Assembly: GCA_963826715.1 (NCBI GenBank)
Contig: CAWGYA010000007.1
Coordinates: 32,001-96,000 of the forward strand
Reading direction: 5' to 3'
Length of the DNA stretch: 64,000 nt
Origin: Candidatus Bathyarchaeota archaeon
GTDB taxonomy: Archaea; Thermoproteota; Bathyarchaeia; Bathyarchaeales; Bathycorpusculaceae
Part shown: positions 1 to 64,000 of the stretch, piece after piece
Layout of the letters: each line of letters opens with the position of its first letter
How positions within the stretch are numbered: position 1 is the first letter of the stretch
Translations under genes and position numbers: made by a program
Notes under the pieces: generated by a model
What the model was told of the DNA's origin: nothing
What the model saw: the letters and a program-made list of their open reading frames with translations, nothing else
Databases searched by the model: none

Positions 1-109
1 ACTCACTTCGAAGTGCACCCATGCCGGGCAACATAATTACTGTTTCGCCGGATCCACCGCTGTCATCATACGCCAGAGATCCCTCTGGTCTTGTAAAAAA
101 CTTAGTCAT
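1..109 (-). CDS. alpha/beta hydrolase, N-terminal part (runs off window)
   Basis: Manual translation MTKFFTRPEGSLAYDDSGGSGETVIMLPGMGALRSE resembles the start of an alpha/beta-hydrolase fold. Confidence 0.6.
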   Translation of the reverse strand, partial: MTKFFTRPEGSLAYDDSGGSGETVIMLPGMGALRSE

Positions 110-384
110 AATTCTCAATATTTTTAATCCAATTAAAGATAATTAAACTTAATGCACAACCATCTAATCAAAATAAGTTTATAGTAGCCTCTAAAACTCA
201 GAAAAACCCTAAAACCACAGGCTACCGCGAAAGTTATAAAATTCAATAGAACTACACCTTCCTATTATTGAGCCATTCAATGTGAATTTTCCAACTAGTT
301 TTATATATTGAAAGAGCCTAAAACAGAAAAAGCCCATTGGATAATCAAATTTAGGTCTCTTAATGGGCGAATAAAAATCAAGCC

Positions 385-1641
385 TCAGAGTTTATCCAAC
401 TTTATTGAAAGCAAAGGTACAACCATTTCTTCAACACTCATGCCTCCATGCGCGCCTAACTGCGGATGTATCCTATCTTCTTCAAAAAAAGGGTAATCAA
501 GCAACCTATCACTGTTACTTAACGCGGCAAAATCCCCTAACTTCTCTTTTAATTGGCTAATACTTTTTGGCACCCCAAAAACGCCCCTCTCAATCAAGGA
601 ATCAATTAAATATAGTTTAAAATCGACTAGATTCTTCTCAAAATAGCGTCTAAATTCATCCCTTTCGTCAGGCTTGCAAAAAAGATAGGCGGCTCTGCCA
701 TCTCCAACCGGCGGCAACATCAAATGCTGCATTAACTCTGGTGTATCCTTTAGGTAGACTGACTGATTGATAGAGGCCAGGCCATGATCTGCAACTATCA
801 CCAACATGGTTTCTTCCCTCGCTTCATTGGGTAACCCATCAATAAAGTCTTCTAAACCATGCTCGATTGAGGTTAATTCAAAAGTTGTTTCCTTTGTGTA
901 TGGTCCATATTTGTGGGCAAGGGTATCAACACCACTATAGTAAACAACTGACAAGCATGGACCAAGTTGCTTCAAAGTCTCAGCTGTATGGGTCCACATA
1001 TCTGAACCCAACAGGTAAGGTATAGGTGTCAATCCTCTATGTGTAACCTGCGAAAGCACACTTCCAATAATAGCACCCTTCGTAACAACAGAGCATTTTA
1101 TCCCTTTCCGATCTAAAATGGGCAGTAACGGCTTAATTTCATGGGCAAAGTCGCTTACTAACTCTACTCTTCCACTGTAACCATAAATGGGTTTCATATC
1201 TAAGGTGTTGAAAATTAAGCCATACTTTTTGCTAAACATATGGTAGCCTATAATTTGGTGTTGCGCAGGCGACAAACCGGTGAAGACGCTACTTAGAGCG
1301 GTTGAGGTAGTTGAAGGAAAAACTGTAGTCATGGGTTTTAAACTGCCTTTTTCCGTTATCTCGGCAAAGGTTCCATTATGGTTTTTGATGTGATGGATAA
1401 GGCGTTTATACCCTAATCCATCAAAAACAACCAAAACAACTTTTTTTATACCTTCAAGCTCTGCAAAATAATCCCCAGCCATTGTCGAGGGCATAAGAGA
1501 ATTCCCCCCCAAGACTGACCCAATCTGTGGTATTATATTTTTTAAATTAAGCCCCTCATAGTCTGGAAAAACAAAACTTTCATCAAACACTTGCTTACTG
1601 AACAAATCCGCTAACTGGGTCTCAAAAAAATCTGTATCCAT
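385..1641 (-). CDS. alkaline phosphatase superfamily / nucleotide pyrophosphatase-phosphodiesterase
   Basis: VVFDGLG, TVFPSTT, DTLAHKYGP, VADHG and GAHGG metal-binding motifs; start moved to MDTDFF (ATG 1641). Confidence 0.85.
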   Translation of the reverse strand: MDTDFFETQLADLFSKQVFDESFVFPDYEGLNLKNIIPQIGSVLGGNSLMPSTMAGDYFAELEGIKKVVLVVFDGLGYKRLIHHIKNHNGTFAEITEKGSLKPMTTVFPSTTSTALSSVFTGLSPAQHQIIGYHMFSKKYGLIFNTLDMKPIYGYSGRVELVSDFAHEIKPLLPILDRKGIKCSVVTKGAIIGSVLSQVTHRGLTPIPYLLGSDMWTHTAETLKQLGPCLSVVYYSGVDTLAHKYGPYTKETTFELTSIEHGLEDFIDGLPNEAREETMLVIVADHGLASINQSVYLKDTPELMQHLMLPPVGDGRAAYLFCKPDERDEFRRYFEKNLVDFKLYLIDSLIERGVFGVPKSISQLKEKLGDFAALSNSDRLLDYPFFEEDRIHPQLGAHGGMSVEEMVVPLLSIKLDKL

Positions 1642-1779
1642 AAGTACCTTAAAGCAACCTTTCCCTAAAAAGTTAATCAGAAGCAAACTAATCGTCAAGG
1701 GCCCAAGTTTATTAAATAACTCGTATTTTATGCAAAAACTTAAGGGTGATACCATCTGATTATATAGTGGCAGGCTTGA

Positions 1780-3066
1780 TTGATGAGCGGTCAAAGTCGC
1801 CCCAAAAAATTCTTGATCCCGACTTTCTTAATAGCAATTCTGGCGGTTTCAGCTCTTGGACTGCAACAATTCTACGGAGACAGCAGCCAAACCAACATAG
1901 ATAACAACCCATATGTGGGCATAGCATTCTGCGGAAACACAACCGCCGAAGCCAAAGCCCAAATTGACCGGGCCAAAAACTACACTAACCTATTTGTTTT
2001 GGATACAGGCAGAAGCGATCTAAGTAGAAACGAAACTGCCGTGATGGAAATCTGCGACTACGCTGTAGCCAACAAATTGAGCATTATTGTTAATCTAGGC
2101 ATCAAAAATGCACATGAAGACGACGTCACGACTTGGTTCTGGAACCAGCCAATGTCAGATATCAAAACAAACTGGGCCCAGCGGTGGGGTGATAAGTTCC
2201 TCGGCGTCTACTACAGTGATGAACCAGGAGGTATCCAACTAGACGGAAGTTGGGGTGCATGGTACGAATGGTTCCGCGGGCACCTTAGCGGAATTGACCA
2301 CTCAGCAGCTGAAGCATTATACGATATCTATCTCAAAATGGTAAATCGCGTAGACAACGGCACACTACCCCAAGACTACGATATAGAAGCAGACTTTTTT
2401 GTCAATGAAGTAATAGCAAAAGACTATGGCATGCAAAACTTAACCGCAGCTCAAATACCGACTTTTACATCTGACTACGGATTATACTGGTGGGATTACC
2501 TAGGTGGCTACGACGTTATGCTAGCTGAACTCGGCTGGAACGCAAGTGTAGCCCAGCAAATCGCCCAAGTCAAAGGCGCCGCAAGACTACAAGACAAGCA
2601 GTGGGGAGCAATGATCACCTGGAAATACTATGACGTGCCCTTCCTTGACACTGGTGATAAAATCTATAGCCAAATGCTGACAGCCTACAAGGCAGGCGCC
2701 AAATACATAATGATTTTCAACTACGCAAAAGACAACAACGGTAACACCGCAGCAGCCATGATCGATGAACACTACCTCGCACTTGAGCGCTTCTGGAAAG
2801 ATATACACACCCGAGAATATGCAGATTTAAGCACACCCGAAGTAGCGCTTGTTCTTCCACACAACTACGGCTGGGGAATGCGCGACCACTACGACACCAT
2901 ATGGGGATTCTGGCCCGCTGATGAGAAAACACAACAAATCGCAATCACAATGGGTCTACTGCTAGCAAGATACGGCGCCGCCCTAGACATTGTCTTTGAG
3001 GACCCAGCATACCCAGTTAGCCACGTAGGATATCAGCATGTCTACTACTGGAATCAAACCATCTAA
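1780..3066 (+). CDS. membrane-anchored secreted protein, possibly glycoside-hydrolase-like TIM barrel
   Basis: N-terminal TM; GVYYSDEPGG and LAELGWN motifs; 428 aa. Confidence 0.5.
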   Translation: MMSGQSRPKKFLIPTFLIAILAVSALGLQQFYGDSSQTNIDNNPYVGIAFCGNTTAEAKAQIDRAKNYTNLFVLDTGRSDLSRNETAVMEICDYAVANKLSIIVNLGIKNAHEDDVTTWFWNQPMSDIKTNWAQRWGDKFLGVYYSDEPGGIQLDGSWGAWYEWFRGHLSGIDHSAAEALYDIYLKMVNRVDNGTLPQDYDIEADFFVNEVIAKDYGMQNLTAAQIPTFTSDYGLYWWDYLGGYDVMLAELGWNASVAQQIAQVKGAARLQDKQWGAMITWKYYDVPFLDTGDKIYSQMLTAYKAGAKYIMIFNYAKDNNGNTAAAMIDEHYLALERFWKDIHTREYADLSTPEVALVLPHNYGWGMRDHYDTIWGFWPADEKTQQIAITMGLLLARYGAALDIVFEDPAYPVSHVGYQHVYYWNQTI

Positions 3067-3130
3067 AACAGAATAGCTAAACTCGATACCGTGAATCGGG
3101 TAAAATAAAAAAAAGTCTATTTACTCTTCT

Positions 3131-3310
3131 TTACTGCTGACCTTCAGCATCCAGAATTTCAATAGTTATCCTGACCAGAGATTTGGGTTTAATGATCCGC
3201 CTTAATTGTTTGGGGATTGAAAGACGGTAGTCTACACCTACCGTACCCTCCAATATAACGGATTTATCATTCGCGCTTAGTATGTTGATTTCTCTTTTCG
3301 GCACGATCAT
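3131..3310 (-). CDS. small AbrB/MazE-like protein (59 aa, not in ORF track)
   Basis: MIVPKREINILSANDKSVILEGTVGVDYRLSIPKQLRRIIKPKSLVRITIEILDAEGQQ; ATG overlaps the SPFH stop (ATGA). Confidence 0.55.
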   Translation of the reverse strand: MIVPKREINILSANDKSVILEGTVGVDYRLSIPKQLRRIIKPKSLVRITIEILDAEGQQ

Positions 3311-4221
3311 GGCCCCACTGTGTTGTTCGCGGGAACTTGTAACAACAGGTAGGGGGCTGTTCCGTTAGCATCGCTAACCCAATATAGCGGTAGTTTTCCA
3401 TCCCATCCTATTGCATACAAGTACTGGATATATTCAGGGGTTAATTGCTCTTGTATTATCTGGACGGCTTGCGCTGTCGCATCAGCGGAAATAACGGTTG
3501 CATTAGCATTCGCATTGGCGATAGTAACTAACGCAGTTGCATTAGCAGTGGCTTGAATAACTTGCTGTTGGGCTTCATATTCTATTTGTTGAAGTTTATT
3601 CTTTGCAGCTAAGGCATTTTGCTCGGCAGTTACTTTGGCTTCTATAGCTTGAGTGAAGGAAGGCGAGAATTGGAACTCCGTCACCGAAACCGATAATACT
3701 TCAATTCCATAGGTTGAAAGTTTGCTCTTTAAGATATTGAAGAATGAATCTTTGACAGATTCACGTTCTGTGATTAATTCTGTGGCTACATACTTTGCTG
3801 TTGCTGCTTTGAGAGCTTCTTGAATGTTTGGTGTGATAACTCTTGTTTCGTAATCATTTCGTAAATCACGGTAAATAGTCAATACGCTGTCTGATCTTAG
3901 GCGGTAGTTTACTGCTACAGTTGTGGTTACTTCTTGTAGGTCAGAGCTTGCTGTTGATTCAGTTGCTACTGCTTTTTGGATTTGAATGTTCACCAGTGTA
4001 ATGTCTTGGGCAATTGGAACTACCCAGCGCAGCCCCTCATTTTCTACATTGACGGCTTCGCCCCAATTTAGACGAACTCCTTTGTAACCGGCAGGAACTG
4101 ATCGCGTGGCTGCCAATGGGATTGTAATTACTATTAGTGCAATTATTACTATTGCAATTATTTTTTTTATTGTTGATGGTCTGATTGTTGGTTTTACATT
4201 TGTTGGGGTTTGTTCATACAT
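3307..4221 (-). CDS. SPFH/prohibitin (band 7) family protein
   Basis: TM then VPAGYKGV, SSDLQEV, AIEAKVTAEQ coiled coil, WDGKLP. Confidence 0.92.
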   Translation of the reverse strand: MYEQTPTNVKPTIRPSTIKKIIAIVIIALIVITIPLAATRSVPAGYKGVRLNWGEAVNVENEGLRWVVPIAQDITLVNIQIQKAVATESTASSDLQEVTTTVAVNYRLRSDSVLTIYRDLRNDYETRVITPNIQEALKAATAKYVATELITERESVKDSFFNILKSKLSTYGIEVLSVSVTEFQFSPSFTQAIEAKVTAEQNALAAKNKLQQIEYEAQQQVIQATANATALVTIANANANATVISADATAQAVQIIQEQLTPEYIQYLYAIGWDGKLPLYWVSDANGTAPYLLLQVPANNTVGP

Positions 4222-4667
4222 ACCATATCACTCCTTGGCATATATGTGGTATAAAAAAGGTGTATATAAGGCATTTGTAACAAAAAACACAATTGCGCCA
4301 TTAATTGAGCTAATTTACGATAGCTTTACAAAATATCTTAACTACATCAGACAATAAAATGCTTGAGAGAGTAATTTTTTGACAAATGTCAAATGTTTTC
4401 GACACGGGAAAAAAGGGATGTAGCTTTTTTTTGGAGGTTTAACTTTTCTAGTACTTACCTTTAGTGGAGGAATGACTGCAAACCAGTCAGAATGAACGAA
4501 GTCGACGCTGTAATAATGGCGAGCACTGACGAGGCCAAGGATAACCATTTCGCTGCGTTAGGATGCTTTCGAAGTACGCAAATAGTGCGGTTGTGGTTGC
4601 TATGAAGACAAAGAACCAAAGGTACAAACGCATTTGCTCAACAAATAATAGCCAATTACAAAACTAT

Positions 4668-5309
4668 TTAGTCCTTGGGTCTTCCAGTTGATCCCGTATT
4701 TTTTTTTATCCTTTCTTCAAACGTAGGATAAGACTGGGGTAAACTTTTTGATAGTTTAATATCCAAACTACTTTTCGTTCGAAGACTACTTATTTTGACA
4801 AGTGCCGATATCATAGCCTCCCCTTTATCAATCTTAACTGAACTAAGGTCGCATTCCATCTCCTGCTGACGTTGCCATTTAGCATTAAGAAACAACAAAA
4901 CTATCATAGAACAAAAAGTGACCACTCCCCCAATCAATATACTTAATAGATAATTTCCAAAACTTGAATAAGTCAAAAAGACTGTGATTACCGCAATTAT
5001 TAAAGCAGGCATTGGCAATCGCCAAAATCTTTTTCGTCCATGTCTTTGATTTAGATGAGTAAATTCATGAGCCGTGACGGCTTCTAATTCATCTGGAAGA
5101 AGAATTTCCAAATACTTAGCATCAAAAACAACTCTGTCAAATGACGCCAAGCCACCTTGCATCAAAAATCTGGCCTTATAGTATCTATCTATTTTTTCCC
5201 TTCTCAAAATCTTGGTTACTTTTAACCTCTCAGCAAGGTCATCAAGAACCTCTGATCTAAAAGGCTCAGCCTTAAAGACCTTCGAAAATAGAGTAGCAAA
5301 GATTCCCAA
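4668..5309 (-). CDS. M48 (HtpX-like) zinc metalloprotease
   Basis: ELEAVTAHEFTH (HExxH), two TMs, EMECD, YPTFEERI. Confidence 0.8.
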   Translation of the reverse strand: MGIFATLFSKVFKAEPFRSEVLDDLAERLKVTKILRREKIDRYYKARFLMQGGLASFDRVVFDAKYLEILLPDELEAVTAHEFTHLNQRHGRKRFWRLPMPALIIAVITVFLTYSSFGNYLLSILIGGVVTFCSMIVLLFLNAKWQRQQEMECDLSSVKIDKGEAMISALVKISSLRTKSSLDIKLSKSLPQSYPTFEERIKKNTGSTGRPKD

Positions 5310-5494
5310 GTTATCATCCTTCTTTTAGCATTCCAATACATTCATAATTTGTTTTCGGAAGATCTTTCTTCTTTAAGCTTGCTCTGCCCCTGAAAAAGCG
5401 GTATGACATTTTCCAAGAACCTAAACGAAAAGCACTATATTATAATTCAACTGTAGATATCTTAAAGAAAGTAAACTCAAATCTAGCCAAACCA

Positions 5495-5848
5495 TTGAGG
5501 AAAAAGCTATTGGAACCATTAAATTGGACATGTGTTGATTCAGAAGGAAGTCTCTTTTCAAGGGGGAAACATGATTATTATGCGATACTTGTCAGAGGAG
5601 TACCTGTAGAACGGCCAAAGGATTGTATTATAGAGCTTTTTGTTACGGATAAAGATATGACACTTTCAGACATTAAGTACAATCCCGAAAATGAAAGAAT
5701 TGAATTGTTATCCCGCATTATTTCTTCAGGAAATTTGTATCCTGAGAAAAGTATTCAAAAAGCAATTGAAGAAATGAAAGATTATGCTGCCCGGAGAGAG
5801 AACGAGAATCCTTTCAGTTCAGTTACTAGTGCTTATACTTCAAAATAG
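5495..5848 (+). CDS. hypothetical protein
   Basis: 117-aa ORF, no recognised motif. Confidence 0.55.
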   Translation: MRKKLLEPLNWTCVDSEGSLFSRGKHDYYAILVRGVPVERPKDCIIELFVTDKDMTLSDIKYNPENERIELLSRIISSGNLYPEKSIQKAIEEMKDYAARRENENPFSSVTSAYTSK

Positions 5849-5862
5849 ATTGTTCAAAAGGT

Positions 5863-6930
5863 TCATTGTTGAATCCTAATCTCATTACTACCTCGTAACT
5901 TGTCTTTATCAAGTCTAATTTTAGTTAAAACGACTAATGAAGACACAAAAATTAATGTCAACAACACTACCAAAAATGAAGTTTCAGGCACTGAAGGTGT
6001 TGACGTGGGAGCTAAAGTAGGCTTAGTTGTAGGTTGCATGGTCGAAGGTGCCGTTGGAATAGGTGATTCTGTTTGAGTAGACGTGGGTGTTGGATTATGT
6101 GTTGCTATCGGTGTTTCTGTAAAAGAAGGAGCGGGGATTAGTTCGTTTGAACTTATATACAATGTGTGTAAAACATCTGTTAACGTATTCACAGCTAGGT
6201 TAAGCGATTCTCCAGCTCTATTCCAATAAGTAGGATTAGAGGTGTCATAGTTTTGGTTAATCCAGGTACAATTATAGCTGCCACCATTATCAAATGTGGT
6301 ATCCCTAGCAACGTTTAATGTTGCATCATAAACAGTTAAACTAACTAAAGTTCCGTCATAAGATAGATAGCTATTGTAAGTGTCAATGTACTCTGATGTT
6401 CGAGTGTTAACATATGATTCATAATTCGAATGGAAATTACCTGTTTCAGCACCCCAATCCGTAGCTGAACCCATAACATGAGCAAATACCGCTACATCCG
6501 CGATATAGTGACTCATAATCCCAGCAGTCTTCGCTGCGTTGCTGTAGTCCCCGGAGTTTAGATAATTTAACGCTATTTGATATTCCTCTGACGCTCTAAC
6601 AGCTGCAAAATCTTCTTGAAGTGAACCGTTTGACCTGAAGTAAACGTGATGTTTTGAAGTATCCCCTATGTAGTCTGGAGCTTGATTGTTGTCTGGAAGC
6701 TCGGTTCCATAGAGGTACGCTTGAAGATTATCTTGTAAGTACTGTTTTTCTTGGGATGGCAGCCAATCCAGGGCATGTTGAGCTATCCAATCATGAGTCC
6801 CATAAACAGGCTGAGCGGGGGTTGATGAGTAGCCACCATTACTCCAGCAAAATGCAGTATCAAAATTAGAAGCAACCAGAAAAGCACAAGCAAAAAATAG
6901 AATAAATGTAAGCGCCCTTGATTTTTTCAT
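5863..6930 (-). CDS. secreted zinc-dependent phospholipase C / S1-P1 nuclease-like protein with Pro/Thr linker and C-terminal anchor
   Basis: Signal peptide then W...GTHDWIA, ELPD, SHYIAD, HSNYE; PT-rich linker; VPE + TM + basic tail. Confidence 0.8.
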   Translation of the reverse strand: MKKSRALTFILFFACAFLVASNFDTAFCWSNGGYSSTPAQPVYGTHDWIAQHALDWLPSQEKQYLQDNLQAYLYGTELPDNNQAPDYIGDTSKHHVYFRSNGSLQEDFAAVRASEEYQIALNYLNSGDYSNAAKTAGIMSHYIADVAVFAHVMGSATDWGAETGNFHSNYESYVNTRTSEYIDTYNSYLSYDGTLVSLTVYDATLNVARDTTFDNGGSYNCTWINQNYDTSNPTYWNRAGESLNLAVNTLTDVLHTLYISSNELIPAPSFTETPIATHNPTPTSTQTESPIPTAPSTMQPTTKPTLAPTSTPSVPETSFLVVLLTLIFVSSLVVLTKIRLDKDKLRGSNEIRIQQ

Positions 6931-7197
6931 TACCAGTTAAACGCTCGTTTTATTTATAATACCTTTTCTAAAAGCGAATTAAGATCATTTTGCTCTTTGC
7001 ATTCCTATTTTGCTGCATCCAGACTATAATGTCAATTCACTAAAATTTTTCCATTTCGTGCAATTGAAGCTAGGTCTTACAGTATTATCTCAGTTTTAGA
7101 ATTAATAAAAAATAGAAAGAAATTTTCAAATCTTGAATCCTATCTGCACCAATTCTTGATGCGCATCAAAGCTCTCGGAATACACAGGTAAGAGCAG

Positions 7198-7893
7198 TCA
7201 GAGTTTCAACGCACCTTTTAGCGAAGTAAACTCTTCGGGAGTGAGTACACCCTCAGCTATTTTGAGGGCAGCTTGGAATGACTCTGGAGGCATAACAGCT
7301 CGACCCTGCTGGAGAATATCTACTCTTTCCATCGGAGTTATGGCGGGGAGCATCATCGCAAGGTTTTCCATACTTTCTTCAGGTGTCGAACTTGCCATAA
7401 TTTCTTTGAAAACTTCCACAAGTTCATCGTTTGTGCAGAGTTTCCATAACGAGGGCATAGCATATTCTTCCTCATAATCAATGTGAGTAAAGTAAAACGA
7501 TATGAACCTAGACCAAGCTCGGTAAAATTCCAAAAGATTATCATCACGTTTGTCAAAATCATCTGGCTTAATCTTTAATTCTCCAAAGCATGCTACAAGG
7601 TCATCAAATTTCGTGTGCATGATTCTATGGTCATCATTTAGTTTGTCAGCACCTCCAGGAATTCTTTTCGCAAGTAACGGATGGATACATTTCTCTTCTA
7701 AGCTTGCGTGAAGGTACATATTTTTTCGAAATGCACTCAGTTCGTCTTCAAACTTTGTTATGCCCTTTGGGTCATTTAGATTTAAAGTTCCAGCTGCTTT
7801 GCTTATCATCGAGAACCTTAAGCGTTGCCCCTTGTGGGTATCAGTATAAAAATCAACATACCTTTGCAATTGATTTCCTCCATTTTTAGTCAA
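7198..7893 (-). CDS. hemerythrin/HHE domain protein
   Basis: HKGQR, HASLEE..IHP, DDH, HIDYEEEYAMP. Confidence 0.85.
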   Translation of the reverse strand: MTKNGGNQLQRYVDFYTDTHKGQRLRFSMISKAAGTLNLNDPKGITKFEDELSAFRKNMYLHASLEEKCIHPLLAKRIPGGADKLNDDHRIMHTKFDDLVACFGELKIKPDDFDKRDDNLLEFYRAWSRFISFYFTHIDYEEEYAMPSLWKLCTNDELVEVFKEIMASSTPEESMENLAMMLPAITPMERVDILQQGRAVMPPESFQAALKIAEGVLTPEEFTSLKGALKL

Positions 7894-8114
7894 CTAGTTC
7901 TTTAAGTTAATATGTCAATGTTGGTGGTGATATGCAGTCACTCATTAAGAAATATCATCAGAAAAAAAATTAATCGAGATTAAATTACTCTAACCAATGC
8001 AATTGCTTTTTTCATAACCAAAAGCTACCAGCAAATAACCGCGCGCTCTCAAAATATTAAATATACAAAAAACACATAATCATAAAAACTTTTAAACAAT
8101 TAGGACTCTATGAG

Positions 8115-8888
8115 ATGGGAATTAAAATGCCATATTGTGAAAACTGCGGGAAAGAGGTAAGTTCAACTGGAAATTTTTGCACAAACTGCGGTTCACGCCA
8201 GAATATTATATCACAAAATCCACAAAATAACCAACCACAAAATGTTATCGCTCCTCAATCTCCAGATTCCAAACCAGCTACATTTGTTCCACCGCCACCC
8301 GATTCACAGATAAGCGCTCCAACAAATTCATCTTCTAATGTACTACCAATCCCTCCACCCCCACCCACTCAATCTAAGAATGAACCCGTAGTCGGAGTCA
8401 TAGTTTTAAGAAAATCAAAATCACTAGGCAGGTATGATAGCTATTCAGGAGTTTTAACCAACCAGCGATTCATATTTGCCCAATTGACCTCAGAGATGAT
8501 AAAGAATGCAGCTATGCAGGCAAAAAATCAAGCAAAGGCAGAAGGAAAAGGCTTTTTTGCCCAATGGTCTGAACAGATTCAGGCTTCTTATTCATTTTCA
8601 CGCAGATACCTCACTATGGAACCTGCTGCAATACTATCTGAAACCCCAGGCAATTTTGAGATTAATAATAGCGCCATAAGCGAAATTAAAGTAAAATTGA
8701 AAGACATTGGTACCCCTGAAAATGATAGGCACGAATTTGAAATCGAAATAAAATCTATTTCAGGAAAATATGAATTTAGAATGGATGAAAATAACCAAAA
8801 TACTGAGTTACTAAAACAAGTATATGGGCAACGAGTCAAAATGCCCTTTGGATACTTCAACCACAACATAAACATCAAAATAGGGTAA
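8115..8888 (+). CDS. zinc-ribbon domain protein with Pro-rich linker
   Basis: YCENCG...FCTNCG at N-terminus. Confidence 0.75.
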   Translation: MGIKMPYCENCGKEVSSTGNFCTNCGSRQNIISQNPQNNQPQNVIAPQSPDSKPATFVPPPPDSQISAPTNSSSNVLPIPPPPPTQSKNEPVVGVIVLRKSKSLGRYDSYSGVLTNQRFIFAQLTSEMIKNAAMQAKNQAKAEGKGFFAQWSEQIQASYSFSRRYLTMEPAAILSETPGNFEINNSAISEIKVKLKDIGTPENDRHEFEIEIKSISGKYEFRMDENNQNTELLKQVYGQRVKMPFGYFNHNINIKIG

Positions 8889-9066
8889 CAGCGAAGGCAA
8901 TTGCCAAGGATTTGTAACTAAGAAATTGGAAATATGTTTGTTTAATGAAATTCCAAAGTTAATTTAAGATAGTTGTCACCAAAACACCTGAAAAATACTT
9001 TTCAAGAAGTGATAAAGCTATCACTAAAACTCTTTCTCGATAAAAGAAAAAGATTTTTTAGAAAAA

Positions 9067-9480
9067 TTATTTGACAACCAAAACCGGTAACTGCGTTTTT
9101 TTGATAACGCCATGACTTGTACTGCCCAAAACAAACTCCGAAAACTTCCCAGATCCCCCAGCTCCAATAACAATCAAGTCAAAATTATTCTTATCAGCTT
9201 CTTTGACTATTTGATCAACAGTATCGCCAGGAAGCAACAGAGTTTTAACTTTGAATCCTTCCGCTTTAGCTAATTTTTGGCCTTCAGCTAAAATTGTCTC
9301 AGCTTGTTTTTTAAGTAAATCAAAAAACTCTCTTTTAGAGGTAGCGTATATTGGTTCTTCTTCATACACATGAGTTATTGTGATTGATCCGCCTGTAACC
9401 TTTGCTATCTTAATAGCCTCTTGCAAAGCGTGTTTTGAGCACTCTGAGTCATTAATCGGAACTAATATTTTTTGGTACAA
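9067..9480 (-). CDS. universal stress protein (UspA family)
   Basis: YQKILVP, DLIVIGAGG, VLGSTSHGV, PVLVVK. Confidence 0.93.
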   Translation of the reverse strand: MYQKILVPINDSECSKHALQEAIKIAKVTGGSITITHVYEEEPIYATSKREFFDLLKKQAETILAEGQKLAKAEGFKVKTLLLPGDTVDQIVKEADKNNFDLIVIGAGGSGKFSEFVLGSTSHGVIKKTQLPVLVVK

Positions 9481-9734
9481 ATAAGCTACCTAAACGATAA
9501 AATGCAATTAGAGAATTTATAATTATCGCAAACCCATATTATAGTAGAACCTACTTTTATAGCATGTGAGCACGAATTGTGTCGCAATCTACACCTCTAA
9601 TTTATCTAACAGAGTGTAAATTGTTGAATCATAACGGAATACCGCGGAAAATTTTTGATTTCCACGCGAGAATTGGAGTAATTCCGGTTCGCTTTAAGGC
9701 TTTATGCGAGGTAATTTAGAACTATGGGGATTAG

Positions 9735-11111
9735 CTACCTCATTTTGTTATATATCGTATCTGTTATATCCTCAAAAGGCTTACCTATTAATTCGTAGCC
9801 CTTTTCGCCTAAGTATTTTCTAGTGTAAAATTGGATCATCCCCTTTACAACTGCGAACTTCATCTTAAGCTCACTTACTTGTGAATCGAATAGGAGTTTA
9901 TGTTTTATCATCTGAATATTCTTGGGTTCTTCCCATTCTTCAGAAACCAGTTTGCCGCTTAGCCTTTCGAATAAAGGTGTTCCAGGAATTGGATAGGGGA
10001 GCGTAAAAGAAAGATAATCTAGTGGAAGTGAAGACGCAAACTTTACTGTATCGAGAATTGTTTTGGCATTTTCTCCAGGATATCCCAAGATAAAGAATGC
10101 TCCTGCTTTGATCCCTTTCTTTTTGCATACTTGAGTTGCCATGTACGCTTGCTTTGTTGTTATTTGCTTATTCATAATTTTTAGAATTGAATCGTTTCCA
10201 GATTCGATCCCAAAAAACATTCTTACGCATCCAGCTTGTCTCATTTTTTCAGCAATATAAAAATCCAAAGTATCTACTCTTGATAAGCATTCCCACTCAA
10301 TTGCCAATCTGCGTCTAATAATCTCATTACAAACTTCAAGGAGTTTCTCCCTATTCAAAGTAAAACAATCATCAGCAAACCAAATTCTATTATAGCCAAA
10401 AGAAATTGCATCCTCGATCTCATCTACAACTTTTACAGCTGATCGCGCTCTGAACGCGTTTCCAAAAACTGGTCTACTACAGAAATCACATGAAAACGGA
10501 CATCCTCTAGACGTCATTATGGCGGTTGTTTTGTAGCCAAACCTTCCCGAATAATACTTTTGATACCTAGAGTTTTCAAACAATTCTCTTGAAGGAGGTG
10601 GTAAATCGTCCAAGTTGTCTACTAAACCCCGCGAAGCGGTCCGCTTGACTGTTCCCGTTGTTTTATCTTTATACGCTATACCTTTTATCTGGGACAGATT
10701 ACCGCCGTTTTCAAATTGGTGAATTATCTCCAGCATTGTTTGCTCACCTTCTCCTATGATAGCTATGTCAAAGTCAACAAGAAAATCTTCGGGTTGAGTC
10801 GTAGGAAGAGCTCCCCCTGCAACAAGTAATTCGCAATCATCTCTAAGAAGCTGAGCAAGTTCTACCGATTTCTTCCTCATCGAATACATCGACTGAATTC
10901 CAATAATATCAGGGTTTGACTGCCTAATTTTTTTTAGAGCTTCATCTTGTTTGAAAAAAGTACAATCCACAATTTCCACAGAAACATCATTTTGTTTGAG
11001 ATAAGCCGCAATATATCCCAACCCTAATGGAGGAAACCTGAAAATCGAAGTGTCAGCACGGGGATGGAAATAAGGATAAACTAAAGTCACTTTTTTCGTA
11101 GAATCACCCAA
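9735..11111 (-). CDS. B12-binding radical SAM protein
   Basis: PPLGLGYIAA B12 domain; TSRGCPFSCDFC CxxxCxxC; FGIESG; probable TTG start at 11111 overlapping the upstream stop. Confidence 0.92.
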   Translation of the reverse strand: MGDSTKKVTLVYPYFHPRADTSIFRFPPLGLGYIAAYLKQNDVSVEIVDCTFFKQDEALKKIRQSNPDIIGIQSMYSMRKKSVELAQLLRDDCELLVAGGALPTTQPEDFLVDFDIAIIGEGEQTMLEIIHQFENGGNLSQIKGIAYKDKTTGTVKRTASRGLVDNLDDLPPPSRELFENSRYQKYYSGRFGYKTTAIMTSRGCPFSCDFCSRPVFGNAFRARSAVKVVDEIEDAISFGYNRIWFADDCFTLNREKLLEVCNEIIRRRLAIEWECLSRVDTLDFYIAEKMRQAGCVRMFFGIESGNDSILKIMNKQITTKQAYMATQVCKKKGIKAGAFFILGYPGENAKTILDTVKFASSLPLDYLSFTLPYPIPGTPLFERLSGKLVSEEWEEPKNIQMIKHKLLFDSQVSELKMKFAVVKGMIQFYTRKYLGEKGYELIGKPFEDITDTIYNKMR

Positions 11112-12027
11112 AAATTTCAATCTCATATTCAAACTGTTCGTCTTTAGAGCTGAGTTCATAATCCAAACCAATCCAATCAAGAGAACCTTTAGCAACTTCC
11201 CTTCCACGACGTAAATGTGTGCCTTCAATGGTTTTTAGACCAAAACCAAGCCTACTTTGCTTATCTATGATTTTCGCTGATTCTGCCTTCACAGGTTCCC
11301 AAACACCGATTTCTTCATTAATTAATTTGAGCCCTCTAGAATCCGAGTATTCACTAAAAAAATGTGCGCCTTGCTCGTTTAATACAAAAACTTTTTGAAG
11401 GTTATTCTGGTCAAGCTGATTAAAATTCAAGTTTACCAGAATTTTGTTCTTATCTAAAGTATAAGTCACGATTACTTTACCCCTTGAGGTTGTTTTACTA
11501 AAAATAGATTCAACCCCAAACATGGACACAAACCGTTTTATGAAAAGAGTAAGTTGAGCAAAATGTTTATGATTTTGATATAATGAAGAAATGAAATCAA
11601 TTTTTCTGCGCAATTCAATGTTTTCAAGTTTGACATTTCTAAATTTATCCCGCAATAAATAATCCATGAAGAATGTCTTACGAATAATTAATTGACTCGC
11701 CCTTTTATGAACTTCAAGATACGCTGTGCCTGAGAAAAAAGTTTCATTAGCACATTTTAGTATAGGGACTCCAAATCCCGCTCCTTCTCCTATGACCTCA
11801 ATCCCATTCTGCAAGAGGATTAAACCTTTCTGTAGATTTGCAATTTTCATGTTTAGGGGTTTTGTATCTGAATAAATTCTAAGTGCCACGATATCAGAGA
11901 TATGATGGGTATGTAGGAATACATCTGAATTTGGCATAATGTTACTATCTTTTTGTGTTTTTAAAGCTGCTTGATAATCGCATAATTTTAATTTAAATTC
12001 CTCAGCATTATTTGCCGTATTAAGCAA
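11104..12027 (-). CDS. hypothetical protein, co-transcribed with radical SAM gene
   Basis: 307-aa ORF whose stop overlaps the next start; GEGAGFGVP motif. Confidence 0.65.
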   Translation of the reverse strand: MLNTANNAEEFKLKLCDYQAALKTQKDSNIMPNSDVFLHTHHISDIVALRIYSDTKPLNMKIANLQKGLILLQNGIEVIGEGAGFGVPILKCANETFFSGTAYLEVHKRASQLIIRKTFFMDYLLRDKFRNVKLENIELRRKIDFISSLYQNHKHFAQLTLFIKRFVSMFGVESIFSKTTSRGKVIVTYTLDKNKILVNLNFNQLDQNNLQKVFVLNEQGAHFFSEYSDSRGLKLINEEIGVWEPVKAESAKIIDKQSRLGFGLKTIEGTHLRRGREVAKGSLDWIGLDYELSSKDEQFEYEIEIFG

Positions 12028-12557
12028 AACAGCTTAAAGCTGCGATCGGAAAATAAACTGCTAAAACAAGTTTGGATTGCCAAACACCTACTGTGCCTTA
12101 AGACTTTTTACAGTGCCCATTTTTCAAAGGAGTTCCTATTCAAAGTGTAAATAATTAGACAATTTTAGAAAATTGTAATTAAAATTAATTTTGTCACAAA
12201 ACAAAAATATTACAATAATCATTCTCGCTTACAAAAAAAAATAATTAAGTATTAAATCTAAGGCAGCCAATTAACCTTCAACATTGAAGGTAATGTTGCA
12301 ATTTAAGCATGTAAAAGCTGACAAACAAAACAAAGCGTTTTCTAATTTTCTATCAGGAGAAGAAATTATTTTACCACATTTCGGATAAATAGTCACAACA
12401 AACACTTCTAATCGATTAGGCTAAGTTAACATATCATGCATATTATATTAAGACGTGTTGTCGCTTCCGAAAACATCCAGACATAGTTCAATGATCAATC
12501 TAGTTTTAACCCAAATGTTTTTACACGCCTCAACTGAATTTTTACCTCGGTGTTACT

Positions 12558-12822
12558 CTGAAACGAGAAGAAGCAGTAAACCTCCTGAAAGAGATTTTTG
12601 AGAAATGCACAATTTACGATGGAACATATTTGGCTCTTATGCCACCTAACTCTGCAGGTTTGCTCTCAAATGGCTATCAAGTACATCTGAAAGTGCCAAT
12701 AGATATAAAAACTCAGGATTGCATGAAACATATATCTGAAAAATACAGCTACTTTGTCTTTCACAAATAGAAACGATGAGGATTTGGTTATTATTCATCG
12801 CCCGACGAAGCCTAAATTGTAG
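12558..12822 (+). pseudogene. small hypothetical protein, frameshifted near 3' end
   Basis: Reads LKREEAVNLLKEIFEKC...GYQVHLKVP, stops at ~12770 and continues NDEDLVIIHRP in another frame. Confidence 0.35.
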
Positions 12823-12919
12823 CGGAAATGACCCGATTTCTTCAGGTCATTTAGGTAGAGTTTAGTTCGACGTCAGCAAAGTATCACCAGTTTTTATCAA
12901 TTTACCAATTTTATGTCCG

Positions 12920-14080
12920 TTATATCGAAGGAAATCTTCGCCTCAAATAGCCTTTTAGAAATTCTTGATCATTGGCTAATTCGGTGCTTTTTACGATTTG
13001 CCCCTCAAGCCTATCCAAAGCTACTCTAAACGTCTGTTCCACACCATAACCTTCACCTGAACTGAAAAATGATCCCTTATTTGTTCTAAATTGCAAACGG
13101 CAGTGAATTAGCTGATCGCCCTTGAAGTTTGTGCCGTGGGTCTTCATGTAAACAAATAGGGTTCCAGCCTCCAGGGTTTCTCCGTATCTGTGGGTGAAAG
13201 AGTCAAAATCGTCTATAACTGCGCTTCGTTGAACTTCATCAATCTCTACATCTTTAACTGAAAACTGTATTGTTAGTCTTTCCACTGGTTTTTCCATTTG
13301 AGCTAAAGGTTCAAGAAAGTCCCGTTTAGTTATAATTCCGACCGGTCTTCCTTTGCTGACGATCACTAAAGATGAAATGTTGAATTTGTGTAGTTGTTCT
13401 TCCGCATCTCGCAATTTGGTTTCAGGCAAAACAGTGATCGCGGGCTGGACCATTAAGCCCTTCGCAGGAATACTTAAAACAGGAACTTTCTCCCCTACTC
13501 TTTCACCGAACCTTTGCACATGTCTAGGCTGAAAAACATTCTTAATAATATCAGAAAGGCTCACCATCCCTACAAGTTTTCCTTCTTTGACAATGGGAAC
13601 GTGAGAGATTCCCTCACTTCTTATAAGACTTAGCACTGCCCCTAGCGATTGGTCTTCTTCTATGGTGAAAGGCTCTTTGGTCATTATTTCTTCGACGTGA
13701 GTGTTACCCCATTGATCCATTATAGCACCATGGATAACCTCTTCATCTGTTACAAAACCTAAGAGTTTCTCTTCGCTATAAACAGGAAGTTGTCTGGTTT
13801 CGCTCTCGATCATTAACTTAGCAACTTTGCTAAGAGTATCCTTCAGGGTAACCGCGGGAGCTGGGCGCGTCAAAGTTTTTACTTTGGTTCCAGATGCATC
13901 AAAACTGGACTGCCTAACAGATTTTCGGGAAATTATCCCTTTATAATTGCCTTTACTATCGAAGACTGCTAAAACAGGAGGCTTCCCTTCTTTGAAATGC
14001 GATAAACTAGACGAAAGGGTATCATTTTCCTGCACTTCTTCGAAACCCTTTGAAAAAATATTATCTACAATCTTAACCAT
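12920..14080 (-). CDS. hibA: 4xCBS + C-terminal HPF/RaiA-like domain: archaeal Hib-type ribosome hibernation factor
   Basis: Four CBS repeats; C-terminal LTIQFSVKDVEIDE...GEGYGVEQTFRVALDRLEGQI follows the HPF/RaiA pattern. Confidence 0.75.
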   Translation of the reverse strand: MVKIVDNIFSKGFEEVQENDTLSSSLSHFKEGKPPVLAVFDSKGNYKGIISRKSVRQSSFDASGTKVKTLTRPAPAVTLKDTLSKVAKLMIESETRQLPVYSEEKLLGFVTDEEVIHGAIMDQWGNTHVEEIMTKEPFTIEEDQSLGAVLSLIRSEGISHVPIVKEGKLVGMVSLSDIIKNVFQPRHVQRFGERVGEKVPVLSIPAKGLMVQPAITVLPETKLRDAEEQLHKFNISSLVIVSKGRPVGIITKRDFLEPLAQMEKPVERLTIQFSVKDVEIDEVQRSAVIDDFDSFTHRYGETLEAGTLFVYMKTHGTNFKGDQLIHCRLQFRTNKGSFFSSGEGYGVEQTFRVALDRLEGQIVKSTELANDQEFLKGYLRRRFPSI

Positions 14081-14388
14081 AAAAAGACCTTCAATGCTTG
14101 TTACATAATTCTTATTGAGTAATTTAAGCCTTCACAGAATTAAATAGTTTTCTTGCCGTTATTGGTCTTTCTTTGTTTCATATTGAACCAGCTGAACTTT
14201 TAAAATCTGTAAAAAGCACCCGTTTTTTAATGAAGTCGCTCTTAAACAACCTTTAAAAATAAAGCTTTCTTAAAACCCAAAAAATATGTTCTATTTTTTG
14301 GGGCAGTTTTTATTATCGTTTTAAAGGAAAAAATAACAAAACCATTTTTGGTTATTCCTAAAGCTTTAGGCAGTTGACAACCAAATAC

Positions 14389-14709
14389 CTATTTCAATTC
14401 TCTATCTTCACTATAGTCTCGATCCTCGTGAGCTTCTTCCTCAGCTTCATTTTGCAAATCCTCTTCTCGAATACTCGTTTGTTCCCCCTTAGCTCTTGCT
14501 CTATCTTCAGCTTGACCTTTCAGCGGGTAAACCGTCCCCAACCAAACTTCAAATTGCATTTTATACTCGGGGCTAGAAAAAACCCAGTCGCACAATCCCC
14601 CAACAACCTTACTAACGTCAATGTTATGGTCGTAAGCTAAACCTTTTACAAAATCTTCCCAATTAGCCGATAAAGTCACATAAAAACTGCCCATAAGAAT
14701 ATTCTCCAA
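14389..14709 (-). CDS. hypothetical protein with acidic C-terminus
   Basis: 106-aa ORF with upstream TTTAAATA box. Confidence 0.55.
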   Translation of the reverse strand: MENILMGSFYVTLSANWEDFVKGLAYDHNIDVSKVVGGLCDWVFSSPEYKMQFEVWLGTVYPLKGQAEDRARAKGEQTSIREEDLQNEAEEEAHEDRDYSEDRELK

Positions 14710-15029
14710 TAACAGAGAGTACTAAGCGATATTTAAACTTCAAATCCATTAAAATCCAAAAACCCCCCCACCATCGCTACTTATTATTCGGAGGCTTTTG
14801 GAGATGTCTATTAATTTGAAAGCTGCTAATTGAGAAATTAACGCAACTGGTGAAGGACGTACGTTAAAACAGGGATGAGCCGATAGAATAGAATCAGTGA
14901 AAAAAGACGCTATAAGGAGCAAAAAATAGAAGAAGGAGAAAAGATTAACGAATAACTGCAACTCACGCTTTAATTGTAATAGCTATTGAGTTAATTTTGT
15001 CTAAAAGAGAAAAAAATAATAGTGGATTT

Positions 15030-15398
15030 CTATTTAGCGATTAATCCACCAATTAATCCACCTATCGTTGATGCTATTGCTCCAAAGATAGCTAGAATAA
15101 TCGCTACAACTCCAACTGCTAGCCCAGCTAAACCGCCGAAAAGACCACCAAGTAAACCGCCTGAGACACCTCCAACAACTGCGAGGCCAACAACTGCAAG
15201 TATTGTAATAATTATGCCGCCAAATATGCCCGCAAGAAAACCTGCCAATGCACCATTCAATATGCCGCCGCGAGCTATAATGCCCGCAACAAATCCACCT
15301 ATTAATCCACCTATCAAATGTCCAACCCCTGGAAACAGCCAACCAAGAAGTAACGTTATAACGAAACCAACCAAAGCTCCAAGCCACAAATTACCCAT
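15030..15398 (-). CDS. Gly-rich membrane protein (DUF5518-like)
   Basis: GGxxGGxxAG TM repeats; GGAGGTGA SD upstream. Confidence 0.8.
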   Translation of the reverse strand: MGNLWLGALVGFVITLLLGWLFPGVGHLIGGLIGGFVAGIIARGGILNGALAGFLAGIFGGIIITILAVVGLAVVGGVSGGLLGGLFGGLAGLAVGVVAIILAIFGAIASTIGGLIGGLIAK

Positions 15399-15450
15399 AA
15401 AATCACCTCCAATATGCTAACGTATAATAATTTCTCAAAGGTGATTTTTT

Positions 15451-15585
15451 CTATTTTTTATTTAGTCCTTTTTTTAGACCCTTACCAAAATTACTTGCTA
15501 CTTTTGCACCTTTCTTAATGTCTTTGCCTATTTCCTCTCCAGTTTTTTCAGCGGCATTTCCGATTTTTCCTTTTTTTGTAACCAT
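15451..15585 (-). CDS. small Lys/Gly-rich protein (44 aa, not in ORF track)
   Basis: MVTKKGKIGNAAEKTGEEIGKDIKKGAKVASNFGKGLKKGLNKK with AGGAG SD. Confidence 0.55.
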   Translation of the reverse strand: MVTKKGKIGNAAEKTGEEIGKDIKKGAKVASNFGKGLKKGLNKK

Positions 15586-16007
15586 TAATTTACTCCTATC
15601 TCTAAGTAACCTTTTGTAGACTTAACTGTGTGTGACTGTGAACTCACAACAACAAAGTGATAATTTTTTTGAATTAACTGACTTAGATGTAATCTAGAAA
15701 AAAAGACTTAAAATTGTAGGTTAAATCAGGTATTCAGATTTATTCTTCAGTACTTGCCACGAGATTTGGAAAAATGAATGCGCCAAAAATGTGGTTTGGA
15801 CCTAATTGGGTTTTGTGTTGTTTTTCTAACTAATCCTATCTCTTCTTAAAGCGTTAGTGTGCTGTCGGAACCAATACTTCTAATAATACTTTTGAGGTCA
15901 CACGCGTTACTAACGATCTCAATACTTGAAGAATATAAATCATGTAACCTTCTACTTTTTCCAAACGAATAGGTAGGCTTTTTATACTTTTCCAGTGAAG
16001 TATCGGT

Positions 16008-16862
16008 ATGGAAAAATTTCTATTAGTTGGTCCAAATTGTTCTGATCTCGCGGAATCAAACATCGAGATAAAAAAATTTCATGACTGCGAAAATTACATT
16101 TACATTCCCGAGATTGAAAAATTAGAAGGAAAGCATGTCGCAATCTTACACAGGTGCTACCCAGACCAAGATTCACGCCTTTTACAGTTTTTCCAAATTT
16201 TAAGCGCAGTAAAACCAATTGCAGCAAAAGTAACGGCAATTATTCCATATCTTCCATATTCGAGACAGGATACGATTTCTAGACCGGGAGAAACAGATTC
16301 CGCGACAATGATTATTAAATTGTTGTCCAGTGCTGGCTTAGACGAACTCATTACTTTTAATTGCCACTTTTTAGAATCAGGCGAAACCACAAAAAATATT
16401 GCTGGCTTAAATATTGAGAATCGATCGATTGTTTCAGACTTATTTGATTATGTTAAGCCGCGAATATCAAACCCAGTTTTTATAGCACCAGATCAAGGCG
16501 CCGCTCATTTCGTAGAAAAACTGGGGGGCGTTAGTATGGAAAAAACCCTTGGTGAATATATCCATGGACCGCTTGCGTTTAGGCAAATTACATCCGAAAA
16601 ACTTGATGCAGATATTGCTGGCCGAGATGTAATTTTGATTGATGATATGATTATTAGCGGAGAGACAATGGTTAAAGCCGCCCAGGTGTGTAAAAAAGGT
16701 GGGGCCAAAAGAATCGTTTGTGCTTCTGTTCATGGGTTACTAGTAGGTTGTGCGTTTGATAGGATTCGCGCTGCGGGGGCAAAAGAAATTGTTGTTAGTG
16801 ATAGTGTGCAAAGTCCTGCAGCAGTAGTAAGTATAAAAAAACAACTGAAAGACTTCTTATAA
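16008..16862 (+). CDS. prs: ribose-phosphate pyrophosphokinase
   Basis: IPYLPYSRQD, IAPDQGA, VILIDDMIISGET PRPP-binding loop. Confidence 0.9.
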   Translation: MEKFLLVGPNCSDLAESNIEIKKFHDCENYIYIPEIEKLEGKHVAILHRCYPDQDSRLLQFFQILSAVKPIAAKVTAIIPYLPYSRQDTISRPGETDSATMIIKLLSSAGLDELITFNCHFLESGETTKNIAGLNIENRSIVSDLFDYVKPRISNPVFIAPDQGAAHFVEKLGGVSMEKTLGEYIHGPLAFRQITSEKLDADIAGRDVILIDDMIISGETMVKAAQVCKKGGAKRIVCASVHGLLVGCAFDRIRAAGAKEIVVSDSVQSPAAVVSIKKQLKDFL

Positions 16863-17137
16863 TGAAGTAAAAACATTTTTTTCTTTCATTAATACAAAAG
16901 GTCATAAAAGAAACCCTCATAGCTATAAAACAGACCTTCGATCATAAAAATTGAAAAACTTAATGACGCTGATATTATTGAATCAACCTTTTGTTTGTGC
17001 AGGCTAGAAAACTTGGAAGCGTACATTTTGTAGTAGGGAAGTGATAAGGTTTATATATTCCGAGAAGTCTGTCGAGACAGACTTAAAAACTAAGTTAGCG
17101 ACTTAAATCGACAAATATTACCAAATAGATTTGATAG

Positions 17138-18766
17138 TTGGTTCAGATGGAAGTTGAAGTAATACCAGCAATCTTGGTGAAAAACCGAGAGGAATTGATA
17201 GCACAAATTGAAAAAGTTAAACCAAGTGTAACCGCTGTTCATGTTGACATTATGGATAATGTTTTTGTCCCAAACAAGACAGTGGGTCTTGAAGGTTTAA
17301 CTGATCTTCCATCGGGGATCTCCTACGAATTCCATTGGATGGTAAAAGATCCTGAAAATTGGATTTTAAAAGTCCCTGGAAAACATATGCATTTAGTACA
17401 TGTTGAGGCTATCTCTGATTGGAACAAAATAAAGAAAGCTTGTGCCCCTGATGGAAAAATAGGCTTAGCCATTAATCCACCCACCCCTCTCGAAAAACTT
17501 TATCCTTATATTAATGACAAAGAAGTTAAGAAAGTACTATTTATGACAGTTAACCCTGGTTTTTGTGGACAAAAGTACATTCCTGAAGTTGAATCCAAAG
17601 TCCACGCTCTTCGAGCAAAATTTCCAGAACTTGAAATTGAAGTTGATGGTGGAATAAATCCAGAGACTTCCGAGAGAGCAAGTGAAGCGGGAGCCAATAT
17701 TCTTGCAGCTTCAAGTGCAATTTTTAAGGCTAAAAATATTCCGGAAGCAGTTCAGACAATCTATGAGTCAGGAATTCGAGGTAGAAATAAATCGCAAAGT
17801 TGTCGGTGTGAGAAAATGACTACAGATGCAAATATTCCAAAATTAAATACTGAACCTCCAAAGCAAACGCTTCTTGAGATAAGCCCATCCGTTGAAGCTG
17901 GAGCAACAAAGATTAACGACATAAAGAAACTTTACTTATTATCAAACAATATTAGACAAAGTATTGTAAAGATGCTTCATGAGGCAAAATCAGGTCACCC
18001 TGCAGGTTCAATGGGTTTAGCCGACGTTTTTACCGCTCTTTACTTTAATATTTTAACACACGATCCTAAAAATCCGAATTGGGAAGGTCGGGATAGATGC
18101 ATTTTATCAAACGGTCACGTATGTCCAGGATTATATGCCACTCTTGCAGAGGCAGGGTATTTCCCAAAAGAAGAGTTAATGACACTTAGAAAACTAGGTT
18201 CAAGATTACAAGGTCACCCTCATAGAGAAACATTACCTGGAATAGAGAATAGCTCAGGTCCTCTTGGCCAGGGTCTCTCAATTGCAACTGGAATGGCACT
18301 TGTTGGAAAACGAGAAAAAAAGAATTGGCGAGTTTACTGTATTTGTTCAGATGGCGAACATAATGAAGGCCAAATATGGGAAGCCGCACTTTTAGCATCT
18401 AAATTTAAACTAGGAAATCTAGTCGCGATTATGGATCGCAATAACATTCAAATCGATGGATTTACTGAAGATGTTCTTCCACTCGAACCACTTGAAGAAA
18501 AATACAGGGCATTTGGATGGTACGTTATAAATATTGATGGCCATAATATCCAACAAATAATTTCAGCCTGCAACGAAGCGAAAACGATAATCGATAAACC
18601 CACAATGATAATTGCACATACCGTTCCTGGAAAGGACATCTCCTTTATGGAATTTATTACCGAGTGGCACGGAAAATCGCCGGGTGACAAAGAAACAACA
18701 ACCGCCTTAGAAGATCTTGAAGAAGAGCGAAAGTTCTATCGTGATGAAGAAAAGGAGAAAACATAA
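17138..18766 (+). CDS. rpe-tktN: ribulose-5-phosphate 3-epimerase in one frame with transketolase N-terminal (TPP-binding) subunit
   Basis: HVDIMD, MTVNPGFCGQ, EVDGGIN (Rpe); SGHPAGS, LSNGH, LQGHP, GPLGQG, SDGEHNEG (Tkt-N); internal ATG at 17816. Confidence 0.9.
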   Translation: MVQMEVEVIPAILVKNREELIAQIEKVKPSVTAVHVDIMDNVFVPNKTVGLEGLTDLPSGISYEFHWMVKDPENWILKVPGKHMHLVHVEAISDWNKIKKACAPDGKIGLAINPPTPLEKLYPYINDKEVKKVLFMTVNPGFCGQKYIPEVESKVHALRAKFPELEIEVDGGINPETSERASEAGANILAASSAIFKAKNIPEAVQTIYESGIRGRNKSQSCRCEKMTTDANIPKLNTEPPKQTLLEISPSVEAGATKINDIKKLYLLSNNIRQSIVKMLHEAKSGHPAGSMGLADVFTALYFNILTHDPKNPNWEGRDRCILSNGHVCPGLYATLAEAGYFPKEELMTLRKLGSRLQGHPHRETLPGIENSSGPLGQGLSIATGMALVGKREKKNWRVYCICSDGEHNEGQIWEAALLASKFKLGNLVAIMDRNNIQIDGFTEDVLPLEPLEEKYRAFGWYVINIDGHNIQQIISACNEAKTIIDKPTMIIAHTVPGKDISFMEFITEWHGKSPGDKETTTALEDLEEERKFYRDEEKEKT

Positions 18767-18806
18767 CAAAATCTCAGGCTTTCTGAAATTATTTTATGGT
18801 GTTAAT

Positions 18807-19814
18807 ATGGTAAATTCATCGAAAATAAATCCTCAAATGGGGCTTATAGATAATATTGATACACCTCAGAATAAAAAACCAAGTCGAGACGGATTTGGGA
18901 AGGCATTAGTTGAGATTGGAGCTGAAAATCCAAACTTATGGGTGATGACAGCCGATGTTTCTGAAAGCACCAGAACGCATTGGTTTGCTGAAAAATATCC
19001 AGATCGATTTGTTCAAGTTGGGGTATCTGAGCAGAATTTAGCAGGAACAGCTGCAGGAATTGCCTCTGTAGGAAAAACAGTTTTCATCTCAGCTTATGGG
19101 GCTTTCTCACCCGGAAGAAATTGGGATCAGGTTCGCGTTTCAATTTGTTATAACAATGTGCCAGTAAAATTACACGGTTCACATACCGGAGTCACTGTTG
19201 GTCCGGATGGGGCATCTCATCAAGCACTAGAAGACATTGCAATTACTCGAGTTCTTCCGAATATGATAATCATTGTTCCCGCAGACGTTGAAGAGGCAAG
19301 AAAAGCAACAATTGAAGCAGTTAAAACAAAAAGTCCAGTTTATATTAGATCCTGCCGAGAGAAAATGCCAGCATTTACCACACATTTAACACCATTTTCT
19401 ATTGGAAAGGCAAATATTTATCGAGACGGAAAAGACGTTGCAATTTTTGCATGCGGACCACAAGTATATGAATCAATAATTGCAGCAGAAAAACTTGAAT
19501 CAGAAGGAATCTCGTGTGCAGTAATTGATTGTCATACAATTAAGCCAATTGACGAGGACTCGATTAGATTTTGGGCGAAAAAAACTGGTCTGATAATTAG
19601 TGTTGAAGACCACCAAATAACAGGTGGCCTCGGAGGTGCAATCGCAGAAGTTTTAAGCGAATCAGGAAAATCGACCCCATGCACATTAAAGCGCCATGGG
19701 ATAAAAAATACCTTCTGCGAATCAGGAGAACCTCTTGAACTTATGAAAAAATACGGGCTTGACTCCGAAGGAATAGCAAAATTCGTTAGAGAGAACTACA
19801 AAAAAGAATTGTAA
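18807..19814 (+). CDS. tktC: transketolase C-terminal subunit
   Basis: VGVSEQN, GPDGASHQ, TIKPID, VEDHQITGGLG; start moved to MVNSSK. Confidence 0.93.
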   Translation: MVNSSKINPQMGLIDNIDTPQNKKPSRDGFGKALVEIGAENPNLWVMTADVSESTRTHWFAEKYPDRFVQVGVSEQNLAGTAAGIASVGKTVFISAYGAFSPGRNWDQVRVSICYNNVPVKLHGSHTGVTVGPDGASHQALEDIAITRVLPNMIIIVPADVEEARKATIEAVKTKSPVYIRSCREKMPAFTTHLTPFSIGKANIYRDGKDVAIFACGPQVYESIIAAEKLESEGISCAVIDCHTIKPIDEDSIRFWAKKTGLIISVEDHQITGGLGGAIAEVLSESGKSTPCTLKRHGIKNTFCESGEPLELMKKYGLDSEGIAKFVRENYKKEL

Positions 19815-19866
19815 GAAATGAATGGGACAAGTTTTAATTGACTAATCGAATGTTAAATTATTTGAG

Positions 19867-20523
19867 ATGGAAAATATGGAATTCTTTTTAGATACTGCAA
19901 ACGTTGAACAGATAAAAAAAGCAGCTGCACTCGGGGTAGTTGATGGAGTTACAACTAATCCAACACTTATTGCAAAAGAAGGCGGAAAAAGTCAACAACA
20001 AATTATTGCTGCGATTGCAGAGATAATAAAGGGACCTATTTCTGTTGAAGGAAATGCAGACACATGCGATGAGATTGTTAGCGAAGGAGAAGCATATTCA
20101 AAATGGGCAAAGAATATCGTAGTGAAAATTGCCTTTAATCAAGAAGGAATTAAAGCTGCAAAGATACTCGAAGGAAAAGGAATCAAAACTAATGTAACAC
20201 TTGTGTTCAGTGCAAGTCAAGCGCTAATTGCAGCAAAGGCGGGTGTAAGCTATGTATCGCCATTTATTGGACGCCTCGATGATATATCCGAAGATGGTAT
20301 GAATTTAATTCGAGATATCATGCAAATTTACAAGAACTATGGATTTAAAACAAAAATTATTGTTGCAAGTATTAGGCATCCGATTCATGTGTTAGAGGCA
20401 GCAAAAGCAGGAGCACACATTGCAACAATACCAGCCGATGTTTTAGCAAAGATGTGGAATCATCCACTAACTGACTGCGGAATCAAGAGATTCAAAGAAG
20501 ATTTCGCAAAATGCGGCAGGTAA
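19867..20523 (+). CDS. tal: transaldolase (short Fsa/TalC type)
   Basis: FFLDTAN, GVTTNPTL, NIVVKI, YVSPFIGRLDD, ASIRHP. Confidence 0.93.
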   Translation: MENMEFFLDTANVEQIKKAAALGVVDGVTTNPTLIAKEGGKSQQQIIAAIAEIIKGPISVEGNADTCDEIVSEGEAYSKWAKNIVVKIAFNQEGIKAAKILEGKGIKTNVTLVFSASQALIAAKAGVSYVSPFIGRLDDISEDGMNLIRDIMQIYKNYGFKTKIIVASIRHPIHVLEAAKAGAHIATIPADVLAKMWNHPLTDCGIKRFKEDFAKCGR

Positions 20524-20654
20524 TGATCGGACAAAATTAACTTGTTTTCATTTTTCGCTCACCTACAATTATTCTTTTAATTTTGCAATACGTTCATAAT
20601 TTTTTAACACATAACCTTAAAACCAGAATGCTCTATACGACTTAGCGATGCAGG

Positions 20655-21500
20655 ATGGCCAAGATAAAATTATTATTTGTAATTATAACGGTGATTATGA
20701 TTTTTTCGTTGACATTTAATGCCTATCAATGGAGCACCAATCTCTCCCTGACCGGTCAAAGTGAAAAAGAGTTGATGGCTACAATTTTAATTCACGATGC
20801 ATCAAGCATAAATTTAGAACTCCAAAATCTAGATGACCTACTTTCAGAAACATGCCAAAAACTATCAGTCACCGGTTTAACTGGAACTGCAGCCGAAAAC
20901 ATATTGAATGACCTTTACACTCAACAGTCAAATGTTATCGTTAATGCAGCTACAGCAGATAAAAATGACATTTTACTTGCTGTCGAACCTAGCAATTACA
21001 GTAATATTATCGGCCAGGACATAAAGAACCAAGAGCAAAACATTGAAATGCACAAAACAATGCGCCCTGCAGTGAGTAACCTGATCCATCTGGTAGAAGG
21101 TTTCCCCGGCATAGTTATGGTTGCGCCAGTTTTCAATACCGGTGGACAATTTATTGGTTCTCTCAGCATCGTCTTCTTACCTTACGAACTTATTCACCCG
21201 ATCGTTGAAGATACAGTACAGGGCATTTATACAATCTACGCACTACAAAGCAACGGTACACTAATTTACGATGCGGGTATCGAACAAGGCAAAAACATTT
21301 TCACCGATGAAGAATATCAGGGTTATACTGAATTGCAAACATTCATTCATCAAGTTGTTGATACGCAATCAGGCTATGGCAAGTATAGTTACTTTGATGA
21401 CCTTGCACCTTCAAGACCTCTAGTTAACAAGGAAGCTTACTGGACAACTATTGGCATCTATAATACAGATTGGCGTTTGGTAATAGCTCACACACTTTAA
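20655..21500 (+). CDS. membrane-anchored Cache sensor-domain protein
   Basis: N-terminal TM, two PAS-like Cache subdomains ending TDWRLVI. Confidence 0.75.
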   Translation: MAKIKLLFVIITVIMIFSLTFNAYQWSTNLSLTGQSEKELMATILIHDASSINLELQNLDDLLSETCQKLSVTGLTGTAAENILNDLYTQQSNVIVNAATADKNDILLAVEPSNYSNIIGQDIKNQEQNIEMHKTMRPAVSNLIHLVEGFPGIVMVAPVFNTGGQFIGSLSIVFLPYELIHPIVEDTVQGIYTIYALQSNGTLIYDAGIEQGKNIFTDEEYQGYTELQTFIHQVVDTQSGYGKYSYFDDLAPSRPLVNKEAYWTTIGIYNTDWRLVIAHTL

Positions 21501-21667
21501 GCAATTACCTTACTTTTCTTTATTCTGACCTTTATTTTGTAAAATATTACTTCTATTTTATTGACAATCTAACACTTAATTGTCTATCAAAAGAAGATAG
21601 CTTTGAAAGACTATCCGCTTATAATTGTAGAACCTAAAAGGTGGCTACTAAAAGTATTTTGGCGTTT

Positions 21668-22030
21668 CTATTTTTTGAATTTGTGAGGCTCACCCAGTAT
21701 TGATAAATGAGAGAAAGTTGAGTCGTTTGTTGCGCCATGCCAATGCTCTTCATTAGGAGAGATATAAGCAATCATGCCTGGGGTCACTATATTCTCCTCA
21801 TTTTTCGTAGCTACAATTCCTTTTCCTTCGGTAACGATTAAAATTTGCTCAGTTATATGAGTATGAAGCTTGTTGCGAGCTCCAGGGGCAAAATTAACCA
21901 TAATAACCTGAACTTTATCACCTTTATGAGCTTCTTCGAGGATAGATTGAATAGTCACTTTTCCACCAAAAAACAAAGGATCCATTGATACTTCGCGCAT
22001 ATCTACTTGATTGACATTAATTATTTTCAT
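21668..22030 (-). CDS. cupin domain protein
   Basis: FAPGARNKLHTH..EQIL, EEHWHGA. Confidence 0.9.
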   Translation of the reverse strand: MKIINVNQVDMREVSMDPLFFGGKVTIQSILEEAHKGDKVQVIMVNFAPGARNKLHTHITEQILIVTEGKGIVATKNEENIVTPGMIAYISPNEEHWHGATNDSTFSHLSILGEPHKFKK

Positions 22031-22258
22031 TAAATCACCACTTTATTGATGACTAAAGATTTATATGAACTATATCCTGTTCATAAAAAGTAGCAAGCAC
22101 TCAAACAAAATTGTAATTGCTGATTCTGGGCTAAAGTTAATCTAACACTTTACACGCAAAACAAATTTTGAAGCGGCTACACGCCACTATTTTTGAGACC
22201 ATGCTGGCCAATTACAGAGATTCTCACCGATTAATAGTAGCTATCAAGCTTCGTCTTT

Positions 22259-22290
22259 TGAAACGCTTGTTCCATAATGTCCCTTAAATC
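22259..22290 (+). promoter_or_regulatory. palindromic operator + TATA box (site 1)
   Basis: TGAAACGCTTGTTCCA, 8 nt, CTTAAA. Confidence 0.7.
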
Positions 22291-22335
22291 AAACACCCTC
22301 AAATGGTTCTCATGTTCAAAAATGGAGGAATAAAC

Positions 22336-22554
22336 ATGAAAAAAATTGGAATAGCTATATTGGTTTTACTTTTTGCAAGCATGGCTTGCGGAATCGCATC
22401 AGCAAACAACGCTGTAGGACCCGCACCTAATTCTGGTGATTGCATCCCAGACGGTAGTGGATTTGACCAGCCTAATCGACAAAACCAGGATACCATTGGA
22501 ATGGGACCAGCACCTAACTCAGGTGATGGCGTCCCAGACGGCAGTGGATTCTAA
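22336..22554 (+). CDS. small secreted peptide with duplicated GPAPNSGDxxPDGSGF motif
   Basis: GGAGG SD, signal peptide, two near-identical 16-aa motifs. Confidence 0.75.
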   Translation: MKKIGIAILVLLFASMACGIASANNAVGPAPNSGDCIPDGSGFDQPNRQNQDTIGMGPAPNSGDGVPDGSGF

Positions 22555-22620
22555 AGAAACCACGCATAGTTATCACCCCAAATTATCTCCCTTTTTCATT
22601 TTTTGAATAATGCCTAAGGA

Positions 22621-22652
22621 TGAAACGCTCGTTTCAAAATATTCCTTAACTA
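22621..22652 (+). promoter_or_regulatory. palindromic operator + TATA box (site 2)
   Basis: Perfect TGAAACG-CT-CGTTTCA, 8 nt, CTTAAC. Confidence 0.75.
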
Positions 22653-22656
22653 TCGG

Positions 22657-23762
22657 ATGCACCATACAATCATAGTGATTAAAATGACCAAAAGCAAAGC
22701 CATTGCGCTCTCTATGCTGTTTCTTCTTATGTCCTCAATGTTACCTGCAATTCTCTTAGTCAACGGTCAAGTGAACATAACTGTCGAAGAAGACTTGGTC
22801 AAATTAGCTGAACAAGCTGGAAACCAAATCCAAAACCTCATTGCAGAAGTTTATGCAGATGAAAACGCGACAGCAAAAATACAAAATGCCAGTCTTACTC
22901 AACAATTCGAAGGCAACGTAACATTATATGAAAATGATGGATTAAACCAACTAATAACTGCTAAAGAGGCTTTGGTAAAATCAAACTATGATATTGCCGC
23001 TGATTCCGCCCTAAATGCCTTAGCAATTTTCAGAGACGTTTACAGTTCTTTTCAAGGGATTTTGAAAACAGTTGGGCTGGAAAACACCCTTTCAATAAAT
23101 AATCAAGGCTTAATGGATGCCATAAACCGAGAACTCCAGCGGTTAAATACCTTCCAAAATCTCCTATTATCGAATGCAACCCAAAAGACTTTCACCCAAA
23201 TTGAAGCTGCCAACAACACCTTACTTCAAGCTAAAGCAGCACTCCAAGAGGGTAAATACGCTGAAGCTCAAACCCTCTATCTTAAAGCAAGAGAAAATAT
23301 AACCCAAATCTATCAATACCTAAAAACTCAAGCCGAAGAATCAAACATATGGAGACTCAGCGGATACTGTGAAAGAACTCAACAAAGAATTCAAGAAAGA
23401 TTCAGATATGGAAACCAAAACGGCATAGACTTCACCGGAGCCATTCATTCTCTTGGGTACCAAAGCGAGAGTCAATTCATGCAAGCACTGCAAAATAGGA
23501 TACAGAGTGCCCAATCACAATCAGACATTAAAAACGCCATACAAGAATGCCTAACCATCGACCAGATGGTACAACAGATGGAACAAACACTAAACAAAGA
23601 AATCAACAGCCAACAAGGACCTAATCCGTCAAATCGAAATGGGGGAATGGCTCAGATAATGGTGCAGGTGGTGGTGGTACAACAGGAGACAACAGCACCA
23701 ATAATAGCGGCAATAGTGGATACAGCGACAACGGAAACTGCGGTCAAAGCGGCAACAACTAA
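22657..23762 (+). CDS. secreted alpha-helical protein with Gly/Asn-rich tail (1-bp frameshift in G5 at 23641-23645)
   Basis: Signal peptide; alternative frame after the G run gives NGSDNGAGGGGTTGDNSTNNSGNSG..., ending TAA 23762. Confidence 0.7.
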
Positions 23763-23776
23763 AAAACCTTTTTTCC

Positions 23777-24667
23777 TTACTTTTTGAGTATAACTTGGTT
23801 CTCGAGACCAATCTTTTTTACTTCAACAATCTCAAGTTTCTCAAGACGCTTAATCAACCGCCAAAGACTAGTCCGTGGCATATCTGGAAACCGTTCTCGA
23901 ATTTCAGCTTCAAAGACCTTGCCGTCTTTTTCAGCTAAGAACTCAAGCACAGCCCTATCCTCTTTCATTAGCTGCGGATTTGCATTCAATGCCTTCTTAA
24001 TATTAGGTCTACGTTTCCTCTTAAAGACTAAAAAGCCAAAAACGATAGTTACTATCAAGACAACAATGAGCGCAATCAGATAAGTTATTGGAATCATTCC
24101 TGAACCTTGAGAAAAATCAGTAGGGCTTAGGTTATTTTCATCTCCTGAAATCAACTGTAAAATATAGCCAATTTCCCATTGACCAGAGCCTAAGGACAAA
24201 GAAAGTGGAGTGGTTGTATCTATTTTATTTGGCGTACCGCTCAAGTAGACGATGGTTGAATTAATTGGAAAACACACATCCAAACTGTATGGAGTATCAA
24301 GGAGCAGGGTCCATACCTCGTTTTCTTTACTCGTAAGGGTATTTACATCGTAGGTAACCTCAACTTGAGTGGCGCCCAAGGAGTAAATAACCAAATTCTT
24401 ATCACTAAACTCGTAATCAACTGTCAATTGGTCTTTATCGACAACAACCAAGTTTTCTACTTTATCCGAAACCAAAGTCACTGACGCTTGAGGAGAAAGC
24501 TCACCTATCGCCAGTTTTTGCTCAACATGCACTAAGCCGTCTCGGTAAACGCTTAGATTGGTTGAGGAAATGCTAACGGTGGATTGAACCGCAGCAGAGT
24601 AAACCAGTAGCAAGGCTACCAAAACAATAATCACTATTACTCCTAAACGCCAGCTATGCTGCCTCAT
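23777..24667 (-). CDS. membrane-anchored transcription regulator (extracellular domain - TM - cytoplasmic wHTH)
   Basis: Signal/TM, beta-rich ectodomain, TM + KRKRR, then EAEIRERFPDMPRTSLWRLIKRLEKLEIVEVKKIG wHTH. Confidence 0.8.
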   Translation of the reverse strand: MRQHSWRLGVIVIIVLVALLLVYSAAVQSTVSISSTNLSVYRDGLVHVEQKLAIGELSPQASVTLVSDKVENLVVVDKDQLTVDYEFSDKNLVIYSLGATQVEVTYDVNTLTSKENEVWTLLLDTPYSLDVCFPINSTIVYLSGTPNKIDTTTPLSLSLGSGQWEIGYILQLISGDENNLSPTDFSQGSGMIPITYLIALIVVLIVTIVFGFLVFKRKRRPNIKKALNANPQLMKEDRAVLEFLAEKDGKVFEAEIRERFPDMPRTSLWRLIKRLEKLEIVEVKKIGLENQVILKK

Positions 24668-24799
24668 GGGCGGTTCACAATAAAGTCAACTGATTGCAAA
24701 ATAAGTTTTATGCACATAACCTACCAAGGCATTGACATTTCGAACCTATGAATATTGTTAAGGATCATTCTCCATGAAGAAAACGCCTCTTTTCAGACT

Positions 24800-24831
24800 T
24801 GAAACGCTTGTTTCACAGTGTCCCTTAAGTC
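24800..24831 (+). promoter_or_regulatory. palindromic operator + TATA box (site 3)
   Basis: TGAAACGCTTGTTTCA, 8 nt, CTTAAG; degenerate extra copy at 24780-24795. Confidence 0.75.
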
Positions 24832-24866
24832 GCACATCGTAATATACGCTTTTTAATGATGAACCA

Positions 24867-25736
24867 ATGAAAAACACAAAAATCAACCTAAACAAACTCA
24901 GCGCATTCCTAATTATCCTATTAATCTTTGTATTCATAGCCCCCTTATCCACGACAACGGCCAGCAACGGAAACGGGTCAAGCCAAGAAGACCAAATCGA
25001 TACAGCAAACAAAAGTACCAACAGCACTTCAACACCAAATACTGACTCAGATTCTAATCAAGGCACCAACGCCACTACATTAGCACCCAACATATCTAAT
25101 GACGTAAAACAATACAATCAAACAAACGTTACACCCAAAAATCAAACCGAACAAGTCATAGCACAAGAACAAACAATGTTCCAATACCGAAATATAACCA
25201 TAATAATGAACTGCACCCGCAACTGCACAGTAACTTTCACAGCTGGCGAAGAAGTAACACCTAAAATTTTCGGTCTATCTGTAAACCCAAACCAGACCAT
25301 GACACTCGTTATGAACCTGACAAAATCGCCACTTAACGGAGCTATGGTCAACGAAAGATGCCTAAACTTCTACTTAGGCATAGAACCAGATGCCACTTTA
25401 GAACTCCAAGCACAAATAAGACTATACATAAACCAGACTGAACTCAGCCAAAGCATGAACCAAGAAATTAACGCTTCAAGATTGAGCTGGATATACTGGA
25501 ACCAGACAACAGCACAATGGGAAGCAGTTGAAAGCTACATGGACCACGGATATTTGGTATGCAATACAGACCACTTCTCAACTTGGACAATCGCTGAAAT
25601 AGAGCAATCAACAAAAGACGAAACAACACCAGGCACTCAAAACAATGCTTTCCCAATTGAATACGTCACTATAGGTGTAGTGGTTGCATTAGGAATCACA
25701 GCGCTGGGACTTGTTGCCTATAGAAAGCGTAAATAG
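24867..25736 (+). CDS. secreted surface protein with C-terminal TM anchor
   Basis: Signal peptide, many NxS/T sequons, WNQTTAQWE...TDHFSTW motif, TM + RKRK. Confidence 0.75.
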   Translation: MKNTKINLNKLSAFLIILLIFVFIAPLSTTTASNGNGSSQEDQIDTANKSTNSTSTPNTDSDSNQGTNATTLAPNISNDVKQYNQTNVTPKNQTEQVIAQEQTMFQYRNITIIMNCTRNCTVTFTAGEEVTPKIFGLSVNPNQTMTLVMNLTKSPLNGAMVNERCLNFYLGIEPDATLELQAQIRLYINQTELSQSMNQEINASRLSWIYWNQTTAQWEAVESYMDHGYLVCNTDHFSTWTIAEIEQSTKDETTPGTQNNAFPIEYVTIGVVVALGITALGLVAYRKRK

Positions 25737-26264
25737 GCAAAAATTCTTTTTTTATTATCAGCAAATCAATTATTTCAAACTTTTATTCAAAAAATTCCAC
25801 CGAGAAAGAAAATAGATTTTAAAAAATACGTTTCTGTCAAAGACGGTTTCCATTTAAGGGCAATTTTGAATTTGCAGTTTGTATATAATTGAATCTGGTC
25901 TTGAAAATAATCTGGTAGGCGCAAAACAAAAAACATAACTATCAAACATATTTCAAACCAGTGCACGAATATATCAGGTTACGTAATAACTGCATATATT
26001 TAACCGCACATTATTGCTTTATTGAAAGCGCCCATGCCGTGCAAGCTAAAGAAAGACGAAGGGAGAAAATGCAAATGAACAATATTTATCAACAGAAAAA
26101 ACTGTCGTCAACTATCATAGTGAGCTTTCTCATATTAGCGTAGGCGTCCACAATGGCGGCCTAAATTTTCATCGTTATAATTTCGCTTAAATTGCTTCGC
26201 AGCAATTCTCCTCTTTCTTACTTCTTTGAAAGCAAGTTTGGTTAGGAGCAAATTAAGGAGAATT

Positions 26265-26855
26265 TTGAGGAAAATTACCGCTGTATTATTTGTAACTCTT
26301 GACAGTGTTATACAGGCACCAGGCGGCCCCGAGGAAGATACCTCGGGCGATTTTAAATTCGGCGGTGGGCATTTGCCTATTTTGATGATTTACTTGGCAA
26401 GTCATGAGTGAACAGATGAAGCATCCTTTCAATCTGTTGATAGGGAGACGAACCTTTGAAATTTTTGTGTTATATTGGTCGCAGCATGCTGCTGATTGGT
26501 CGGGTATCAATGAAGCAACAAAGTATGTCATTTCTAAGCCCTGACAACGAGTGAGTGGGAAAACTCGGTGTTCGTTGTGGGTGATGTTGTGGAGGAAATC
26601 AAAAAGCTAAAAAAGCAAGATGGACTTGATTTGCAAGTTTATGGCAGCAGTCAGCTTATTCAAATGCTCCTAAAATATGATCTTATAGATGAATTGTGGC
26701 TGAAAATATCTTCTATTACCCTGGGGCCGGCAAGAGGCTTTTGGTGATGGCACAATGCCTGTTGCGTTTAAACTAACCGATAATAAGTTTTCGTCTAAGG
26801 TTGTAATTGTTGTAGACTATAACACTTAGGTGAAGTTAAAACTGACTCTTTTTGA
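26265..26855 (+). pseudogene. dihydrofolate reductase/RibD C-terminal family pseudogene
   Basis: FVTLDSVIQAPGGPEEDTSGDFKFGG and later IKKLKKQDGLDLQVYGSSQLIQMLLKYDLIDELWLKI in different frames. Confidence 0.8.
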
Positions 26856-27006
26856 GAATAGAAAATCAAATAAATTAACCTCTAAAGAGAAATTTGAGAA
26901 ATAAACCAGCTCGCATTGATGCCTTTTTATTGAATTATTAAAACCTTTAGTGATTGATGCCACACAGTCACATGAGCTTAAAGACTGCCTAATCTAAATA
27001 TTTAAT

Positions 27007-28221
27007 GTGATTTTTTTGGAAAAATATGATCTGAGAACTCGCACTATGACTAGTGTTAAAGAGGTCTCTTATGTAAGCACTTTTCCGCCAAAAAAATGCG
27101 GTATTGCAACCTTCACATCTGACCTAGTCAATTCGATTAATCAACTAAAGACTCTGAAGGCTCAAAGGATTATTTCTATTGATGGCGGTCGGCTCTTAAA
27201 ATCTGCTGATGAGAGTTCTGGGTACACGATTGGTCGCGACTTCGTTGAAGACTACGTTTTGATGGCTGATTTCCTCAATCATTCCTCAGTCAATGTTGTA
27301 AATATTCAACATGAATTTGGCATTTTTGGCGGAGACTCCGGAGAATACATTTGCGCATTTTTAGATAAATTAAAACGGCCTGTGGCAACGACGCTTCATA
27401 CGGTGCTTCCTAACTTTGAGAATAAAACAAAAGAAGTCTTTAACAGAGTTGTTGAACAAAGCACAAATCTAATAGTGTTAAATGAAACCACACGTGCATT
27501 GGTTAAACAATACGGTGTTTCCTCAAAAAAAGTAAAGGTGATTCCCCATGGATGTCCTGATTTGCCAATGGTGTCAAGCGCAAAAGTTAAGCCTGTTTTG
27601 GGGTTAAAAAACAAAGTTGTTTTGTCCACTTTTGGGTTGCTAAGCAAAGGGAAAGGTATCGAACATGTTATTCAAGCTCTTCCAGAGATTATTAAAAGAG
27701 AATCCAGAATTGTTTATAACATAATCGGAGTAACGCATCCTAAAGTCAAGAGAGCTGAAGGAGAAAACTACAGAAAAGGACTCTTGAAAATGGCAAAAAA
27801 CCTCGGAGTCAGTGAGCACGTAAAATTCCACAACCGATTTCTCTCAAAACCTGAACTCTGCAATTACCTTCAGGCAACAGACGTGTACATTACACCTTAT
27901 CCTTCACCTAATCAAGTAAGCAGTGGTACATTATCTTACGCTTTAGCTGCAGGAAAAGCGGTGGTTTCTACACCTTACCTTCATGCAAAAGAAGCCTTAG
28001 CTGAAGGTCGAGGTTTATTATGCAATTTTAACGATTCAGCTTCTATAGCGGAAAAAGTAACAGAAATAGTTGAAAATAAATCCCTCCGAAGATCTATGGA
28101 ACAGAATGCATATAATTACAGCAGAAAATTCATATGGCCGTTGGTAGCTGGAAAATACCTTGCTGTCTTTGACGAAATGACTAAAAATTCGGCAAAGGAA
28201 GAACATTCATTCGCTTTTTAG
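27007..28221 (+). CDS. glycosyltransferase family 4 (GT-B)
   Basis: STFPPKKCGIATF, IQHEFGIFGG, TFGLLSKGKG, SSGTLSYALAAGKAVVSTPY. Confidence 0.92.
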   Translation: MIFLEKYDLRTRTMTSVKEVSYVSTFPPKKCGIATFTSDLVNSINQLKTLKAQRIISIDGGRLLKSADESSGYTIGRDFVEDYVLMADFLNHSSVNVVNIQHEFGIFGGDSGEYICAFLDKLKRPVATTLHTVLPNFENKTKEVFNRVVEQSTNLIVLNETTRALVKQYGVSSKKVKVIPHGCPDLPMVSSAKVKPVLGLKNKVVLSTFGLLSKGKGIEHVIQALPEIIKRESRIVYNIIGVTHPKVKRAEGENYRKGLLKMAKNLGVSEHVKFHNRFLSKPELCNYLQATDVYITPYPSPNQVSSGTLSYALAAGKAVVSTPYLHAKEALAEGRGLLCNFNDSASIAEKVTEIVENKSLRRSMEQNAYNYSRKFIWPLVAGKYLAVFDEMTKNSAKEEHSFAF

Positions 28222-28668
28222 CTGGAGGTTAAAATATGGCTTATCTGATTATATTAGTTCAACCAGAGCTATTATAAACAATAATTGAATGCAAACCATG
28301 CCTTTTTTTAGAATACCGCACTTAAAATATAGAATGCACATAAAGAGACAAATATTGCGCAAATCCCAAATTAACTTTTGCCTCTATCTGGCGTTTTAGG
28401 CTTTTTTGGTTTGAACGCTTTTCAGTCGGTTTTGTTTTGACGGGTGGAGTGTTTGGTGGATGACCTGGAGGCAAGTCAGGAGAAGGTGCTGGTGGCGGCG
28501 GGGTTCCTCTTTTTGGTTTATTGGGTTTTTTTGAATAAGGAAAATCTGATTCAGTCATAATGCATCAGAAAAAACAATTACTTGCCCTCTTGTTAAGCTC
28601 TTGTGATTGCGTATGCACGACAACATATGCATATGAACTCCTTCACAAGATAATTTGTGTGAAGTTTT

Positions 28669-28851
28669 ATGATAGATAATGATGAATTGAAAGGTAAGGC
28701 TAAGAAAGTTAAAGGCAAAATAAGGGAAGGCGCTGGCAAGCTAACAGGCGATACAGGGGAAGAACTTGATGGCAAGATAGAACTGGTGGAAGGCGAAATT
28801 CAGGAAAAAGTTGGTCAAGTAAAAAAGAAAGTCAAAAAAACGATGGCTTGA
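28669..28851 (+). CDS. CsbD family stress protein
   Basis: DELKGKAKKVKGKIREGAGKLTGD. Confidence 0.88.
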   Translation: MIDNDELKGKAKKVKGKIREGAGKLTGDTGEELDGKIELVEGEIQEKVGQVKKKVKKTMA

Positions 28852-28866
28852 TTTGGGGACTATTTT

Positions 28867-29177
28867 ATGACAAGCCAAACAAAATTGGAAAACGAGAAAA
28901 TTGTGGGGACTAATTGTTATAACTGCAAATATATTGGGAAAACAATGCTGTTTGATCCAAACGAACTAAACAAAGAGGGCGGCATTGATCCCAAAAAAAA
29001 GATGAACTGAAAAAAGCTGAAAAAACCGATTTAATTACCCTTCCAGGCGGAGATAAATTCGATTCAAAAAACAAAGCATTATGTGGTTATCCCCAAGTGA
29101 AAATGTATGTTACGTCTCGCATGTGTTGCGCTTTTTGTGATAATGCCCGAGTGAGAAGACCCTGGAAACAAAGCTAA
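28867..29177 (+). pseudogene. Cys-containing hypothetical protein split by 1-bp indel in A8 run
   Basis: NCYNCKY...GGIDPK then DELKKAEKTDLITLPGG...RMCCAFCD; span is 311 nt (1 short of a multiple of 3). Confidence 0.55.
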
Positions 29178-29304
29178 ACACCAATCAATCTAAGTAAGGT
29201 TAAGCATCATAAATATAATTTGACTTCTATTTGCGACTTTTTAGACTTTTTACCATCAGTTTTTTCTCCAGGAAAATATTTAATCCGAGTCGATAATCAT
29301 CTAG

Positions 29305-29508
29305 CTAACGGTAAAAAAATGAAGGGGCTATTCTTTCTTTGGTGGAACCTGGCTCCCTTTTTTCGAGCTTCAGAAAGTCCAATTGCAACTGCCTCTTCTT
29401 ACTTTTCAGTGTTTTTCTGCTTCCGCCACTTTTTAGTTGACCCTGCTTCATTTTGTGCATTGCCTTTTCCACTGATTCCTGGACCGCCTCACTGTATTTT
29501 CTTGTCAT
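29305..29508 (-). pseudogene. DUF6496-like small protein, frameshifted
   Basis: KYSEAVQESVEKAMHKMKQGQLKSGGS then AVAIGLSEARK in another frame. Confidence 0.6.
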
Positions 29509-29596
29509 TTTTCCAATTCACCTCCAAAAATGATTATTAATTTAAAAAATTAAAGCGTCCAAAAAAATTGAAAAGGGGTAGTGTAAACTGATTGTG

Positions 29597-29926
29597 TTAT
29601 GCTTTTTTTGATAGCGTAGTAATCAGACCAAATATTCCGCCGAGAAGAACTAACAACCCGCCTATTCCGCCGCCAATAAGTCCAACAATTATCAATATGA
29701 TGGCCCAAACAAGAGTACTTGCACTTCTCGCACCGATAACTGCAATTACTCCCATGATTAAAGTAACGATTCCGCCATAAGCAAAGCCAAAGCCCCAGCC
29801 AAAATAGAAACGACCGAAAGATCCAAAGATACTTAGCAATCCCAAAAGAACCATCAGAATACCACCTATAAGCGCCAAATAGTAAGCTATGGTTGAAACA
29901 GAAGTTGAAGACATGTTGCATTTCAC
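29597..29926 (-). CDS. small Gly-rich membrane protein
   Basis: 3-4 hydrophobic segments; GGAGGTGA SD. Confidence 0.7.
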   Translation of the reverse strand: MKCNMSSTSVSTIAYYLALIGGILMVLLGLLSIFGSFGRFYFGWGFGFAYGGIVTLIMGVIAVIGARSASTLVWAIILIIVGLIGGGIGGLLVLLGGIFGLITTLSKKA

Positions 29927-30258
29927 CTCCTAGTTTTCGTCTTTCATAATTCAACGATGTAATCTTCATTGGTTGTGAACATTTAATGTTCCTTTAGGTT
30001 TTGCCGATTGATATTACCAGCCGTAGGCGAGCGCGAAGATTGCCACGATTATTATGATTATTCCCAAAGGAATATCATAGCCTGTTGGAATGAACTCGAC
30101 AAAACCTAACATCACGATAATGCCCAAGAAGACTATTATGACTGCCAATATGCCAAAGTAGTATGCCGCCGAGGAAGCTTACAAATCCCATTTTTATCAT
30201 CTCAAGTTTGACTTGTTCGTTTTAACATCTGCAGACCTTAATCATTCGCTTTCAGAGA

Positions 30259-30546
30259 CTAATCTTCGTGTACTTCTTCATGCACGACTTCGTGATGGCG
30301 ATGACGTCGTGTCATGTGCAAAAGGTCGCCTACTGCCACAGAAATCAATGCAACTACCAAGAAAGTAATGCCTGACCATAGCAAACTACCTGTCAAGAAG
30401 AAAACCAATATCGCCGCAAGTGCTGCAATTGGGAACGCGAACAAAAAGCCGATGACAACTATTGCAATCAATGCGATTATGAGAAGAACTATTAGTAGCC
30501 ACCAAAAGCTGGGGTCTGTTGGAATTAGTATTTGAAATGCAAACAA
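30259..30546 (-). CDS. small membrane protein with His/Glu-rich tail
   Basis: Hydrophobic body, RRHRHHEVVHEEVHED end. Confidence 0.6.
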   Translation of the reverse strand: MFAFQILIPTDPSFWWLLIVLLIIALIAIVVIGFLFAFPIAALAAILVFFLTGSLLWSGITFLVVALISVAVGDLLHMTRRHRHHEVVHEEVHED

Positions 30547-30910
30547 AATAATACCTAAATTGAATCTAGTTAGCTACCATATAAGTCCTTGTTATTGTAA
30601 CATAACAGTCACAAATTCAAGCAAATCGGAAAATCGTTATTTAATTTCTTTCAAAGTTACTTTAATTGAAACAAAATTGTCTTTTGGTGTTGTTATGTTG
30701 GCATATACGACGGCTTTTTTCATAATCTTCTAAGTGAGTAACTGTTAACTTGTTTTCTTCTTGCCAGTTAACCATAAAAAGATTAGGCCTCAACTCAGTA
30801 ATATTAACTAATAACTTCTGGATTTTACCTTTTTTATTGCAGTGATTTATATCCAGACATTTAGACGCACTCTTAATTCAATATCTAACCTGCAGAAAGG
30901 CACAGCTCCA

Positions 30911-31365
30911 TCGGTGCAGGCAATTTAGACTTTGAGTTAAAAGAAACCAGTAGAGACGAAGTCGGCGAGTTATCCCATGCCTTCAATCAGATGACTGCTA
31001 ATTGTAAAGCTACAACTTCATCCAAGTCAGATTTGGAAAAGCTCGTTGAAAAACGAAGTAAACAACTTAAGGATGCGGAGCGCTTAGCGGCTATTGGTGC
31101 TACTGCAGGTATGGTTGGGCATGATATCCGTAATCCACTGCAGGCTATCGTTAGCGATTTGTTTTTGGCGAGGCAAGAAGCGGATGATATGCCTCAGGGT
31201 GAATCAAAAGAAGGCCTGATTGAGAGCCTTAATTCGTTTGAAAACCACGTTTTTACATTAACAAGATAGTTCAAGACCTTCAAGACTATGCCAGACCGCT
31301 TAATCCAGCGGCAACAGAAACTAACTTGAAAACTGCAATTCAGGATATTTTAGCTATTTCTGACC
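30911..31365 (+). pseudogene. sensor histidine kinase fragment (HAMP + HisKA)
   Basis: GNLDFELKETSRDEVGELSHAFNQM and ERLAAIGATAGMVGHDIRNPL; frameshifted, no ATPase domain. Confidence 0.8.
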
Positions 31366-31479
31366 CGAAAAAGCAGGAGAAAGCATTGCAGGCATTCAAC
31401 AAACTATGCAATACACTTGGAAACTCTGGTTTGGAATCTATCAAGTCATAATGTTGTGGGTAGGTGGGAGGGAATGGCT

Positions 31480-32255
31480 GAGTTTACATCAAACGCATCT
31501 TCTCCCCAAGGCATATTTGGCACCAAAAACCGGGTCAAAATTTTGTAAGCCAGAGTCACAAGATGACTCTGCCGGCACCAGTCCCCTATGCCCACAATGT
31601 AGCTCAAGGAGTAACTTGGAAAAAACCAATTTACCAAGCCGTAAAAAAGCTACCCTTCATACCAACTAAAAAGGAACTAAACAACTTAATCGCCGGATGC
31701 AACAGAAAAACCGCAGTATTTCTTCAGCTACTCAAAGAAACAGGCATGCGTTGCGGAGAAGCTTTCATGTTCCAATGGACCGACTTTGACTTCGAAAATA
31801 AAATCGTCAACATTACTCAAGAAAAAGGAAGCGACCCACGCCAACTCAGAATAACCCTGCGACTCATCATGATGCTAAACAACCTACTACAAAACAAACC
31901 CAAACCATTTGAATGCTCCCACAGACATTTCTCACGAACCTTTAGGAACCAACGAAAAAAAGTAGCTAGCAAACTAAAAAACGATAGAATACTGAAAATC
32001 CACTTTCACACCCTAAGACATTGTAAAGCAACCATGGAATACCCTACAACCAAAGACATCCTTCACGTCATGAAAATGTTCGGTCACAGAAACATTCAAA
32101 ACACTCTACTCTACACTCAGCTCATCAGCTTTGAAAGCGACCAATTCCACTCAGCAACCGCTAAAACAGTTCTAGACGCTCAAAAATTAATAGAAGCAGA
32201 ATTTGAATACGTCTGCGAATTTAACGAAACAAAAATCTTTAAGAAACGGAAGTAA
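31480..32255 (+). pseudogene. int: tyrosine integrase, internally deleted (catalytic domain retained)
   Basis: ETGMR, HFHTLRH, MFGHRNIQNTLLY catalytic motifs; N-terminal SPLCPQC zinc-ribbon start abuts the catalytic domain out of frame. Confidence 0.8.
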
Positions 32256-32326
32256 GAAAATGTTCGAAAAAAATAGACTCTTAAAAATCACATTCAGACC
32301 CTATATAGATAGGACCTAGAGTGTTG

Positions 32327-32349
32327 TGGTGAGGCCGCTGGGATTTGAA
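32327..32349 (-). repeat. att-like site: 3' end of a tRNA (T arm + acceptor + CCA)
   Basis: Minus strand TTCAAATCCCAGCGGCCTCACCA; tRNA similarity stops abruptly; 70 bp after the integrase. Confidence 0.8.
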
Positions 32350-32455
32350 GGTGGCCGAGTTGGCGACTTAGGGATTTCTCATCGCCACACTATCTGCTTA
32401 AGCTCCGCAGCCTTCTTCCCTTTTTTTGTTCTCTCAGATGCAAATTGGCTAGGAG

Positions 32456-32707
32456 ATGATAAGCATGAGTCAAGAAGTCAAATGTCCAGAATGCGAAGGC
32501 AAAGGTACAGTTATGGGCGTAGAACTGACAGAGGTAAGATGCTTAAGGTGTTTTGGCCGTGGAGTCATTGTCTTTCATCCGGGTGTAAAGTGCCCTCAAT
32601 GCGGTCAAATCAAAGTTTGGAAACATTCAAAACGTCGAACGCCGACAGGACAAATAAAACAACGCTATTTATGTTCAGAGTGCGGCCTTCGTTTTACAGA
32701 GAAATAA
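32456..32707 (+). CDS. double zinc-finger protein
   Basis: CPECEGKG, CLRCFGRG (DnaJ-type) plus CPQCG...RYLCSECG. Confidence 0.75.
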   Translation: MISMSQEVKCPECEGKGTVMGVELTEVRCLRCFGRGVIVFHPGVKCPQCGQIKVWKHSKRRTPTGQIKQRYLCSECGLRFTEK

Positions 32708-32756
32708 TTGGCTACCTTTTTTCTTTTTTCGACCATTCCATTTGGAGGTCGCTATC

Positions 32757-32900
32757 TTGAACCAGAAGCAGATAGAAGCTTCCGCTGTTATGCTTCAAGT
32801 TTTCCTATCCGGCTTAGCGCTTAATTTCGACGCAGATTTCCATGAGCTTGAGGAAATTACCAAGCGTGCCCTGCTTCACATAGAACAGGAGGACCGCTAG
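32757..32900 (+). CDS. small viral hypothetical protein (47 aa)
   Basis: GGAGG SD + TTG; MNQKQIEASAVMLQVFLSGL...EQEDR. Confidence 0.45.
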   Translation: MNQKQIEASAVMLQVFLSGLALNFDADFHELEEITKRALLHIEQEDR

Positions 32901-32943
32901 TGTTCTACTCAGTAAATCCAAGTAACGAGAGGAGAGACTACAG

Positions 32944-33495
32944 ATGAGCAATAAAGTTAGTTTTGTTCTAAATCGCAATCCGCCCTACATGGATACGACC
33001 GTTCCTTATGAACGGACTAAAGCGGAAATTGAGATTCTGCTAAAAAGCTACGGGATAAAGAACATTCGCTGGACCACCCTTGAAGGCCAGGATGATACTT
33101 TAGAGTTCATCATTGACGCTGAAGTGCAGGGTGTCAAGAAGCAACTAGGCGTCGCAGTTAAGCCTCCCCATATAATCCTCAAAAAGAAACTTCATGGCAA
33201 ACTGGTCGATACTGAGAACATTAACCAGGAGTACCGGCTGCTGTTTCATTGGATAAAAAGCAAGATTGAAGCGGTCGTTTGGGGTCTTAGCACAATCGAG
33301 AAGGAATTTCTCAGCGAGGTCTTGATGAAACTGCCCAATGGTCAGCAGTCAACAGTTGGCGAGGTGGTCGTAAATTTGATGAGCAAAGATTCGCTGCAGA
33401 GCTTGCCTTTCTACAGTTCCCGACAGAGCGAGATTCCTCGCCGGCTAATCGAGCTTGAAGTTTTGCCCTCGGAAGATAATTCGGGAGGTTCCTAG
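32944..33495 (+). CDS. viral hypothetical protein
   Basis: TTVPYERTKAEIEILLKSYG...RLLFHWIKSKIEAV, resembling a recurrent phage early-region family. Confidence 0.65.
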   Translation: MSNKVSFVLNRNPPYMDTTVPYERTKAEIEILLKSYGIKNIRWTTLEGQDDTLEFIIDAEVQGVKKQLGVAVKPPHIILKKKLHGKLVDTENINQEYRLLFHWIKSKIEAVVWGLSTIEKEFLSEVLMKLPNGQQSTVGEVVVNLMSKDSLQSLPFYSSRQSEIPRRLIELEVLPSEDNSGGS

Positions 33496-33496
33496 T

Positions 33497-33799
33497 TTGG
33501 GTTATTTTCGTATGGGTCCTCGGAATATTCTTGAGCCTTTGCTTGAGCAGGCTGCTTTAGAGGAGCAGTCGCTGGGTGCTCCTGCAAAAAAGACGTTGCT
33601 TGAAATTGCAGAGCTACTGGTTCGGTGGGCGCCTAACTTGTATAGCAGCTACAGCAACTCATGTTATTCTGACGAGGAGAAGAATGCTGCTAAAGGGTTG
33701 CTGAAAAAGTATGATTTAGAGAAGCTATCTAATTTGAGTCCCCGATACAAGAAGCCCACTCTAGAACTCATAGAGAAATTAAAAGCGGAGCAACTTTAG
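33497..33799 (+). CDS. viral hypothetical protein
   Basis: TTG right after the upstream stop with GGAGG SD. Confidence 0.55.
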   Translation: MGYFRMGPRNILEPLLEQAALEEQSLGAPAKKTLLEIAELLVRWAPNLYSSYSNSCYSDEEKNAAKGLLKKYDLEKLSNLSPRYKKPTLELIEKLKAEQL

Positions 33800-33811
33800 G
33801 AGCTGCGTTTT

Positions 33812-34755
33812 TTGGTTGAAGCATCTGATAACACCGCCAACACCCCTACCAACAGGTGTTGCAACAGTTGGCACCCCTTAAAACCCAGAGGCATAGAAGC
33901 ACTAACATATCAGATTATCGATGCTTCAGAAGTTGAGCTTAAACCATGTGAGATAGCCCGAAAGATCCATGCTCCACGCAAGCCAACACCAGGTCAGTAT
34001 TCCACCGTTCGCTTTTTCTGCTCCAAATTGCTGCAAAAAGGCCTGATCATTCAGCCTTACCCTGGAGCATACTGCAACAAAATCACCTACGGGGTGCGGT
34101 TCGTGCCGCTCTCAGTGCACAACATTAGCTTGCGCAGTTTTGTCTGTCAAGATGTTAAGCATTGGGAGATGGATGAGTTTGTTGGGGGAGTGAAGATTCA
34201 TGTTTGTTTTGGGTCGGAGCGCCGCAAAATCAGCGGTTACCTCGCCTGTGACGTTGGAGGCATGAGCCATGACGCATGTCTGTTGGCGCTTAACCGTTGG
34301 TTTGACCTAGTCAACGACCGTTTAGGCTTCCAACTTAATGATTTGGAGATCTTAACTTTTGAGTGCAACAAAGACTACCATGGCATCAGACTGGATGGTG
34401 TTCAATGCATAACCAAAGTTGACCTTTATGGTATGGTTGAGCGGGTGTATCAGAAAGAGGAAGCCCTTGTTCGCAAGGAACGCAAGGTCACAAAGCCCAT
34501 GAGCGTAAACAGGTTTGAGCAAGCCATAGCCAAAGGTTTTGCTGACACTGAAAGGTCTCAGCATGCATTTGAGAGGTCAAACGCAACACTGAAGCATTAA
34601 AGTATACCAATAGTAGGCTTTTGCAGCTTGAACGTTTAAACGAGGCTATGTTTGGAGCTCTAACTAAGCTCAACGATGTTTTGGGTAAGCTTGGCGATTT
34701 GGGTAGCCCTGTGCCTCTTGGGAAAGGTCAGGATTCTGAGGGGTATGTTCGTTGA
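33812..34755 (+). CDS. wHTH-containing viral protein (possible replication/regulatory), frame break at ~34570
   Basis: LKPCEIARKI...KLLQKGLIIQPYPGAY wHTH; coiled-coil tail EVKRNTEALKYTNSRLLQLE...GYVR lies in another frame ending 34755. Confidence 0.55.
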
Positions 34756-34855
34756 TAGTTATGGAGTTGATTGTTTTGGGAAGTCATGAGAAAAAAAGAG
34801 CTAAGAAACGTCAGAAAGAATTGCAGTTGCAGCTTAAACAGATGGAGGTTGTAGC

Positions 34856-35440
34856 GTGAGCGAGAATAAGACAACGTTGAGGGTACCTGATTTTATGAAA
34901 CCCATTCTGGAAGATATTCGGTTGTTAAAGTCAGATGGCCAGAACCCTAATCGCATGACGAATAAGCAGAAAGAAGAGTTATGGAAGAGTTTGCAGGAGT
35001 TTGGCTGGACAGACCCTATTTTGGCAGATAAGGCTGGAGTTTACGCGGATGGTGAACAGAGGGTTTCTGTTTGCATAGCGCATGGGGAGTTTTGGGCGCC
35101 TGTGTATCGTATGGCTGATTTGTCGGATGTGCAGAGGCGTCGTCTTAGGCTTATTACTAATGAGTTGAAGGGGAAGCACAATCGTAAGGATGAGGAGGCG
35201 GAGTGGCGGCGGATTATCGAATCCGGTCAGCGTAATGAGTTGAAGGGTTTGCTGGATGCGGTTGGGGAGAAGATTCCTGAAGATCTAGGTGGACCTCGGG
35301 AGGGCATGAGCATGATTCCTGAGAGTTACGAGTTGATAATTTCTGGGCGAGAAAGCAAGAATTTTGATGAGTCGACGCAAAAAGCTGCTTTTGAAAAATT
35401 TACAGCTGAAGGCTGGAAAGTGAGAGTGTTGAATCTCTAA
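34856..35440 (+). CDS. ParB/Srx-like N-terminal domain protein
   Basis: NPNRM...LWKSLQEFGWTDPILAD...DGEQR...RLITNEL. Confidence 0.8.
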   Translation: MSENKTTLRVPDFMKPILEDIRLLKSDGQNPNRMTNKQKEELWKSLQEFGWTDPILADKAGVYADGEQRVSVCIAHGEFWAPVYRMADLSDVQRRRLRLITNELKGKHNRKDEEAEWRRIIESGQRNELKGLLDAVGEKIPEDLGGPREGMSMIPESYELIISGRESKNFDESTQKAAFEKFTAEGWKVRVLNL

Positions 35441-36189
35441 TGGACTTCGACTTTACCCACACCTGGACTTCCGGTGGCACTTTTCGTGAAGAAGCTGTCA
35501 AAGGCACCTATGACTTAAAAGACGTTAAGCTTGAAAAACGGATTCGAGGCAGCATCCCCATCGAGAAAATTCAATGGCAGATCGGCGTGGTTGTTGGGAG
35601 CAGTGGCAGTGGAAAAACCAGCATTGCCAAGCAACTTTGGCCTGAAGCTTACTTTGCAGATATGCGAGAACGATATAGATGTAAGTGTTTTCTGAATGAT
35701 TTCCCCGAGGGGGTATCTGTCCTCGAGATTGGCGCCGCTTTGGGCAGTAGCGGTTTTAGTGAGCCGCCTTGTTGGCTTAAGAGTTATGGGGTGTTGAGTC
35801 AGGGTCAGAAGATGAGGGTTGATATCGCTCATGCTTTGTTGTTGCCTCAGTCTTTGGTGGTTTTTGATGAGTATACGTCGACTGTGGATCGGACTGTTGC
35901 CCAGGTAGGTTCACTGGCGATTAAACGTGCCTTGAAGCATAAGGTGGGGAAGCAGTTTATCGCTGTTACTTGCCACTTTGATGTTTTAGATTGGCTTGAA
36001 CCCGACTGGATCTATGACGTAGACAACAACACCTTTGTTGATTATACCGGTACCCTCGAGGATTCTCTGACTGGTTTTGGAACTAAAGTTGTGAGTGTAA
36101 AAAAAAACGATCTCATCCGCCCCTCGAGTTATTTATCTGTAAGTGTGGTTTATCCATGTGGAAGATGTTTAGGGAGCATCATTATCTGA
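35440..36189 (+). CDS. soluble ABC-type ATPase (no transporter partner)
   Basis: GSSGSGKT Walker A, LSQGQKMR signature, VVFDEY Walker B, VTCH H-loop. Confidence 0.9.
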   Translation: MDFDFTHTWTSGGTFREEAVKGTYDLKDVKLEKRIRGSIPIEKIQWQIGVVVGSSGSGKTSIAKQLWPEAYFADMRERYRCKCFLNDFPEGVSVLEIGAALGSSGFSEPPCWLKSYGVLSQGQKMRVDIAHALLLPQSLVVFDEYTSTVDRTVAQVGSLAIKRALKHKVGKQFIAVTCHFDVLDWLEPDWIYDVDNNTFVDYTGTLEDSLTGFGTKVVSVKKNDLIRPSSYLSVSVVYPCGRCLGSIII

Positions 36190-36593
36190 ATACTGAGCGG
36201 CTTGGCGCCGGTGTACGGTGTTATATCGCTAAGCTTGGGGATAAGCCGGTTGCGTTTATCGCTGTTGCCCATGTTAGGATGAAGGCGAATTATTATCGTG
36301 TTAGCCGACTTGTTGTCTTGCCAGATTATCAAGGCATAGGCTTAGGCAAACGGCTCCTAAGCTTCATCGCTGAACTCTACACTTCCCAAATCAACCTACC
36401 CTTCTATCTAGTTACTTCAAATCCTCAGCTTGTCCGAGGCAACATGGGGAACTGGCGTGTAAAACGTGTTGGACATGGCACAGCTGGAAGCGAAGACACA
36501 AGAATCAACTCAGAACTCACCAAAAGCAACAGCAAACGACGCCTAAGCGTAACCCTACAATACATACCTAAATTGAAATCAGGAGGTTCATAG
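36099..36593 (+). CDS. GNAT acetyltransferase, probably the C-terminal part of an ABC-GNAT fusion via -1 shift at A9
   Basis: FREHHYL, RVSRLVVLPDYQGIGLG; -1 frame open from the A run (KRSHPPLELFICKCGLSMWKMF). Confidence 0.8.
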   Translation, partial: KKKRSHPPLELFICKCGLSMWKMFREHHYLNTERLGAGVRCYIAKLGDKPVAFIAVAHVRMKANYYRVSRLVVLPDYQGIGLGKRLLSFIAELYTSQINLPFYLVTSNPQLVRGNMGNWRVKRVGHGTAGSEDTRINSELTKSNSKRRLSVTLQYIPKLKSGGS

Positions 36594-36736
36594 TGCCAAA
36601 AACCTGCAAAGGCAAATGCGGCCGAAAAATATCCTACCAAAACAAAACCGGTTATTGCAAAGAATGCTTTGGCCGCTTCATTCTTAGCCCTAAGGGCGCC
36701 AATGCAAGTAGACGAGAAGTCTCAAGACAAAAATAA
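36593..36736 (+). CDS. small zinc-finger protein (47 aa, not in ORF track)
   Basis: AGGAGG SD + GTG; MPKTCKGKCGRKISYQNKTGYCKEC. Confidence 0.6.
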   Translation: MPKTCKGKCGRKISYQNKTGYCKECFGRFILSPKGANASRREVSRQK

Positions 36737-36748
36737 CTTTAATTACCC

Positions 36749-37267
36749 CTAAGTCGTCGTCCCAGAATCGGTCTCGTGCGCCCTATGGTCGTTATCTGTC
36801 ACCGTTTGGTCGAAAGCTTTTGAATAATATGCGTACGATGGAAAATTTGTAATTTGCAGTGGTGCTATACAAATATCAAAATACTCTATTTCTCTAAGAT
36901 TTTGGACAGTTTTAACGATACTATTGAAGTCCTCGATATCTGTACATATCGCTTGAACTAGCAAATCAAAGTCGCCCATTGTGTGAGTAGCAACAATGAC
37001 ATTTTGGACATGACTAATTTTTTCAAAAAATTCCTTCGCGTCGGTGTCAGGGCAAAGTTTTATGAAAAATAATACGGATTGCTTGAAACCGCATCTTTTT
37101 AGATCTATGGTTATTGAAGCTCGCTGGATTATCCCTTCTTTTTTCAGCGCATTGTATCTTCTAATAACGGTATCTGTCCCGATGCCGAGACTTTCCGCTA
37201 TATTGCTAAATGGTTGCTGCGCGTTTTTTAGTAAACAGTTTATTATTTGTCGGTCTATTTTGTCCAA
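36749..37267 (-). CDS. Lrp/AsnC family regulator
   Basis: MDKIDRQII..L..NAQQPFSNIAESLG HTH, GDFDLLV RAM domain. Confidence 0.9.
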   Translation of the reverse strand: MDKIDRQIINCLLKNAQQPFSNIAESLGIGTDTVIRRYNALKKEGIIQRASITIDLKRCGFKQSVLFFIKLCPDTDAKEFFEKISHVQNVIVATHTMGDFDLLVQAICTDIEDFNSIVKTVQNLREIEYFDICIAPLQITNFPSYAYYSKAFDQTVTDNDHRAHETDSGTTT

Positions 37268-37269
37268 AA

Positions 37270-37743
37270 CTAAGGCCTCACCAGTTTTTTAAGTGATATA
37301 TTTTCCGGTCTCGCTAGCGCCTCTTCAGGGTCGATCCAGATGCTTCCTTTTACTTGAAGAACCGCTGGGTGTCTTCTAATTTTCTCTTTTACAACTTGCA
37401 TTTCAGAAACATTTCTTAAGAAAACCCAAACAAAGATGTTGTAGGTTCCTATCGTTCCTGCAAAAAGATCTGCGCCAGGCACTTCTTTGAGGTACTCGAG
37501 GACTTCAGAAACTCGTGAAGGTATCGCTTTGATGCCCAGATTTGCAATGCAATGATAGCCAAACCGTGTTAAATCAACTTGAATTATTGATCCTGTAATT
37601 ATGCTTTTGTCTTTCAGCTTTTTAACTCGTGTACTTACGGCGTTTTTTGTGATACCTAGTTCTTTCGCATATTCCGTCAGATTTAGGCGAGCATCCATTT
37701 GTAGAGCTCTTATCAAAGCGATATCTGTTTCGTCGATCGTCAT
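37270..37743 (-). CDS. Lrp/AsnC family regulator
   Basis: IDETDIALIRALQMDAR, GTYNIFV; start moved to MTIDE. Confidence 0.9.
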   Translation of the reverse strand: MTIDETDIALIRALQMDARLNLTEYAKELGITKNAVSTRVKKLKDKSIITGSIIQVDLTRFGYHCIANLGIKAIPSRVSEVLEYLKEVPGADLFAGTIGTYNIFVWVFLRNVSEMQVVKEKIRRHPAVLQVKGSIWIDPEEALARPENISLKKLVRP

Positions 37744-37940
37744 TCTGAACCATAATGCCTTTGCTTTAGCGTCGTATAAATCTTTGCAACAGAAAATAGC
37801 ATCTATCTTAAAGAAAAACTTGATTTTGTGTGACATTTTCGCATAACAATTGTAATTATACGAAAATGTTAAATAAACTTCGCAGAAGAATAGAGCATGC
37901 TGGAATATCAATAAATTGTATTTCAAGCAAAAACTAAAAA

Positions 37941-40544
37941 ATGGTGGAAAAAATGAAAAAAATAGTTACCAAAAAAAATAGTATCTTTGCAATCACTTTG
38001 CTTGTTTTACTCAGTGCTTCAATCGCAGTCAGTGCTTTTCCGCAAGTTAACGCAGCAACAACAACCGGTTCGAAACAAACCTATGTCTTTTTAGGCCTGT
38101 CACGTAATCCAATCGGCGTCGGTCAAGCAGAAATCCTAAACGTTGGAATTTCAGACCCTATACAAACAGGATATGGCTGGAAAGACCTAAGTGTAACAAT
38201 AACAAAACCTGATGGAACAACCACTAAAATCAGTGACATCACTACGGATCCTGCAGGTAGCAGCGGTGTACTCTTTGTCCCTGATCAAGCCGGCAACTAC
38301 ACTCTGCAATCCCATTTTCCCGAACAATGGTACAACTATAGCGGGTTTTCAATATTTGGGCAACCTGAAGCAACAAACATACTCTACAAAGCAAGCGACA
38401 GTCCCGTAGTTTCTCTCGCAGTTCAAGAGGAACCAATACCCGATTATCCCATTGCAGGACTGCCGACTGAATATTGGACTAGGCCAATTAACAGTCAGCT
38501 ATCAGCTTGGTATTCAATTGGCGGCAACTGGCTTGTATCTTGGGATGCTCAACCAGCTCAAAACTTCTACGTTACTGGCAATGATCAATCGCCGAGGTCT
38601 GCGCATATTCTTTGGACAAAACAGCTATCAGCAGGTGGCCTTGTTGGAGCGCCGCTCAACTATAGTGGTTATGATGTTGGCGAAGCCTACGAATACCAGT
38701 TTGCAGGCTCCATTATAATCAACGGCATTCTATACTACAACCAATATCCCAGCAGCTATGCAAGTGCAGCGAAAACACTTTGTGCGGCAGACTTACGAAC
38801 AGGCCAATTGCTTTGGACACAACCTGGAGTTTGGATGAATCGCGGTCAACTTTTTGATTTTAGTACCGAAAATCAGCATGGAACTTTTAGCTACATATGG
38901 GCAAGGAACGGAACATTTTCGATGATGGGCGCAAGTGGACCTTGGTGTGCGTATAATGCTATGACTGGCGACTGGATGTACACAATGTCAAATGTCCCTT
39001 CAGGAACTATGATGACTGGACCTAGCGGTGAAATGCTAGTTTTAGTGGTAAATCAAGCCAATGGTTGGATGGCATTATGGAATTCAAGCGCTATACCTGC
39101 ATTACGTGCTGGTGCTTACGGAACATGGCTGTGGAATCAATGGCGACCTTGGGGGAAGACAGTCGACGCTCAAGCGGTTTGTGCCGTCACGCCTGAAACA
39201 CCAATTGGAATTTCGGGTTATTCGTGGAACGTGACAATTCCAAAAGGGTTGCCTGGCAGTGTAGTTACCGCCTTCCCTGATGACTTAGTTTATGGATACT
39301 CCCGTGGTGCATCTGTGATTAACCAGGTAACGCTGCAAACTACTCCTACTGATCAATTCTATGCTTGGGCTGTAAGCTTAAACCCGCAAACACGAGGTCA
39401 ACTTCTTTGGAATAAAACTGAACCATTGCCGGCTGGAAACATTACCATCACTGCTCAGTTCGGGCCCCAAGATGCTCAATCTAGGACGTTTTGTGTCTTC
39501 CTAAAAGAGACAAGACAATGGGTTGGTTATAGTCTGGACACAGGAAATGAACTCTGGACAACCGAATCTCAGTATTACATGGATCAATACACTACTATCG
39601 GTGCAGTCTGGGGCATTAACAGTGCGATTGCTTATGGTCGTCTGTATGCGATCCACTACGGCGGTATCTTGTATTGTTATGACATTACTACAGGCAAAAC
39701 GCTTTGGACTTATGCTAACGCAGATCCATATGGCACAGAATTAAGAAATACAAACTTCCCTTCTGATATCTGCATGATAACTAACGGAATGATCGTTATT
39801 ACTCCGTCTGAATTCAATCCACTAATTCCAAGACCTCAGGGTGCATACACAGTTTGCTTAAACGCTACAACTGGACAAGTCATCTGGAAACTTAATCTGG
39901 CAGGACCCGGAGGCTCCGGAAAACCAATTATCGGCGACAATATCATCGCGGCATTCAACGAGTACGACAACCAAATCTATTCAATAGGTAAAGGACCAAC
40001 AGCTGTCAGCGTAACAGCCCCCAGCGACAGTGTCACTTTAGGAAATTCTGTAATAATTCGCGGATCTGTTACTGACATCTCGGCTGGCACTACTCAAAGC
40101 AACATTGCTCCTCGTTTTCCAAATGGTGTTCCCGCAGTCTCTGATGACAGCATGATTGAATGGATGCAATACGTCTACATGCAGCTGCCGCGCCCAACCA
40201 ACACTACCGGCGTACCAGTGACACTAAGCGTAGTCGATGCTAACGGAAACTACCGCCAAATCGGCACAACTACAACGAGTGACGGTTTCTTCACGTTTAA
40301 CTGGAAACCCGACATTGATGGACAATACACAGTGTACGCTTCTTTTGCAGGCAGTGAATCGTATTTCCCATCACAAGGAATGACCTCTTTTGCCGTTGAC
40401 CAAGCCTCATCAACACCGCAACCACCGCAACCGCCAATGCAAGGTATTGCTGACCAATACTTCATCCCGGCAATTGTAGGTCTCTTTATCTTCATTGCCA
40501 TCATCGGCGTTACAGTAATCTTAGTCCAAAGGAAACGGCCATAA
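37941..40544 (+). CDS. large secreted PQQ-like beta-propeller surface protein with Ig-like domains and C-terminal TM
   Basis: Signal peptide; repeats DLRTGQLLW, LDTGNELW, ITTGKTLW, ATTGQVIW; TM + QRKRP. Confidence 0.85.
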   Translation: MVEKMKKIVTKKNSIFAITLLVLLSASIAVSAFPQVNAATTTGSKQTYVFLGLSRNPIGVGQAEILNVGISDPIQTGYGWKDLSVTITKPDGTTTKISDITTDPAGSSGVLFVPDQAGNYTLQSHFPEQWYNYSGFSIFGQPEATNILYKASDSPVVSLAVQEEPIPDYPIAGLPTEYWTRPINSQLSAWYSIGGNWLVSWDAQPAQNFYVTGNDQSPRSAHILWTKQLSAGGLVGAPLNYSGYDVGEAYEYQFAGSIIINGILYYNQYPSSYASAAKTLCAADLRTGQLLWTQPGVWMNRGQLFDFSTENQHGTFSYIWARNGTFSMMGASGPWCAYNAMTGDWMYTMSNVPSGTMMTGPSGEMLVLVVNQANGWMALWNSSAIPALRAGAYGTWLWNQWRPWGKTVDAQAVCAVTPETPIGISGYSWNVTIPKGLPGSVVTAFPDDLVYGYSRGASVINQVTLQTTPTDQFYAWAVSLNPQTRGQLLWNKTEPLPAGNITITAQFGPQDAQSRTFCVFLKETRQWVGYSLDTGNELWTTESQYYMDQYTTIGAVWGINSAIAYGRLYAIHYGGILYCYDITTGKTLWTYANADPYGTELRNTNFPSDICMITNGMIVITPSEFNPLIPRPQGAYTVCLNATTGQVIWKLNLAGPGGSGKPIIGDNIIAAFNEYDNQIYSIGKGPTAVSVTAPSDSVTLGNSVIIRGSVTDISAGTTQSNIAPRFPNGVPAVSDDSMIEWMQYVYMQLPRPTNTTGVPVTLSVVDANGNYRQIGTTTTSDGFFTFNWKPDIDGQYTVYASFAGSESYFPSQGMTSFAVDQASSTPQPPQPPMQGIADQYFIPAIVGLFIFIAIIGVTVILVQRKRP

Positions 40545-40914
40545 ACAAACCAAACCACCTCTTTCCTTTTTTTTTATTTCCGTTAAAAAATGTGGGCTGA
40601 AAAGCTCTCGCAGATACAATATAGTTGTCAATAGAGTTTGCATTTCTCTTTCTCCTTAGGTGCCCAGAGCCTTAGCACACCACTATTTATTTTCGGTAAT
40701 TCTACCATTCAATTGAAGGAAGGTTACCCGAAAAAACCCTGGAATTTTGCTCAATATTCTTTATGCAATTGCTTAAAGGCAAGTACTAATTAGTGTAATT
40801 ATTCAAGTTAGCCTCTTGCAAGCAAGCGTTTAGTTTTCCTCGCCTCCTTAGCTGGAGCGTGAACGGTTTGCAGTGGTTTCTGTCATTGTTCATAATTTTG
40901 TTAGGGTGTTGTTT

Positions 40915-41181
40915 ATGCCTCATAAAAGAAGTTTGCATGGAAAAATTATTCAGCGACAGCGGGAGCAAGATTACGCTGTTATTAAGGTTCAGCGTACGGC
41001 GGCTTGGCAATACATTAGAGAGACTGAATTTCGCGATCGCTTAATCTGCGAGACCGTCTGTCGAATTGATATTAATACGCTAACTGATGAGTTGGCAAAG
41101 CTTTTTGGTCAGCCTGAATCTGAAGCTGTTCCTAACGTTGAGCAGGGTTTAGTTCTTGATGGTCCGTTAAGGGAGCTTTGA
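40915..41181 (+). CDS. viral hypothetical protein
   Basis: MPHKRSL... first gene of the late operon; GGGTG SD. Confidence 0.5.
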   Translation: MPHKRSLHGKIIQRQREQDYAVIKVQRTAAWQYIRETEFRDRLICETVCRIDINTLTDELAKLFGQPESEAVPNVEQGLVLDGPLREL

Positions 41182-41441
41182 TTCTGATGCCTGAAGAGTC
41201 ACATCCTGACTATAGCCTATGCCCCAGTTGCCCTGAGATCAAGCGCAAGATTGACCGTATAGATTTGGCTCTTTTGGGTGAGGATGGCACTGGCTTAAAC
41301 GGCGGCATTGTTAGGGCTATTACGGATTTGCAAAAGAAAAATAAGGTTTCGGCAAGTTGGGCAAGTTTTGCAAAACCCATCGCAATTGCTGTTGTCACGT
41401 CAATTGTGACTTTTCTGTTAACTTACGCTTTAGCTCATTAA
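41178..41441 (+). CDS. coiled-coil + C-terminal TM protein (holin/XhlA-like candidate)
   Basis: IKRKIDRIDLALLGEDG...single C-terminal TM. Confidence 0.5.
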   Translation: MILMPEESHPDYSLCPSCPEIKRKIDRIDLALLGEDGTGLNGGIVRAITDLQKKNKVSASWASFAKPIAIAVVTSIVTFLLTYALAH

Positions 41442-41459
41442 TTTAGGAGAGGAGATTGT

Positions 41460-41624
41460 TTGGAACCTGAAGAGTTTATTGGCGAAATTAAGAAGACCTT
41501 TAGTCGTGCATGTGCTTTACCCGATTGGATGCAGCAGATTCTCTTAGAAGACATAAATGCTGCTATAGAAAACCGCATTCGCACAATGGAACTCATCATT
41601 CAAGCCAAAACCCAGGGAACCTGA
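41460..41624 (+). CDS. small hypothetical protein (54 aa, not in ORF track)
   Basis: AGGAG SD + TTG; LPDWMQQILLEDINAAIENRIRTMELI. Confidence 0.55.
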   Translation: MEPEEFIGEIKKTFSRACALPDWMQQILLEDINAAIENRIRTMELIIQAKTQGT

Positions 41625-41656
41625 ACAATAAAACAATTCGAAGGGAGAGCACAAAA

Positions 41657-41917
41657 TTGGTAAAAAGATCCACTTTTGAACAGTCCTTGGCTATCTTGGA
41701 AGTTGTGCGAACGCCAAAGATTCTAACGCATATTATGTATAAAACAAACGTTAATTGCAATGTACTCAAACCGCTTATTGAGGACCTGATGAAGAAGGGT
41801 TTAATCACCACAGTTGAGCTGCGCAAAGGAATTTCAAGAAAGCATTATGTGATTTCTCAAAATGGCATAGATGTGCTTTATGCTGTTAGAAAGGCATCGG
41901 AGTTGCTGCAGGCTTAA
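41657..41917 (+). CDS. archaeal winged-helix protein (ArnR1/HTH_45-like)
   Basis: KRSTFEQSLAILE...THIMYKTNVN...LMKKGLI...YVISQNG. Confidence 0.75.
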   Translation: MVKRSTFEQSLAILEVVRTPKILTHIMYKTNVNCNVLKPLIEDLMKKGLITTVELRKGISRKHYVISQNGIDVLYAVRKASELLQA

Positions 41918-41930
41918 GGAGTATGGTTTT

Positions 41931-42509
41931 TTGTCGATGTCGATGGAAGAGGCTTTGGGCATTAAGAAACCTGAGCCGAAAGCGCCGACTGTAGAGGATG
42001 CGTTGGAGATTGAATATTCGCCTGCTGAACTGAAGAAAATCCAGCGAGATAAGATTATTCTTGAGGAGACAGCGAATAAGGGGGCGACAATTCCTGAAAT
42101 TTACGAGATTTTACGAGAAAAGGGGCATCCTGCATGCCAAAAAACTATCTGGACAGTTCTGCACAGTGACCGCGCCACTAAGCTTAGGGAAGAGATGGAG
42201 CGTGCGCAGTGTCGGGATATTGCGCTACTGCGTGCTTATGCTTTGCAGGATAGGGATTTGAAGGCGTTGGCTGCGGCGATTGCAGCGCGTGGGCAGATGA
42301 TTAAGAATTTGACGCCTAACAGTCAGCCGAATGTGAATGTGGAAGTGAATGTCGCTAACAAAACCGAACACGTGCTCCTCGCAGAATACGCCGGTGTCAT
42401 ATCGGAAGCTGCAACTCTTAACAGCAATCTTTCAAGAGTACGTGTTGGAGAATCCTTGGATTCCGAATCGTCCTCATCCAATAACGGGAAAGAGCGGTCC
42501 GACGCCTAA
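41931..42509 (+). CDS. terS: putative terminase small subunit
   Basis: HTH-like N-terminus plus helical hairpin, immediately upstream of and overlapping terL. Confidence 0.55.
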   Translation: MSMSMEEALGIKKPEPKAPTVEDALEIEYSPAELKKIQRDKIILEETANKGATIPEIYEILREKGHPACQKTIWTVLHSDRATKLREEMERAQCRDIALLRAYALQDRDLKALAAAIAARGQMIKNLTPNSQPNVNVEVNVANKTEHVLLAEYAGVISEAATLNSNLSRVRVGESLDSESSSSNNGKERSDA

Positions 42510-43857
42510 GCAGGCAAAGTTTCTTTTGTTGCTTGATTATTTGGAGGCTTTGTTTGGTGGCGCTGCAGGAGGCGGAAAGTCGGATGCTTTGCTTATGGCT
42601 GCTGCGATGTTTCTGGATGTTCCAGGGTATGCCGCGATTATTCTTCGGCGTAGCTTCACTGACCTGAATAAGCCTGGCGCTTTAATCTCGAGGAGTTTTG
42701 AGTGGTGGGGTAAGACTGCTGCTCGTTGGGATGGGATTAATCATACATGGCATTTTCCTTCGGGTGCATCGTTGACTTTTGGTTTTTTGGAAAATGATCG
42801 GGATGTTTTTCATCATCAGAGTGCAGAGTACCAGTTTGAGGGTTGGGATGAGATCACCCAGTTTACCGAGTATTCTTATCGTTACATGATAAGTCGTATG
42901 CGTCGGCTTAAACGGTTTGAGTGGCTTCCTCTGCGTGTTCGTGCTGCATCCAATCCGCCTCATAAGATTGGGAGCGTTGTGCAGGGGTATTGGGTTAAGG
43001 GTTATTTTTTGCCCTGGTTTGTTTGCCATCGTTGCGATTTTAAAATGCAGACTGAAAACTTAGATCTCTCAATTTGCCCTGAATGTAATAGTTTTGATAG
43101 TCATGTTGAGTTTAATTGTGATGAGGAAAGCGGTGAGCCAAGGATCTTTATTCCCTCAACTTTGGATGACAACATTTTCCTCGATAAGACAAGTTACATT
43201 AAAAGTCTAAATCGGCTGGATCCGATTACCCGTGAGCAGCTGCGTCGGGGTAGCTGGAAAGTCAGTTCAAGCGGGATGCTTAAGCGGGAGTGGTTTGTTA
43301 ACGGCAAAGAGCGCCTACTTATTGATGCTTCTGCTGTGCCTGAGAAGGCTAGGCGGGTGCGTGTTTGGGATTTGGCTTGTACTGAAGAGGGCGAGGCTCC
43401 TGATCCTGACTATACAAGCGCTCTGAGAGCTGCTATGGTTGAGGGGCACATGTACATTGAGGATGTTAGGCGTTTTCGTGGCAGTCCTTCAAGGATTCAG
43501 AGCGAGATGGCGGCTTGTGCAGAATTGGATGGTCAAACAATTCCTATTCACATCGAGCAAGAAAAGGGCTCAGCTGGTAAAAACTTGATTGATCTCATTA
43601 GCCGCACTACCTTGTTGGGGTATGTGGTTGTTAGTGAGTCGCCGACTGGTGAGAAAGCTGTCAGGGCTACTCCGTTGGCGAATGCTGCTGAGCGTGGGCA
43701 CGTGCATTTGGTGCGTGGCCAGTGGAACAGTGCTTTCCTAGACGAGGCGGAGTTTTTTCCCTCGGGCAAACATAAGGACCAGATCGATACGGCTGCTTAT
43801 GCCTACAACATCTTAGCAATGGTTAAGAAAAGACCCAAGGCGGCAAATGCATCATGA
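42349..43857 (+). CDS. terL: terminase large subunit
   Basis: PTPKQ, GGAAGGGKS Walker A, GWDEITQF Walker B, ASNP, VWDLA nuclease, FPSGKHKDQID. Confidence 0.95.
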   Translation: MSLTKPNTCSSQNTPVSYRKLQLLTAIFQEYVLENPWIPNRPHPITGKSGPTPKQAKFLLLLDYLEALFGGAAGGGKSDALLMAAAMFLDVPGYAAIILRRSFTDLNKPGALISRSFEWWGKTAARWDGINHTWHFPSGASLTFGFLENDRDVFHHQSAEYQFEGWDEITQFTEYSYRYMISRMRRLKRFEWLPLRVRAASNPPHKIGSVVQGYWVKGYFLPWFVCHRCDFKMQTENLDLSICPECNSFDSHVEFNCDEESGEPRIFIPSTLDDNIFLDKTSYIKSLNRLDPITREQLRRGSWKVSSSGMLKREWFVNGKERLLIDASAVPEKARRVRVWDLACTEEGEAPDPDYTSALRAAMVEGHMYIEDVRRFRGSPSRIQSEMAACAELDGQTIPIHIEQEKGSAGKNLIDLISRTTLLGYVVVSESPTGEKAVRATPLANAAERGHVHLVRGQWNSAFLDEAEFFPSGKHKDQIDTAAYAYNILAMVKKRPKAANAS

Positions 43858-43994
43858 AGAAACGTTTAGGAAAAATCTTTGCAGGCAAAAACAGAGTTCA
43901 GATTGCGGATCGCTTTGCAGATTTTGACCCAGAGTTCAAAGACCTGCAGAAGCAGGGCGCAATTAGGGTTTTAAGTACTGCATCGGATCGGTAG
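43854..43994 (+). CDS. small hypothetical protein (46 aa)
   Basis: ATGA overlap with the terL stop; fills the gap to the portal gene. Confidence 0.45.
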   Translation: MKKRLGKIFAGKNRVQIADRFADFDPEFKDLQKQGAIRVLSTASDR

Positions 43995-44000
43995 AATATC

Positions 44001-45344
44001 TTGAGTGAGAAAAAATCTTCCTGGAAGGGGTTATCGCATTACGCTAAAGTGCTAGTTTACGGCAGCACAGTAAGTTCTCCAAAGATAGGCAAAGGCGACT
44101 TCGGAACCTCCAATACCCCAACAGACAGCGAAAACTATGCAAGTATGGATAAGGATTACCGTTGGTTCCGCCAAGATGAGCTCGTACGCAGATGCACAGT
44201 CATTAATGCTTGTTTTACTGCTTTGGCAGCTGGGTTCGAGACCACTCTTGAGCCAACAAAGCCCATAGTTGATGAGAACGAAAAGAAAGCCTTCTTAGAG
44301 AAATATCAGTACATCAAAGATTATGTCGACGCAATCAACAAAGCAGTAAACTTTGACCAGGTTCTCTTTGTAGCCCAAATTAAACGCAGCATCTTTGGGA
44401 AATGCGGGTTTGAGATCGTCTTTAAAACCGACGGCAAAACTCCCGCATACTTGATTAGTCTTCAAAGCCCAAAATTAACTCCCAAGAAAAACAAGGACTG
44501 GGAGCTCACCGGCTTTAAGTACACTGGCATCAAAGAGGGCTATGACGTCGATGAAGTCCTATATTTTGTTAACACTCAGCTAGAGAATGATTTCTTGGGG
44601 TTAAGCGATGTTGAACCTATCCGTTCAACCTGCAAAGCCAGAAATTACTTGCTCGATAAGGATTTTCCCGAGATTACCCGTCGTCTTTGGGCGCCCTATA
44701 CTTTGCTTGAAGCCGATACAGCCGATATGGCTGATGATGATGAGACCGCTTTTCTGAAAGATCTGGCAAAGATCGCAGAGGCGGGCAAGAGCACTGCAAT
44801 TAACAAGTCTGTCACTGCGCAGGTGGTTGAGTTCCGCATTAATTTAGGAGGTCTTGTGGCGTTGATGGATAAGCTTGAGGAAGGAGTTATCCGAGCGTAT
44901 GGCACGCCGCGTTTTCTGATTAACAAGACGCCTGAGAACAGGGCAACTGCTTATGTTGAGTTTGAAGCCTATGTTGAGGGGGTTATCAAGCCTAATCAGC
45001 GTTACTTCAAGCGTCTTTTGGAGTCGGAGATGTGGTATGATCGGCTAGCGAGGCTTGCTATGGAAGAGCATGGGGAGAAAATCGCTAAAGGAGTTGCTCT
45101 TCCGGTCAAGGTTAAGCAAAATTTCAAGCCAGTTAAGGCCTCTGACATCTATGCGATGGCGACGGCGGTTGCAAGTCTCTACGGTAATGGCAGCGGAGTT
45201 TTAGCTGAGTTTCCCGAGATTGCTTTTGAGATGATGAATTGGGACCAAGAGTTGCTTAAGGCAAAAGAAAAGTCTCCATCGCCTGGCAAAGCGTCAGTTG
45301 TTAAGGGCGAAGATAAGGTGGGGCATCCTACACAAAATAGTTGA
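44001..45344 (+). CDS. portal protein
   Basis: Position after terL; SIFGKCGFEI, DEVLYF...GLSDVEP, RAYGTPRFLI, NRATA patterns; 447 aa. Confidence 0.85.
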   Translation: MSEKKSSWKGLSHYAKVLVYGSTVSSPKIGKGDFGTSNTPTDSENYASMDKDYRWFRQDELVRRCTVINACFTALAAGFETTLEPTKPIVDENEKKAFLEKYQYIKDYVDAINKAVNFDQVLFVAQIKRSIFGKCGFEIVFKTDGKTPAYLISLQSPKLTPKKNKDWELTGFKYTGIKEGYDVDEVLYFVNTQLENDFLGLSDVEPIRSTCKARNYLLDKDFPEITRRLWAPYTLLEADTADMADDDETAFLKDLAKIAEAGKSTAINKSVTAQVVEFRINLGGLVALMDKLEEGVIRAYGTPRFLINKTPENRATAYVEFEAYVEGVIKPNQRYFKRLLESEMWYDRLARLAMEEHGEKIAKGVALPVKVKQNFKPVKASDIYAMATAVASLYGNGSGVLAEFPEIAFEMMNWDQELLKAKEKSPSPGKASVVKGEDKVGHPTQNS

Positions 45345-45382
45345 AAGCACAAACTTCATAAAGACTCATAGGCGCTCTACAC

Positions 45383-46789
45383 TTGAGAGAGAAAATGCCT
45401 AAATCAATAATATCCTCTGCACTAATTGCTATACTACTTAGCACATTCTTTGTTACCATCAACATGGATTTTGGGTTAGCTCAAAGTGGCAATATTAGTG
45501 GATCGATAACATCCAACACAACCTGGACACGAGCAGGAAGTATCTATCAGTTCACGGGTGATGTAACTGTGGCTAAGGGTGTAACGCTTACAATTGAATC
45601 TGGTGCGAGAGTGAGTTTCTCCGAAAGGTTACCATCGAAAGATTTGGTTGGCAGAGACACCTACAAGGTAGTTTCTCACTCTTTAGTGGTGGATGGTACG
45701 TTGTTAGCCAATGGAGCCGACCTCTTTAGCGAATATGGTTCTGCAATTGTCTTCTCGAACACTAGCATAGGTTCAAAGATTGAAAATACTAATGTTGATA
45801 TTTCGCAGATTTTTGTATGGGGTTCATCCCCTCAACTTGTTCACAGTTCATTCTCTGGTCACTTGTCAATTAACGGTGGCTCACCAGTAATTGATACTAA
45901 TAAATTGGGATTCACTTGGATAACAGTCGATGGCGGCTCACCCAAAATATCGCACAATACAATCGCCGACAGTGACACTCACAGCCGCCCATTTCTTTCC
46001 CTATCCGGTGCAAACAGCGCAACAGTCTCCAACAATCAAATCAGCGGGCAATTTGGTTTAGCAGCGGTTATTGTGGATTCAGGGAACCCAGTAATTGAAA
46101 AGAATTTTATCAGTAATCATAACACTGAGATTTGGCCGCTAAGAGCAGTTGGTTTAATCGTTAATGGTACTGCTAACCCAGCCATAAGAAGCAACACCAT
46201 CGCCAACAATAAAATCGGGTTAGTCGTCTTTGACACTCCAAATTCATTGACGATTACAAATAATAATTTTGAGCAGAACAGTCAATATAACATATACCTT
46301 GGACAAGAAAGCGTCTATGGAACAACCGCGCCAGACATCAATGCAGCGAACAATTGGTGGGGAACCACAGACATTGCTATAATTGCTCAATCAATCTTTG
46401 ACCACAAGAACAACAACAACCTCGGAAACGTAACAATTGAACCAATATTAACCGCCCATAACGCTGATGCAATGCCGAATGATTTGCCAACCAGCACTAC
46501 GTCTACTCCTCAACCCACAAACCCTCTTGACCCAACTGCGACTCCTACCAACCCAACAGTTGCGCCCTCACCGAGCACCAGTTCACCTTCCCAGACCCCA
46601 GTAATATCGCAAGAATGGCTCTACACCATAATCGTCGGCTTGGTATTAGTAGTGGGCGTTTTGGCTGTAACCCTAATCATAGTTATCTCTCGACATCCAA
46701 AAACATTGAAAACTCCACCGCCCCTCCGCTCTTTAAGTCATAAACTACTGTATTCCCATAAAAATACAAATATCCAAAATCAACTTTAA
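45383..46789 (+). CDS. cargo: secreted right-handed beta-helix surface protein with PT linker and TM
   Basis: Signal peptide, NTTWT, SPxIxxN repeats, INAANNWWG, PT linker, TM. Confidence 0.8.
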   Translation: MREKMPKSIISSALIAILLSTFFVTINMDFGLAQSGNISGSITSNTTWTRAGSIYQFTGDVTVAKGVTLTIESGARVSFSERLPSKDLVGRDTYKVVSHSLVVDGTLLANGADLFSEYGSAIVFSNTSIGSKIENTNVDISQIFVWGSSPQLVHSSFSGHLSINGGSPVIDTNKLGFTWITVDGGSPKISHNTIADSDTHSRPFLSLSGANSATVSNNQISGQFGLAAVIVDSGNPVIEKNFISNHNTEIWPLRAVGLIVNGTANPAIRSNTIANNKIGLVVFDTPNSLTITNNNFEQNSQYNIYLGQESVYGTTAPDINAANNWWGTTDIAIIAQSIFDHKNNNNLGNVTIEPILTAHNADAMPNDLPTSTTSTPQPTNPLDPTATPTNPTVAPSPSTSSPSQTPVISQEWLYTIIVGLVLVVGVLAVTLIIVISRHPKTLKTPPPLRSLSHKLLYSHKNTNIQNQL

Positions 46790-46929
46790 CTCTAAAATAG
46801 TTCCTCATTTGAGGATTAAGGTATTATCAATTTTTAGTCATTGCATAACTTTTCTGTCCTTAAGTTCACAGTTTAGACTTTCCATTTTGTTGTTATAACC
46901 GCTTTCAAAATAAATAGAGGTAAAATTGT

Positions 46930-47985
46930 TTGTCAAAACAGCAAAACCATGAGCTAGTCTTCATTGCGGGTCTGCACCGGCTTGACGCTGCCAACAAGAA
47001 GGCAGTGTTCTACTTAATGAATACAAGCCGAAACCGGAACCGCTGGGGAGTCACACAAAAAGCGCTCGATGAGGCTTTGCCTTCGTTGTTAAAGAAGCCT
47101 CTGGGCTTGGGTAAAGATTATCAGCTGGGGCATTTTCCCGATGAGCAGAGCATCAATGTTGGGGTGTTCTCGGCTTTTGAGAATAAAGGCAACTACGCTT
47201 TGGGCACCGTAGACATAACCGATGATGAAGCCCTAGCGATGCTTGAAGCTGGCGAGTTAGGACCAATTAGTTCTGTCATTTTTCCCTATTATGATACTTG
47301 CAGCGTTTGTGGTGAAGTCTTAGATGCCAATTGGGAAAGTCACCCTTGCATAACCGAAAATAAGGCGTTCTCAGAAGTGCAATCGTTCGAGTTTCATAGG
47401 TTTGATTTTGTTGATGTGCCAGCGTATCCGCAAGCAGGCTTCATGAATTTTGCCTCTAAACGTGAGGATAAGAGTGTGCCTCTTGCGCTTTTGGCAGGCA
47501 TCTACAGCAATTCACGGTCTCCAATTTTACAGGAGCAAAATAAAGTGTCCGAAAAACAAGAGAAAGAGAATGAAAAAATAGCGGCGCTTGAGCAGAGGGC
47601 AACCAAAGCTGAAGCTGACCTCAAGAAAGCACAAGATGACGCATCAGCCAACGCAGCTAAAGTCAATGAGCTCAGTGCAGAACTCAAAGCTATCAAAGAC
47701 GAAAAGCACACTGGTCTAGTAGAGCAAGCCTACCGTGTACGTGTTGAAGCTGGCATTGCAGGCGAAGAGAAAGCAGACCGAGAAATGCTTGCTGGGTTAG
47801 ATGATAAGAATCTTAAGCTTTTCACAGTTGAGGCTCAGAAAATTGCTAAAGTTGTTTCTACTCAAGGGCATCAATCCCCCAAGAACAAGTATCAGGCGGG
47901 TGAGGAAGATGAGCTTGCAGCTGCAGTCGCAGCTAAAAGAGCAGAGCTCGGCTTGCCCGAAATAAAAAAACAGGAGAAAAAATAA
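46930..47985 (+). CDS. prohead protease-scaffold fusion
   Basis: NRNRWGV, CSVCG...HPC knuckle, FDFVDVPAY, C-terminal coiled coil; upstream of capsid genes. Confidence 0.75.
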   Translation: MSKQQNHELVFIAGLHRLDAANKKAVFYLMNTSRNRNRWGVTQKALDEALPSLLKKPLGLGKDYQLGHFPDEQSINVGVFSAFENKGNYALGTVDITDDEALAMLEAGELGPISSVIFPYYDTCSVCGEVLDANWESHPCITENKAFSEVQSFEFHRFDFVDVPAYPQAGFMNFASKREDKSVPLALLAGIYSNSRSPILQEQNKVSEKQEKENEKIAALEQRATKAEADLKKAQDDASANAAKVNELSAELKAIKDEKHTGLVEQAYRVRVEAGIAGEEKADREMLAGLDDKNLKLFTVEAQKIAKVVSTQGHQSPKNKYQAGEEDELAAAVAAKRAELGLPEIKKQEKK

Positions 47986-47986
47986 T

Positions 47987-48451
47987 TTGACGTTAGGAGA
48001 TTATGGACTCAAATCCGCTCTTCTTGTCGTTGAAAAAATGACCATGAAGAGCAACACCGACGCAGTAAAGGGCAAACTCTACGCTGACGACGGCGCAGGC
48101 TTAGTTCTCGCAACCGCTGCCCTAGCAGTAGTAACAAAGGTTGTTATGGCAAACGAAGATCACGACTACAGCGAAGAAACAGACCACGACATCAGCGTAA
48201 CCGTAGTGGGCTTGGTTGAATGCGCAAAAATCGCAGGCTCCGGCTTAGCACGTAAAGGCGACAAAATCATGATTTCCGCAACAGCAGGAGAATGCACAAA
48301 ATTCGTAAAGGGCACAGTCTCCCAAGCAAACACTTTTGCAACCGCAACTGATCAAGCAGCCATAGACACTAACTTGGGCAGAATCGGAACAGCCTATGAA
48401 ACCTCAGTCGACGCAGATACCACACAGAAAATGTGGTTAGGAGTCTTCTAG
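47987..48451 (+). CDS. capsid decoration/cement protein
   Basis: Small beta-rich Ala/Gly protein between scaffold and MCP. Confidence 0.6.
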   Translation: MTLGDYGLKSALLVVEKMTMKSNTDAVKGKLYADDGAGLVLATAALAVVTKVVMANEDHDYSEETDHDISVTVVGLVECAKIAGSGLARKGDKIMISATAGECTKFVKGTVSQANTFATATDQAAIDTNLGRIGTAYETSVDADTTQKMWLGVF

Positions 48452-48452
48452 T

Positions 48453-49406
48453 ATGTCTCATCCAATCAGGGTCTTTAAATCCGCTGTAGACGGCAAATTC
48501 TACAAAGCAAACTACACTGAACGAGGAAGAAACGCAAGCTTAGCTGCAGGCGGAATCGTTTCCCCAAGCGATATTGAAGCTGTCGAAGCCGTAACAATCC
48601 TGGAGCAAGTCTTAGGCTACGCATGGCCCAACTACAACCTACGCTCAATATGCCGCACCATCCAGATGGATAATCTGCAAGAACGAATCGACATCGCAAC
48701 CAAATCGACAGGTCAACGCAAAGTTAAACCTATGCAGGAAGCCGAGATCAGCAAAGACGCATTCGCACCAGTGAATTTTGACCTATGGAAGAACGTTGTT
48801 CATGTTGCAGTGGCAGATGAGGCAGGCATGAAATCAGCGCACAACATCCTGCAGCTCCAAACTGAAGCTGCTGGCAGAGATCTAGGCCGCATGGAAAACC
48901 TCGACATCAAAGACATAGCCGAAGCCTGCACAGAAAAAACAGCGAGTACCCCATATGTGGATTGGGCAGCCAAGACAAGCGGTATAAGCACAAACGATCC
49001 CTTCGATGCTATCATTCCCGCCATCGATTACATCCAGGGAAAAGGCTGGCCCGTTGACTTCATGGCATTGCACCAAACACTGTACAGCAAATTCATACGC
49101 AACACACACGTCCGAGAACTTGTTCATGCGGGCATTGCGAGTTTGGGTCCAAACGGCGGCGCCTTCACATTGCCAGGGTACCCAACAGTTAAGGTTGTCA
49201 CTGACTTTGCATTGACAGAAACTCCGGATGGCACTCATGGTCCACTCATTGGCAGTTCAGTTGCTCCAGGCTTAGTTTTCGGTGAAGGTCCAACGATGGC
49301 AGCGCAGTACCGCGACGAAGTGAAAGGTTTTGATGGCTACATCATCCGTAAGTGGCAAGAGCCCAAAGTCGTCATACAAGATGCTATCACCAAAATCTGC
49401 ACCTAG
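48453..49406 (+). CDS. major capsid protein (HK97 fold)
   Basis: 317 aa; LRSICRTIQM, KVKPMQEAEI, AGRDLGRMENLDI long helix; T-rich terminator follows. Confidence 0.8.
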   Translation: MSHPIRVFKSAVDGKFYKANYTERGRNASLAAGGIVSPSDIEAVEAVTILEQVLGYAWPNYNLRSICRTIQMDNLQERIDIATKSTGQRKVKPMQEAEISKDAFAPVNFDLWKNVVHVAVADEAGMKSAHNILQLQTEAAGRDLGRMENLDIKDIAEACTEKTASTPYVDWAAKTSGISTNDPFDAIIPAIDYIQGKGWPVDFMALHQTLYSKFIRNTHVRELVHAGIASLGPNGGAFTLPGYPTVKVVTDFALTETPDGTHGPLIGSSVAPGLVFGEGPTMAAQYRDEVKGFDGYIIRKWQEPKVVIQDAITKICT

Positions 49407-49429
49407 ACCTCTTTTTTTCTTTTTTGTGA

Positions 49430-50050
49430 TTATTTTGGTAATGAGATCCCGTCGATGGGATCGTATGGCGCATAATATAGGTACTCACCTGGTAGAAAGG
49501 GTCCCGGGACCTGAGCCTTGTAGAAGACCATCTGTAAGCCATCTCCCATGAAGAATATGAAGTTCCAGGGCGTTCCCGAACGGAAGTAGATAGTGCTGCA
49601 GTTTATGGATTTGGCGGTGGCAGCGACTTCTGCATATGAAGTGAGCTGTGTGGCGCCTCCGCCATGGCGGTAGTAGTATTGGCCAGCATCAACCACGATC
49701 AAGCCTTGTGACTGCAAGTCGTTGACGTACCATTGTACTTTGGTTCTTCTTTCAGCGGACGCCAAAGCGTTTGGGGTAAGCAACACGACAAGCAGAATAG
49801 TGCTTGTCAGAAAAATGGCTGCAATTATTTTCATGCTCTTTTGGCTGGGGCTTCTTTTCCACAAATAAAAGAGCATAGGGATTCCTGTTCCCAGAATTAG
49901 TCCCAAAGATAACAGTTGAGTAATCGGTCCCCAAGGGCCAGGAGAATAGTTTGAACGTGGGTATCCCCATTCCAAGAGCGCATCCACTGTAATACCTATG
50001 ATTATCAAATAGCAGATTGCAATGGCTGCCTTCTTTATCTTAGACTGCAT
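49430..50050 (-). CDS. cargo: three-TM membrane protein with extracellular C-domain, antisense to virion genes
   Basis: Three hydrophobic segments; own TTTATAAG box. Confidence 0.7.
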   Translation of the reverse strand: MQSKIKKAAIAICYLIIIGITVDALLEWGYPRSNYSPGPWGPITQLLSLGLILGTGIPMLFYLWKRSPSQKSMKIIAAIFLTSTILLVVLLTPNALASAERRTKVQWYVNDLQSQGLIVVDAGQYYYRHGGGATQLTSYAEVAATAKSINCSTIYFRSGTPWNFIFFMGDGLQMVFYKAQVPGPFLPGEYLYYAPYDPIDGISLPK

Positions 50051-50223
50051 TGATTTTCTAATTTATTGAAGAATCAGGTTTGCTTATAAATTCGCTGCCT
50101 GTAACGACTCCCTCAAGGGTGTTGCTGCTGTGCCGCTTCTTGTTCTGTTAATGGTAAGTTGCAGGTTGATTTGATGCCTTAGAACTGGTAAACATGATGT
50201 TGATGGATATGGGGTGATATGCT

Positions 50224-50583
50224 TTGGTTTCTGTTTGTCCTGACGATGTACGCGACGTACTAAATGTTACTTCCTCGGAGATTAGTGATGCCCAAGTTGC
50301 GAAGATGCTTAAAAGGGCAGCGGTAACTTTGAGCCTTGAGCTTTTTGTTGAGATAGACTATGCAGACTGTACTGATGCACAAAAAGAAGCAATTACACTC
50401 TTGGCCGCCGTTTATGGGATCTGTTTTTTGACTGGAGGTTCAGCGATGGGCTTGAACTTTCAAGTAGGCGACCTTAACGTTAATCAATCTTTCAAGGCGC
50501 CCAGCTTAGATGTGCTTGAAGGCGAGTTTTCCCGTCTACTTAACAAGTTAAAGCGAAAGCCGCCCAAAATTGTGGAGGCTTAG
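50224..50583 (+). CDS. head-tail adaptor (gp15/gp6-like)
   Basis: VCPDDVRDVL...ISDAQVAKMLKRA helical pattern; follows MCP. Confidence 0.7.
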   Translation: MVSVCPDDVRDVLNVTSSEISDAQVAKMLKRAAVTLSLELFVEIDYADCTDAQKEAITLLAAVYGICFLTGGSAMGLNFQVGDLNVNQSFKAPSLDVLEGEFSRLLNKLKRKPPKIVEA

Positions 50584-50587
50584 TTCT

Positions 50588-52210
50588 GTGGGTACGGTTC
50601 CTGATGCGTATTTTCAGTTTGTGATGCATTACGCCCCCTACTATTACGTGGTTCCCACAAATTTGGCGGCAGATGCGGCTGCTGGGCAGAGAAACGTAAC
50701 TGTCACAGATGGTTCGAAGTTTCAAGCCGATTTTCCTGTTGAAATCAAAGATTCCGCTTATAGCGAGTGGGGCGAAGTTGAAAGCGTACTTGGAAACGTT
50801 GTAACACTCAAGAGTAATCTAGCCAACAGCTATTTTATTTCAAAGGATGGGCTTGTGGAGGGTCCTGACCCTGCGTTTGGTCGGGGTACTTTTGCTGCTG
50901 CGTTTGCCATAGAGTTTCTTTGTGAAGCCAACTCGGCGCCTCAATTTTCTGGGGTGCAAGCAGATATTTTAGCCAAGATTGTTAGTCTCTCGGATTGGCT
51001 GTTAACTCAGCAATGCACCGATATAGAGCGGACGGCGTATGGCGGCTTTAAGAGCGGGGAGTCATCGACTGATTATTGGAGTATTGATGCTGGCAGAGCT
51101 ATTCCCGCACTGCTGAAGGCTTACGAGGCGACGGCAACGGCTGAATACTTGGATGCAGTAAAGTTGGCGGGCTATCCTTTTCTATACAATATGCAGCGGT
51201 TGCCGGTGGTTTTGGGTTTGCATGACTGCTACTATGGCGGCTTTGCTTCCTATGTTACCATCGGTGACGGCTGGGAGGCGTCGATGTATGTCGAGAATCT
51301 CTATTGCCTCATAGGCTTAAAGATGCTCGCCGACACCTACGACACCACAAACGCTCCAACCTACAATAGCGTGATGAGTGACGCGGCTGCTTTTCTTCGA
51401 GACGGCTTAGAGGGGCTTTGGCTTTATTTCTATCCGTTGCCCTCTGGGGATGGCGCTTGGCACCGGGTCGGCTTGAATGGCACCGAGGTTTATGATGACC
51501 CGATAAGTTTCGCCCTGCTGGGTTTGTACACTTATGAGGGATGGACGGCTAGTTGCCAACGTGTCTATAACAGCGTGCAGAGTATCAAGGCAAGCGGTCA
51601 ATATCCCGCATATGTTCCTGATGTTTGCTGGCCCGGCTACATAGACGTGGTTTCAAGGTTTCCCGCCTGCAGCTACTATGACGGCGTCACCATTGGGATT
51701 TTGTGGAAAATCCGAAGAGACCGCGACCCTCCAGGCTACAAGTTAGCCCATGACATTGCTGAGAAGTACGCCGATGAATTCATGAATTGGGGGCCAATCT
51801 TCACGGATTATATTCCGATTACGCCTGCCAAAGCTATGGCGAATGTAAGCTGGATCGCCAGGATGTTTCTAAACTATCAAGAGCCTGCAACCCAATTTAT
51901 GAGGATTCTTAAAAGTAAGGGTGAAGCGGTTCTACTTTATCCAGTGCGCCAAGCTGTGGAAAGCGTTGATTACGGCGATCCTCTTGAGTTGATCGCTCTA
52001 TTTTCTCAGCTCAAAGCTGAACAGGTCCTCATAGAGCCCGGGTACTACATGAATGACTATTTGGCGTTCTACACGTTTCTGCCCGTGCGCAGTCATGACA
52101 AGATCAGGCGGCAAGGCGAGGACTACGAGGTGCAAACTGTGTCGCCTTCTACTTTTGGTAATCAGCGGCTTTACTTCAAGAGCCTGGCAAGGAGGTTGCT
52201 TACTAGTTGA
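50588..52210 (+). CDS. neck protein: alpha/alpha-barrel enzyme-like domain fused to C-terminal head-closure-like domain
   Basis: WLLTQQ..YGGF, IDAGRAIPALLKAYE..EYLDAV repeats; C-terminal VRSHDKIRRQGEDYEVQTV stopper-like motif. Confidence 0.6.
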   Translation: MGTVPDAYFQFVMHYAPYYYVVPTNLAADAAAGQRNVTVTDGSKFQADFPVEIKDSAYSEWGEVESVLGNVVTLKSNLANSYFISKDGLVEGPDPAFGRGTFAAAFAIEFLCEANSAPQFSGVQADILAKIVSLSDWLLTQQCTDIERTAYGGFKSGESSTDYWSIDAGRAIPALLKAYEATATAEYLDAVKLAGYPFLYNMQRLPVVLGLHDCYYGGFASYVTIGDGWEASMYVENLYCLIGLKMLADTYDTTNAPTYNSVMSDAAAFLRDGLEGLWLYFYPLPSGDGAWHRVGLNGTEVYDDPISFALLGLYTYEGWTASCQRVYNSVQSIKASGQYPAYVPDVCWPGYIDVVSRFPACSYYDGVTIGILWKIRRDRDPPGYKLAHDIAEKYADEFMNWGPIFTDYIPITPAKAMANVSWIARMFLNYQEPATQFMRILKSKGEAVLLYPVRQAVESVDYGDPLELIALFSQLKAEQVLIEPGYYMNDYLAFYTFLPVRSHDKIRRQGEDYEVQTVSPSTFGNQRLYFKSLARRLLTS

Positions 52211-53205
52211 GTGAGTTAGAAGATCCCGTAGCTACCTTGTTGAGGCTGATTAATAGTCGAATTCGAATAACCAAAGACAACGGTGATGCTGCTAAGTTGT
52301 TGGCTACGGAGGCAGCGTTTGACCGCGAAATACTGCTCAAAGAGTATGACGCCCAAATTACTCTTCAAGTTGACCCTGTTTTAGGCGTTCAAGACCAAAA
52401 GCTAAACCTTTCTGGTAGCAAAAGGCGTTTGGTGCATTTCTTCAAGTGCACGGTTCACTCTATCGATAAGACTGCTCCTGGTGCTGATGTAGGCAGGGTC
52501 ATGCGCAACAAGGTCACTGAGCAGATTAAAGCGATTATCCGCGAGAACAGAACCTTGCCCTATGAGACGGCTTATAATTTTGCTGGGCTCGGCTATCCAT
52601 CAGGTGACCCGCATAAGGCGTATTCTGTGGGTGCCGCCTCGGAGTTGGCGCCGTCCGCTGCGGGTTGGGCTGAGCTTTCAGCTGTGGGTTATCAAGACAT
52701 TTGGTACAGCAACAATGTCCGCTATTCTAAGAGTGCAGCCGTTAACAATCAGTATGGCTTGATGTTGTTTAGGTTCAAGGTTGGGTCTAGAGAGCAATGC
52801 GTCAAGTCTTTGGTGCTGAGTTTTGAAGGCTATGGCACTGCACCTGGTGGCAACGGTGTAACGGTTAAGGTTTGGAATCATGTCACGGGTGCTTGGCAGT
52901 ATGCGCAATATGGAACCGCAGCCGCAGACGAAGCCCTGGCAATTACGATTTCGGCGAACTGGACAGATTACGTGGACTCTGACGACTATGTTTGGATGAT
53001 TGCCCGAACCACAAATCCCAGCAACGGCATAACCCCCGCCGTGCTCCACTGTGACTTTGTGCAGTTGATCGTTCAGGTTCGGGGAATCACTAACTGCGAC
53101 GTCGTGAGCTACAAGCTCATAGATGTTGTTGAGGTTAAGCCGTTTCTCTTCAAAACTGAGTTGGTATTGAAGGGTTGGGCTTTTGAGGACATAACTTTAG
53201 GCTAA
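52207..53205 (+). CDS. tail terminator-like protein with inserted beta-sandwich
   Basis: Directly precedes the tail tube; N- and C-terminal alpha/beta halves flank an aromatic-rich insertion. Confidence 0.5.
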   Translation: MSELEDPVATLLRLINSRIRITKDNGDAAKLLATEAAFDREILLKEYDAQITLQVDPVLGVQDQKLNLSGSKRRLVHFFKCTVHSIDKTAPGADVGRVMRNKVTEQIKAIIRENRTLPYETAYNFAGLGYPSGDPHKAYSVGAASELAPSAAGWAELSAVGYQDIWYSNNVRYSKSAAVNNQYGLMLFRFKVGSREQCVKSLVLSFEGYGTAPGGNGVTVKVWNHVTGAWQYAQYGTAAADEALAITISANWTDYVDSDDYVWMIARTTNPSNGITPAVLHCDFVQLIVQVRGITNCDVVSYKLIDVVEVKPFLFKTELVLKGWAFEDITLG

Positions 53206-53220
53206 TGGAGTATGCAAAGA

Positions 53221-54090
53221 ATGGTTGAAACCTATAGCGCAGACCAAGAACGCATCTACTACATAGCGGAAGCAACCAAAGGCACAACGCCAACAGTGAC
53301 ACCCGCAATGCTTGGAGTGCCCCATGAATCAATCAACCCAGGCTTTAACCCGAGCAATCTGCTGCTGCGAAGCGGCGGAAACTATGACCTCTTTGCCATC
53401 AAAAAAGGCGTTCGCGTGCCCTCTCTCAAAGTTGCCTATATTGTGCCCTCGGCAGCGCCGATCGACCTGTTGCAATACACCAAGATAGACCTGGATAAGA
53501 CCTTGAGCGTTCAAGCATTATACTATAAAGGCTCTTGGGCATCAGCAACCGACATCATTTCACTGCTATACAACTACATGCGGATTGGCAAGGCCAGCGT
53601 TACCTGCGAAATTGATGATGTTCTCAAAGCCAGTCTGGAAATGGTAGGTCAGAACCTCATTACGGGCACGGCAAAACTGACTGATGCAACTTACACGGAT
53701 TATGCGGGTGCAGTGGCATTCAACGAAACCGATGTTACCATTGGGGGAGCTGCAAACGATCGGGTTGTAAGCTGGAAATTCGACGTAAACAACAATCCTA
53801 AACAGGTGCCCGTTATCCGCAGCACCAACGGCTATCTAGCCAAATACATTCCTTTTGGCAATCGGCAACTAAGCGGTGAAGTTCGCTTTGAGTTTGAGAG
53901 CAAAGCAGAGATGGACAATGCCCTCGCTGATACCGAGTTCAACATTCGTTTTGGGCTTGGCGGTACCGCGTATGCTCAGATGGAGGCGGCCAAATGGAGT
54001 AACATAACCAGCGAGAAGTGGCTTGACGACTTAATCGCGGTTAGGGCACAGTTTGACGCAAAAGGACCGCTTAGCATAGCGGCAAGCTAA
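53221..54090 (+). CDS. tail tube (major tail) protein
   Basis: YIAEATKGTTP, VVSWKFDVNNN, GNRQLSGEVRFEF. Confidence 0.8.
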   Translation: MVETYSADQERIYYIAEATKGTTPTVTPAMLGVPHESINPGFNPSNLLLRSGGNYDLFAIKKGVRVPSLKVAYIVPSAAPIDLLQYTKIDLDKTLSVQALYYKGSWASATDIISLLYNYMRIGKASVTCEIDDVLKASLEMVGQNLITGTAKLTDATYTDYAGAVAFNETDVTIGGAANDRVVSWKFDVNNNPKQVPVIRSTNGYLAKYIPFGNRQLSGEVRFEFESKAEMDNALADTEFNIRFGLGGTAYAQMEAAKWSNITSEKWLDDLIAVRAQFDAKGPLSIAAS

Positions 54091-54103
54091 TGGTGATCTA
54101 AAA

Positions 54104-54627
54104 ATGGAGACTGCAAAAGTAAAAATCGATAAGCGTTTTGGCGAGCAATTTGTAGGCGACTATGAATTCCGCCAAATTACCCAGGGAGAATACGAGCGGG
54201 TACTCGTTAGCTATATGGATTCAGCGGGCAAAGTTCCAAAAACGGATATTCTCAAAGTTAACCGGGAATGCCTCTGGATGTCACTTGTTAGCCAGCCCGC
54301 CTCAAAACCTCTCTTTAAAGACCTCATAGTTCAAGGGCGACTCCCCTATGGTCTCAGCTTAAAGTTGCAGGAAGTCTACGATAACGTCAATGGCATTGAG
54401 ATGGATGAGCAGCGTTTTTTATCATCGCCATTCGAGGAAAACGACCAAACCCAAGGCTCACAAAGTTCGTTATGTGTGAGCGATTCGGCTGGACAGAGCA
54501 AGAATACAATGCCACAAGCAGACAGACAATTGTAGAGTTCTCCACTATCTTGCGAACTTTAGATGAGATGGCAGAAGGCGAAGCAAAAAAAGCAGAACAG
54601 GAAAAAAGAAAATGTCCGTCGAAGTAG
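54104..54627 (+). CDS. tail assembly chaperone G (to 54535) and GT (-1 frameshift, to 54627)
   Basis: T TTT TTA at 54415-54421; -1 frame gives ...FVMCERFGWTEQEY...CPSK*. Confidence 0.8.
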
Positions 54628-54980
54628 ACTTTGATATTCAAGGTGTGGACGAATTTGTTGCGGCAATGCAGCGCCTTGACAAGGCTATGCAGGAGAGGGT
54701 CCGCGTTTGGCTCTACGATTGGGCGCAGCGATTAGTTGCTGAGGCGAAACGTAGTGCTCCTGTACGCACGGGTTATCTTCAAAGCAAAATCTACGCTATG
54801 GCACATGAATGGGTCGTAGAAATTGGAGCAGGGGCAGCTTATAGCTACTTTGTGGAATTCGGCACCCGCTACATGTCTGCTCACCCATTTCTGTATCCTG
54901 CAGTGCAAGCGTTTCTTCCCGAGTTAGAGACTAACATCGTAGGTGCCATTGAGCAAGCAAAAGCGGAGGCTGGATTGTGA
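54612..54980 (+). CDS. HK97 gp10-like tail completion protein
   Basis: AKRSAPVRTGYLQSKI, YSYFVEFGTRYMSAHPFLYPA. Confidence 0.9.
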   Translation: MSVEVDFDIQGVDEFVAAMQRLDKAMQERVRVWLYDWAQRLVAEAKRSAPVRTGYLQSKIYAMAHEWVVEIGAGAAYSYFVEFGTRYMSAHPFLYPAVQAFLPELETNIVGAIEQAKAEAGL

Positions 54981-55519
54981 GTTTTAGAGAAATAACCCTA
55001 TCTATTCGGGCAATCAACCGAGCAAGCAGCGAGTTTAATCGTATTCAAACAGACGCCGAACTTATGACAGCCCGCATCAAAAGCTTTGGAGCTGCCCTAG
55101 CTGGCATAGGCGCAGCAGGCACAGCCATCGGATACCTGGCTAACCAATTTGGGATTTTAAACGATGAGCAAACCAAAGTCTTCACAGGCACCATGATGCT
55201 TGTCTCAGTTATGGGCATGTTTCTGCGTACAAGCACCGGGTTAGCCGTAGCCCAAAAAGTCTATGCCGCCGCTTGCGCGTTTGCAACGGCAATCCAAAAC
55301 GCCCTAAACATCAGTTACGCAACCTTCCTGGCGCTTACTGGTGTGGGCATTGCTGTGATTGCCGCTGCCGCTGTAGCTATGTATGCCTTCGCCAGTAGCA
55401 TGAATACAGCAACGGCAAGCGTGCAGAACTTTAATGCTTCGGCAGCCGAGACGCCGACCAGAGTTAAAGGCATTACTCGTGCAGGAGACGCTGAGCTTGC
55501 TAGGCGAGGGATTGAGTAA
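54977..55519 (+). CDS. very short tape-measure-like protein
   Basis: ITLSIRAINRASSEF N-terminus typical of TMPs; Ala/Gly-rich hydrophobic helices; LTGVGIAVIAAAAVA. Confidence 0.65.
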   Translation: MSFREITLSIRAINRASSEFNRIQTDAELMTARIKSFGAALAGIGAAGTAIGYLANQFGILNDEQTKVFTGTMMLVSVMGMFLRTSTGLAVAQKVYAAACAFATAIQNALNISYATFLALTGVGIAVIAAAAVAMYAFASSMNTATASVQNFNASAAETPTRVKGITRAGDAELARRGIE

Positions 55520-57904
55520 ATGTCCACCGCTACCCCAAGTATCGCCTTAGTTTTTGGCGCCATAGCCCCTCCACAAGCCGATGTCGTTGAGCTTCTGGTG
55601 CATTTAGGCTGTAGTAAAGAAGTCAGCAGCTACGACATCACATTGCACAATCATAATGGCAAGTACAGCCCAAACGGCGCTTACCCCATAACCGTGGGGA
55701 TGGATGGCTCAATTAGCTTAGGGCGAACGCCCAATTGCCCGTTGCTTATGACGTTGCGGGTTGAAAAAGTCCACTATCAAAGCTCGCCTATAGAAAGCTA
55801 CTTGACTGTTTCTGGGCGCTGCTGGGGTGAGCGGCTGTTTCGGCGAGTAGTTACGGCAACTTATTCGGGCTTGAAGGGCGAGGAAATTGTTAAGGACCTG
55901 ATGGATTATTATGCGGGTCTTAGCCACAATAGAAGCGGCGTTGAACTCGTCGAAAACACAGACACGCCCTATACAGAGCTCAAACCCGAGGATTCACCTC
56001 TCTGGGACATACTCAAGTACGTTGCCGAATCAGCCGACAAAGCAGGCATAATAGGCTATGATTTTCGGGTTGCACCTGACGGCAAATTCGAGTTTTTCCC
56101 CAAACTCTCCAAAACAAACTCCACTGTAATCACCGAAAACATCGATACTACTGCAGAGTACGAAAAAGACATCACTCGCGTAAGAAACAAAGTTGTCGTC
56201 TACGGCTTAGCCGACAAAAGCTATCCTTCAAACAAAGTTGACTGGACAAATAGCCTAACGCCTTCGGATGGTTCTTGGAGCGGCTCAATAGGCACAGCAA
56301 GTCTTGACGCAACCGCAAACCCCACTGGCGGCGCTTGCATAAAACTCTCTGTTACCAGTAACTACGTAGGAGTGGTTGACCTTGACCTCGCTGCAGGCCA
56401 TGAAGTTAACTTTGATGCCTACCCCGTTCTGGATTTGCAGCTAAAAATTCAGGACACCTTTGCAGGAACAGGCTTCATTCTGCTAATGGACACTACAGGC
56501 AAATTTGCCTCCAAAACCATCTCTATTTCTCCAGACGAAGCCTTTCACGTTTTTGAGACTGGCGCTGGGTCGGCTTATGTTAATCAATGGGAGCGGGTTG
56601 ACTTAGGCTTTAATTGGGTTGCCGTCCAGAAAATTAGGGTTTCACTTGGCTTTTCAGGTGTTGGTAGCGGAAACTTTTGGGTCTATGCCCTCTACGCTGG
56701 GGGTCGCCGCTACTCTGGCGTTGCCGAAAGCACACCAAGCCAAACTGCCTATGGTCTGCGGGAATATGTGGAGGTTGATGAGGAACTTTGGAGCGATAGC
56801 GAATGTATTAGGCGGGCGTCTGCGCTTTTGGCGTATCTCAAAGACCCCGCCGAGCACTTGCACATAGTTAGCACCGTTTTAGATTATGGGACGTCGCCGA
56901 TTAAGGCAGGCGATAAAGTACACGCAGAGCTCCCAACGGAGGGCGTCAACAGTGACTTTAGAGCTGAAAGCGTTGAGTATCGGGTGCCAAAAGAGGACCC
57001 AACAAAGCTGGAAATAACTTTGGAGCTTGGCAAGGAACCGCCGCACCTAGCCGATTACCTCTATGGTCTACGTACCCACACGCCTAACGTTGAGAAGCTC
57101 AGCAGAACAAAGCTTGGCAAAAGAGGCGCTCCAATCGCCACGGGCGGCAGTGTATTAGGTGCCTCTCGGTTTACAACAAACGTTGAAGTCGATAAAACCT
57201 CCCCCGCGTTTAACTTGTTTATTTCAGGCGTTCATAAGGCTGCGTTTGGGCATGATGGAGCGAACACTTTTTTGGCAGCCATGGCGGGCGATCTTATTTT
57301 GGAATCAGCCATAAATCATTTAATCCGCCCCAACAGCGACGGCAGCGACGACCTTGGCAATGGTACCTTCCGCTTTGGCTCAGCGCACTTGAAGAATAAT
57401 CTATTTGTGGCCGGCGGGGAAGTAATCGCCAACACAGGCAGAATTAACATGTGGTCGATGCCGCGAGATACCTCTGGTTTGGTGCTTGAAGCCCAGGGAG
57501 CAGGCAACTATCCTATGTATGTAGACCCCAACGGCAGATATGCACCCGCCGCCCACAATCACGCCAACATGTACCCTGCAGGAGGAAACAATACCGGGTC
57601 ATGTGGGGACACATCGACTTATTGGCATGTGGTTGCAGGCGATAGCGTCTGGTACAATGCCCTTGGACACATGGACATGATAGATGACCTAGCTGCCATC
57701 AAGAAAATAAAACCCAGTGAAAGGACCGACAAAAAGGGTGTACCGTTAATTGATGCTAACTCTCTGCCTGAAGAGGTGCGATCTGGTGAGGGTTTAATTC
57801 ATGCTGGTCATTTGATGGGTCTAGCTCTGGGCGCTATCAGACAATTGAACGCTAAAGTTGACACTTTAGAAAAAGAGCTAAAGATGCTGCGGTGTGCTCA
57901 ATAG
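55520..57904 (+). CDS. tail-tip hub fused to fibre/receptor-binding region and C-terminal intramolecular chaperone (S74-like)
   Basis: Hub motifs SGRCWGERL, GYDFRVAPDGKFEF, NKVVVYG, YGLRE; C-terminal DDLAAIKKIKP...LPEEV...GAIRQLNAKVDTLE. Confidence 0.75.
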   Translation: MSTATPSIALVFGAIAPPQADVVELLVHLGCSKEVSSYDITLHNHNGKYSPNGAYPITVGMDGSISLGRTPNCPLLMTLRVEKVHYQSSPIESYLTVSGRCWGERLFRRVVTATYSGLKGEEIVKDLMDYYAGLSHNRSGVELVENTDTPYTELKPEDSPLWDILKYVAESADKAGIIGYDFRVAPDGKFEFFPKLSKTNSTVITENIDTTAEYEKDITRVRNKVVVYGLADKSYPSNKVDWTNSLTPSDGSWSGSIGTASLDATANPTGGACIKLSVTSNYVGVVDLDLAAGHEVNFDAYPVLDLQLKIQDTFAGTGFILLMDTTGKFASKTISISPDEAFHVFETGAGSAYVNQWERVDLGFNWVAVQKIRVSLGFSGVGSGNFWVYALYAGGRRYSGVAESTPSQTAYGLREYVEVDEELWSDSECIRRASALLAYLKDPAEHLHIVSTVLDYGTSPIKAGDKVHAELPTEGVNSDFRAESVEYRVPKEDPTKLEITLELGKEPPHLADYLYGLRTHTPNVEKLSRTKLGKRGAPIATGGSVLGASRFTTNVEVDKTSPAFNLFISGVHKAAFGHDGANTFLAAMAGDLILESAINHLIRPNSDGSDDLGNGTFRFGSAHLKNNLFVAGGEVIANTGRINMWSMPRDTSGLVLEAQGAGNYPMYVDPNGRYAPAAHNHANMYPAGGNNTGSCGDTSTYWHVVAGDSVWYNALGHMDMIDDLAAIKKIKPSERTDKKGVPLIDANSLPEEVRSGEGLIHAGHLMGLALGAIRQLNAKVDTLEKELKMLRCAQ

Positions 57905-58038
57905 TAACTGGCTGGCACAAAAGATTCCGCAATACGTCGAAGAAAAATGAACTGCTCGGTTATGTCGATTGCTTAGTTAAGGTTTCTTGACGAAAACACC
58001 TATAAAACGAAAGCGTTCTATCAATCTTCAGATAAAAC

Positions 58039-58980
58039 ATGAGAGCACATATTGCTTTACTTACGATCTGTCTCATTGTCTCTCTTTCAAGCCTTGCACT
58101 ACCTGTTAAAGCTCAAGAATTAGAACCGCTCAACCTAACAATCAAGCCAGATGGAAGCATTGAACCAGACACCGATGTTATTTGGCTTCAAAGAAACGGA
58201 AGCACATACACCTTTGTAGTAGATATTCTTGCTACCATAACAGTTCAAAGAGCAGGAATTACAATAGACGGAGCAGGACATACCCTTCAAGGCAACTCCA
58301 AATCATCAGGCCTCGGAGGGATAAATTTGGTTGGACATGACGAGACATTCAACGCTTACGGCAACGTCTTAGTGAAGAATCTTCGAATCATCGATTTCTT
58401 TGAAGGCATACGCACCCCCTCAAATAACAACAGCTTCATCGGCAACCGCTTTGAGAACACACGCATCCACATCCTGGGGGGACCAGCAGGAAACGTCGTA
58501 AAAAACAACTTTTTCATAAACTCAGAAATTTTTGTCGATTACAACTACGGAGGACACGATGCCATAACTGAAAACAACTTCTTTGACAGCAACATACTTG
58601 TTGATTTAGCGGATCCACCATCTGTGGATAGGAATTACTGGAGCAACTACACAACCAAATATTCTAACGCCACCCAAGTTGAAGGGCTGGGAATCTGGAA
58701 CACACCCTACGTAGATGATACTTACGCGTGGGCAACTGGCAGAAGTATTGACTACCATCCGTTAGTCAGCCCAATAACCGATTTCAAGATTCCCAACTTT
58801 GGCATCCTTGCAATGCCGACTTTGACACCTTACCCAACTATTAATACTGGTCCAGAGCCACCCAAGACAGACTTTCTTCTACCAATCTTAGTCATAGCCT
58901 CCATAGTGGCAGTGGCTGCTTTGGGTGCGGGTTTGATAGTTTATAGAAATAAACGTAAACATGTCTTAGCCGCTGGATAA
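58039..58980 (+). CDS. cargo: secreted NosD-like beta-helix surface protein
   Basis: Signal peptide, TIKPDGSI, ITIDGAGHTLQG, NYWSNY, DYHPL, C-terminal TM. Confidence 0.8.
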   Translation: MRAHIALLTICLIVSLSSLALPVKAQELEPLNLTIKPDGSIEPDTDVIWLQRNGSTYTFVVDILATITVQRAGITIDGAGHTLQGNSKSSGLGGINLVGHDETFNAYGNVLVKNLRIIDFFEGIRTPSNNNSFIGNRFENTRIHILGGPAGNVVKNNFFINSEIFVDYNYGGHDAITENNFFDSNILVDLADPPSVDRNYWSNYTTKYSNATQVEGLGIWNTPYVDDTYAWATGRSIDYHPLVSPITDFKIPNFGILAMPTLTPYPTINTGPEPPKTDFLLPILVIASIVAVAALGAGLIVYRNKRKHVLAAG

Positions 58981-59140
58981 TATTCCTTCTATCTTACAGT
59001 ATTTCGTTAGCTGACATTTTTCGTAGGACTTTTTTTGGTGCGAGCTGAGCGATTGCTCTTCTTCCCTCATGGAACTTAAATTTCGAATTCTAATTTTGAT
59101 CTGATTTTTCCTGTTAATGCTTCTTGGAGGTGAGTTTTGT

Positions 59141-59335
59141 TTGGTTGATGAGATAGAGGTATCTGAGAATAAGGAAGCCCTGATCGTTTTGGCTGGCACC
59201 GTTGCGGGTGCTGCTACTTCGTTTGTTGCTTCTTTGCCGATTCCGCTGGAGATTAAGGCTCCGGCTGCTGCGTTAGCATCCACTGTGACGGGTGCGATTC
59301 TGCTTTACTGGAAAAACAAAGTTAACAAGCAGTAA
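59141..59335 (+). CDS. small two-TM protein (holin candidate)
   Basis: GGAGGTGA SD + TTG; two TMs, basic C-terminus; poly-T terminator follows. Confidence 0.5.
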   Translation: MVDEIEVSENKEALIVLAGTVAGAATSFVASLPIPLEIKAPAAALASTVTGAILLYWKNKVNKQ

Positions 59336-59499
59336 GCATCCACTCTTCTTTCTTTTTTATTCTTTTCAGTCTTTTTTTTGGCATTTAAATTACTGTTTTA
59401 GCGGAAGCTATTTACGACGTACGTCAGAAGGTTAAGGTTGCAAGTTTATCAAGAATAAAAACAACAAAATTTAAACAGTTATCATGTTACTTCTTTAGC

Positions 59500-59823
59500 A
59501 TGGTTCGGAAGCCTGCGCCTAAAATATTCGTTTCAAACGAACTTGCCGAATGCTTAGAGAAGCTCAGGCCAGAACACAAGATTATCAGATGGATTAACGA
59601 TATGACGGGAGTCCTTAAGGAAAATATGTACGCTGGCGAATTGATCAGGAAAAGTCAGATCCCAAAACAATACATTGACAGGTACAACGTGAACAACCTT
59701 TATCGCTATAGTCACCCTGAAGGGTTCCGCTCATGCTACACAATTCTGAACGGTTGCCCATACATTCTGGACATTATGTCGCATCCTGAATATGATAAAG
59801 TGTTTGGGTATAAGACAACCTAA
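59500..59823 (+). CDS. RelE/ParE-like toxin
   Basis: IPKQYIDRYNVNNLYRY..PEGFRSCYTI...MSHPEYDKVFGY. Confidence 0.65.
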   Translation: MVRKPAPKIFVSNELAECLEKLRPEHKIIRWINDMTGVLKENMYAGELIRKSQIPKQYIDRYNVNNLYRYSHPEGFRSCYTILNGCPYILDIMSHPEYDKVFGYKTT

Positions 59824-59827
59824 ATGG

Positions 59828-60109
59828 TTAAGGGATTCTCACGCTTGACTTTATCAAGGCTTCCAGTTTAGGATTGTTGACTCCAGTGTAAATTATGCTG
59901 GCTCTATCGAAGCTGATTTTTCCAGAGGCTTCCAGATAATCCAGAATACGTTTGAACGTCTGGTACTGCATTTTTCTGGGTAAACTTTTCCAGAGCTCAG
60001 TTCTTGTGGGATACTCTGTGGCGTTAATTATGGCTTTTTCTACCATCAGGATAGTGTCTAGTTTGGGTTCGTGGAGAACCTCAGTTCGTATGTTTGCCAT
60101 ATCTCTCAC
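59828..60109 (-). CDS. small wHTH protein (candidate antitoxin/regulator)
   Basis: PKLDTILMVEKAI...TELWKSLPRKMQYQTFKRILDYLEASGKI. Confidence 0.65.
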   Translation of the reverse strand: MRDMANIRTEVLHEPKLDTILMVEKAIINATEYPTRTELWKSLPRKMQYQTFKRILDYLEASGKISFDRASIIYTGVNNPKLEALIKSSVRIP

Positions 60110-60147
60110 ATTGCCGTTTGTATAGTTGGTAATTAACTACCTAACTA

Positions 60148-60167
60148 ATCATATAAACTTATATGAT
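60148..60167. promoter_or_regulatory. perfect inverted repeat over the wHTH gene promoter
   Basis: ATCATATAA-AC-TTATATGAT. Confidence 0.6.
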
Positions 60168-60191
60168 GATTTAGACTGTATCTTTGGAGGA

Positions 60192-60272
60192 AATAAAAGT
60201 GCGACCCCTATCCTATTACTCCCATCCCACAAGTGCGGGCATCATTGCCTCGGATAGGCCTTACTCGCAGTT
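60192..60272 (-). ncRNA. candidate structured small RNA
   Basis: Nested stems TGCGA/TCGCA, CCTATCC/GGATAGG, CCCGCA/TGTGGG; TTTTAA box ~25 nt upstream; T-tract downstream. Confidence 0.45.
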
Positions 60273-60373
60273 AATCATTAAGTGTGGAAAGTCATTAAAA
60301 AGTTTGTGGTAGCCTACTCACTACACACAACATACTTTGACCCTGCAACGGTTTCTTCAATTTTTGTTTTCCA

Positions 60374-60904
60374 TTATGGCGGCGGTATATCAGAGGGCTC
60401 GAGTGCTACAAACAGTTCATAACCTGAAACGTCTTTTGCAGCATATTCTAGTTGAAGTTCAAAAAAGCCTGTTGCGCCTTTGTTGATTTGTGTTATTGAA
60501 AAGCCCGGTTGCGGTGAGGTAATAGTGAGGATGGGTTCGATTTTTTCTCCTGCAGTGTTATGAACGTTCGCTGTTATGGCAAAATAGTAATCTTTGTCAT
60601 AGTCATTTCTGATTGTACCGTTGATGATAATACAGGGGTCGCCTTTGTTAACTGAATAGTCGCCTGTTGCGCCTGAACGTGAGAAGCTTTCATCATATGA
60701 CCCATAAAAAAGTTGTGAATTAATTAAATAGACTTTAGTCTCAACTCCTCCTTGATAATTGCTTGGAAAATGCAGGTAGATTTCACTTTTTGATTGGACA
60801 ATTGAAGACGTTGTTGATTGATTCCACACATAATAGACTGATAAGATTAAAAAAAGGAAGAACAAGGAAACGGCAATTGATAACAGCACGCGTTTTCGTG
60901 TCAT
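60374..60904 (-). CDS. membrane-anchored protein with Ig-like domain
   Basis: N-terminal TM; CIIINGTIRNDY...ITANVHN. Confidence 0.7.
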   Translation of the reverse strand: MTRKRVLLSIAVSLFFLFLILSVYYVWNQSTTSSIVQSKSEIYLHFPSNYQGGVETKVYLINSQLFYGSYDESFSRSGATGDYSVNKGDPCIIINGTIRNDYDKDYYFAITANVHNTAGEKIEPILTITSPQPGFSITQINKGATGFFELQLEYAAKDVSGYELFVALEPSDIPPP

Positions 60905-60917
60905 TTTTTCAGCCTTT

Positions 60918-61520
60918 TTAGGCTATCCAAGCTTGAAAGTGAATTTCGCTATTTTCCCACGCCCAACTGCAACGCGCCCATGTTCCTTGAGTAGTTGATC
61001 CAGATGCTTGAATGACATCTTGTGGTTTCTGCCATCCGTTCTGAGTTCTTGCCCATCTTATGTAAGCATGGTTATGCTGAGAAGAAGGTAGATCCATACT
61101 TCCAGTATAGTATATCTCTGCAAGAATATCAAAACGACCTATTTTTGTTGCATCAGTAGGGCTAGTATGGCCGAGATTGTGCCAAACACCCGCGTAATCC
61201 TTCACCCAGCCGTCAACAGCGGAATTCGGGGTAACAAACTGTCTGCCTTCTTGGATGTCTGCAGCGTAAGTAGCTACTACAGAATATTCAGGTCTTGAGC
61301 CGTAGTAATAAGACATAACAGTGTATTGAGAACCTGAAGTACCGGCGTCACATGTTAAAGCGCCTAGCATTGTTAAATCAGGTTTTGCAAAGTGGGATGG
61401 GACTCTAAACATGTCTACTCCTGAGCGTGGTAGATCAACAATGTCGTATGTGTAAGCTAATTCTAGCAATGTGACTCCTGATTTCGGAACCCATCCTTGT
61501 CCCGCTTGATCGTAACTCAT
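60918..61520 (-). CDS. beta-rich protein, possibly concanavalin/glutamic-peptidase fold
   Basis: Trp/Tyr-rich, ILAEIY motif, resembles the neighbouring 322-aa mature domain in composition. Confidence 0.5.
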   Translation of the reverse strand: MSYDQAGQGWVPKSGVTLLELAYTYDIVDLPRSGVDMFRVPSHFAKPDLTMLGALTCDAGTSGSQYTVMSYYYGSRPEYSVVATYAADIQEGRQFVTPNSAVDGWVKDYAGVWHNLGHTSPTDATKIGRFDILAEIYYTGSMDLPSSQHNHAYIRWARTQNGWQKPQDVIQASGSTTQGTWARCSWAWENSEIHFQAWIA

Positions 61521-61532
61521 GTTATTTGTCTC

Positions 61533-61670
61533 CTATGGAGCGGGTATAAAACCCGCCTTATCCTTGTTCTGTGAGTTGTAATCGTCTCTAGCTTTGGCTA
61601 TTACTTCGAACCATTTGTCGCGCTCAGCGTTTTCATCAGGCAAATTTTCAGGTAGCTTATTTTTTTCCAT
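61533..61670 (-). CDS. small protein (45 aa, not in ORF track)
   Basis: MEKNKLPENLPDENAERDKWFEVIAKARDDYNSQNKDKAGFIPAP; first ORF after operator/TATA. Confidence 0.5.
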   Translation of the reverse strand: MEKNKLPENLPDENAERDKWFEVIAKARDDYNSQNKDKAGFIPAP

Positions 61671-61709
61671 TTTAGCTTCCTATGCATAAAGCTGGTAAAA
61701 CAATTATTT

Positions 61710-61749
61710 AATTCTACGTTTTAGTACATTGTGTACTAAACGCGATACA
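61710..61749 (-). promoter_or_regulatory. tandem TGTACTA/TAGTACA operator abutting TATA
   Basis: Minus strand TAGTACA-CAA-TGTACTA-AAACG-TAGAATT-AAATAA. Confidence 0.65.
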
Positions 61750-61821
61750 GATTGTTGGCCTGAACTCTTATCAAGAAGAAGAAAATGCTGAAAAAAAGAA
61801 AAAGTAGCTAGTTGTGGGTTT

Positions 61822-62790
61822 CTAATTTTGTACCCATGTGTCCCAATAGTAGCTGTAGGTGCTCATGTAATGGCTTTCGTGTACTGGAGATGTGGTGCTC
61901 CAACTTGTACCGACTGAATTTGTCCAGTAGGACCAGCCTCCTGCGTTGTGTAGCCAGTTGCGGTAGAATGTCGAATGTGAGGCGTCATTGGTGAATTGTC
62001 CGTTGCTGTACACTTCATTTTGGAAGCCTGCTTGAACCCAGAGACTAGATAGGTGTCCGCTTCTGACCCAATTGTAGTTTATCCACACATCGTATTTCCA
62101 ACCGCTACCATCCTGCGTCCCGTCTAACATCATAATATAGGTGTCTGTTGCAGTTGAAGGAGTGTTCTTGTTCATGTAATACGTCATTCCACCTCCGCTT
62201 TCGTCGGAATCATAGGTGTACCATTTGTAGACTTCGCCTATATTATGAGTAACCACTACTTCAGCCCAGTTTGTGATCCCATTCAAATCACCCAATTGAA
62301 CGCAAAGGTAATGATTCTGAGTTTGCCCTGACGCCACATTCATAGAACCGCAAACTAATTCAGTGCTAACTCCTGTCCATGAATATCCGTTTGTTCTCAT
62401 GCTTGAAACTTTGCTATTCAAAGAAGTCACTCCATTGCCCTGTTGGGGAGTAACTGCATTTTCAGTCGAAGGTACTGGTATACTGATTGGCATTTTAGCC
62501 TGCTCTTCAGAAGTCAAAGCTCTTCCAATCCAAGTCGCGCCCGTCTTTGGATACCAACCCATGCCCAGCTTTTCAAGCTCAACAGTTATTTGGTCATCGC
62601 TTAGTCCTTGTTCCCTAAATTCTTGAATCTTTAAAGTTACAAGGTCAACAAAGTCTTTCGGAGGCTGCCAAGAACCAATGCCAGAAGTCTGATCATCTGT
62701 CTGCGCTGCCACTGTAAACATCATTGAAGAAAGCATCGAAACAACAAAAAAAATAGCGATTAAACAAAAAGCTCTTTTATTCTTAATCAT
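61822..62790 (-). CDS. secreted pre-pro-protein, neprosin-like glutamic peptidase candidate
   Basis: Signal peptide, charged pro-region, beta-rich mature domain with NWAEV and FQNEVY Glu motifs. Confidence 0.55.
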   Translation of the reverse strand: MIKNKRAFCLIAIFFVVSMLSSMMFTVAAQTDDQTSGIGSWQPPKDFVDLVTLKIQEFREQGLSDDQITVELEKLGMGWYPKTGATWIGRALTSEEQAKMPISIPVPSTENAVTPQQGNGVTSLNSKVSSMRTNGYSWTGVSTELVCGSMNVASGQTQNHYLCVQLGDLNGITNWAEVVVTHNIGEVYKWYTYDSDESGGGMTYYMNKNTPSTATDTYIMMLDGTQDGSGWKYDVWINYNWVRSGHLSSLWVQAGFQNEVYSNGQFTNDASHSTFYRNWLHNAGGWSYWTNSVGTSWSTTSPVHESHYMSTYSYYWDTWVQN

Positions 62791-62832
62791 TTCATCATCT
62801 CTCCAACGCTAAAATGCAAAGATAACCTATTA

Positions 62833-62873
62833 ATTACTACACAATAGGACAGCCTGTACTACAGCATAGGACA
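62833..62873 (-). promoter_or_regulatory. tandem operator abutting TATA
   Basis: Minus strand TGTCCTA-TGCTG-TAGTACA-GGC-TGTCCTA-TTGTG-TAGTAAT-TAATAG. Confidence 0.7.
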
Positions 62874-62936
62874 GATTGCTTAAAAGTCAAAGAATGAAAA
62901 ACTAGTTTGGAATAGGCCATTTGTATGGGTTTATTT

Positions 62937-63363
62937 TTATAGGCTACCTTTACGCCATATTTTAACGGTCTCATAACAAAAGATCAAAAGAAAAACAACA
63001 GTAAGAATTACAGAAAAGAAATATTCTTGATAGAGAACGTTTGGTTGAAGAAAAGTAAGCTCAAATACAAGAGCAAAAACAGACAACAATGTGTAAAAGA
63101 AGTATCGGGGAATTATGAAGCGGCTAATTTTTATGCAATTTTGCAACATTACCCTGTTGATTACATAGCCGCTCAAATCATGTTTTACAAGCCCTACGCT
63201 TTCCAGCCTGGAAAGATGATGCTGAGCAACCGAGGGACTGCTGAGCCTTAGTACTCGCTGTATTTCTCTTATTCCAAGTGGTTTACGGGTTTTTAGCAAC
63301 ATGCGGTAAATATCAAGAGCGGTGCCTTTGAGGATATCAGTAGATTCTTTTTCGGTTAACCAT
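62937..63363 (-). CDS. membrane-bound wHTH regulator (N-terminal wHTH + 2 TM); 1-bp indel just after ATG 63363
   Basis: LKGTALDIYRMLLK..PLGIREIQRVLRLSSPSVAQHHLSRL; two C-terminal TMs. Confidence 0.8.
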
Positions 63364-63455
63364 CTTCACCCTAATCTAAGAAATACGGTGTATTAACATT
63401 TAAGCGCTCTTATTCTCTCCACTATTCTTAGGGCTTAAGAGATAATGTGTAGAAC

Positions 63456-63490
63456 TGTACGGAAATTAGTACAAATATAATGTTAAATAA
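63456..63490 (+). promoter_or_regulatory. operator + TATA between the divergent wHTH and membrane-protein genes
   Basis: TGTACGG-AAAT-TAGTACA followed by TTAAATAA. Confidence 0.55.
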
Positions 63491-63540
63491 CACACTGTAC
63501 TTTCATAAATGACTAAAAACGCTTAGAGCTTAGAAATACA

Positions 63541-63840
63541 GTGTTTGGACAAAAAACTAAAATGGGGTTGGCAGTCATCGCCGCTTTACTATTGAGCCTT
63601 CTGCTAACTGGAATAAGTTACCTTCTTGTCCCTAGCAAGTCAAACCAAACGCCTCTCCCAATGCCAGTTCCTTCAATATTAAACCAGATATTTGTAGCAA
63701 TTCTTTGGATAGGCTTAGCCGCTGCTTTAGCAATCATTATTGTTGCAACAGTTTTTCTGATAAATCGGATAAAAAACAAAAATTTTACGCAAAAACAGAT
63801 AAGAGATTCTCCATTTTCCTCAGCGTACATCAATTACTAA
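63541..63840 (+). CDS. small two-TM membrane protein
   Basis: Two hydrophobic helices, basic tail. Confidence 0.6.
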   Translation: MFGQKTKMGLAVIAALLLSLLLTGISYLLVPSKSNQTPLPMPVPSILNQIFVAILWIGLAAALAIIIVATVFLINRIKNKNFTQKQIRDSPFSSAYINY

Positions 63841-63877
63841 ACTATCATGTTTTTTGCTGTCTTAAAAATAAAGGGGG

Positions 63878-63923
63878 TGTACTAAATTCAGTACACTTTG
63901 TCCTAGAGCATGGTATTAACTAT
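63878..63923 (+). promoter_or_regulatory. tandem operator abutting TATA, upstream of ATG 63976
   Basis: TGTACTA-AATT-CAGTACA-CTT-TGTCCTA-GAGCA-TGGTATT-AACTAT. Confidence 0.7.
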
Positions 63924-64000
63924 CTCTTGATTAGTAAGACATAGCTTGCAAGGTTATAACTTGCAAGAGATAAAAATGAAAAAAACACGTTTTGGTATTA

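Follow-up and report, generated by a model that had tools for sequence, protein, structure and literature searches.

The locus described here lies in a 64,000-nucleotide stretch of contig C7 (hereafter the window) and raises the question of whether its long run of virus-like genes belongs to one integrated virus, where such a virus begins and ends, and how it relates to known viruses. The window very likely holds most of a temperate head-tailed virus (Caudoviricetes) that has integrated into the genome of a Bathyarchaeia archaeon. This element, provirus A, measures about 39 kb, looks intact as a tailed-virus genome and lies in the chromosome beside several related copies. Bathyarchaeia are abundant, uncultured archaea, and we know of no Bathyarchaeia virus that has been isolated. 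The host proposed in the first-pass annotation was borne out by an archaeal SSU rRNA in the genome and by an aEF-2 that is 87–90% identical to three Candidatus Bathyarchaeia archaeon proteins, a name carried by three of the four organism-named entries among the 120 matches listed. Loci of the capsid protein in named genomes point the same way, 35 of 44 being titled Bathyarchaeota or Bathyarchaeia.

A generic repeat search for att sites gave nothing useful, and the sites emerged from comparison with tRNA-Pro, the 3' end of which recurs at window 32325-32349 and at C7:103574-103619. The features at the two ends are the following.

31563..32255, + strand: tyrosine integrase of 230 aa, 5'-truncated, left of attL (PF00589, 3.7e-20)
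32327..32349, + strand: attL, a 23-nt core equal at 22 of 23 positions to the 3' end of tRNA-Pro(GGG), its first 16 nt exact at the far end
window-equivalent 70258-71553 (C7:102258-103553), outside the window: provirus A's own integrase, 431 aa (PF00589, 3.6e-20)
window-equivalent 71604-71619, outside the window: attR, just past the full-length 431-aa integrase

Because the only other copy of the 16-base core in the genome lies at window-equivalent 71604, provirus A spans window 32327 to about 71619, or about 39.3 kb, the last 7.6 kb of which are past the window end. Throughout the 2.64-Mb genome, the A variant of the 16-mer occurs only at C7:64327 (= window 32327) and C7:103604, as an exact direct repeat at the two ends of provirus A, and the G variant is confined to C7:151978 and C7:193160, at either end of sister provirus B (C7:151978-193182), which shares 30 of the 42 ORFs of A in the same order and the same att core. 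The left end given in the first-pass annotation, 32327, coincides exactly with the start of the att core, but its right end, 59335, is not that of the element and marks only the end of the stretch highly similar to provirus B (window 32327-59357). The description of 32327-59335 as near-complete is not quite accurate: this range contains neither the integrase nor the second att, and about 12 kb of regulatory and cargo genes are likewise missing from it, all of these lying rightward, partly outside the window.

The 431-aa integrase and a 422-aa integrase at C7:191841-193109 both match PF00589 and have the R...HxxR...Y residues, read by eye; that of provirus A is of the tyrosine type, full length, with an N-terminal Zn-ribbon, and is located at the right end of the provirus. 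The 230-aa integrase is about 70% identical to the C-terminal 216 aa of both, and is a remnant of another or earlier element, not the integrase of provirus A. A split integrase of the SSV type, whose N-terminal half would be found at the opposite end, was ruled out, as the full-length paralogues show plain truncation and the element has its own integrase at the right end. A histidine-kinase pseudogene, whose homology to paralogues ends at about 31365, was also rejected as the integration target; no kinase C-terminal remnant is present on the contig, and the pseudogene is a decayed neighbour. There is no tRNA gene inside the 64-kb window or after attR. Provirus A is thus not inserted in an intact tRNA gene; its core matches tRNA-Pro(GGG), the target of provirus B, whose right end is an intact tRNA-Pro gene, and A sits in a relic att beside the truncated integrase. 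In another genome, a CopG-like gene, integrase and att (91%) are found at equal distance from the capsid gene.

The integrase would have recombined a phage attP with a tRNA-like core with the relic att beside the older, now truncated integrase, and induction would lead to the reverse reaction and the release of a circle. The identification as a provirus, already made in the first-pass annotation, was upheld by the hallmark genes and folds described below, the att repeats, the integrase and the patchy occurrence of the element, the capsid gene being present in 9 of 61 same-genus genomes. It is unlikely that provirus A is cryptic, that is, complete on paper but no longer inducible, locked in the chromosome by, for example, a degraded right att, and kept for the benefit of its cargo. 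Excision of A might be hampered because attR retains no more than 16 of the 23 core bases and has no tRNA body behind it, and the adjoining truncated relic indicates that elements decay at this site; yet the att cores are identical over 16 nt including the private variant, the integrase is full length, and all ORFs common to A and B align over their full length with no stops. No replication protein or convincing lysis gene was recognised in A with Pfam, PHROG and NCBIfam profiles (a holin-like match was below cut-off), and no excised or circular form or attP of A alone was seen at the left junction in assembled contigs of public runs, but copies that are 93–99% identical at the protein level exist in the genome of another species (L017), which argues for recent spread. 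The exact ends of the proposed temperate provirus make its excision testable by PCR or read mapping, and such a well-delimited, intact-looking provirus with defined att sites provides a host-linked reference genome for metagenomic viromes.

Contigs of run X1 join a truncated integrase and att core directly to the tRNA-Pro body, which suggests that part of that population is without the insert. What is missing at this alternative junction, seen in one 43-nt contig of depth 3.35, is the whole 129 kb up to tRNA-Pro and not A alone, which hints that natural populations are polymorphic for the entire pile of elements at tRNA-Pro. In an empty-site comparison with five same-genus genomes, the flanks were only about 70% identical and not syntenic. 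Contigs of the RNA library of run X14 over 32324-32525 have a different left flank and are no sign of transcription, and a crude k-mer script found no CRISPR array in the source genome.

Outside the structural genes, provirus A contains the following features within the window.

32456-32707, + strand: Zn-ribbon protein of the early/left arm (weak Zn-ribbon Pfam matches)
32944-33495, 33455-33799 and 33812-34600, + strand: three left-arm ORFs without annotated function (phrog_17260, 1.8e-10, for 32944-33495)
34856-35440, + strand: ParB-like protein (phrog_620, 5.5e-16)
35440-36189, + strand: ABC-type ATPase-like protein (phrog_11143; 1.2e-47 and 2.9e-27 for the ATPase and GNAT pair)
36156-36593, + strand: GNAT acetyltransferase (PF00583, 4e-9), matching the same PHROG as the ATPase-like protein
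36749-37267 and 37270-37926, - strand: two Lrp/AsnC regulators (PF13404/PF01037)
37941-40544, + strand: 867-aa beta-propeller protein with hydrophobic N- and C-terminal segments (PF13360, 3.8e-11)
40873..41917, + strand: late-operon leader genes, namely a 102-aa ORF, an 87-aa protein with a C-terminal membrane segment and a winged-helix protein
58039..59335, + strand: 313-aa protein with hydrophobic N- and C-terminal segments and 72-aa membrane protein, 89% and 94% identical in B
59357..64000: start of the right arm, with cargo and regulatory genes, many with hydrophobic N-terminal segments

The left-arm genes 32456..34600 have copies in provirus B that are 51–93% identical, and the Atlas look-up of the 262-aa left-arm protein gave leads that were all below 0.9 except for one archaeal cluster. 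The leader genes are 78–93% identical in B, with matches to PF16083 (5.9e-5, below cut-off; the 87-aa protein, weakly holin-like) and PF14947 (3.4e-10). At least 15 near-full-length paralogues of the 867-aa protein, with 34–42% identity, are encoded elsewhere in the genome. A lysogen would express the cargo genes, which encode surface-anchored proteins and regulators.

That the locus consists of two or more independent neighbours, with a small integrative element (32.3–36.6 kb) followed by host genes (36.7–40.5 kb) and a separate structural cluster, is quite improbable. Such a division would agree with a dip of the G+C content to 0.40 at 36–39 kb, with the host-like character of the Lrp pair and the 867-aa protein (a counterpart of this variable cargo, 36749..40544, was sought in provirus B and is absent) and with the occurrence of the ParB-ATPase-GNAT trio at four genome places without the head and tail genes of A, but left arm, late operon, right arm, integrase and att follow in the same order in B and in another genome, and a single pair of identical att cores brackets the whole. 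The block common to A and B ends with the 313-aa and 72-aa genes, nucleotides 57950-59357 being 87% identical to C7:178820-180216, with parts also on contig C6. From there the right arm of the single provirus runs past the window to a CopG-like gene, then the 431-aa integrase and attR, and its segments recur in the same order behind the near-identical proviruses of another genome. A conserved 90-nt stretch at 60178-60269 in this arm, considered as a missed tRNA, was ruled out as such and is a DUF3800-X RNA.

The morphogenesis operon that the first-pass annotation described as full and in near-canonical order is real. It extends over 41.9–57.9 kb, with the genes for TerL, portal, scaffold, cement, HK97-fold capsid, tail tube, gp10-like protein, short tape-measure-like protein and hub in order, but it is interrupted at 45383-46789 (+) and 49430-50050 (-). 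The + strand ORFs from 41871 to 57904 are long, intact and closely packed, with gaps or overlaps of 1–14 nt at 47985/47987, 48451/48453, 50583/50570, 52210/52207, 54980/54977 and 55519/55520. The G+C content climbs from about 0.38 to 0.45–0.50 between about 32 and 58 kb, and that of the operon block is above its flanks. The packaging and head genes, with the two interruptions, are:

41871..42509, + strand: small terminase candidate (TerS), by position only, directly upstream of TerL; no family match
42349..43857, + strand: large terminase TerL (phrog_979, 2.2e-92; PF17289, 1.7e-8; PF03237, 2.2e-5)
44001..45344, + strand: portal protein (no direct family match; 214 homologues, the majority with PF04860)
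45383..46789, + strand: inserted 468-aa right-handed beta-helix protein (PF13229, 6e-13) with hydrophobic N- and C-terminal segments and a Pro/Thr-rich linker
46930..47985, + strand: scaffolding protein with a conserved N-terminal domain and a C-terminal coiled coil
47987..48451, + strand: capsid cement/decoration protein (12 of 27 family members match PF09956 Phage_cement_2, best E 2.9e-11)
48453..49406, + strand: major capsid protein, HK97 fold (no direct family match; 158 homologues, many with PF25209/PF05065)
49430..50050, - strand: membrane protein gene (moron) within the structural operon (71% identical copy at the same place in B; no family match)

TerL has a Walker A motif, read by eye, and both an ATPase and a nuclease domain, and is the sole copy of its type in the genome. 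Capsid and portal were further examined as AF2 models with Foldseek, and these match HK97-fold capsids and portals, as the first-pass annotation had anticipated. The capsid model (pLDDT 82.3, pTM 0.78) gave 385 PDB matches at E<=0.001, mostly HK97-fold capsids and encapsulins. Its best match is the capsid of Haloferax tailed virus 1 (HFTV1), for which the virion has been solved (8qpq, E 1.5e-12, TM 0.58–0.62), followed by encapsulins and phage capsids. For the portal model (pLDDT 76), the portals of G20c (E 2.9e-10) and HFTV1 (8qsy/8qqn) came out on top, and HK97 portals were also matched. The likeness to HFTV1, a virus of a haloarchaeon, is at the level of the fold, with 12–14% sequence identity. 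The scaffold is present in 32 of 73 related loci and PF06810 Phage_scaffold is matched by 2 of 21 family members; against the PDB, phmmer was uninformative and the family profile yielded coiled coils only. The window copy of the cement protein has no direct family match, the profile of its family found nothing informative in the PDB, and the NCBIfam search added nothing for the structural genes. The beta-helix gene lacks homologues in B, in the rest of the genome and in the 73 related loci, and its place of insertion is occupied in B by 326 nt; its product is likely a cell-surface protein and not part of the virion. In the proposed virus, DNA would be packaged by TerS and TerL via the portal into a scaffold-built, cement-stabilised head of HK97 type.

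The neck and tail genes are:

50224..53205, + strand: neck-position genes for a 119-aa connector candidate, a 546-aa protein and a 332-aa protein, by position only
53212..54090, + strand: tail tube protein (PF18906, 3e-15; phrog_290, 3.4e-16)
54104..54535, + strand: tail assembly chaperone candidate, by position only; no family match; 79–85% identical in B and in a third provirus, C
54612..54980, + strand: HK97 gp10-like tail-completion/neck protein (PF04883, 8e-10; phrog_5, 7.8e-22)
54977..55519, + strand: tape-measure-like protein of 180 aa, rich in Gly/Ala and hydrophobic stretches, by position and composition only
55520..57904, + strand: tail hub/tail-tip protein of 794 aa (phrog_400, 5.1e-5; PF24032 YQBQ-like, 2.3e-4, below cut-off; VgrG-related, 0.008)

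The term siphovirus-like, applied in the first-pass annotation, is plausible, as a tube is present and no sheath family was found among the Pfam and PHROG matches of 37 proteins, but two large proteins encoded upstream of the tube, of 546 and 332 aa, are without assignment and the sole tape-measure candidate, of 180 aa, does not match a long siphovirus tail. This candidate is 94–97% identical in B and C and has 193-aa versions in two more tail modules, so that all five genome copies are of 180–193 aa. The Atlas clusters nearest to the 546-aa protein consist of hypothetical viral proteins (scores 0.98 and 0.94). For the 332-aa protein there are 328 relatives, and its residues ~120–330 recur in proteins of 1000–4000 aa and in one Mu gp48-like protein, its C-terminal module being common to large repeat proteins. 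The head would be joined to a non-contractile, probably short tail. The packaging and virion genes of provirus A look like a complete set (terminase, portal, scaffold, cement, HK97-fold capsid, tube, gp10-like protein and hub), and the element has the four characters of Caudoviricetes examined, namely the HK97-fold capsid, portal, TerL and tail genes (tube, gp10-like, hub-like). A domesticated particle system, gene-transfer-agent-like or tailocin-like, would accommodate the very short tape-measure-like protein and the partial tail modules at C7:126725-135708 and C5:76579-82237, but is extremely improbable: the element has an integrase and att sites of its own, its TerL is full-size, its genome is of the right size to fill a head with its own DNA, its distribution is as patchy as 9 of 61 genomes and there is a hint of strain-level presence and absence. 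Known gene transfer agents are, to our knowledge, vertically inherited and without integrases.

Archaeal proviruses of the kind that A represents have been described before. Table S3 of PMC11705971 gives eight head-tailed Bathyarchaeia proviruses of 10–55 kb, five of them of 38–41 kb, and one of these eight, JADHWN010000002@37657-78454 (40,798 bp), resembles A, going by its entry there, in host class, head-tailed type, integrated state and size (~39–41 kb). Its capsid, portal and scaffold are 56%, 47% and 36% identical to those of A; however, only 4 of the 42 ORFs of A were matched (E<=1e-3), and no match was obtained for TerL, the tail module, the integrase or either arm. By the rule given in that paper, an orthologous fraction below 20% denotes separate families (PMC11705971), and with 4 of 42 ORFs provirus A falls outside the family of this provirus, which would take a fraction above 20%. 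Compared in this way with one of the eight published proviruses, A possibly forms a family-level lineage of its own. 'Fuxiviridae' and 'Kunpengviridae' are proposed as families of Bathyarchaeia Caudoviricetes in PMC10848311, and Fuxivirus, as described there, is small like A (31,982 bp) and encodes a portal, TerL, tail tube and HK97-like capsid protein. Among the 28 capsid and 44 portal loci that a pattern-based scan retrieved from IMG/VR, the Fuxivirus3 contig of that database does not appear, which is weak evidence given the kind of scan. The nearest deposited TerL proteins are those of the Methanobacterium phages psiM2 and psiM100 (37.5% and 35.9% identity over 96%), which have an archaeal host and siphovirus morphology. 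The capsid protein and portal of A gave no tblastn match (E<=0.01) in 50,697 deposited phage records, psiM2 and psiM100 included, and A is not a psiM2-like virus in the sense of sharing a homologous capsid and portal besides TerL. The principles of archaeal tailed viruses are unchanged by this locus.

The relatives in the same genome bear on how provirus A was assembled. The head genes of B are 86–96% identical to those of A, whereas the TerL of B belongs to phrog_2 and that of A to phrog_979, and B is without the beta-helix gene and the Lrp/beta-propeller cargo. In the TerS candidate, the homology between A and B ends at 42352; residues 3–166 are 80% identical to B and the last ~50 aa lie in the swapped TerL cassette. 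Provirus C, on contig C5, shares 13 of the 42 ORFs of A, with tail genes 85–97% identical, and has no match to the terS, TerL, portal, scaffold or capsid genes of A. On this comparison A is a mosaic, with the head as in sister B, the tail as in C and a TerL cassette of its own, and its relatives exchange modules, which sister elements in one genome document. Considering sequence alone, an assembly mis-join may contribute, because the source genome is an 8-contig assembly of metagenome type in which A, B and C have kilobase stretches of 80–97% identity in common. Further elements lie between the leftover integrase and tRNA-Pro in the same genome.

A broader reading, tentative and rather doubtful, is that A and its relatives make up a lineage of Bathyarchaeia viruses at family level, unusual in virion and lifestyle and marked by a short tail, neck-borne domains, envelope cargo and module swaps in a polymorphic pile. 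If so, the 180-aa tape measure would set a very short tail of ~27 nm, at the usual 0.15 nm per residue, and the proteins at the neck position would include a domain that acts on polysaccharides (alpha/alpha-toroid-like) and another that resembles an adhesin. About one third of the genome would be devoted to proteins of the host cell envelope. Members residing together would exchange entire modules (TerL with the TerS tail; the tail block) within a tandem pile of mobile elements, 129 kb long, at a single tRNA-Pro site, and only some of the natural population would have this pile.

The last 23 bases of the tRNA-Pro(GGG) gene of the source genome, which is located at c[193160-193238] of contig C7 (positions without a contig prefix are those of the window), are repeated at three places on this contig:

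C7:64325-64349 (window 32325-32349), copy of the tRNA-Pro 3' end
within C7:103574-103619, shortened copy of the tRNA-Pro 3' end
C7:151978-152000, copy of the tRNA-Pro 3' end

The 16-mer with A at its sixth base has exact matches only at C7:64327 and C7:103604, and that with G at its sixth base only at C7:151978 and C7:193160; within each pair lies one provirus. Provirus A, the element under study, spans 32327 to window-equivalent 71619 (window numbering continued past 64,000), or 39.3 kb, and its sister, provirus B, covers 41.2 kb, starting at C7:151978 and ending within the intact tRNA-Pro gene. A full-length integrase (431 aa in A, 422 aa in B) with an N-terminal zinc-ribbon region and PF00589 lies just inside the right core of each and is preceded by a CopG-like gene; the final 7.6 kb of A, integrase included, lie beyond the window end. 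The first-pass annotation had placed a near-complete siphovirus-like head-tail provirus at 32327-59335. Given the A-variant core pair and the adjoining integrase, its left coordinate is exactly attL, the first base of the A-variant core. Its right coordinate is not the end of the element and marks only the end of high A/B similarity (32327-59357), so that "near-complete" holds for the whole 39.3-kb element and not for that range. In G074, another genome with near-identical proviruses, a block of CopG-like gene, integrase and att site 91% identical to that of A comes after a 96–97% identical capsid gene, with the spacing seen in A, and right-arm segments of A are found in unchanged order behind a second near-identical provirus.

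Left of attL, and set off by a spacer of its own, is a 230-aa integrase (31563-32255). It matches the C-terminal 216 residues of the full-length enzymes at approximately 70% identity, lacks some 190 N-terminal residues, and is a relic of an element that was either earlier or in tandem. As the right core of A is not followed by a tRNA body, the att site left behind by this relic is where A seems to have integrated. Further left, 30877-31365 contains a decayed histidine-kinase gene with still legible HAMP and HisKA parts and a frameshift near 31262; its homology to about 15 paralogues ends at approximately 31365, and no HATPase_c remnant for it was found on the contig.

The left junction of A was also viewed in assembled contigs of public sequencing runs. 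Run X1, possibly the source sample, accounts for 0.73 of the sampled words. Its contig over 32011-32349 (depth 6.0) ends at the core end, with two continuations:

32327-32619, into the provirus, depth 2.7
43-nt contig (depth 3.35), ending in 13 letters that correspond by eye to the tRNA-Pro body after the core at C7:193183

By exact-match count, the A-variant core is joined to the tRNA body nowhere in the genome assembly. Since the 43-nt contig makes this join, there is a hint, from one short contig of low depth, that some X1 molecules run from the relic integrase through att to tRNA-Pro with nothing between. Excision of A alone would not give this junction, which would derive either from an array-free strain or from an att-by-att deletion. 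Contigs from X14, an RNA library labelled as wetland metagenome, cover 32324-32525 at 99–100% identity (depth ~11), spanning the att core and the start of the zinc-ribbon gene, which is no proof of transcription; their left flank differs, and the left end of A therefore occupies another context elsewhere.

Three features lie between A and B:

adjoining attR of A, a 478-aa integrase
C7:103669-122600, outside the window directly to the right of A, an integrase-bounded Dnd-type DNA-modification island
C7:123000-141000, minus strand, outside the window, a further head-tail element with TerL (PF03237), tube (PF18906) and capsid (PF05065) proteins and a hub protein

The whole 129-kb stretch between the relic integrase and tRNA-Pro thus has the look of mobile elements piled together. 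The island encodes DndB (3.5e-123), a PAPS-reductase-type DndC candidate, an SMC-like DndD candidate, a class-V aminotransferase (DndA-like), a helicase and a Schlafen AlbA_2 protein, and looks like a DNA phosphorothioation defence island. In the head-tail element the hub protein (1281 aa) contains a GH5 cellulase domain and InlB-type repeats, and TerL adjoins the hub, so that gene order is permuted relative to A.

A direct family search (Pfam, PHROG) covered 37 ORF products of the window. TerL matched phrog_979 (2e-92), PF17289 and PF03237, the tail tube PF18906 (3e-15), and an HK97 gp10-like tail-completion protein PF04883 (8e-10) and phrog_5 (8e-22); a 794-aa hub-like tail protein gave weak matches (phrog_400, 5e-5; VgrG-related, 0.008; YQBQ-like, below cut-off). 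The capsid and portal candidates had no direct family match in this search. The capsid candidate has 158 homologues, many with PF25209 or PF05065, and the portal candidate 214, most with PF04860 and one titled "phage portal protein [Candidatus Bathyarchaeota archaeon]". AlphaFold2 models were built from alignments of 33 and 31 sequences, respectively (pLDDT 82.3 and 76.4). In Foldseek comparisons with the PDB, the best match to the capsid model was the HFTV1 (Haloferax tailed virus 1) capsid protein (E 1.5e-12), with encapsulins and numerous phage capsids next in rank, and the portal model matched the portals of G20c, HFTV1, P23-45 and HK97. The two models match HK97-fold capsids and portals, respectively, and the failure to do so that the first-pass annotation had named as its refutation was therefore not seen. 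With structural genes, folds, att pair and integrase in agreement, there is good support for identifying A as a head-tailed provirus of Bathyarchaeia.

Alignments built on related loci identify the 154-aa product upstream of the capsid gene as a cement protein (PF09956 in 12 of 27 family members) and the 351-aa product as a scaffold with a coiled-coil C-terminal half (PF06810 in 2 of 21), for which coiled coils were the sole matches in the PDB search. TerS (41871-42509), a 119-aa connector, a 143-aa chaperone and a 180-aa tape-measure-like protein are candidates by position and composition only. If first start codons are taken, the TerS candidate and TerL (42349-43857) overlap by 161 nt in different frames; family matches begin at TerL residues 16–51, and the real start may be internal.

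The structural operon is broken by two extra genes, a minus-strand membrane protein gene and a beta-helix gene (45383-46789) whose surface-type product has no homologue in the source genome or among 73 related loci. The neck position is occupied by 546-aa and 332-aa proteins where small adaptor proteins would stand. Look-alikes of the former are viral "hypothetical" proteins only, plus a weak C5-epimerase-type match; the C-terminal ~200 residues of the latter turn up again as repeat units of giant proteins and in a tail protein of Mu gp48-like type. The gp10-like gene sits after the tube gene rather than before it. The tape-measure candidate comprises 180 aa in A, B and a third provirus, C, on contig C5, and 193 aa in two distant tail modules of the same genome. 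Tail length usually scales with tape-measure length, by which 180 aa would correspond to a tail of less than 30 nm, and "siphovirus-like" is therefore a mere working label. Translations of at least three products in 32327-59335 and six more in the right arm carry a hydrophobic N-terminal segment, several with a C-terminal one as well, which suggests predicted cell-envelope proteins made by the lysogen.

When the 42 ORFs of A were compared with the source genome by tblastn, 30 were found in B, with head genes 86–96% identical. B lacks the TerL type of A and encodes a 435-aa TerL of phrog_2. Homology between A and B stops at 42352, within the TerS candidate, and restarts at 43826, so the swapped cassette comprises TerL and the last ~50 TerS residues. 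Also absent from B are the beta-helix gene, the Lrp pair and an 867-aa beta-propeller protein. Provirus C shares 13 of the 42 ORFs; its tail block is 85–97% identical to that of A except for the connector candidate (66%) and hub (76%), and most tail genes of A are nearer to those of C than to those of B. No match to the terS, TerL, portal, scaffold or capsid genes of A was found in C by tblastn, and C carries its own Terminase_6C match. Two more tail modules in the genome show 46–68% identity to that of A.

Head-tailed Bathyarchaeia viruses and proviruses are already in print, and A joins them. PMC10848311 proposes "Fuxiviridae" and "Kunpengviridae", and PMC11705971 describes 38 archaeal head-tailed proviruses, eight in Bathyarchaeia (its supplementary Table S3), using a 20% orthologous fraction for families. 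One of the eight, JADHWN010000002@37657-78454 (40,798 bp), shares its contig with a locus related to A (L021). Its capsid protein and that of A share 56% identity, and only 4 of the 42 ORFs of A (ATPase, portal, scaffold, capsid) matched at E<=1e-3, below the 20% family threshold. Among 50,697 deposited phage records the nearest TerL is that of psiM2 (37.5%), and the capsid protein and portal of A had no match at E<=0.01. Novelty at family level is possible, the ORF comparison having covered this one of the eight published proviruses; the 2026 archaeal provirus surveys PMC13573593 and PMC13465236 may already include A or close kin. The value of A lies mainly in its exact att sites, co-resident mosaic relatives and the element pile at a single tRNA-Pro site.

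The source genome (2.64 Mb, 8 contigs, rated 96% complete, contig G+C 0.40–0.42), of which the window is C7:32001-96000, contains an archaeal SSU rRNA (1478 bits). Its aEF-2 was compared with 120 listed proteins, four of them with an organism name; three are "Candidatus Bathyarchaeia archaeon" proteins at 87–90% identity, which upholds the suspected Bathyarchaeia host, and the fourth is a partial protein from a 3.4-kb contig labelled bacterium. G+C rises from about 0.38 to 0.45–0.50 across ~32–58 kb of the window, a region packed with long plus-strand ORFs spaced by a few bases or overlapping by 4–14 bases.

The capsid gene occurs in 9 of 61 same-genus genomes (the source genome counted), and only two of the other eight have a full-length copy at >=59% identity. 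It is also present in 28 IMG/VR contigs (<=62% identity). Named species genomes contain it at 44 loci, of which 35 bear a Bathyarchaeota or Bathyarchaeia title, four are Nitrososphaeria (30–31% identity) and five have other labels. These five (L016, L026, L033, L039, L046) are in MAGs titled Alphaproteobacteria, Krumholzibacteriaceae, Patescibacteria, Aenigmatarchaeota and Methanocellales, binning errors being a likelier explanation than host ranges of this kind; the L016 capsid protein is 97% identical to that of A.

The right arm of A contains a DUF3800-X RNA (Rfam) at 60199-60270 on the minus strand (67.1 bits, gathering score 38.2), upstream of a 93-aa ORF (59828-60109, minus strand); the stretch of ~90 nt at this place is 87–92% conserved in several same-genus genomes. 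A trio of ParB-like, ABC-type ATPase and GNAT genes is found at seven places in the source genome:

window 34856-36593
C7:154603-156250
C5:156302-158009
C2:410169-411765
C4:10086-11658
C8:470320-471799
C8:600382-601981

The ATPase and GNAT both match phrog_11143 (357 positions); they lie in two overlapping frames, by coordinates in A and C and as separate matches elsewhere, which points to a conserved split or else to a programmed frameshift. The segment 57950-59357, which encodes a 313-aa surface-type and a 72-aa membrane protein, shares 87% identity with C7:178820-180216, and further copies of its final 230 nt lie at two places on contig C6 and in several same-genus genomes (84–95%), so that it is more widespread than the remainder of A. 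The 867-aa beta-propeller (PQQ_2-type) protein (37941-40544) has hydrophobic ends and Ig-like C-terminal domains; at least 15 other places in the genome encode near-full-length paralogues (34–42% identity), and it is a provirus-borne member of a large host surface-protein family.

Follow-up and report, generated by a model that had tools for sequence, protein, structure and literature searches.

The module and its provirus

The module described here lies on the forward strand of the window, by which we mean the whole 64,000-nt stretch of Bathyarchaeota DNA analysed and in which all positions are counted. It opens with a gene for a 194-aa protein with a ParB/Srx-like N-terminal domain (34856..35440, +), matching the ParB-like family phrog_620 (5.5e-16) and phrog_498 (1.4e-16), the latter being the ParB-like N-terminus of DNA methyltransferases. 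PADLOC reported a weak mad3 match and, besides it, the ParB-like N-terminus of type II methyltransferases. The stop codon of this gene overlaps the start, at 35440, of a gene for an ABC-type ATPase that is 249 aa long by standard decoding (35440..36189, +; Pfam ABC_tran, 1.1e-07; phrog_11143). The only NCBIfam models returned were for generic ABC transporters, and their scores fell far short of the cut-offs. Taking the ATPase frame as the 0 frame, an ORF with a GNAT acyltransferase domain follows in the -1 frame (36087..36593, +; Pfam Acetyltransf_1/7/10, the best match being Acetyltransf_1 at 3.5e-09; phrog_11143) and ends at a stop codon at 36591-36593. That stop is overlapped by the start of a small Cys-rich (zinc-ribbon-like) ORF of 47 aa (36593..36736, +), for which Pfam and PHROG profiles gave no family match.

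Cellular metabolism genes extend up to about 31 kb of the window, and virus genes run from a tyrosine integrase onward (31563..32255, +; Pfam Phage_integrase, 3.7e-20; phrog_1/216 integrase), which probably marks the left end of a provirus. The same provirus carries a large terminase subunit (42349..43857, +; phrog_979, 2.2e-92; Pfam Terminase_6C), and its neck and tail genes reach about 58 kb. The viral origin claimed in the original prediction is borne out by these genes, and on gene content the module is part of an integrated tailed provirus of Bathyarchaeia. A tRNA scan of the window found none, so no attachment-site tRNA was identified. The neighbouring gene at 33812-34755 carries a 10-nt deletion, and this copy of the provirus may therefore be decaying or inactive.

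The junction between the reading frames

The ATPase and GNAT frames meet at a run of nine A (A9, 36099..36107, +), which lies in the 0 frame as gtA AAA AAA AAc. The 0 frame reads GTA AAA AAA AAC (V K K N) across the run and reaches a TGA 26 codons on, so that the last 26 codons of the ATPase ORF, those past the run, form an out-of-frame tail. This TGA (36187..36189, +) is made by the Leu and Asn codons of the H-H-Y-L-N motif of the GNAT domain. Just ahead of the run, a TAA (36084..36086, +) closes the -1 frame, which from there on has the sequence C K K K R S H P P L E L F I C K C G L S M W K M F R E H H Y L and, further on, carries the GNAT Q/R-x-x-G-x-G/A motif as Y-Q-G-I-G-L-G. Two heptamers of the X_XXY_YYZ form, A_AAA_AAA and A_AAA_AAC, lie within the 0-frame run, inside the overlap. 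The run, its reading, the upstream TAA and the GNAT domain in the -1 frame had all been reported before, and each was confirmed on the sequence. The window holds four A9/T9 runs against 9.8 expected from shuffles, so an A9 as such is not unusual; the signal lies in its position at the frame junction and in its conservation among relatives.

Uninterrupted homologues

The profile phrog_11143 (357 positions) covers both halves collinearly, the ATPase matching positions 14-194 (1.2e-47) and the -1 frame positions 196-350 (1e-31); JGI names this fusion family 'ABC-type ATPase with predicted acetyltransferase domain'. Among the best 150 representatives (1.84 billion searched), at least 87 are uninterrupted ATPase-GNAT proteins of about 350-390 aa, and some uninterrupted homologues add a ParB-like N-terminus to make triple fusions of 570-620 aa. 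Walker A (G-x-G-K), the signature (S-x-G), Walker B (D-E) and the H-loop (H) are invariant in 22 homologues.

We modelled one uninterrupted homologue, P0122, with AlphaFold (34-row alignment, pLDDT 90.4). In the model the final strands of the ATPase extend to residue 199; R204, a near-invariant Arg, sits in the short linker that comes next, and the GNAT domain opens with a strand at 210-213, ahead of a helix (219-227) that bears an invariant W…F…H-Y motif. Right after the run, and upstream of the first ATG of this frame (36156), the -1 frame of the window encodes an Arg equivalent to R204 and the first GNAT strand; judged by alignment and model, the -1 stretch that precedes any start codon is homologous to the uninterrupted proteins. 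Solved structures, searched by sequence and by Foldseek with the P0122 model, returned only generic ABC nucleotide-binding domains and gave no clue to the GNAT substrate.

Conservation of the frame break

The best 120 of 1436 protein relatives were all 178-260 aa long, and none was fused. The out-of-frame tails of the short relatives align, ending at the same place.

At the DNA level we compared 81 loci, namely the window and the 80 best genome matches out of 245, nearly all of which bear Bathyarchaeia or Bathyarchaeota in their titles. Because these loci share kinship, the counts that follow overstate independent events. A strict rule was applied, calling for a -1 ORF that has 100 codons or more and contains the GNAT glycine motif, and for a run of A7 or longer where the overlap starts. 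This was passed by 75/81 loci: 53 with A7 in phase 2, 15 with A9 in phase 2 (window included) and seven with A9 in phase 0. Since L052 fails in the motif pattern only, 76 of the 81 have a -1 GNAT ORF and an A7/A9 run. The other five are damaged, two by truncation of the ATPase (L009 and L033) and two by short -1 ORFs (L059 and L065); in L076 an extra base after the run puts the junction in frame, and a second frame change is also present.

In each of the 53 canonical A7 loci, phase 2 gives A_AAA_AAA. Across loci the open GNAT frame is 156-187 codons long, and the -1 state is kept across ATPase divergence to about 47% identity. A ParB-like homologue lies directly upstream of the ATPase in 79/81 loci, and a homologue of the Cys-rich ORF lies downstream in 12/81. 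The genome from which the window comes (2.64 Mb) has five further copies with the same junction, one with A9 in phase 2, three with A7 and one with A9 in phase 0; a sixth match there, L169, gave no motif line. Whether homologues keep the frame break at the A run, a question that the original prediction had raised, is answered in the affirmative by this comparison.

Selection at the junction

In the A7 class (n=50), third positions of the ATPase frame have an entropy of 1.34 bits before the run, and those of the -1 frame have 1.45 bits past the 0-frame stop, so both halves are coding. Within the overlap, entropy is suppressed at all three codon positions (0.28/0.55/0.54 in the A7 class, with similar values in the A9 classes).

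Codon usage was tested in the 70 loci whose -1 ORF is 150 codons or longer. Lys in the run is never AAG, the run being all A in 70/70, and Lys codons elsewhere in these genes number 855 AAA and 738 AAG (46% AAG). The Leu codon of the H-Y-L motif, which yields the 0-frame stop when joined with the A that follows it, is CTA in 42 loci, CTG in 15, TTG in 11 and TTA in two; CTY, to which 40% of the other Leu codons of these genes belong, occurs in none. The next codon always begins with A, and where it encodes Ser it is always AGY. From the lack of CTY and the A-initial next codon, the 0-frame stop appears to be kept by selection.

Comparison thus lends strong support to the programmed frameshift or slippage originally proposed: the -1 layout with its A7/A9 run is conserved in 76/81 loci, and the sequences bear the marks of selection for the run itself, for reading in the -1 frame and for the 0-frame stop.

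Downstream structure and the slipping machine

In the A7 class an 8-bp GC stem lies 7 nt past the heptamer, and its bases are invariant in 46/46 sequences, four-fold degenerate positions included. Single-sequence folds reach -20 to -24 kcal/mol (z -3.4 and -3.8, with 0/200 shuffles as stable), and 86% of positions pair in this register versus 34-54% in slid registers. Covariation did not exceed that of shuffles, 162/500 of which reach the score, and the invariance of the hairpin could also stem from the constraint of two reading frames. With a heptamer and a hairpin 7 nt on, the A7 loci look, by sequence, like classical ribosomal -1 frameshift sites.

No consensus downstream structure was found in the A9 class. 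Shuffled sequences fold as well as the stretch downstream of the run in the window (z +0.7 and +1.44), where no structure was found at the 5-9 nt spacing; the usual stimulator of ribosomal frameshifting is thus missing from this site. The A9 of the window does provide the stretch of about nine or more A/T at the junction, in any phase, that goes with transcriptional slippage; A9 occurs in two phases (15 and seven loci), and the 53 A7 loci suit transcriptional slippage less. As A9 loci have no such downstream structure, slippage by RNA polymerase seems equally likely in the window as slippage by the ribosome.

The wider virus family

From IMG/VR we took the best 80 of 441 confirmed matches, ranked by likeness to the Bathyarchaeia alignment, a choice that biases the sample to that branch. 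The junction has a run of A7 or longer in 76/80 of these contigs, the other four being unclassifiable. The run states are in-frame A10 (46 contigs), -1 A9 (22), -1 A10 (three), -1 A7 (three) and +1 A11 (two). In 46/46 of the in-frame A10 contigs, a run shortened by one A would send the reading to the same stop after 25 codons, and a run lengthened by one A would bring an immediate stop.

A FastTree tree of 153 ATPase domains places the window in an 86-row part that is all -1 except for L076. The frame state changed between in-frame and -1 at least six times on this tree, as counted by a quick method over many weak branches. It thus seems to be the run that is conserved, and the encoded frame varies from lineage to lineage.

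Six phage records, four from Streptococcus, one from Lactococcus (P335) and one from Oenococcus, place the GNAT domain in the -1 frame as well, the two ORFs overlapping by about 100 nt. They have no A run at the junction, which carries conserved T5/C5 stretches or A_AAG_GGC, and no start codon ahead of the H-Y-L motif; in one record the -1 ORF is shortened to 69 codons. The module lies just ahead of the terminase genes in Streptococcus phage 315.4 and Lactococcus phage P335.

Proposed recoding and alternative explanations

We consider it quite likely, on the sequence comparisons above, that the ParB-like gene makes up one conserved module with a single ATPase/GNAT gene whose halves are deliberately one base out of frame and are joined by a slip. 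Standard decoding would give the 249-aa ATPase, ending 26 codons after A9. A one-base slip on the run would give a fusion of the ATPase and the GNAT acyltransferase of about 384 aa, either because the ribosome moves back one base on A_AAA_AAA or A_AAA_AAC or because RNA polymerase adds one A. Since standard decoding and the slip would yield different products, the run would set the proportions in which ATPase-only and ATPase-GNAT subunits occur. We infer that the two proteins are both produced, and likewise the nature of the slipping machine and the purpose, which may be that an ATP-driven, ParB-guided enzyme acylates a base of the viral DNA before packaging.

The two frames could instead be separate overlapping genes, perhaps coupled, with the GNAT protein started internally (ATG 36156) and the run merely encoding ATPase lysines. 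Coupled overlapping genes are common, annotations of related phages give two ORFs, and ATG 36156 could initiate a GNAT domain without its first strand; an ATG or TTG lies 15-18 codons after the run in 52/70 loci. The position of this start is not conserved, however. In 18/70 loci the first start codon of the -1 ORF lies elsewhere, in 5/70 there is none for at least 43 codons, and the Streptococcus, Lactococcus and Oenococcus phage relatives reach H-Y-L without one. The product would also miss the near-invariant Arg and the first GNAT strand, which are encoded right after the run, and the all-A run in every tested locus would go unexplained, given how often AAG serves at other Lys codons. We regard separate genes as unlikely.

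Run length might also shift in the DNA itself during replication, turning the fusion on (A10) and off (A9) as in the contingency loci of modification enzymes. Run length does vary between related virus lineages (A9, A10 and A11), the tree has its six or more changes of state, and one low-depth contig from run X3 has A8. Phase variation of this kind should leave run-length polymorphism among close relatives or inside a population, but 0/76 canonical loci are in frame and no Bathyarchaeia-titled locus has a simple in-frame run; the sole in-frame junction, in L076, is due to the extra base after the run and is accompanied by the second break. The -1 state moreover persists down to about 47% ATPase identity, and A7 is short for frequent replication slippage, all of which makes phase variation quite improbable. 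Even less credible to us is an artefact or decay, that is, either a homopolymer miscall that hides a true A10 and a plain fusion or a frameshift that has inactivated the gene as the provirus dies. Homopolymers are prone to sequencing errors, the gene at 33812-34755 has its 10-nt deletion, and damage is clear in L009, L033, L059, L065 and L076. Among Logan contigs, one from run X1 (depth 3.6), which may be the source sample, matches 36076-36347 without gaps and retains A9, and that from run X3 of the same study (depth 2.6) is one A shorter; no low-depth Logan contig has A10, and these contigs carry little weight in either direction. Runs X1, X2, X3 and X20 leave 35836-36055 uncovered, and the RNA-library contigs of X20, which come from a relative (90-95% likeness), cover only 36454-36716, with the run outside. 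Against an error stand the -1 state of 76/81 loci in many differently titled assemblies and of five further copies in the same genome, the 53 loci with A7, which is readily sequenced, a GNAT frame that stays open for its full 156-187 codons with coding-type variability, and the selection on the 0-frame stop. The caveat attached to the original prediction, that the true run might be A10, is rejected for this lineage on the strength of the 76 loci and the five copies.

Extended to the whole family, the proposed slip would make the junction a selected slippery joint in archaeal and bacterial viruses alike, one that fixes the ratio of two subunits of a DNA-acylating machine and has been solved in at least three ways. 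These would be A7 with an invariant hairpin, for ribosomal -1 frameshifting; A9/A10/A11 runs, whether or not they keep the frame, combined with hidden stops that are conserved, for RNA polymerase slippage; and the run-free T5/C5 or A_AAG_GGC site of the Streptococcus, Lactococcus and Oenococcus phages. We offer this extension tentatively and would sooner bet against it than for it. If it is true, no recoding signal seen so far in archaeal viruses would be as widespread, with ribosomal and transcriptional slippage replacing each other at one homologous site.

Relation to known systems

Genes that make two products by slippage on poly-A are already well known, and the frame break in the ATPase/GNAT family would add a case. 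The tau and gamma products of Thermus thermophilus dnaX arise through slippage on an A run. As in dnaX, a long A run within an ATPase gene would give a full-length form and a form without the C-terminal domain. Here, however, the short form would come from standard decoding and it is the long form that would depend on slippage; the gene is from an unrelated family and is carried by an archaeal virus, and its slip is predicted from sequence.

Documented -1 recoding in archaea, as summarised in 2021, is confined to fucA1, a small number of tail genes of haloviruses and an instance suggested for magnesium chelatase (PMC8211752). In Sulfolobus solfataricus, fucA1 is split into two ORFs with a -1 overlap; an A-rich heptamer is present along with a putative stem-loop, and full-length homologues of the gene differ by one A (PMC8211752). 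The present locus is likewise an archaeal gene in two -1-overlapping ORFs; the A9 class to which the window belongs differs in having no stem-loop, and fucA1 is, in that account, interrupted in two strains only (PMC8211752), as against the -1 state of 76/81 loci across deep divergence. In magnesium chelatase, -1 frameshifting on poly-A is described for a cluster of 23 genes from six genera, Methanocaldococcus and Methanococcus included, with an efficiency that rises with run length (PMC3711429). There too a conserved run of the A_AAA_AAA type joins two domains, and fused and split forms coexist (PMC3711429). Magnesium chelatase is nevertheless a different protein family, and the main text of that paper has no ABC-ATPase/GNAT genes ('acetyltransferase' occurs 0 times). 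Our literature search, which for PMC3711429 took in the main text, found no paper describing a frame break in the ABC-ATPase/GNAT family; nor did it find any on COG2401 or on a frameshift between an ABC-type ATPase and an acetyltransferase in archaea.

For the function, a GNAT domain coupled with an ABC ATPase was earlier (2013) predicted to carry out an uncharacterised acyl modification of a DNA base (PMC7824862, section 3.4.7, 2021). The system described there is the same domain pair in phages, and phrog_11143 spans both halves; the passage on it has no mention of a frame break or a slip site (PMC7824862). In several phages the ParB-like partner of this family sits next to packaging genes. 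Mom of phage Mu is a viral enzyme of GNAT fold that acylates a base in double-stranded DNA (PMC13219725). As far as that text describes it, Mom is unlike the present module in acting alone, with no ATPase (0 mentions) and no ParB, and in using Gly-tRNA (PMC13219725). No Mom-specific match was found in the window, where Pfam gave only generic GNAT models. In our assessment the predicted acylation of DNA bases has a little less than an even chance of being the true function, the alternatives being protein, RNA or small-molecule targets.

Implications

Archaeal -1 recoding gains a probable case that is kept across many loci and in several sequence classes. Its natural variants (A7 with hairpin, A9, and in-frame A10) make the mechanism directly testable. 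Gene callers report two pieces here, one an 'ABC transporter' and the other a truncated 'hypothetical protein', so a predicted DNA-modification enzyme would lie hidden in many viruses, and an assay of the predicted base acylation would require the slipped, full-length form.

ATPase/GNAT junctions in virus contigs and bacterial phages

A strictly kept A10 run, lying in the stretch that reads G-Q-K-K-N-R-P, joins the ATPase and GNAT parts as an in-frame fusion in 46 IMG/VR virus contigs (among L103-L162). In all 46, loss of one A from this run would lead to a hidden stop 25 codons on, and gain of one A to an immediate stop; both stops are kept throughout. Small groups that are sister to these contigs carry either a -1 junction with A9 or A10, or a run of A11.

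The ParB / ATPase / GNAT module is also found in six records of bacterial phages (L081, L082, L083, L174, L175 and L176), namely Streptococcus phages 315.4, Javan141, Javan420 and MismyG, Lactococcus phage P335 and Oenococcus phage Vinitor-27. Here the GNAT is encoded in the -1 frame and overlaps the ATPase ORF by ~100 nt; in these six records the A run is absent from the junction and the -1 GNAT frame has no start codon ahead of the H-Y-L motif. What is conserved at the junctions is GGTTTTTC…CCCCC, with A_AAG_GGC in its place in the Oenococcus phage, and the GNAT part is annotated as a truncated 'hypothetical protein'. The frame break in these well-known phages is possibly an unreported frameshift.

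Probable mosaicism and possible decay of the provirus copy

At the C-terminus (window 36300-36590), ~95 GNAT residues are almost identical to those of five A7-class loci (L017, L020, L025, L029 and L067) whose ATPase is only ~49% identical to that of the window. Such mosaics appear to have been made by recombination within the ATPase/GNAT gene.

Upstream of the module, the window ORFs 33812-34600 and 34621-34755 correspond to a single ORF of ~317 aa in the close relatives L015, L017, L020, L025, L029 and L033. A 10-nt deletion near 34571 breaks the frame in the window, which suggests that its provirus copy is partly decayed.

The module is separated from the packaging genes by two minus-strand genes for Lrp/AsnC-type regulators and one for an 867-aa PQQ/beta-propeller-repeat surface protein (36749-40544); relatives of this large protein lie upstream of the module in five other loci. 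Another A9 run occurs in the window at 4699-4707 (minus strand), about ten codons short of the end of an M48 peptidase-like ORF (4671-5309).

Distribution of module copies

Three loci (L035, L036 and L057) are on contigs binned as Anaerolineaceae or Phycisphaerales, and in the tree their modules nest among those of Bathyarchaeia; mis-binned contigs or transfer are the likely cause. The window's own genome (G000, 2.64 Mb) has at least six further copies (L165-L171, one copy being split into two matches), which suggests that this one genome carries many related proviruses or elements; several other MAGs have 3-6 module loci each.
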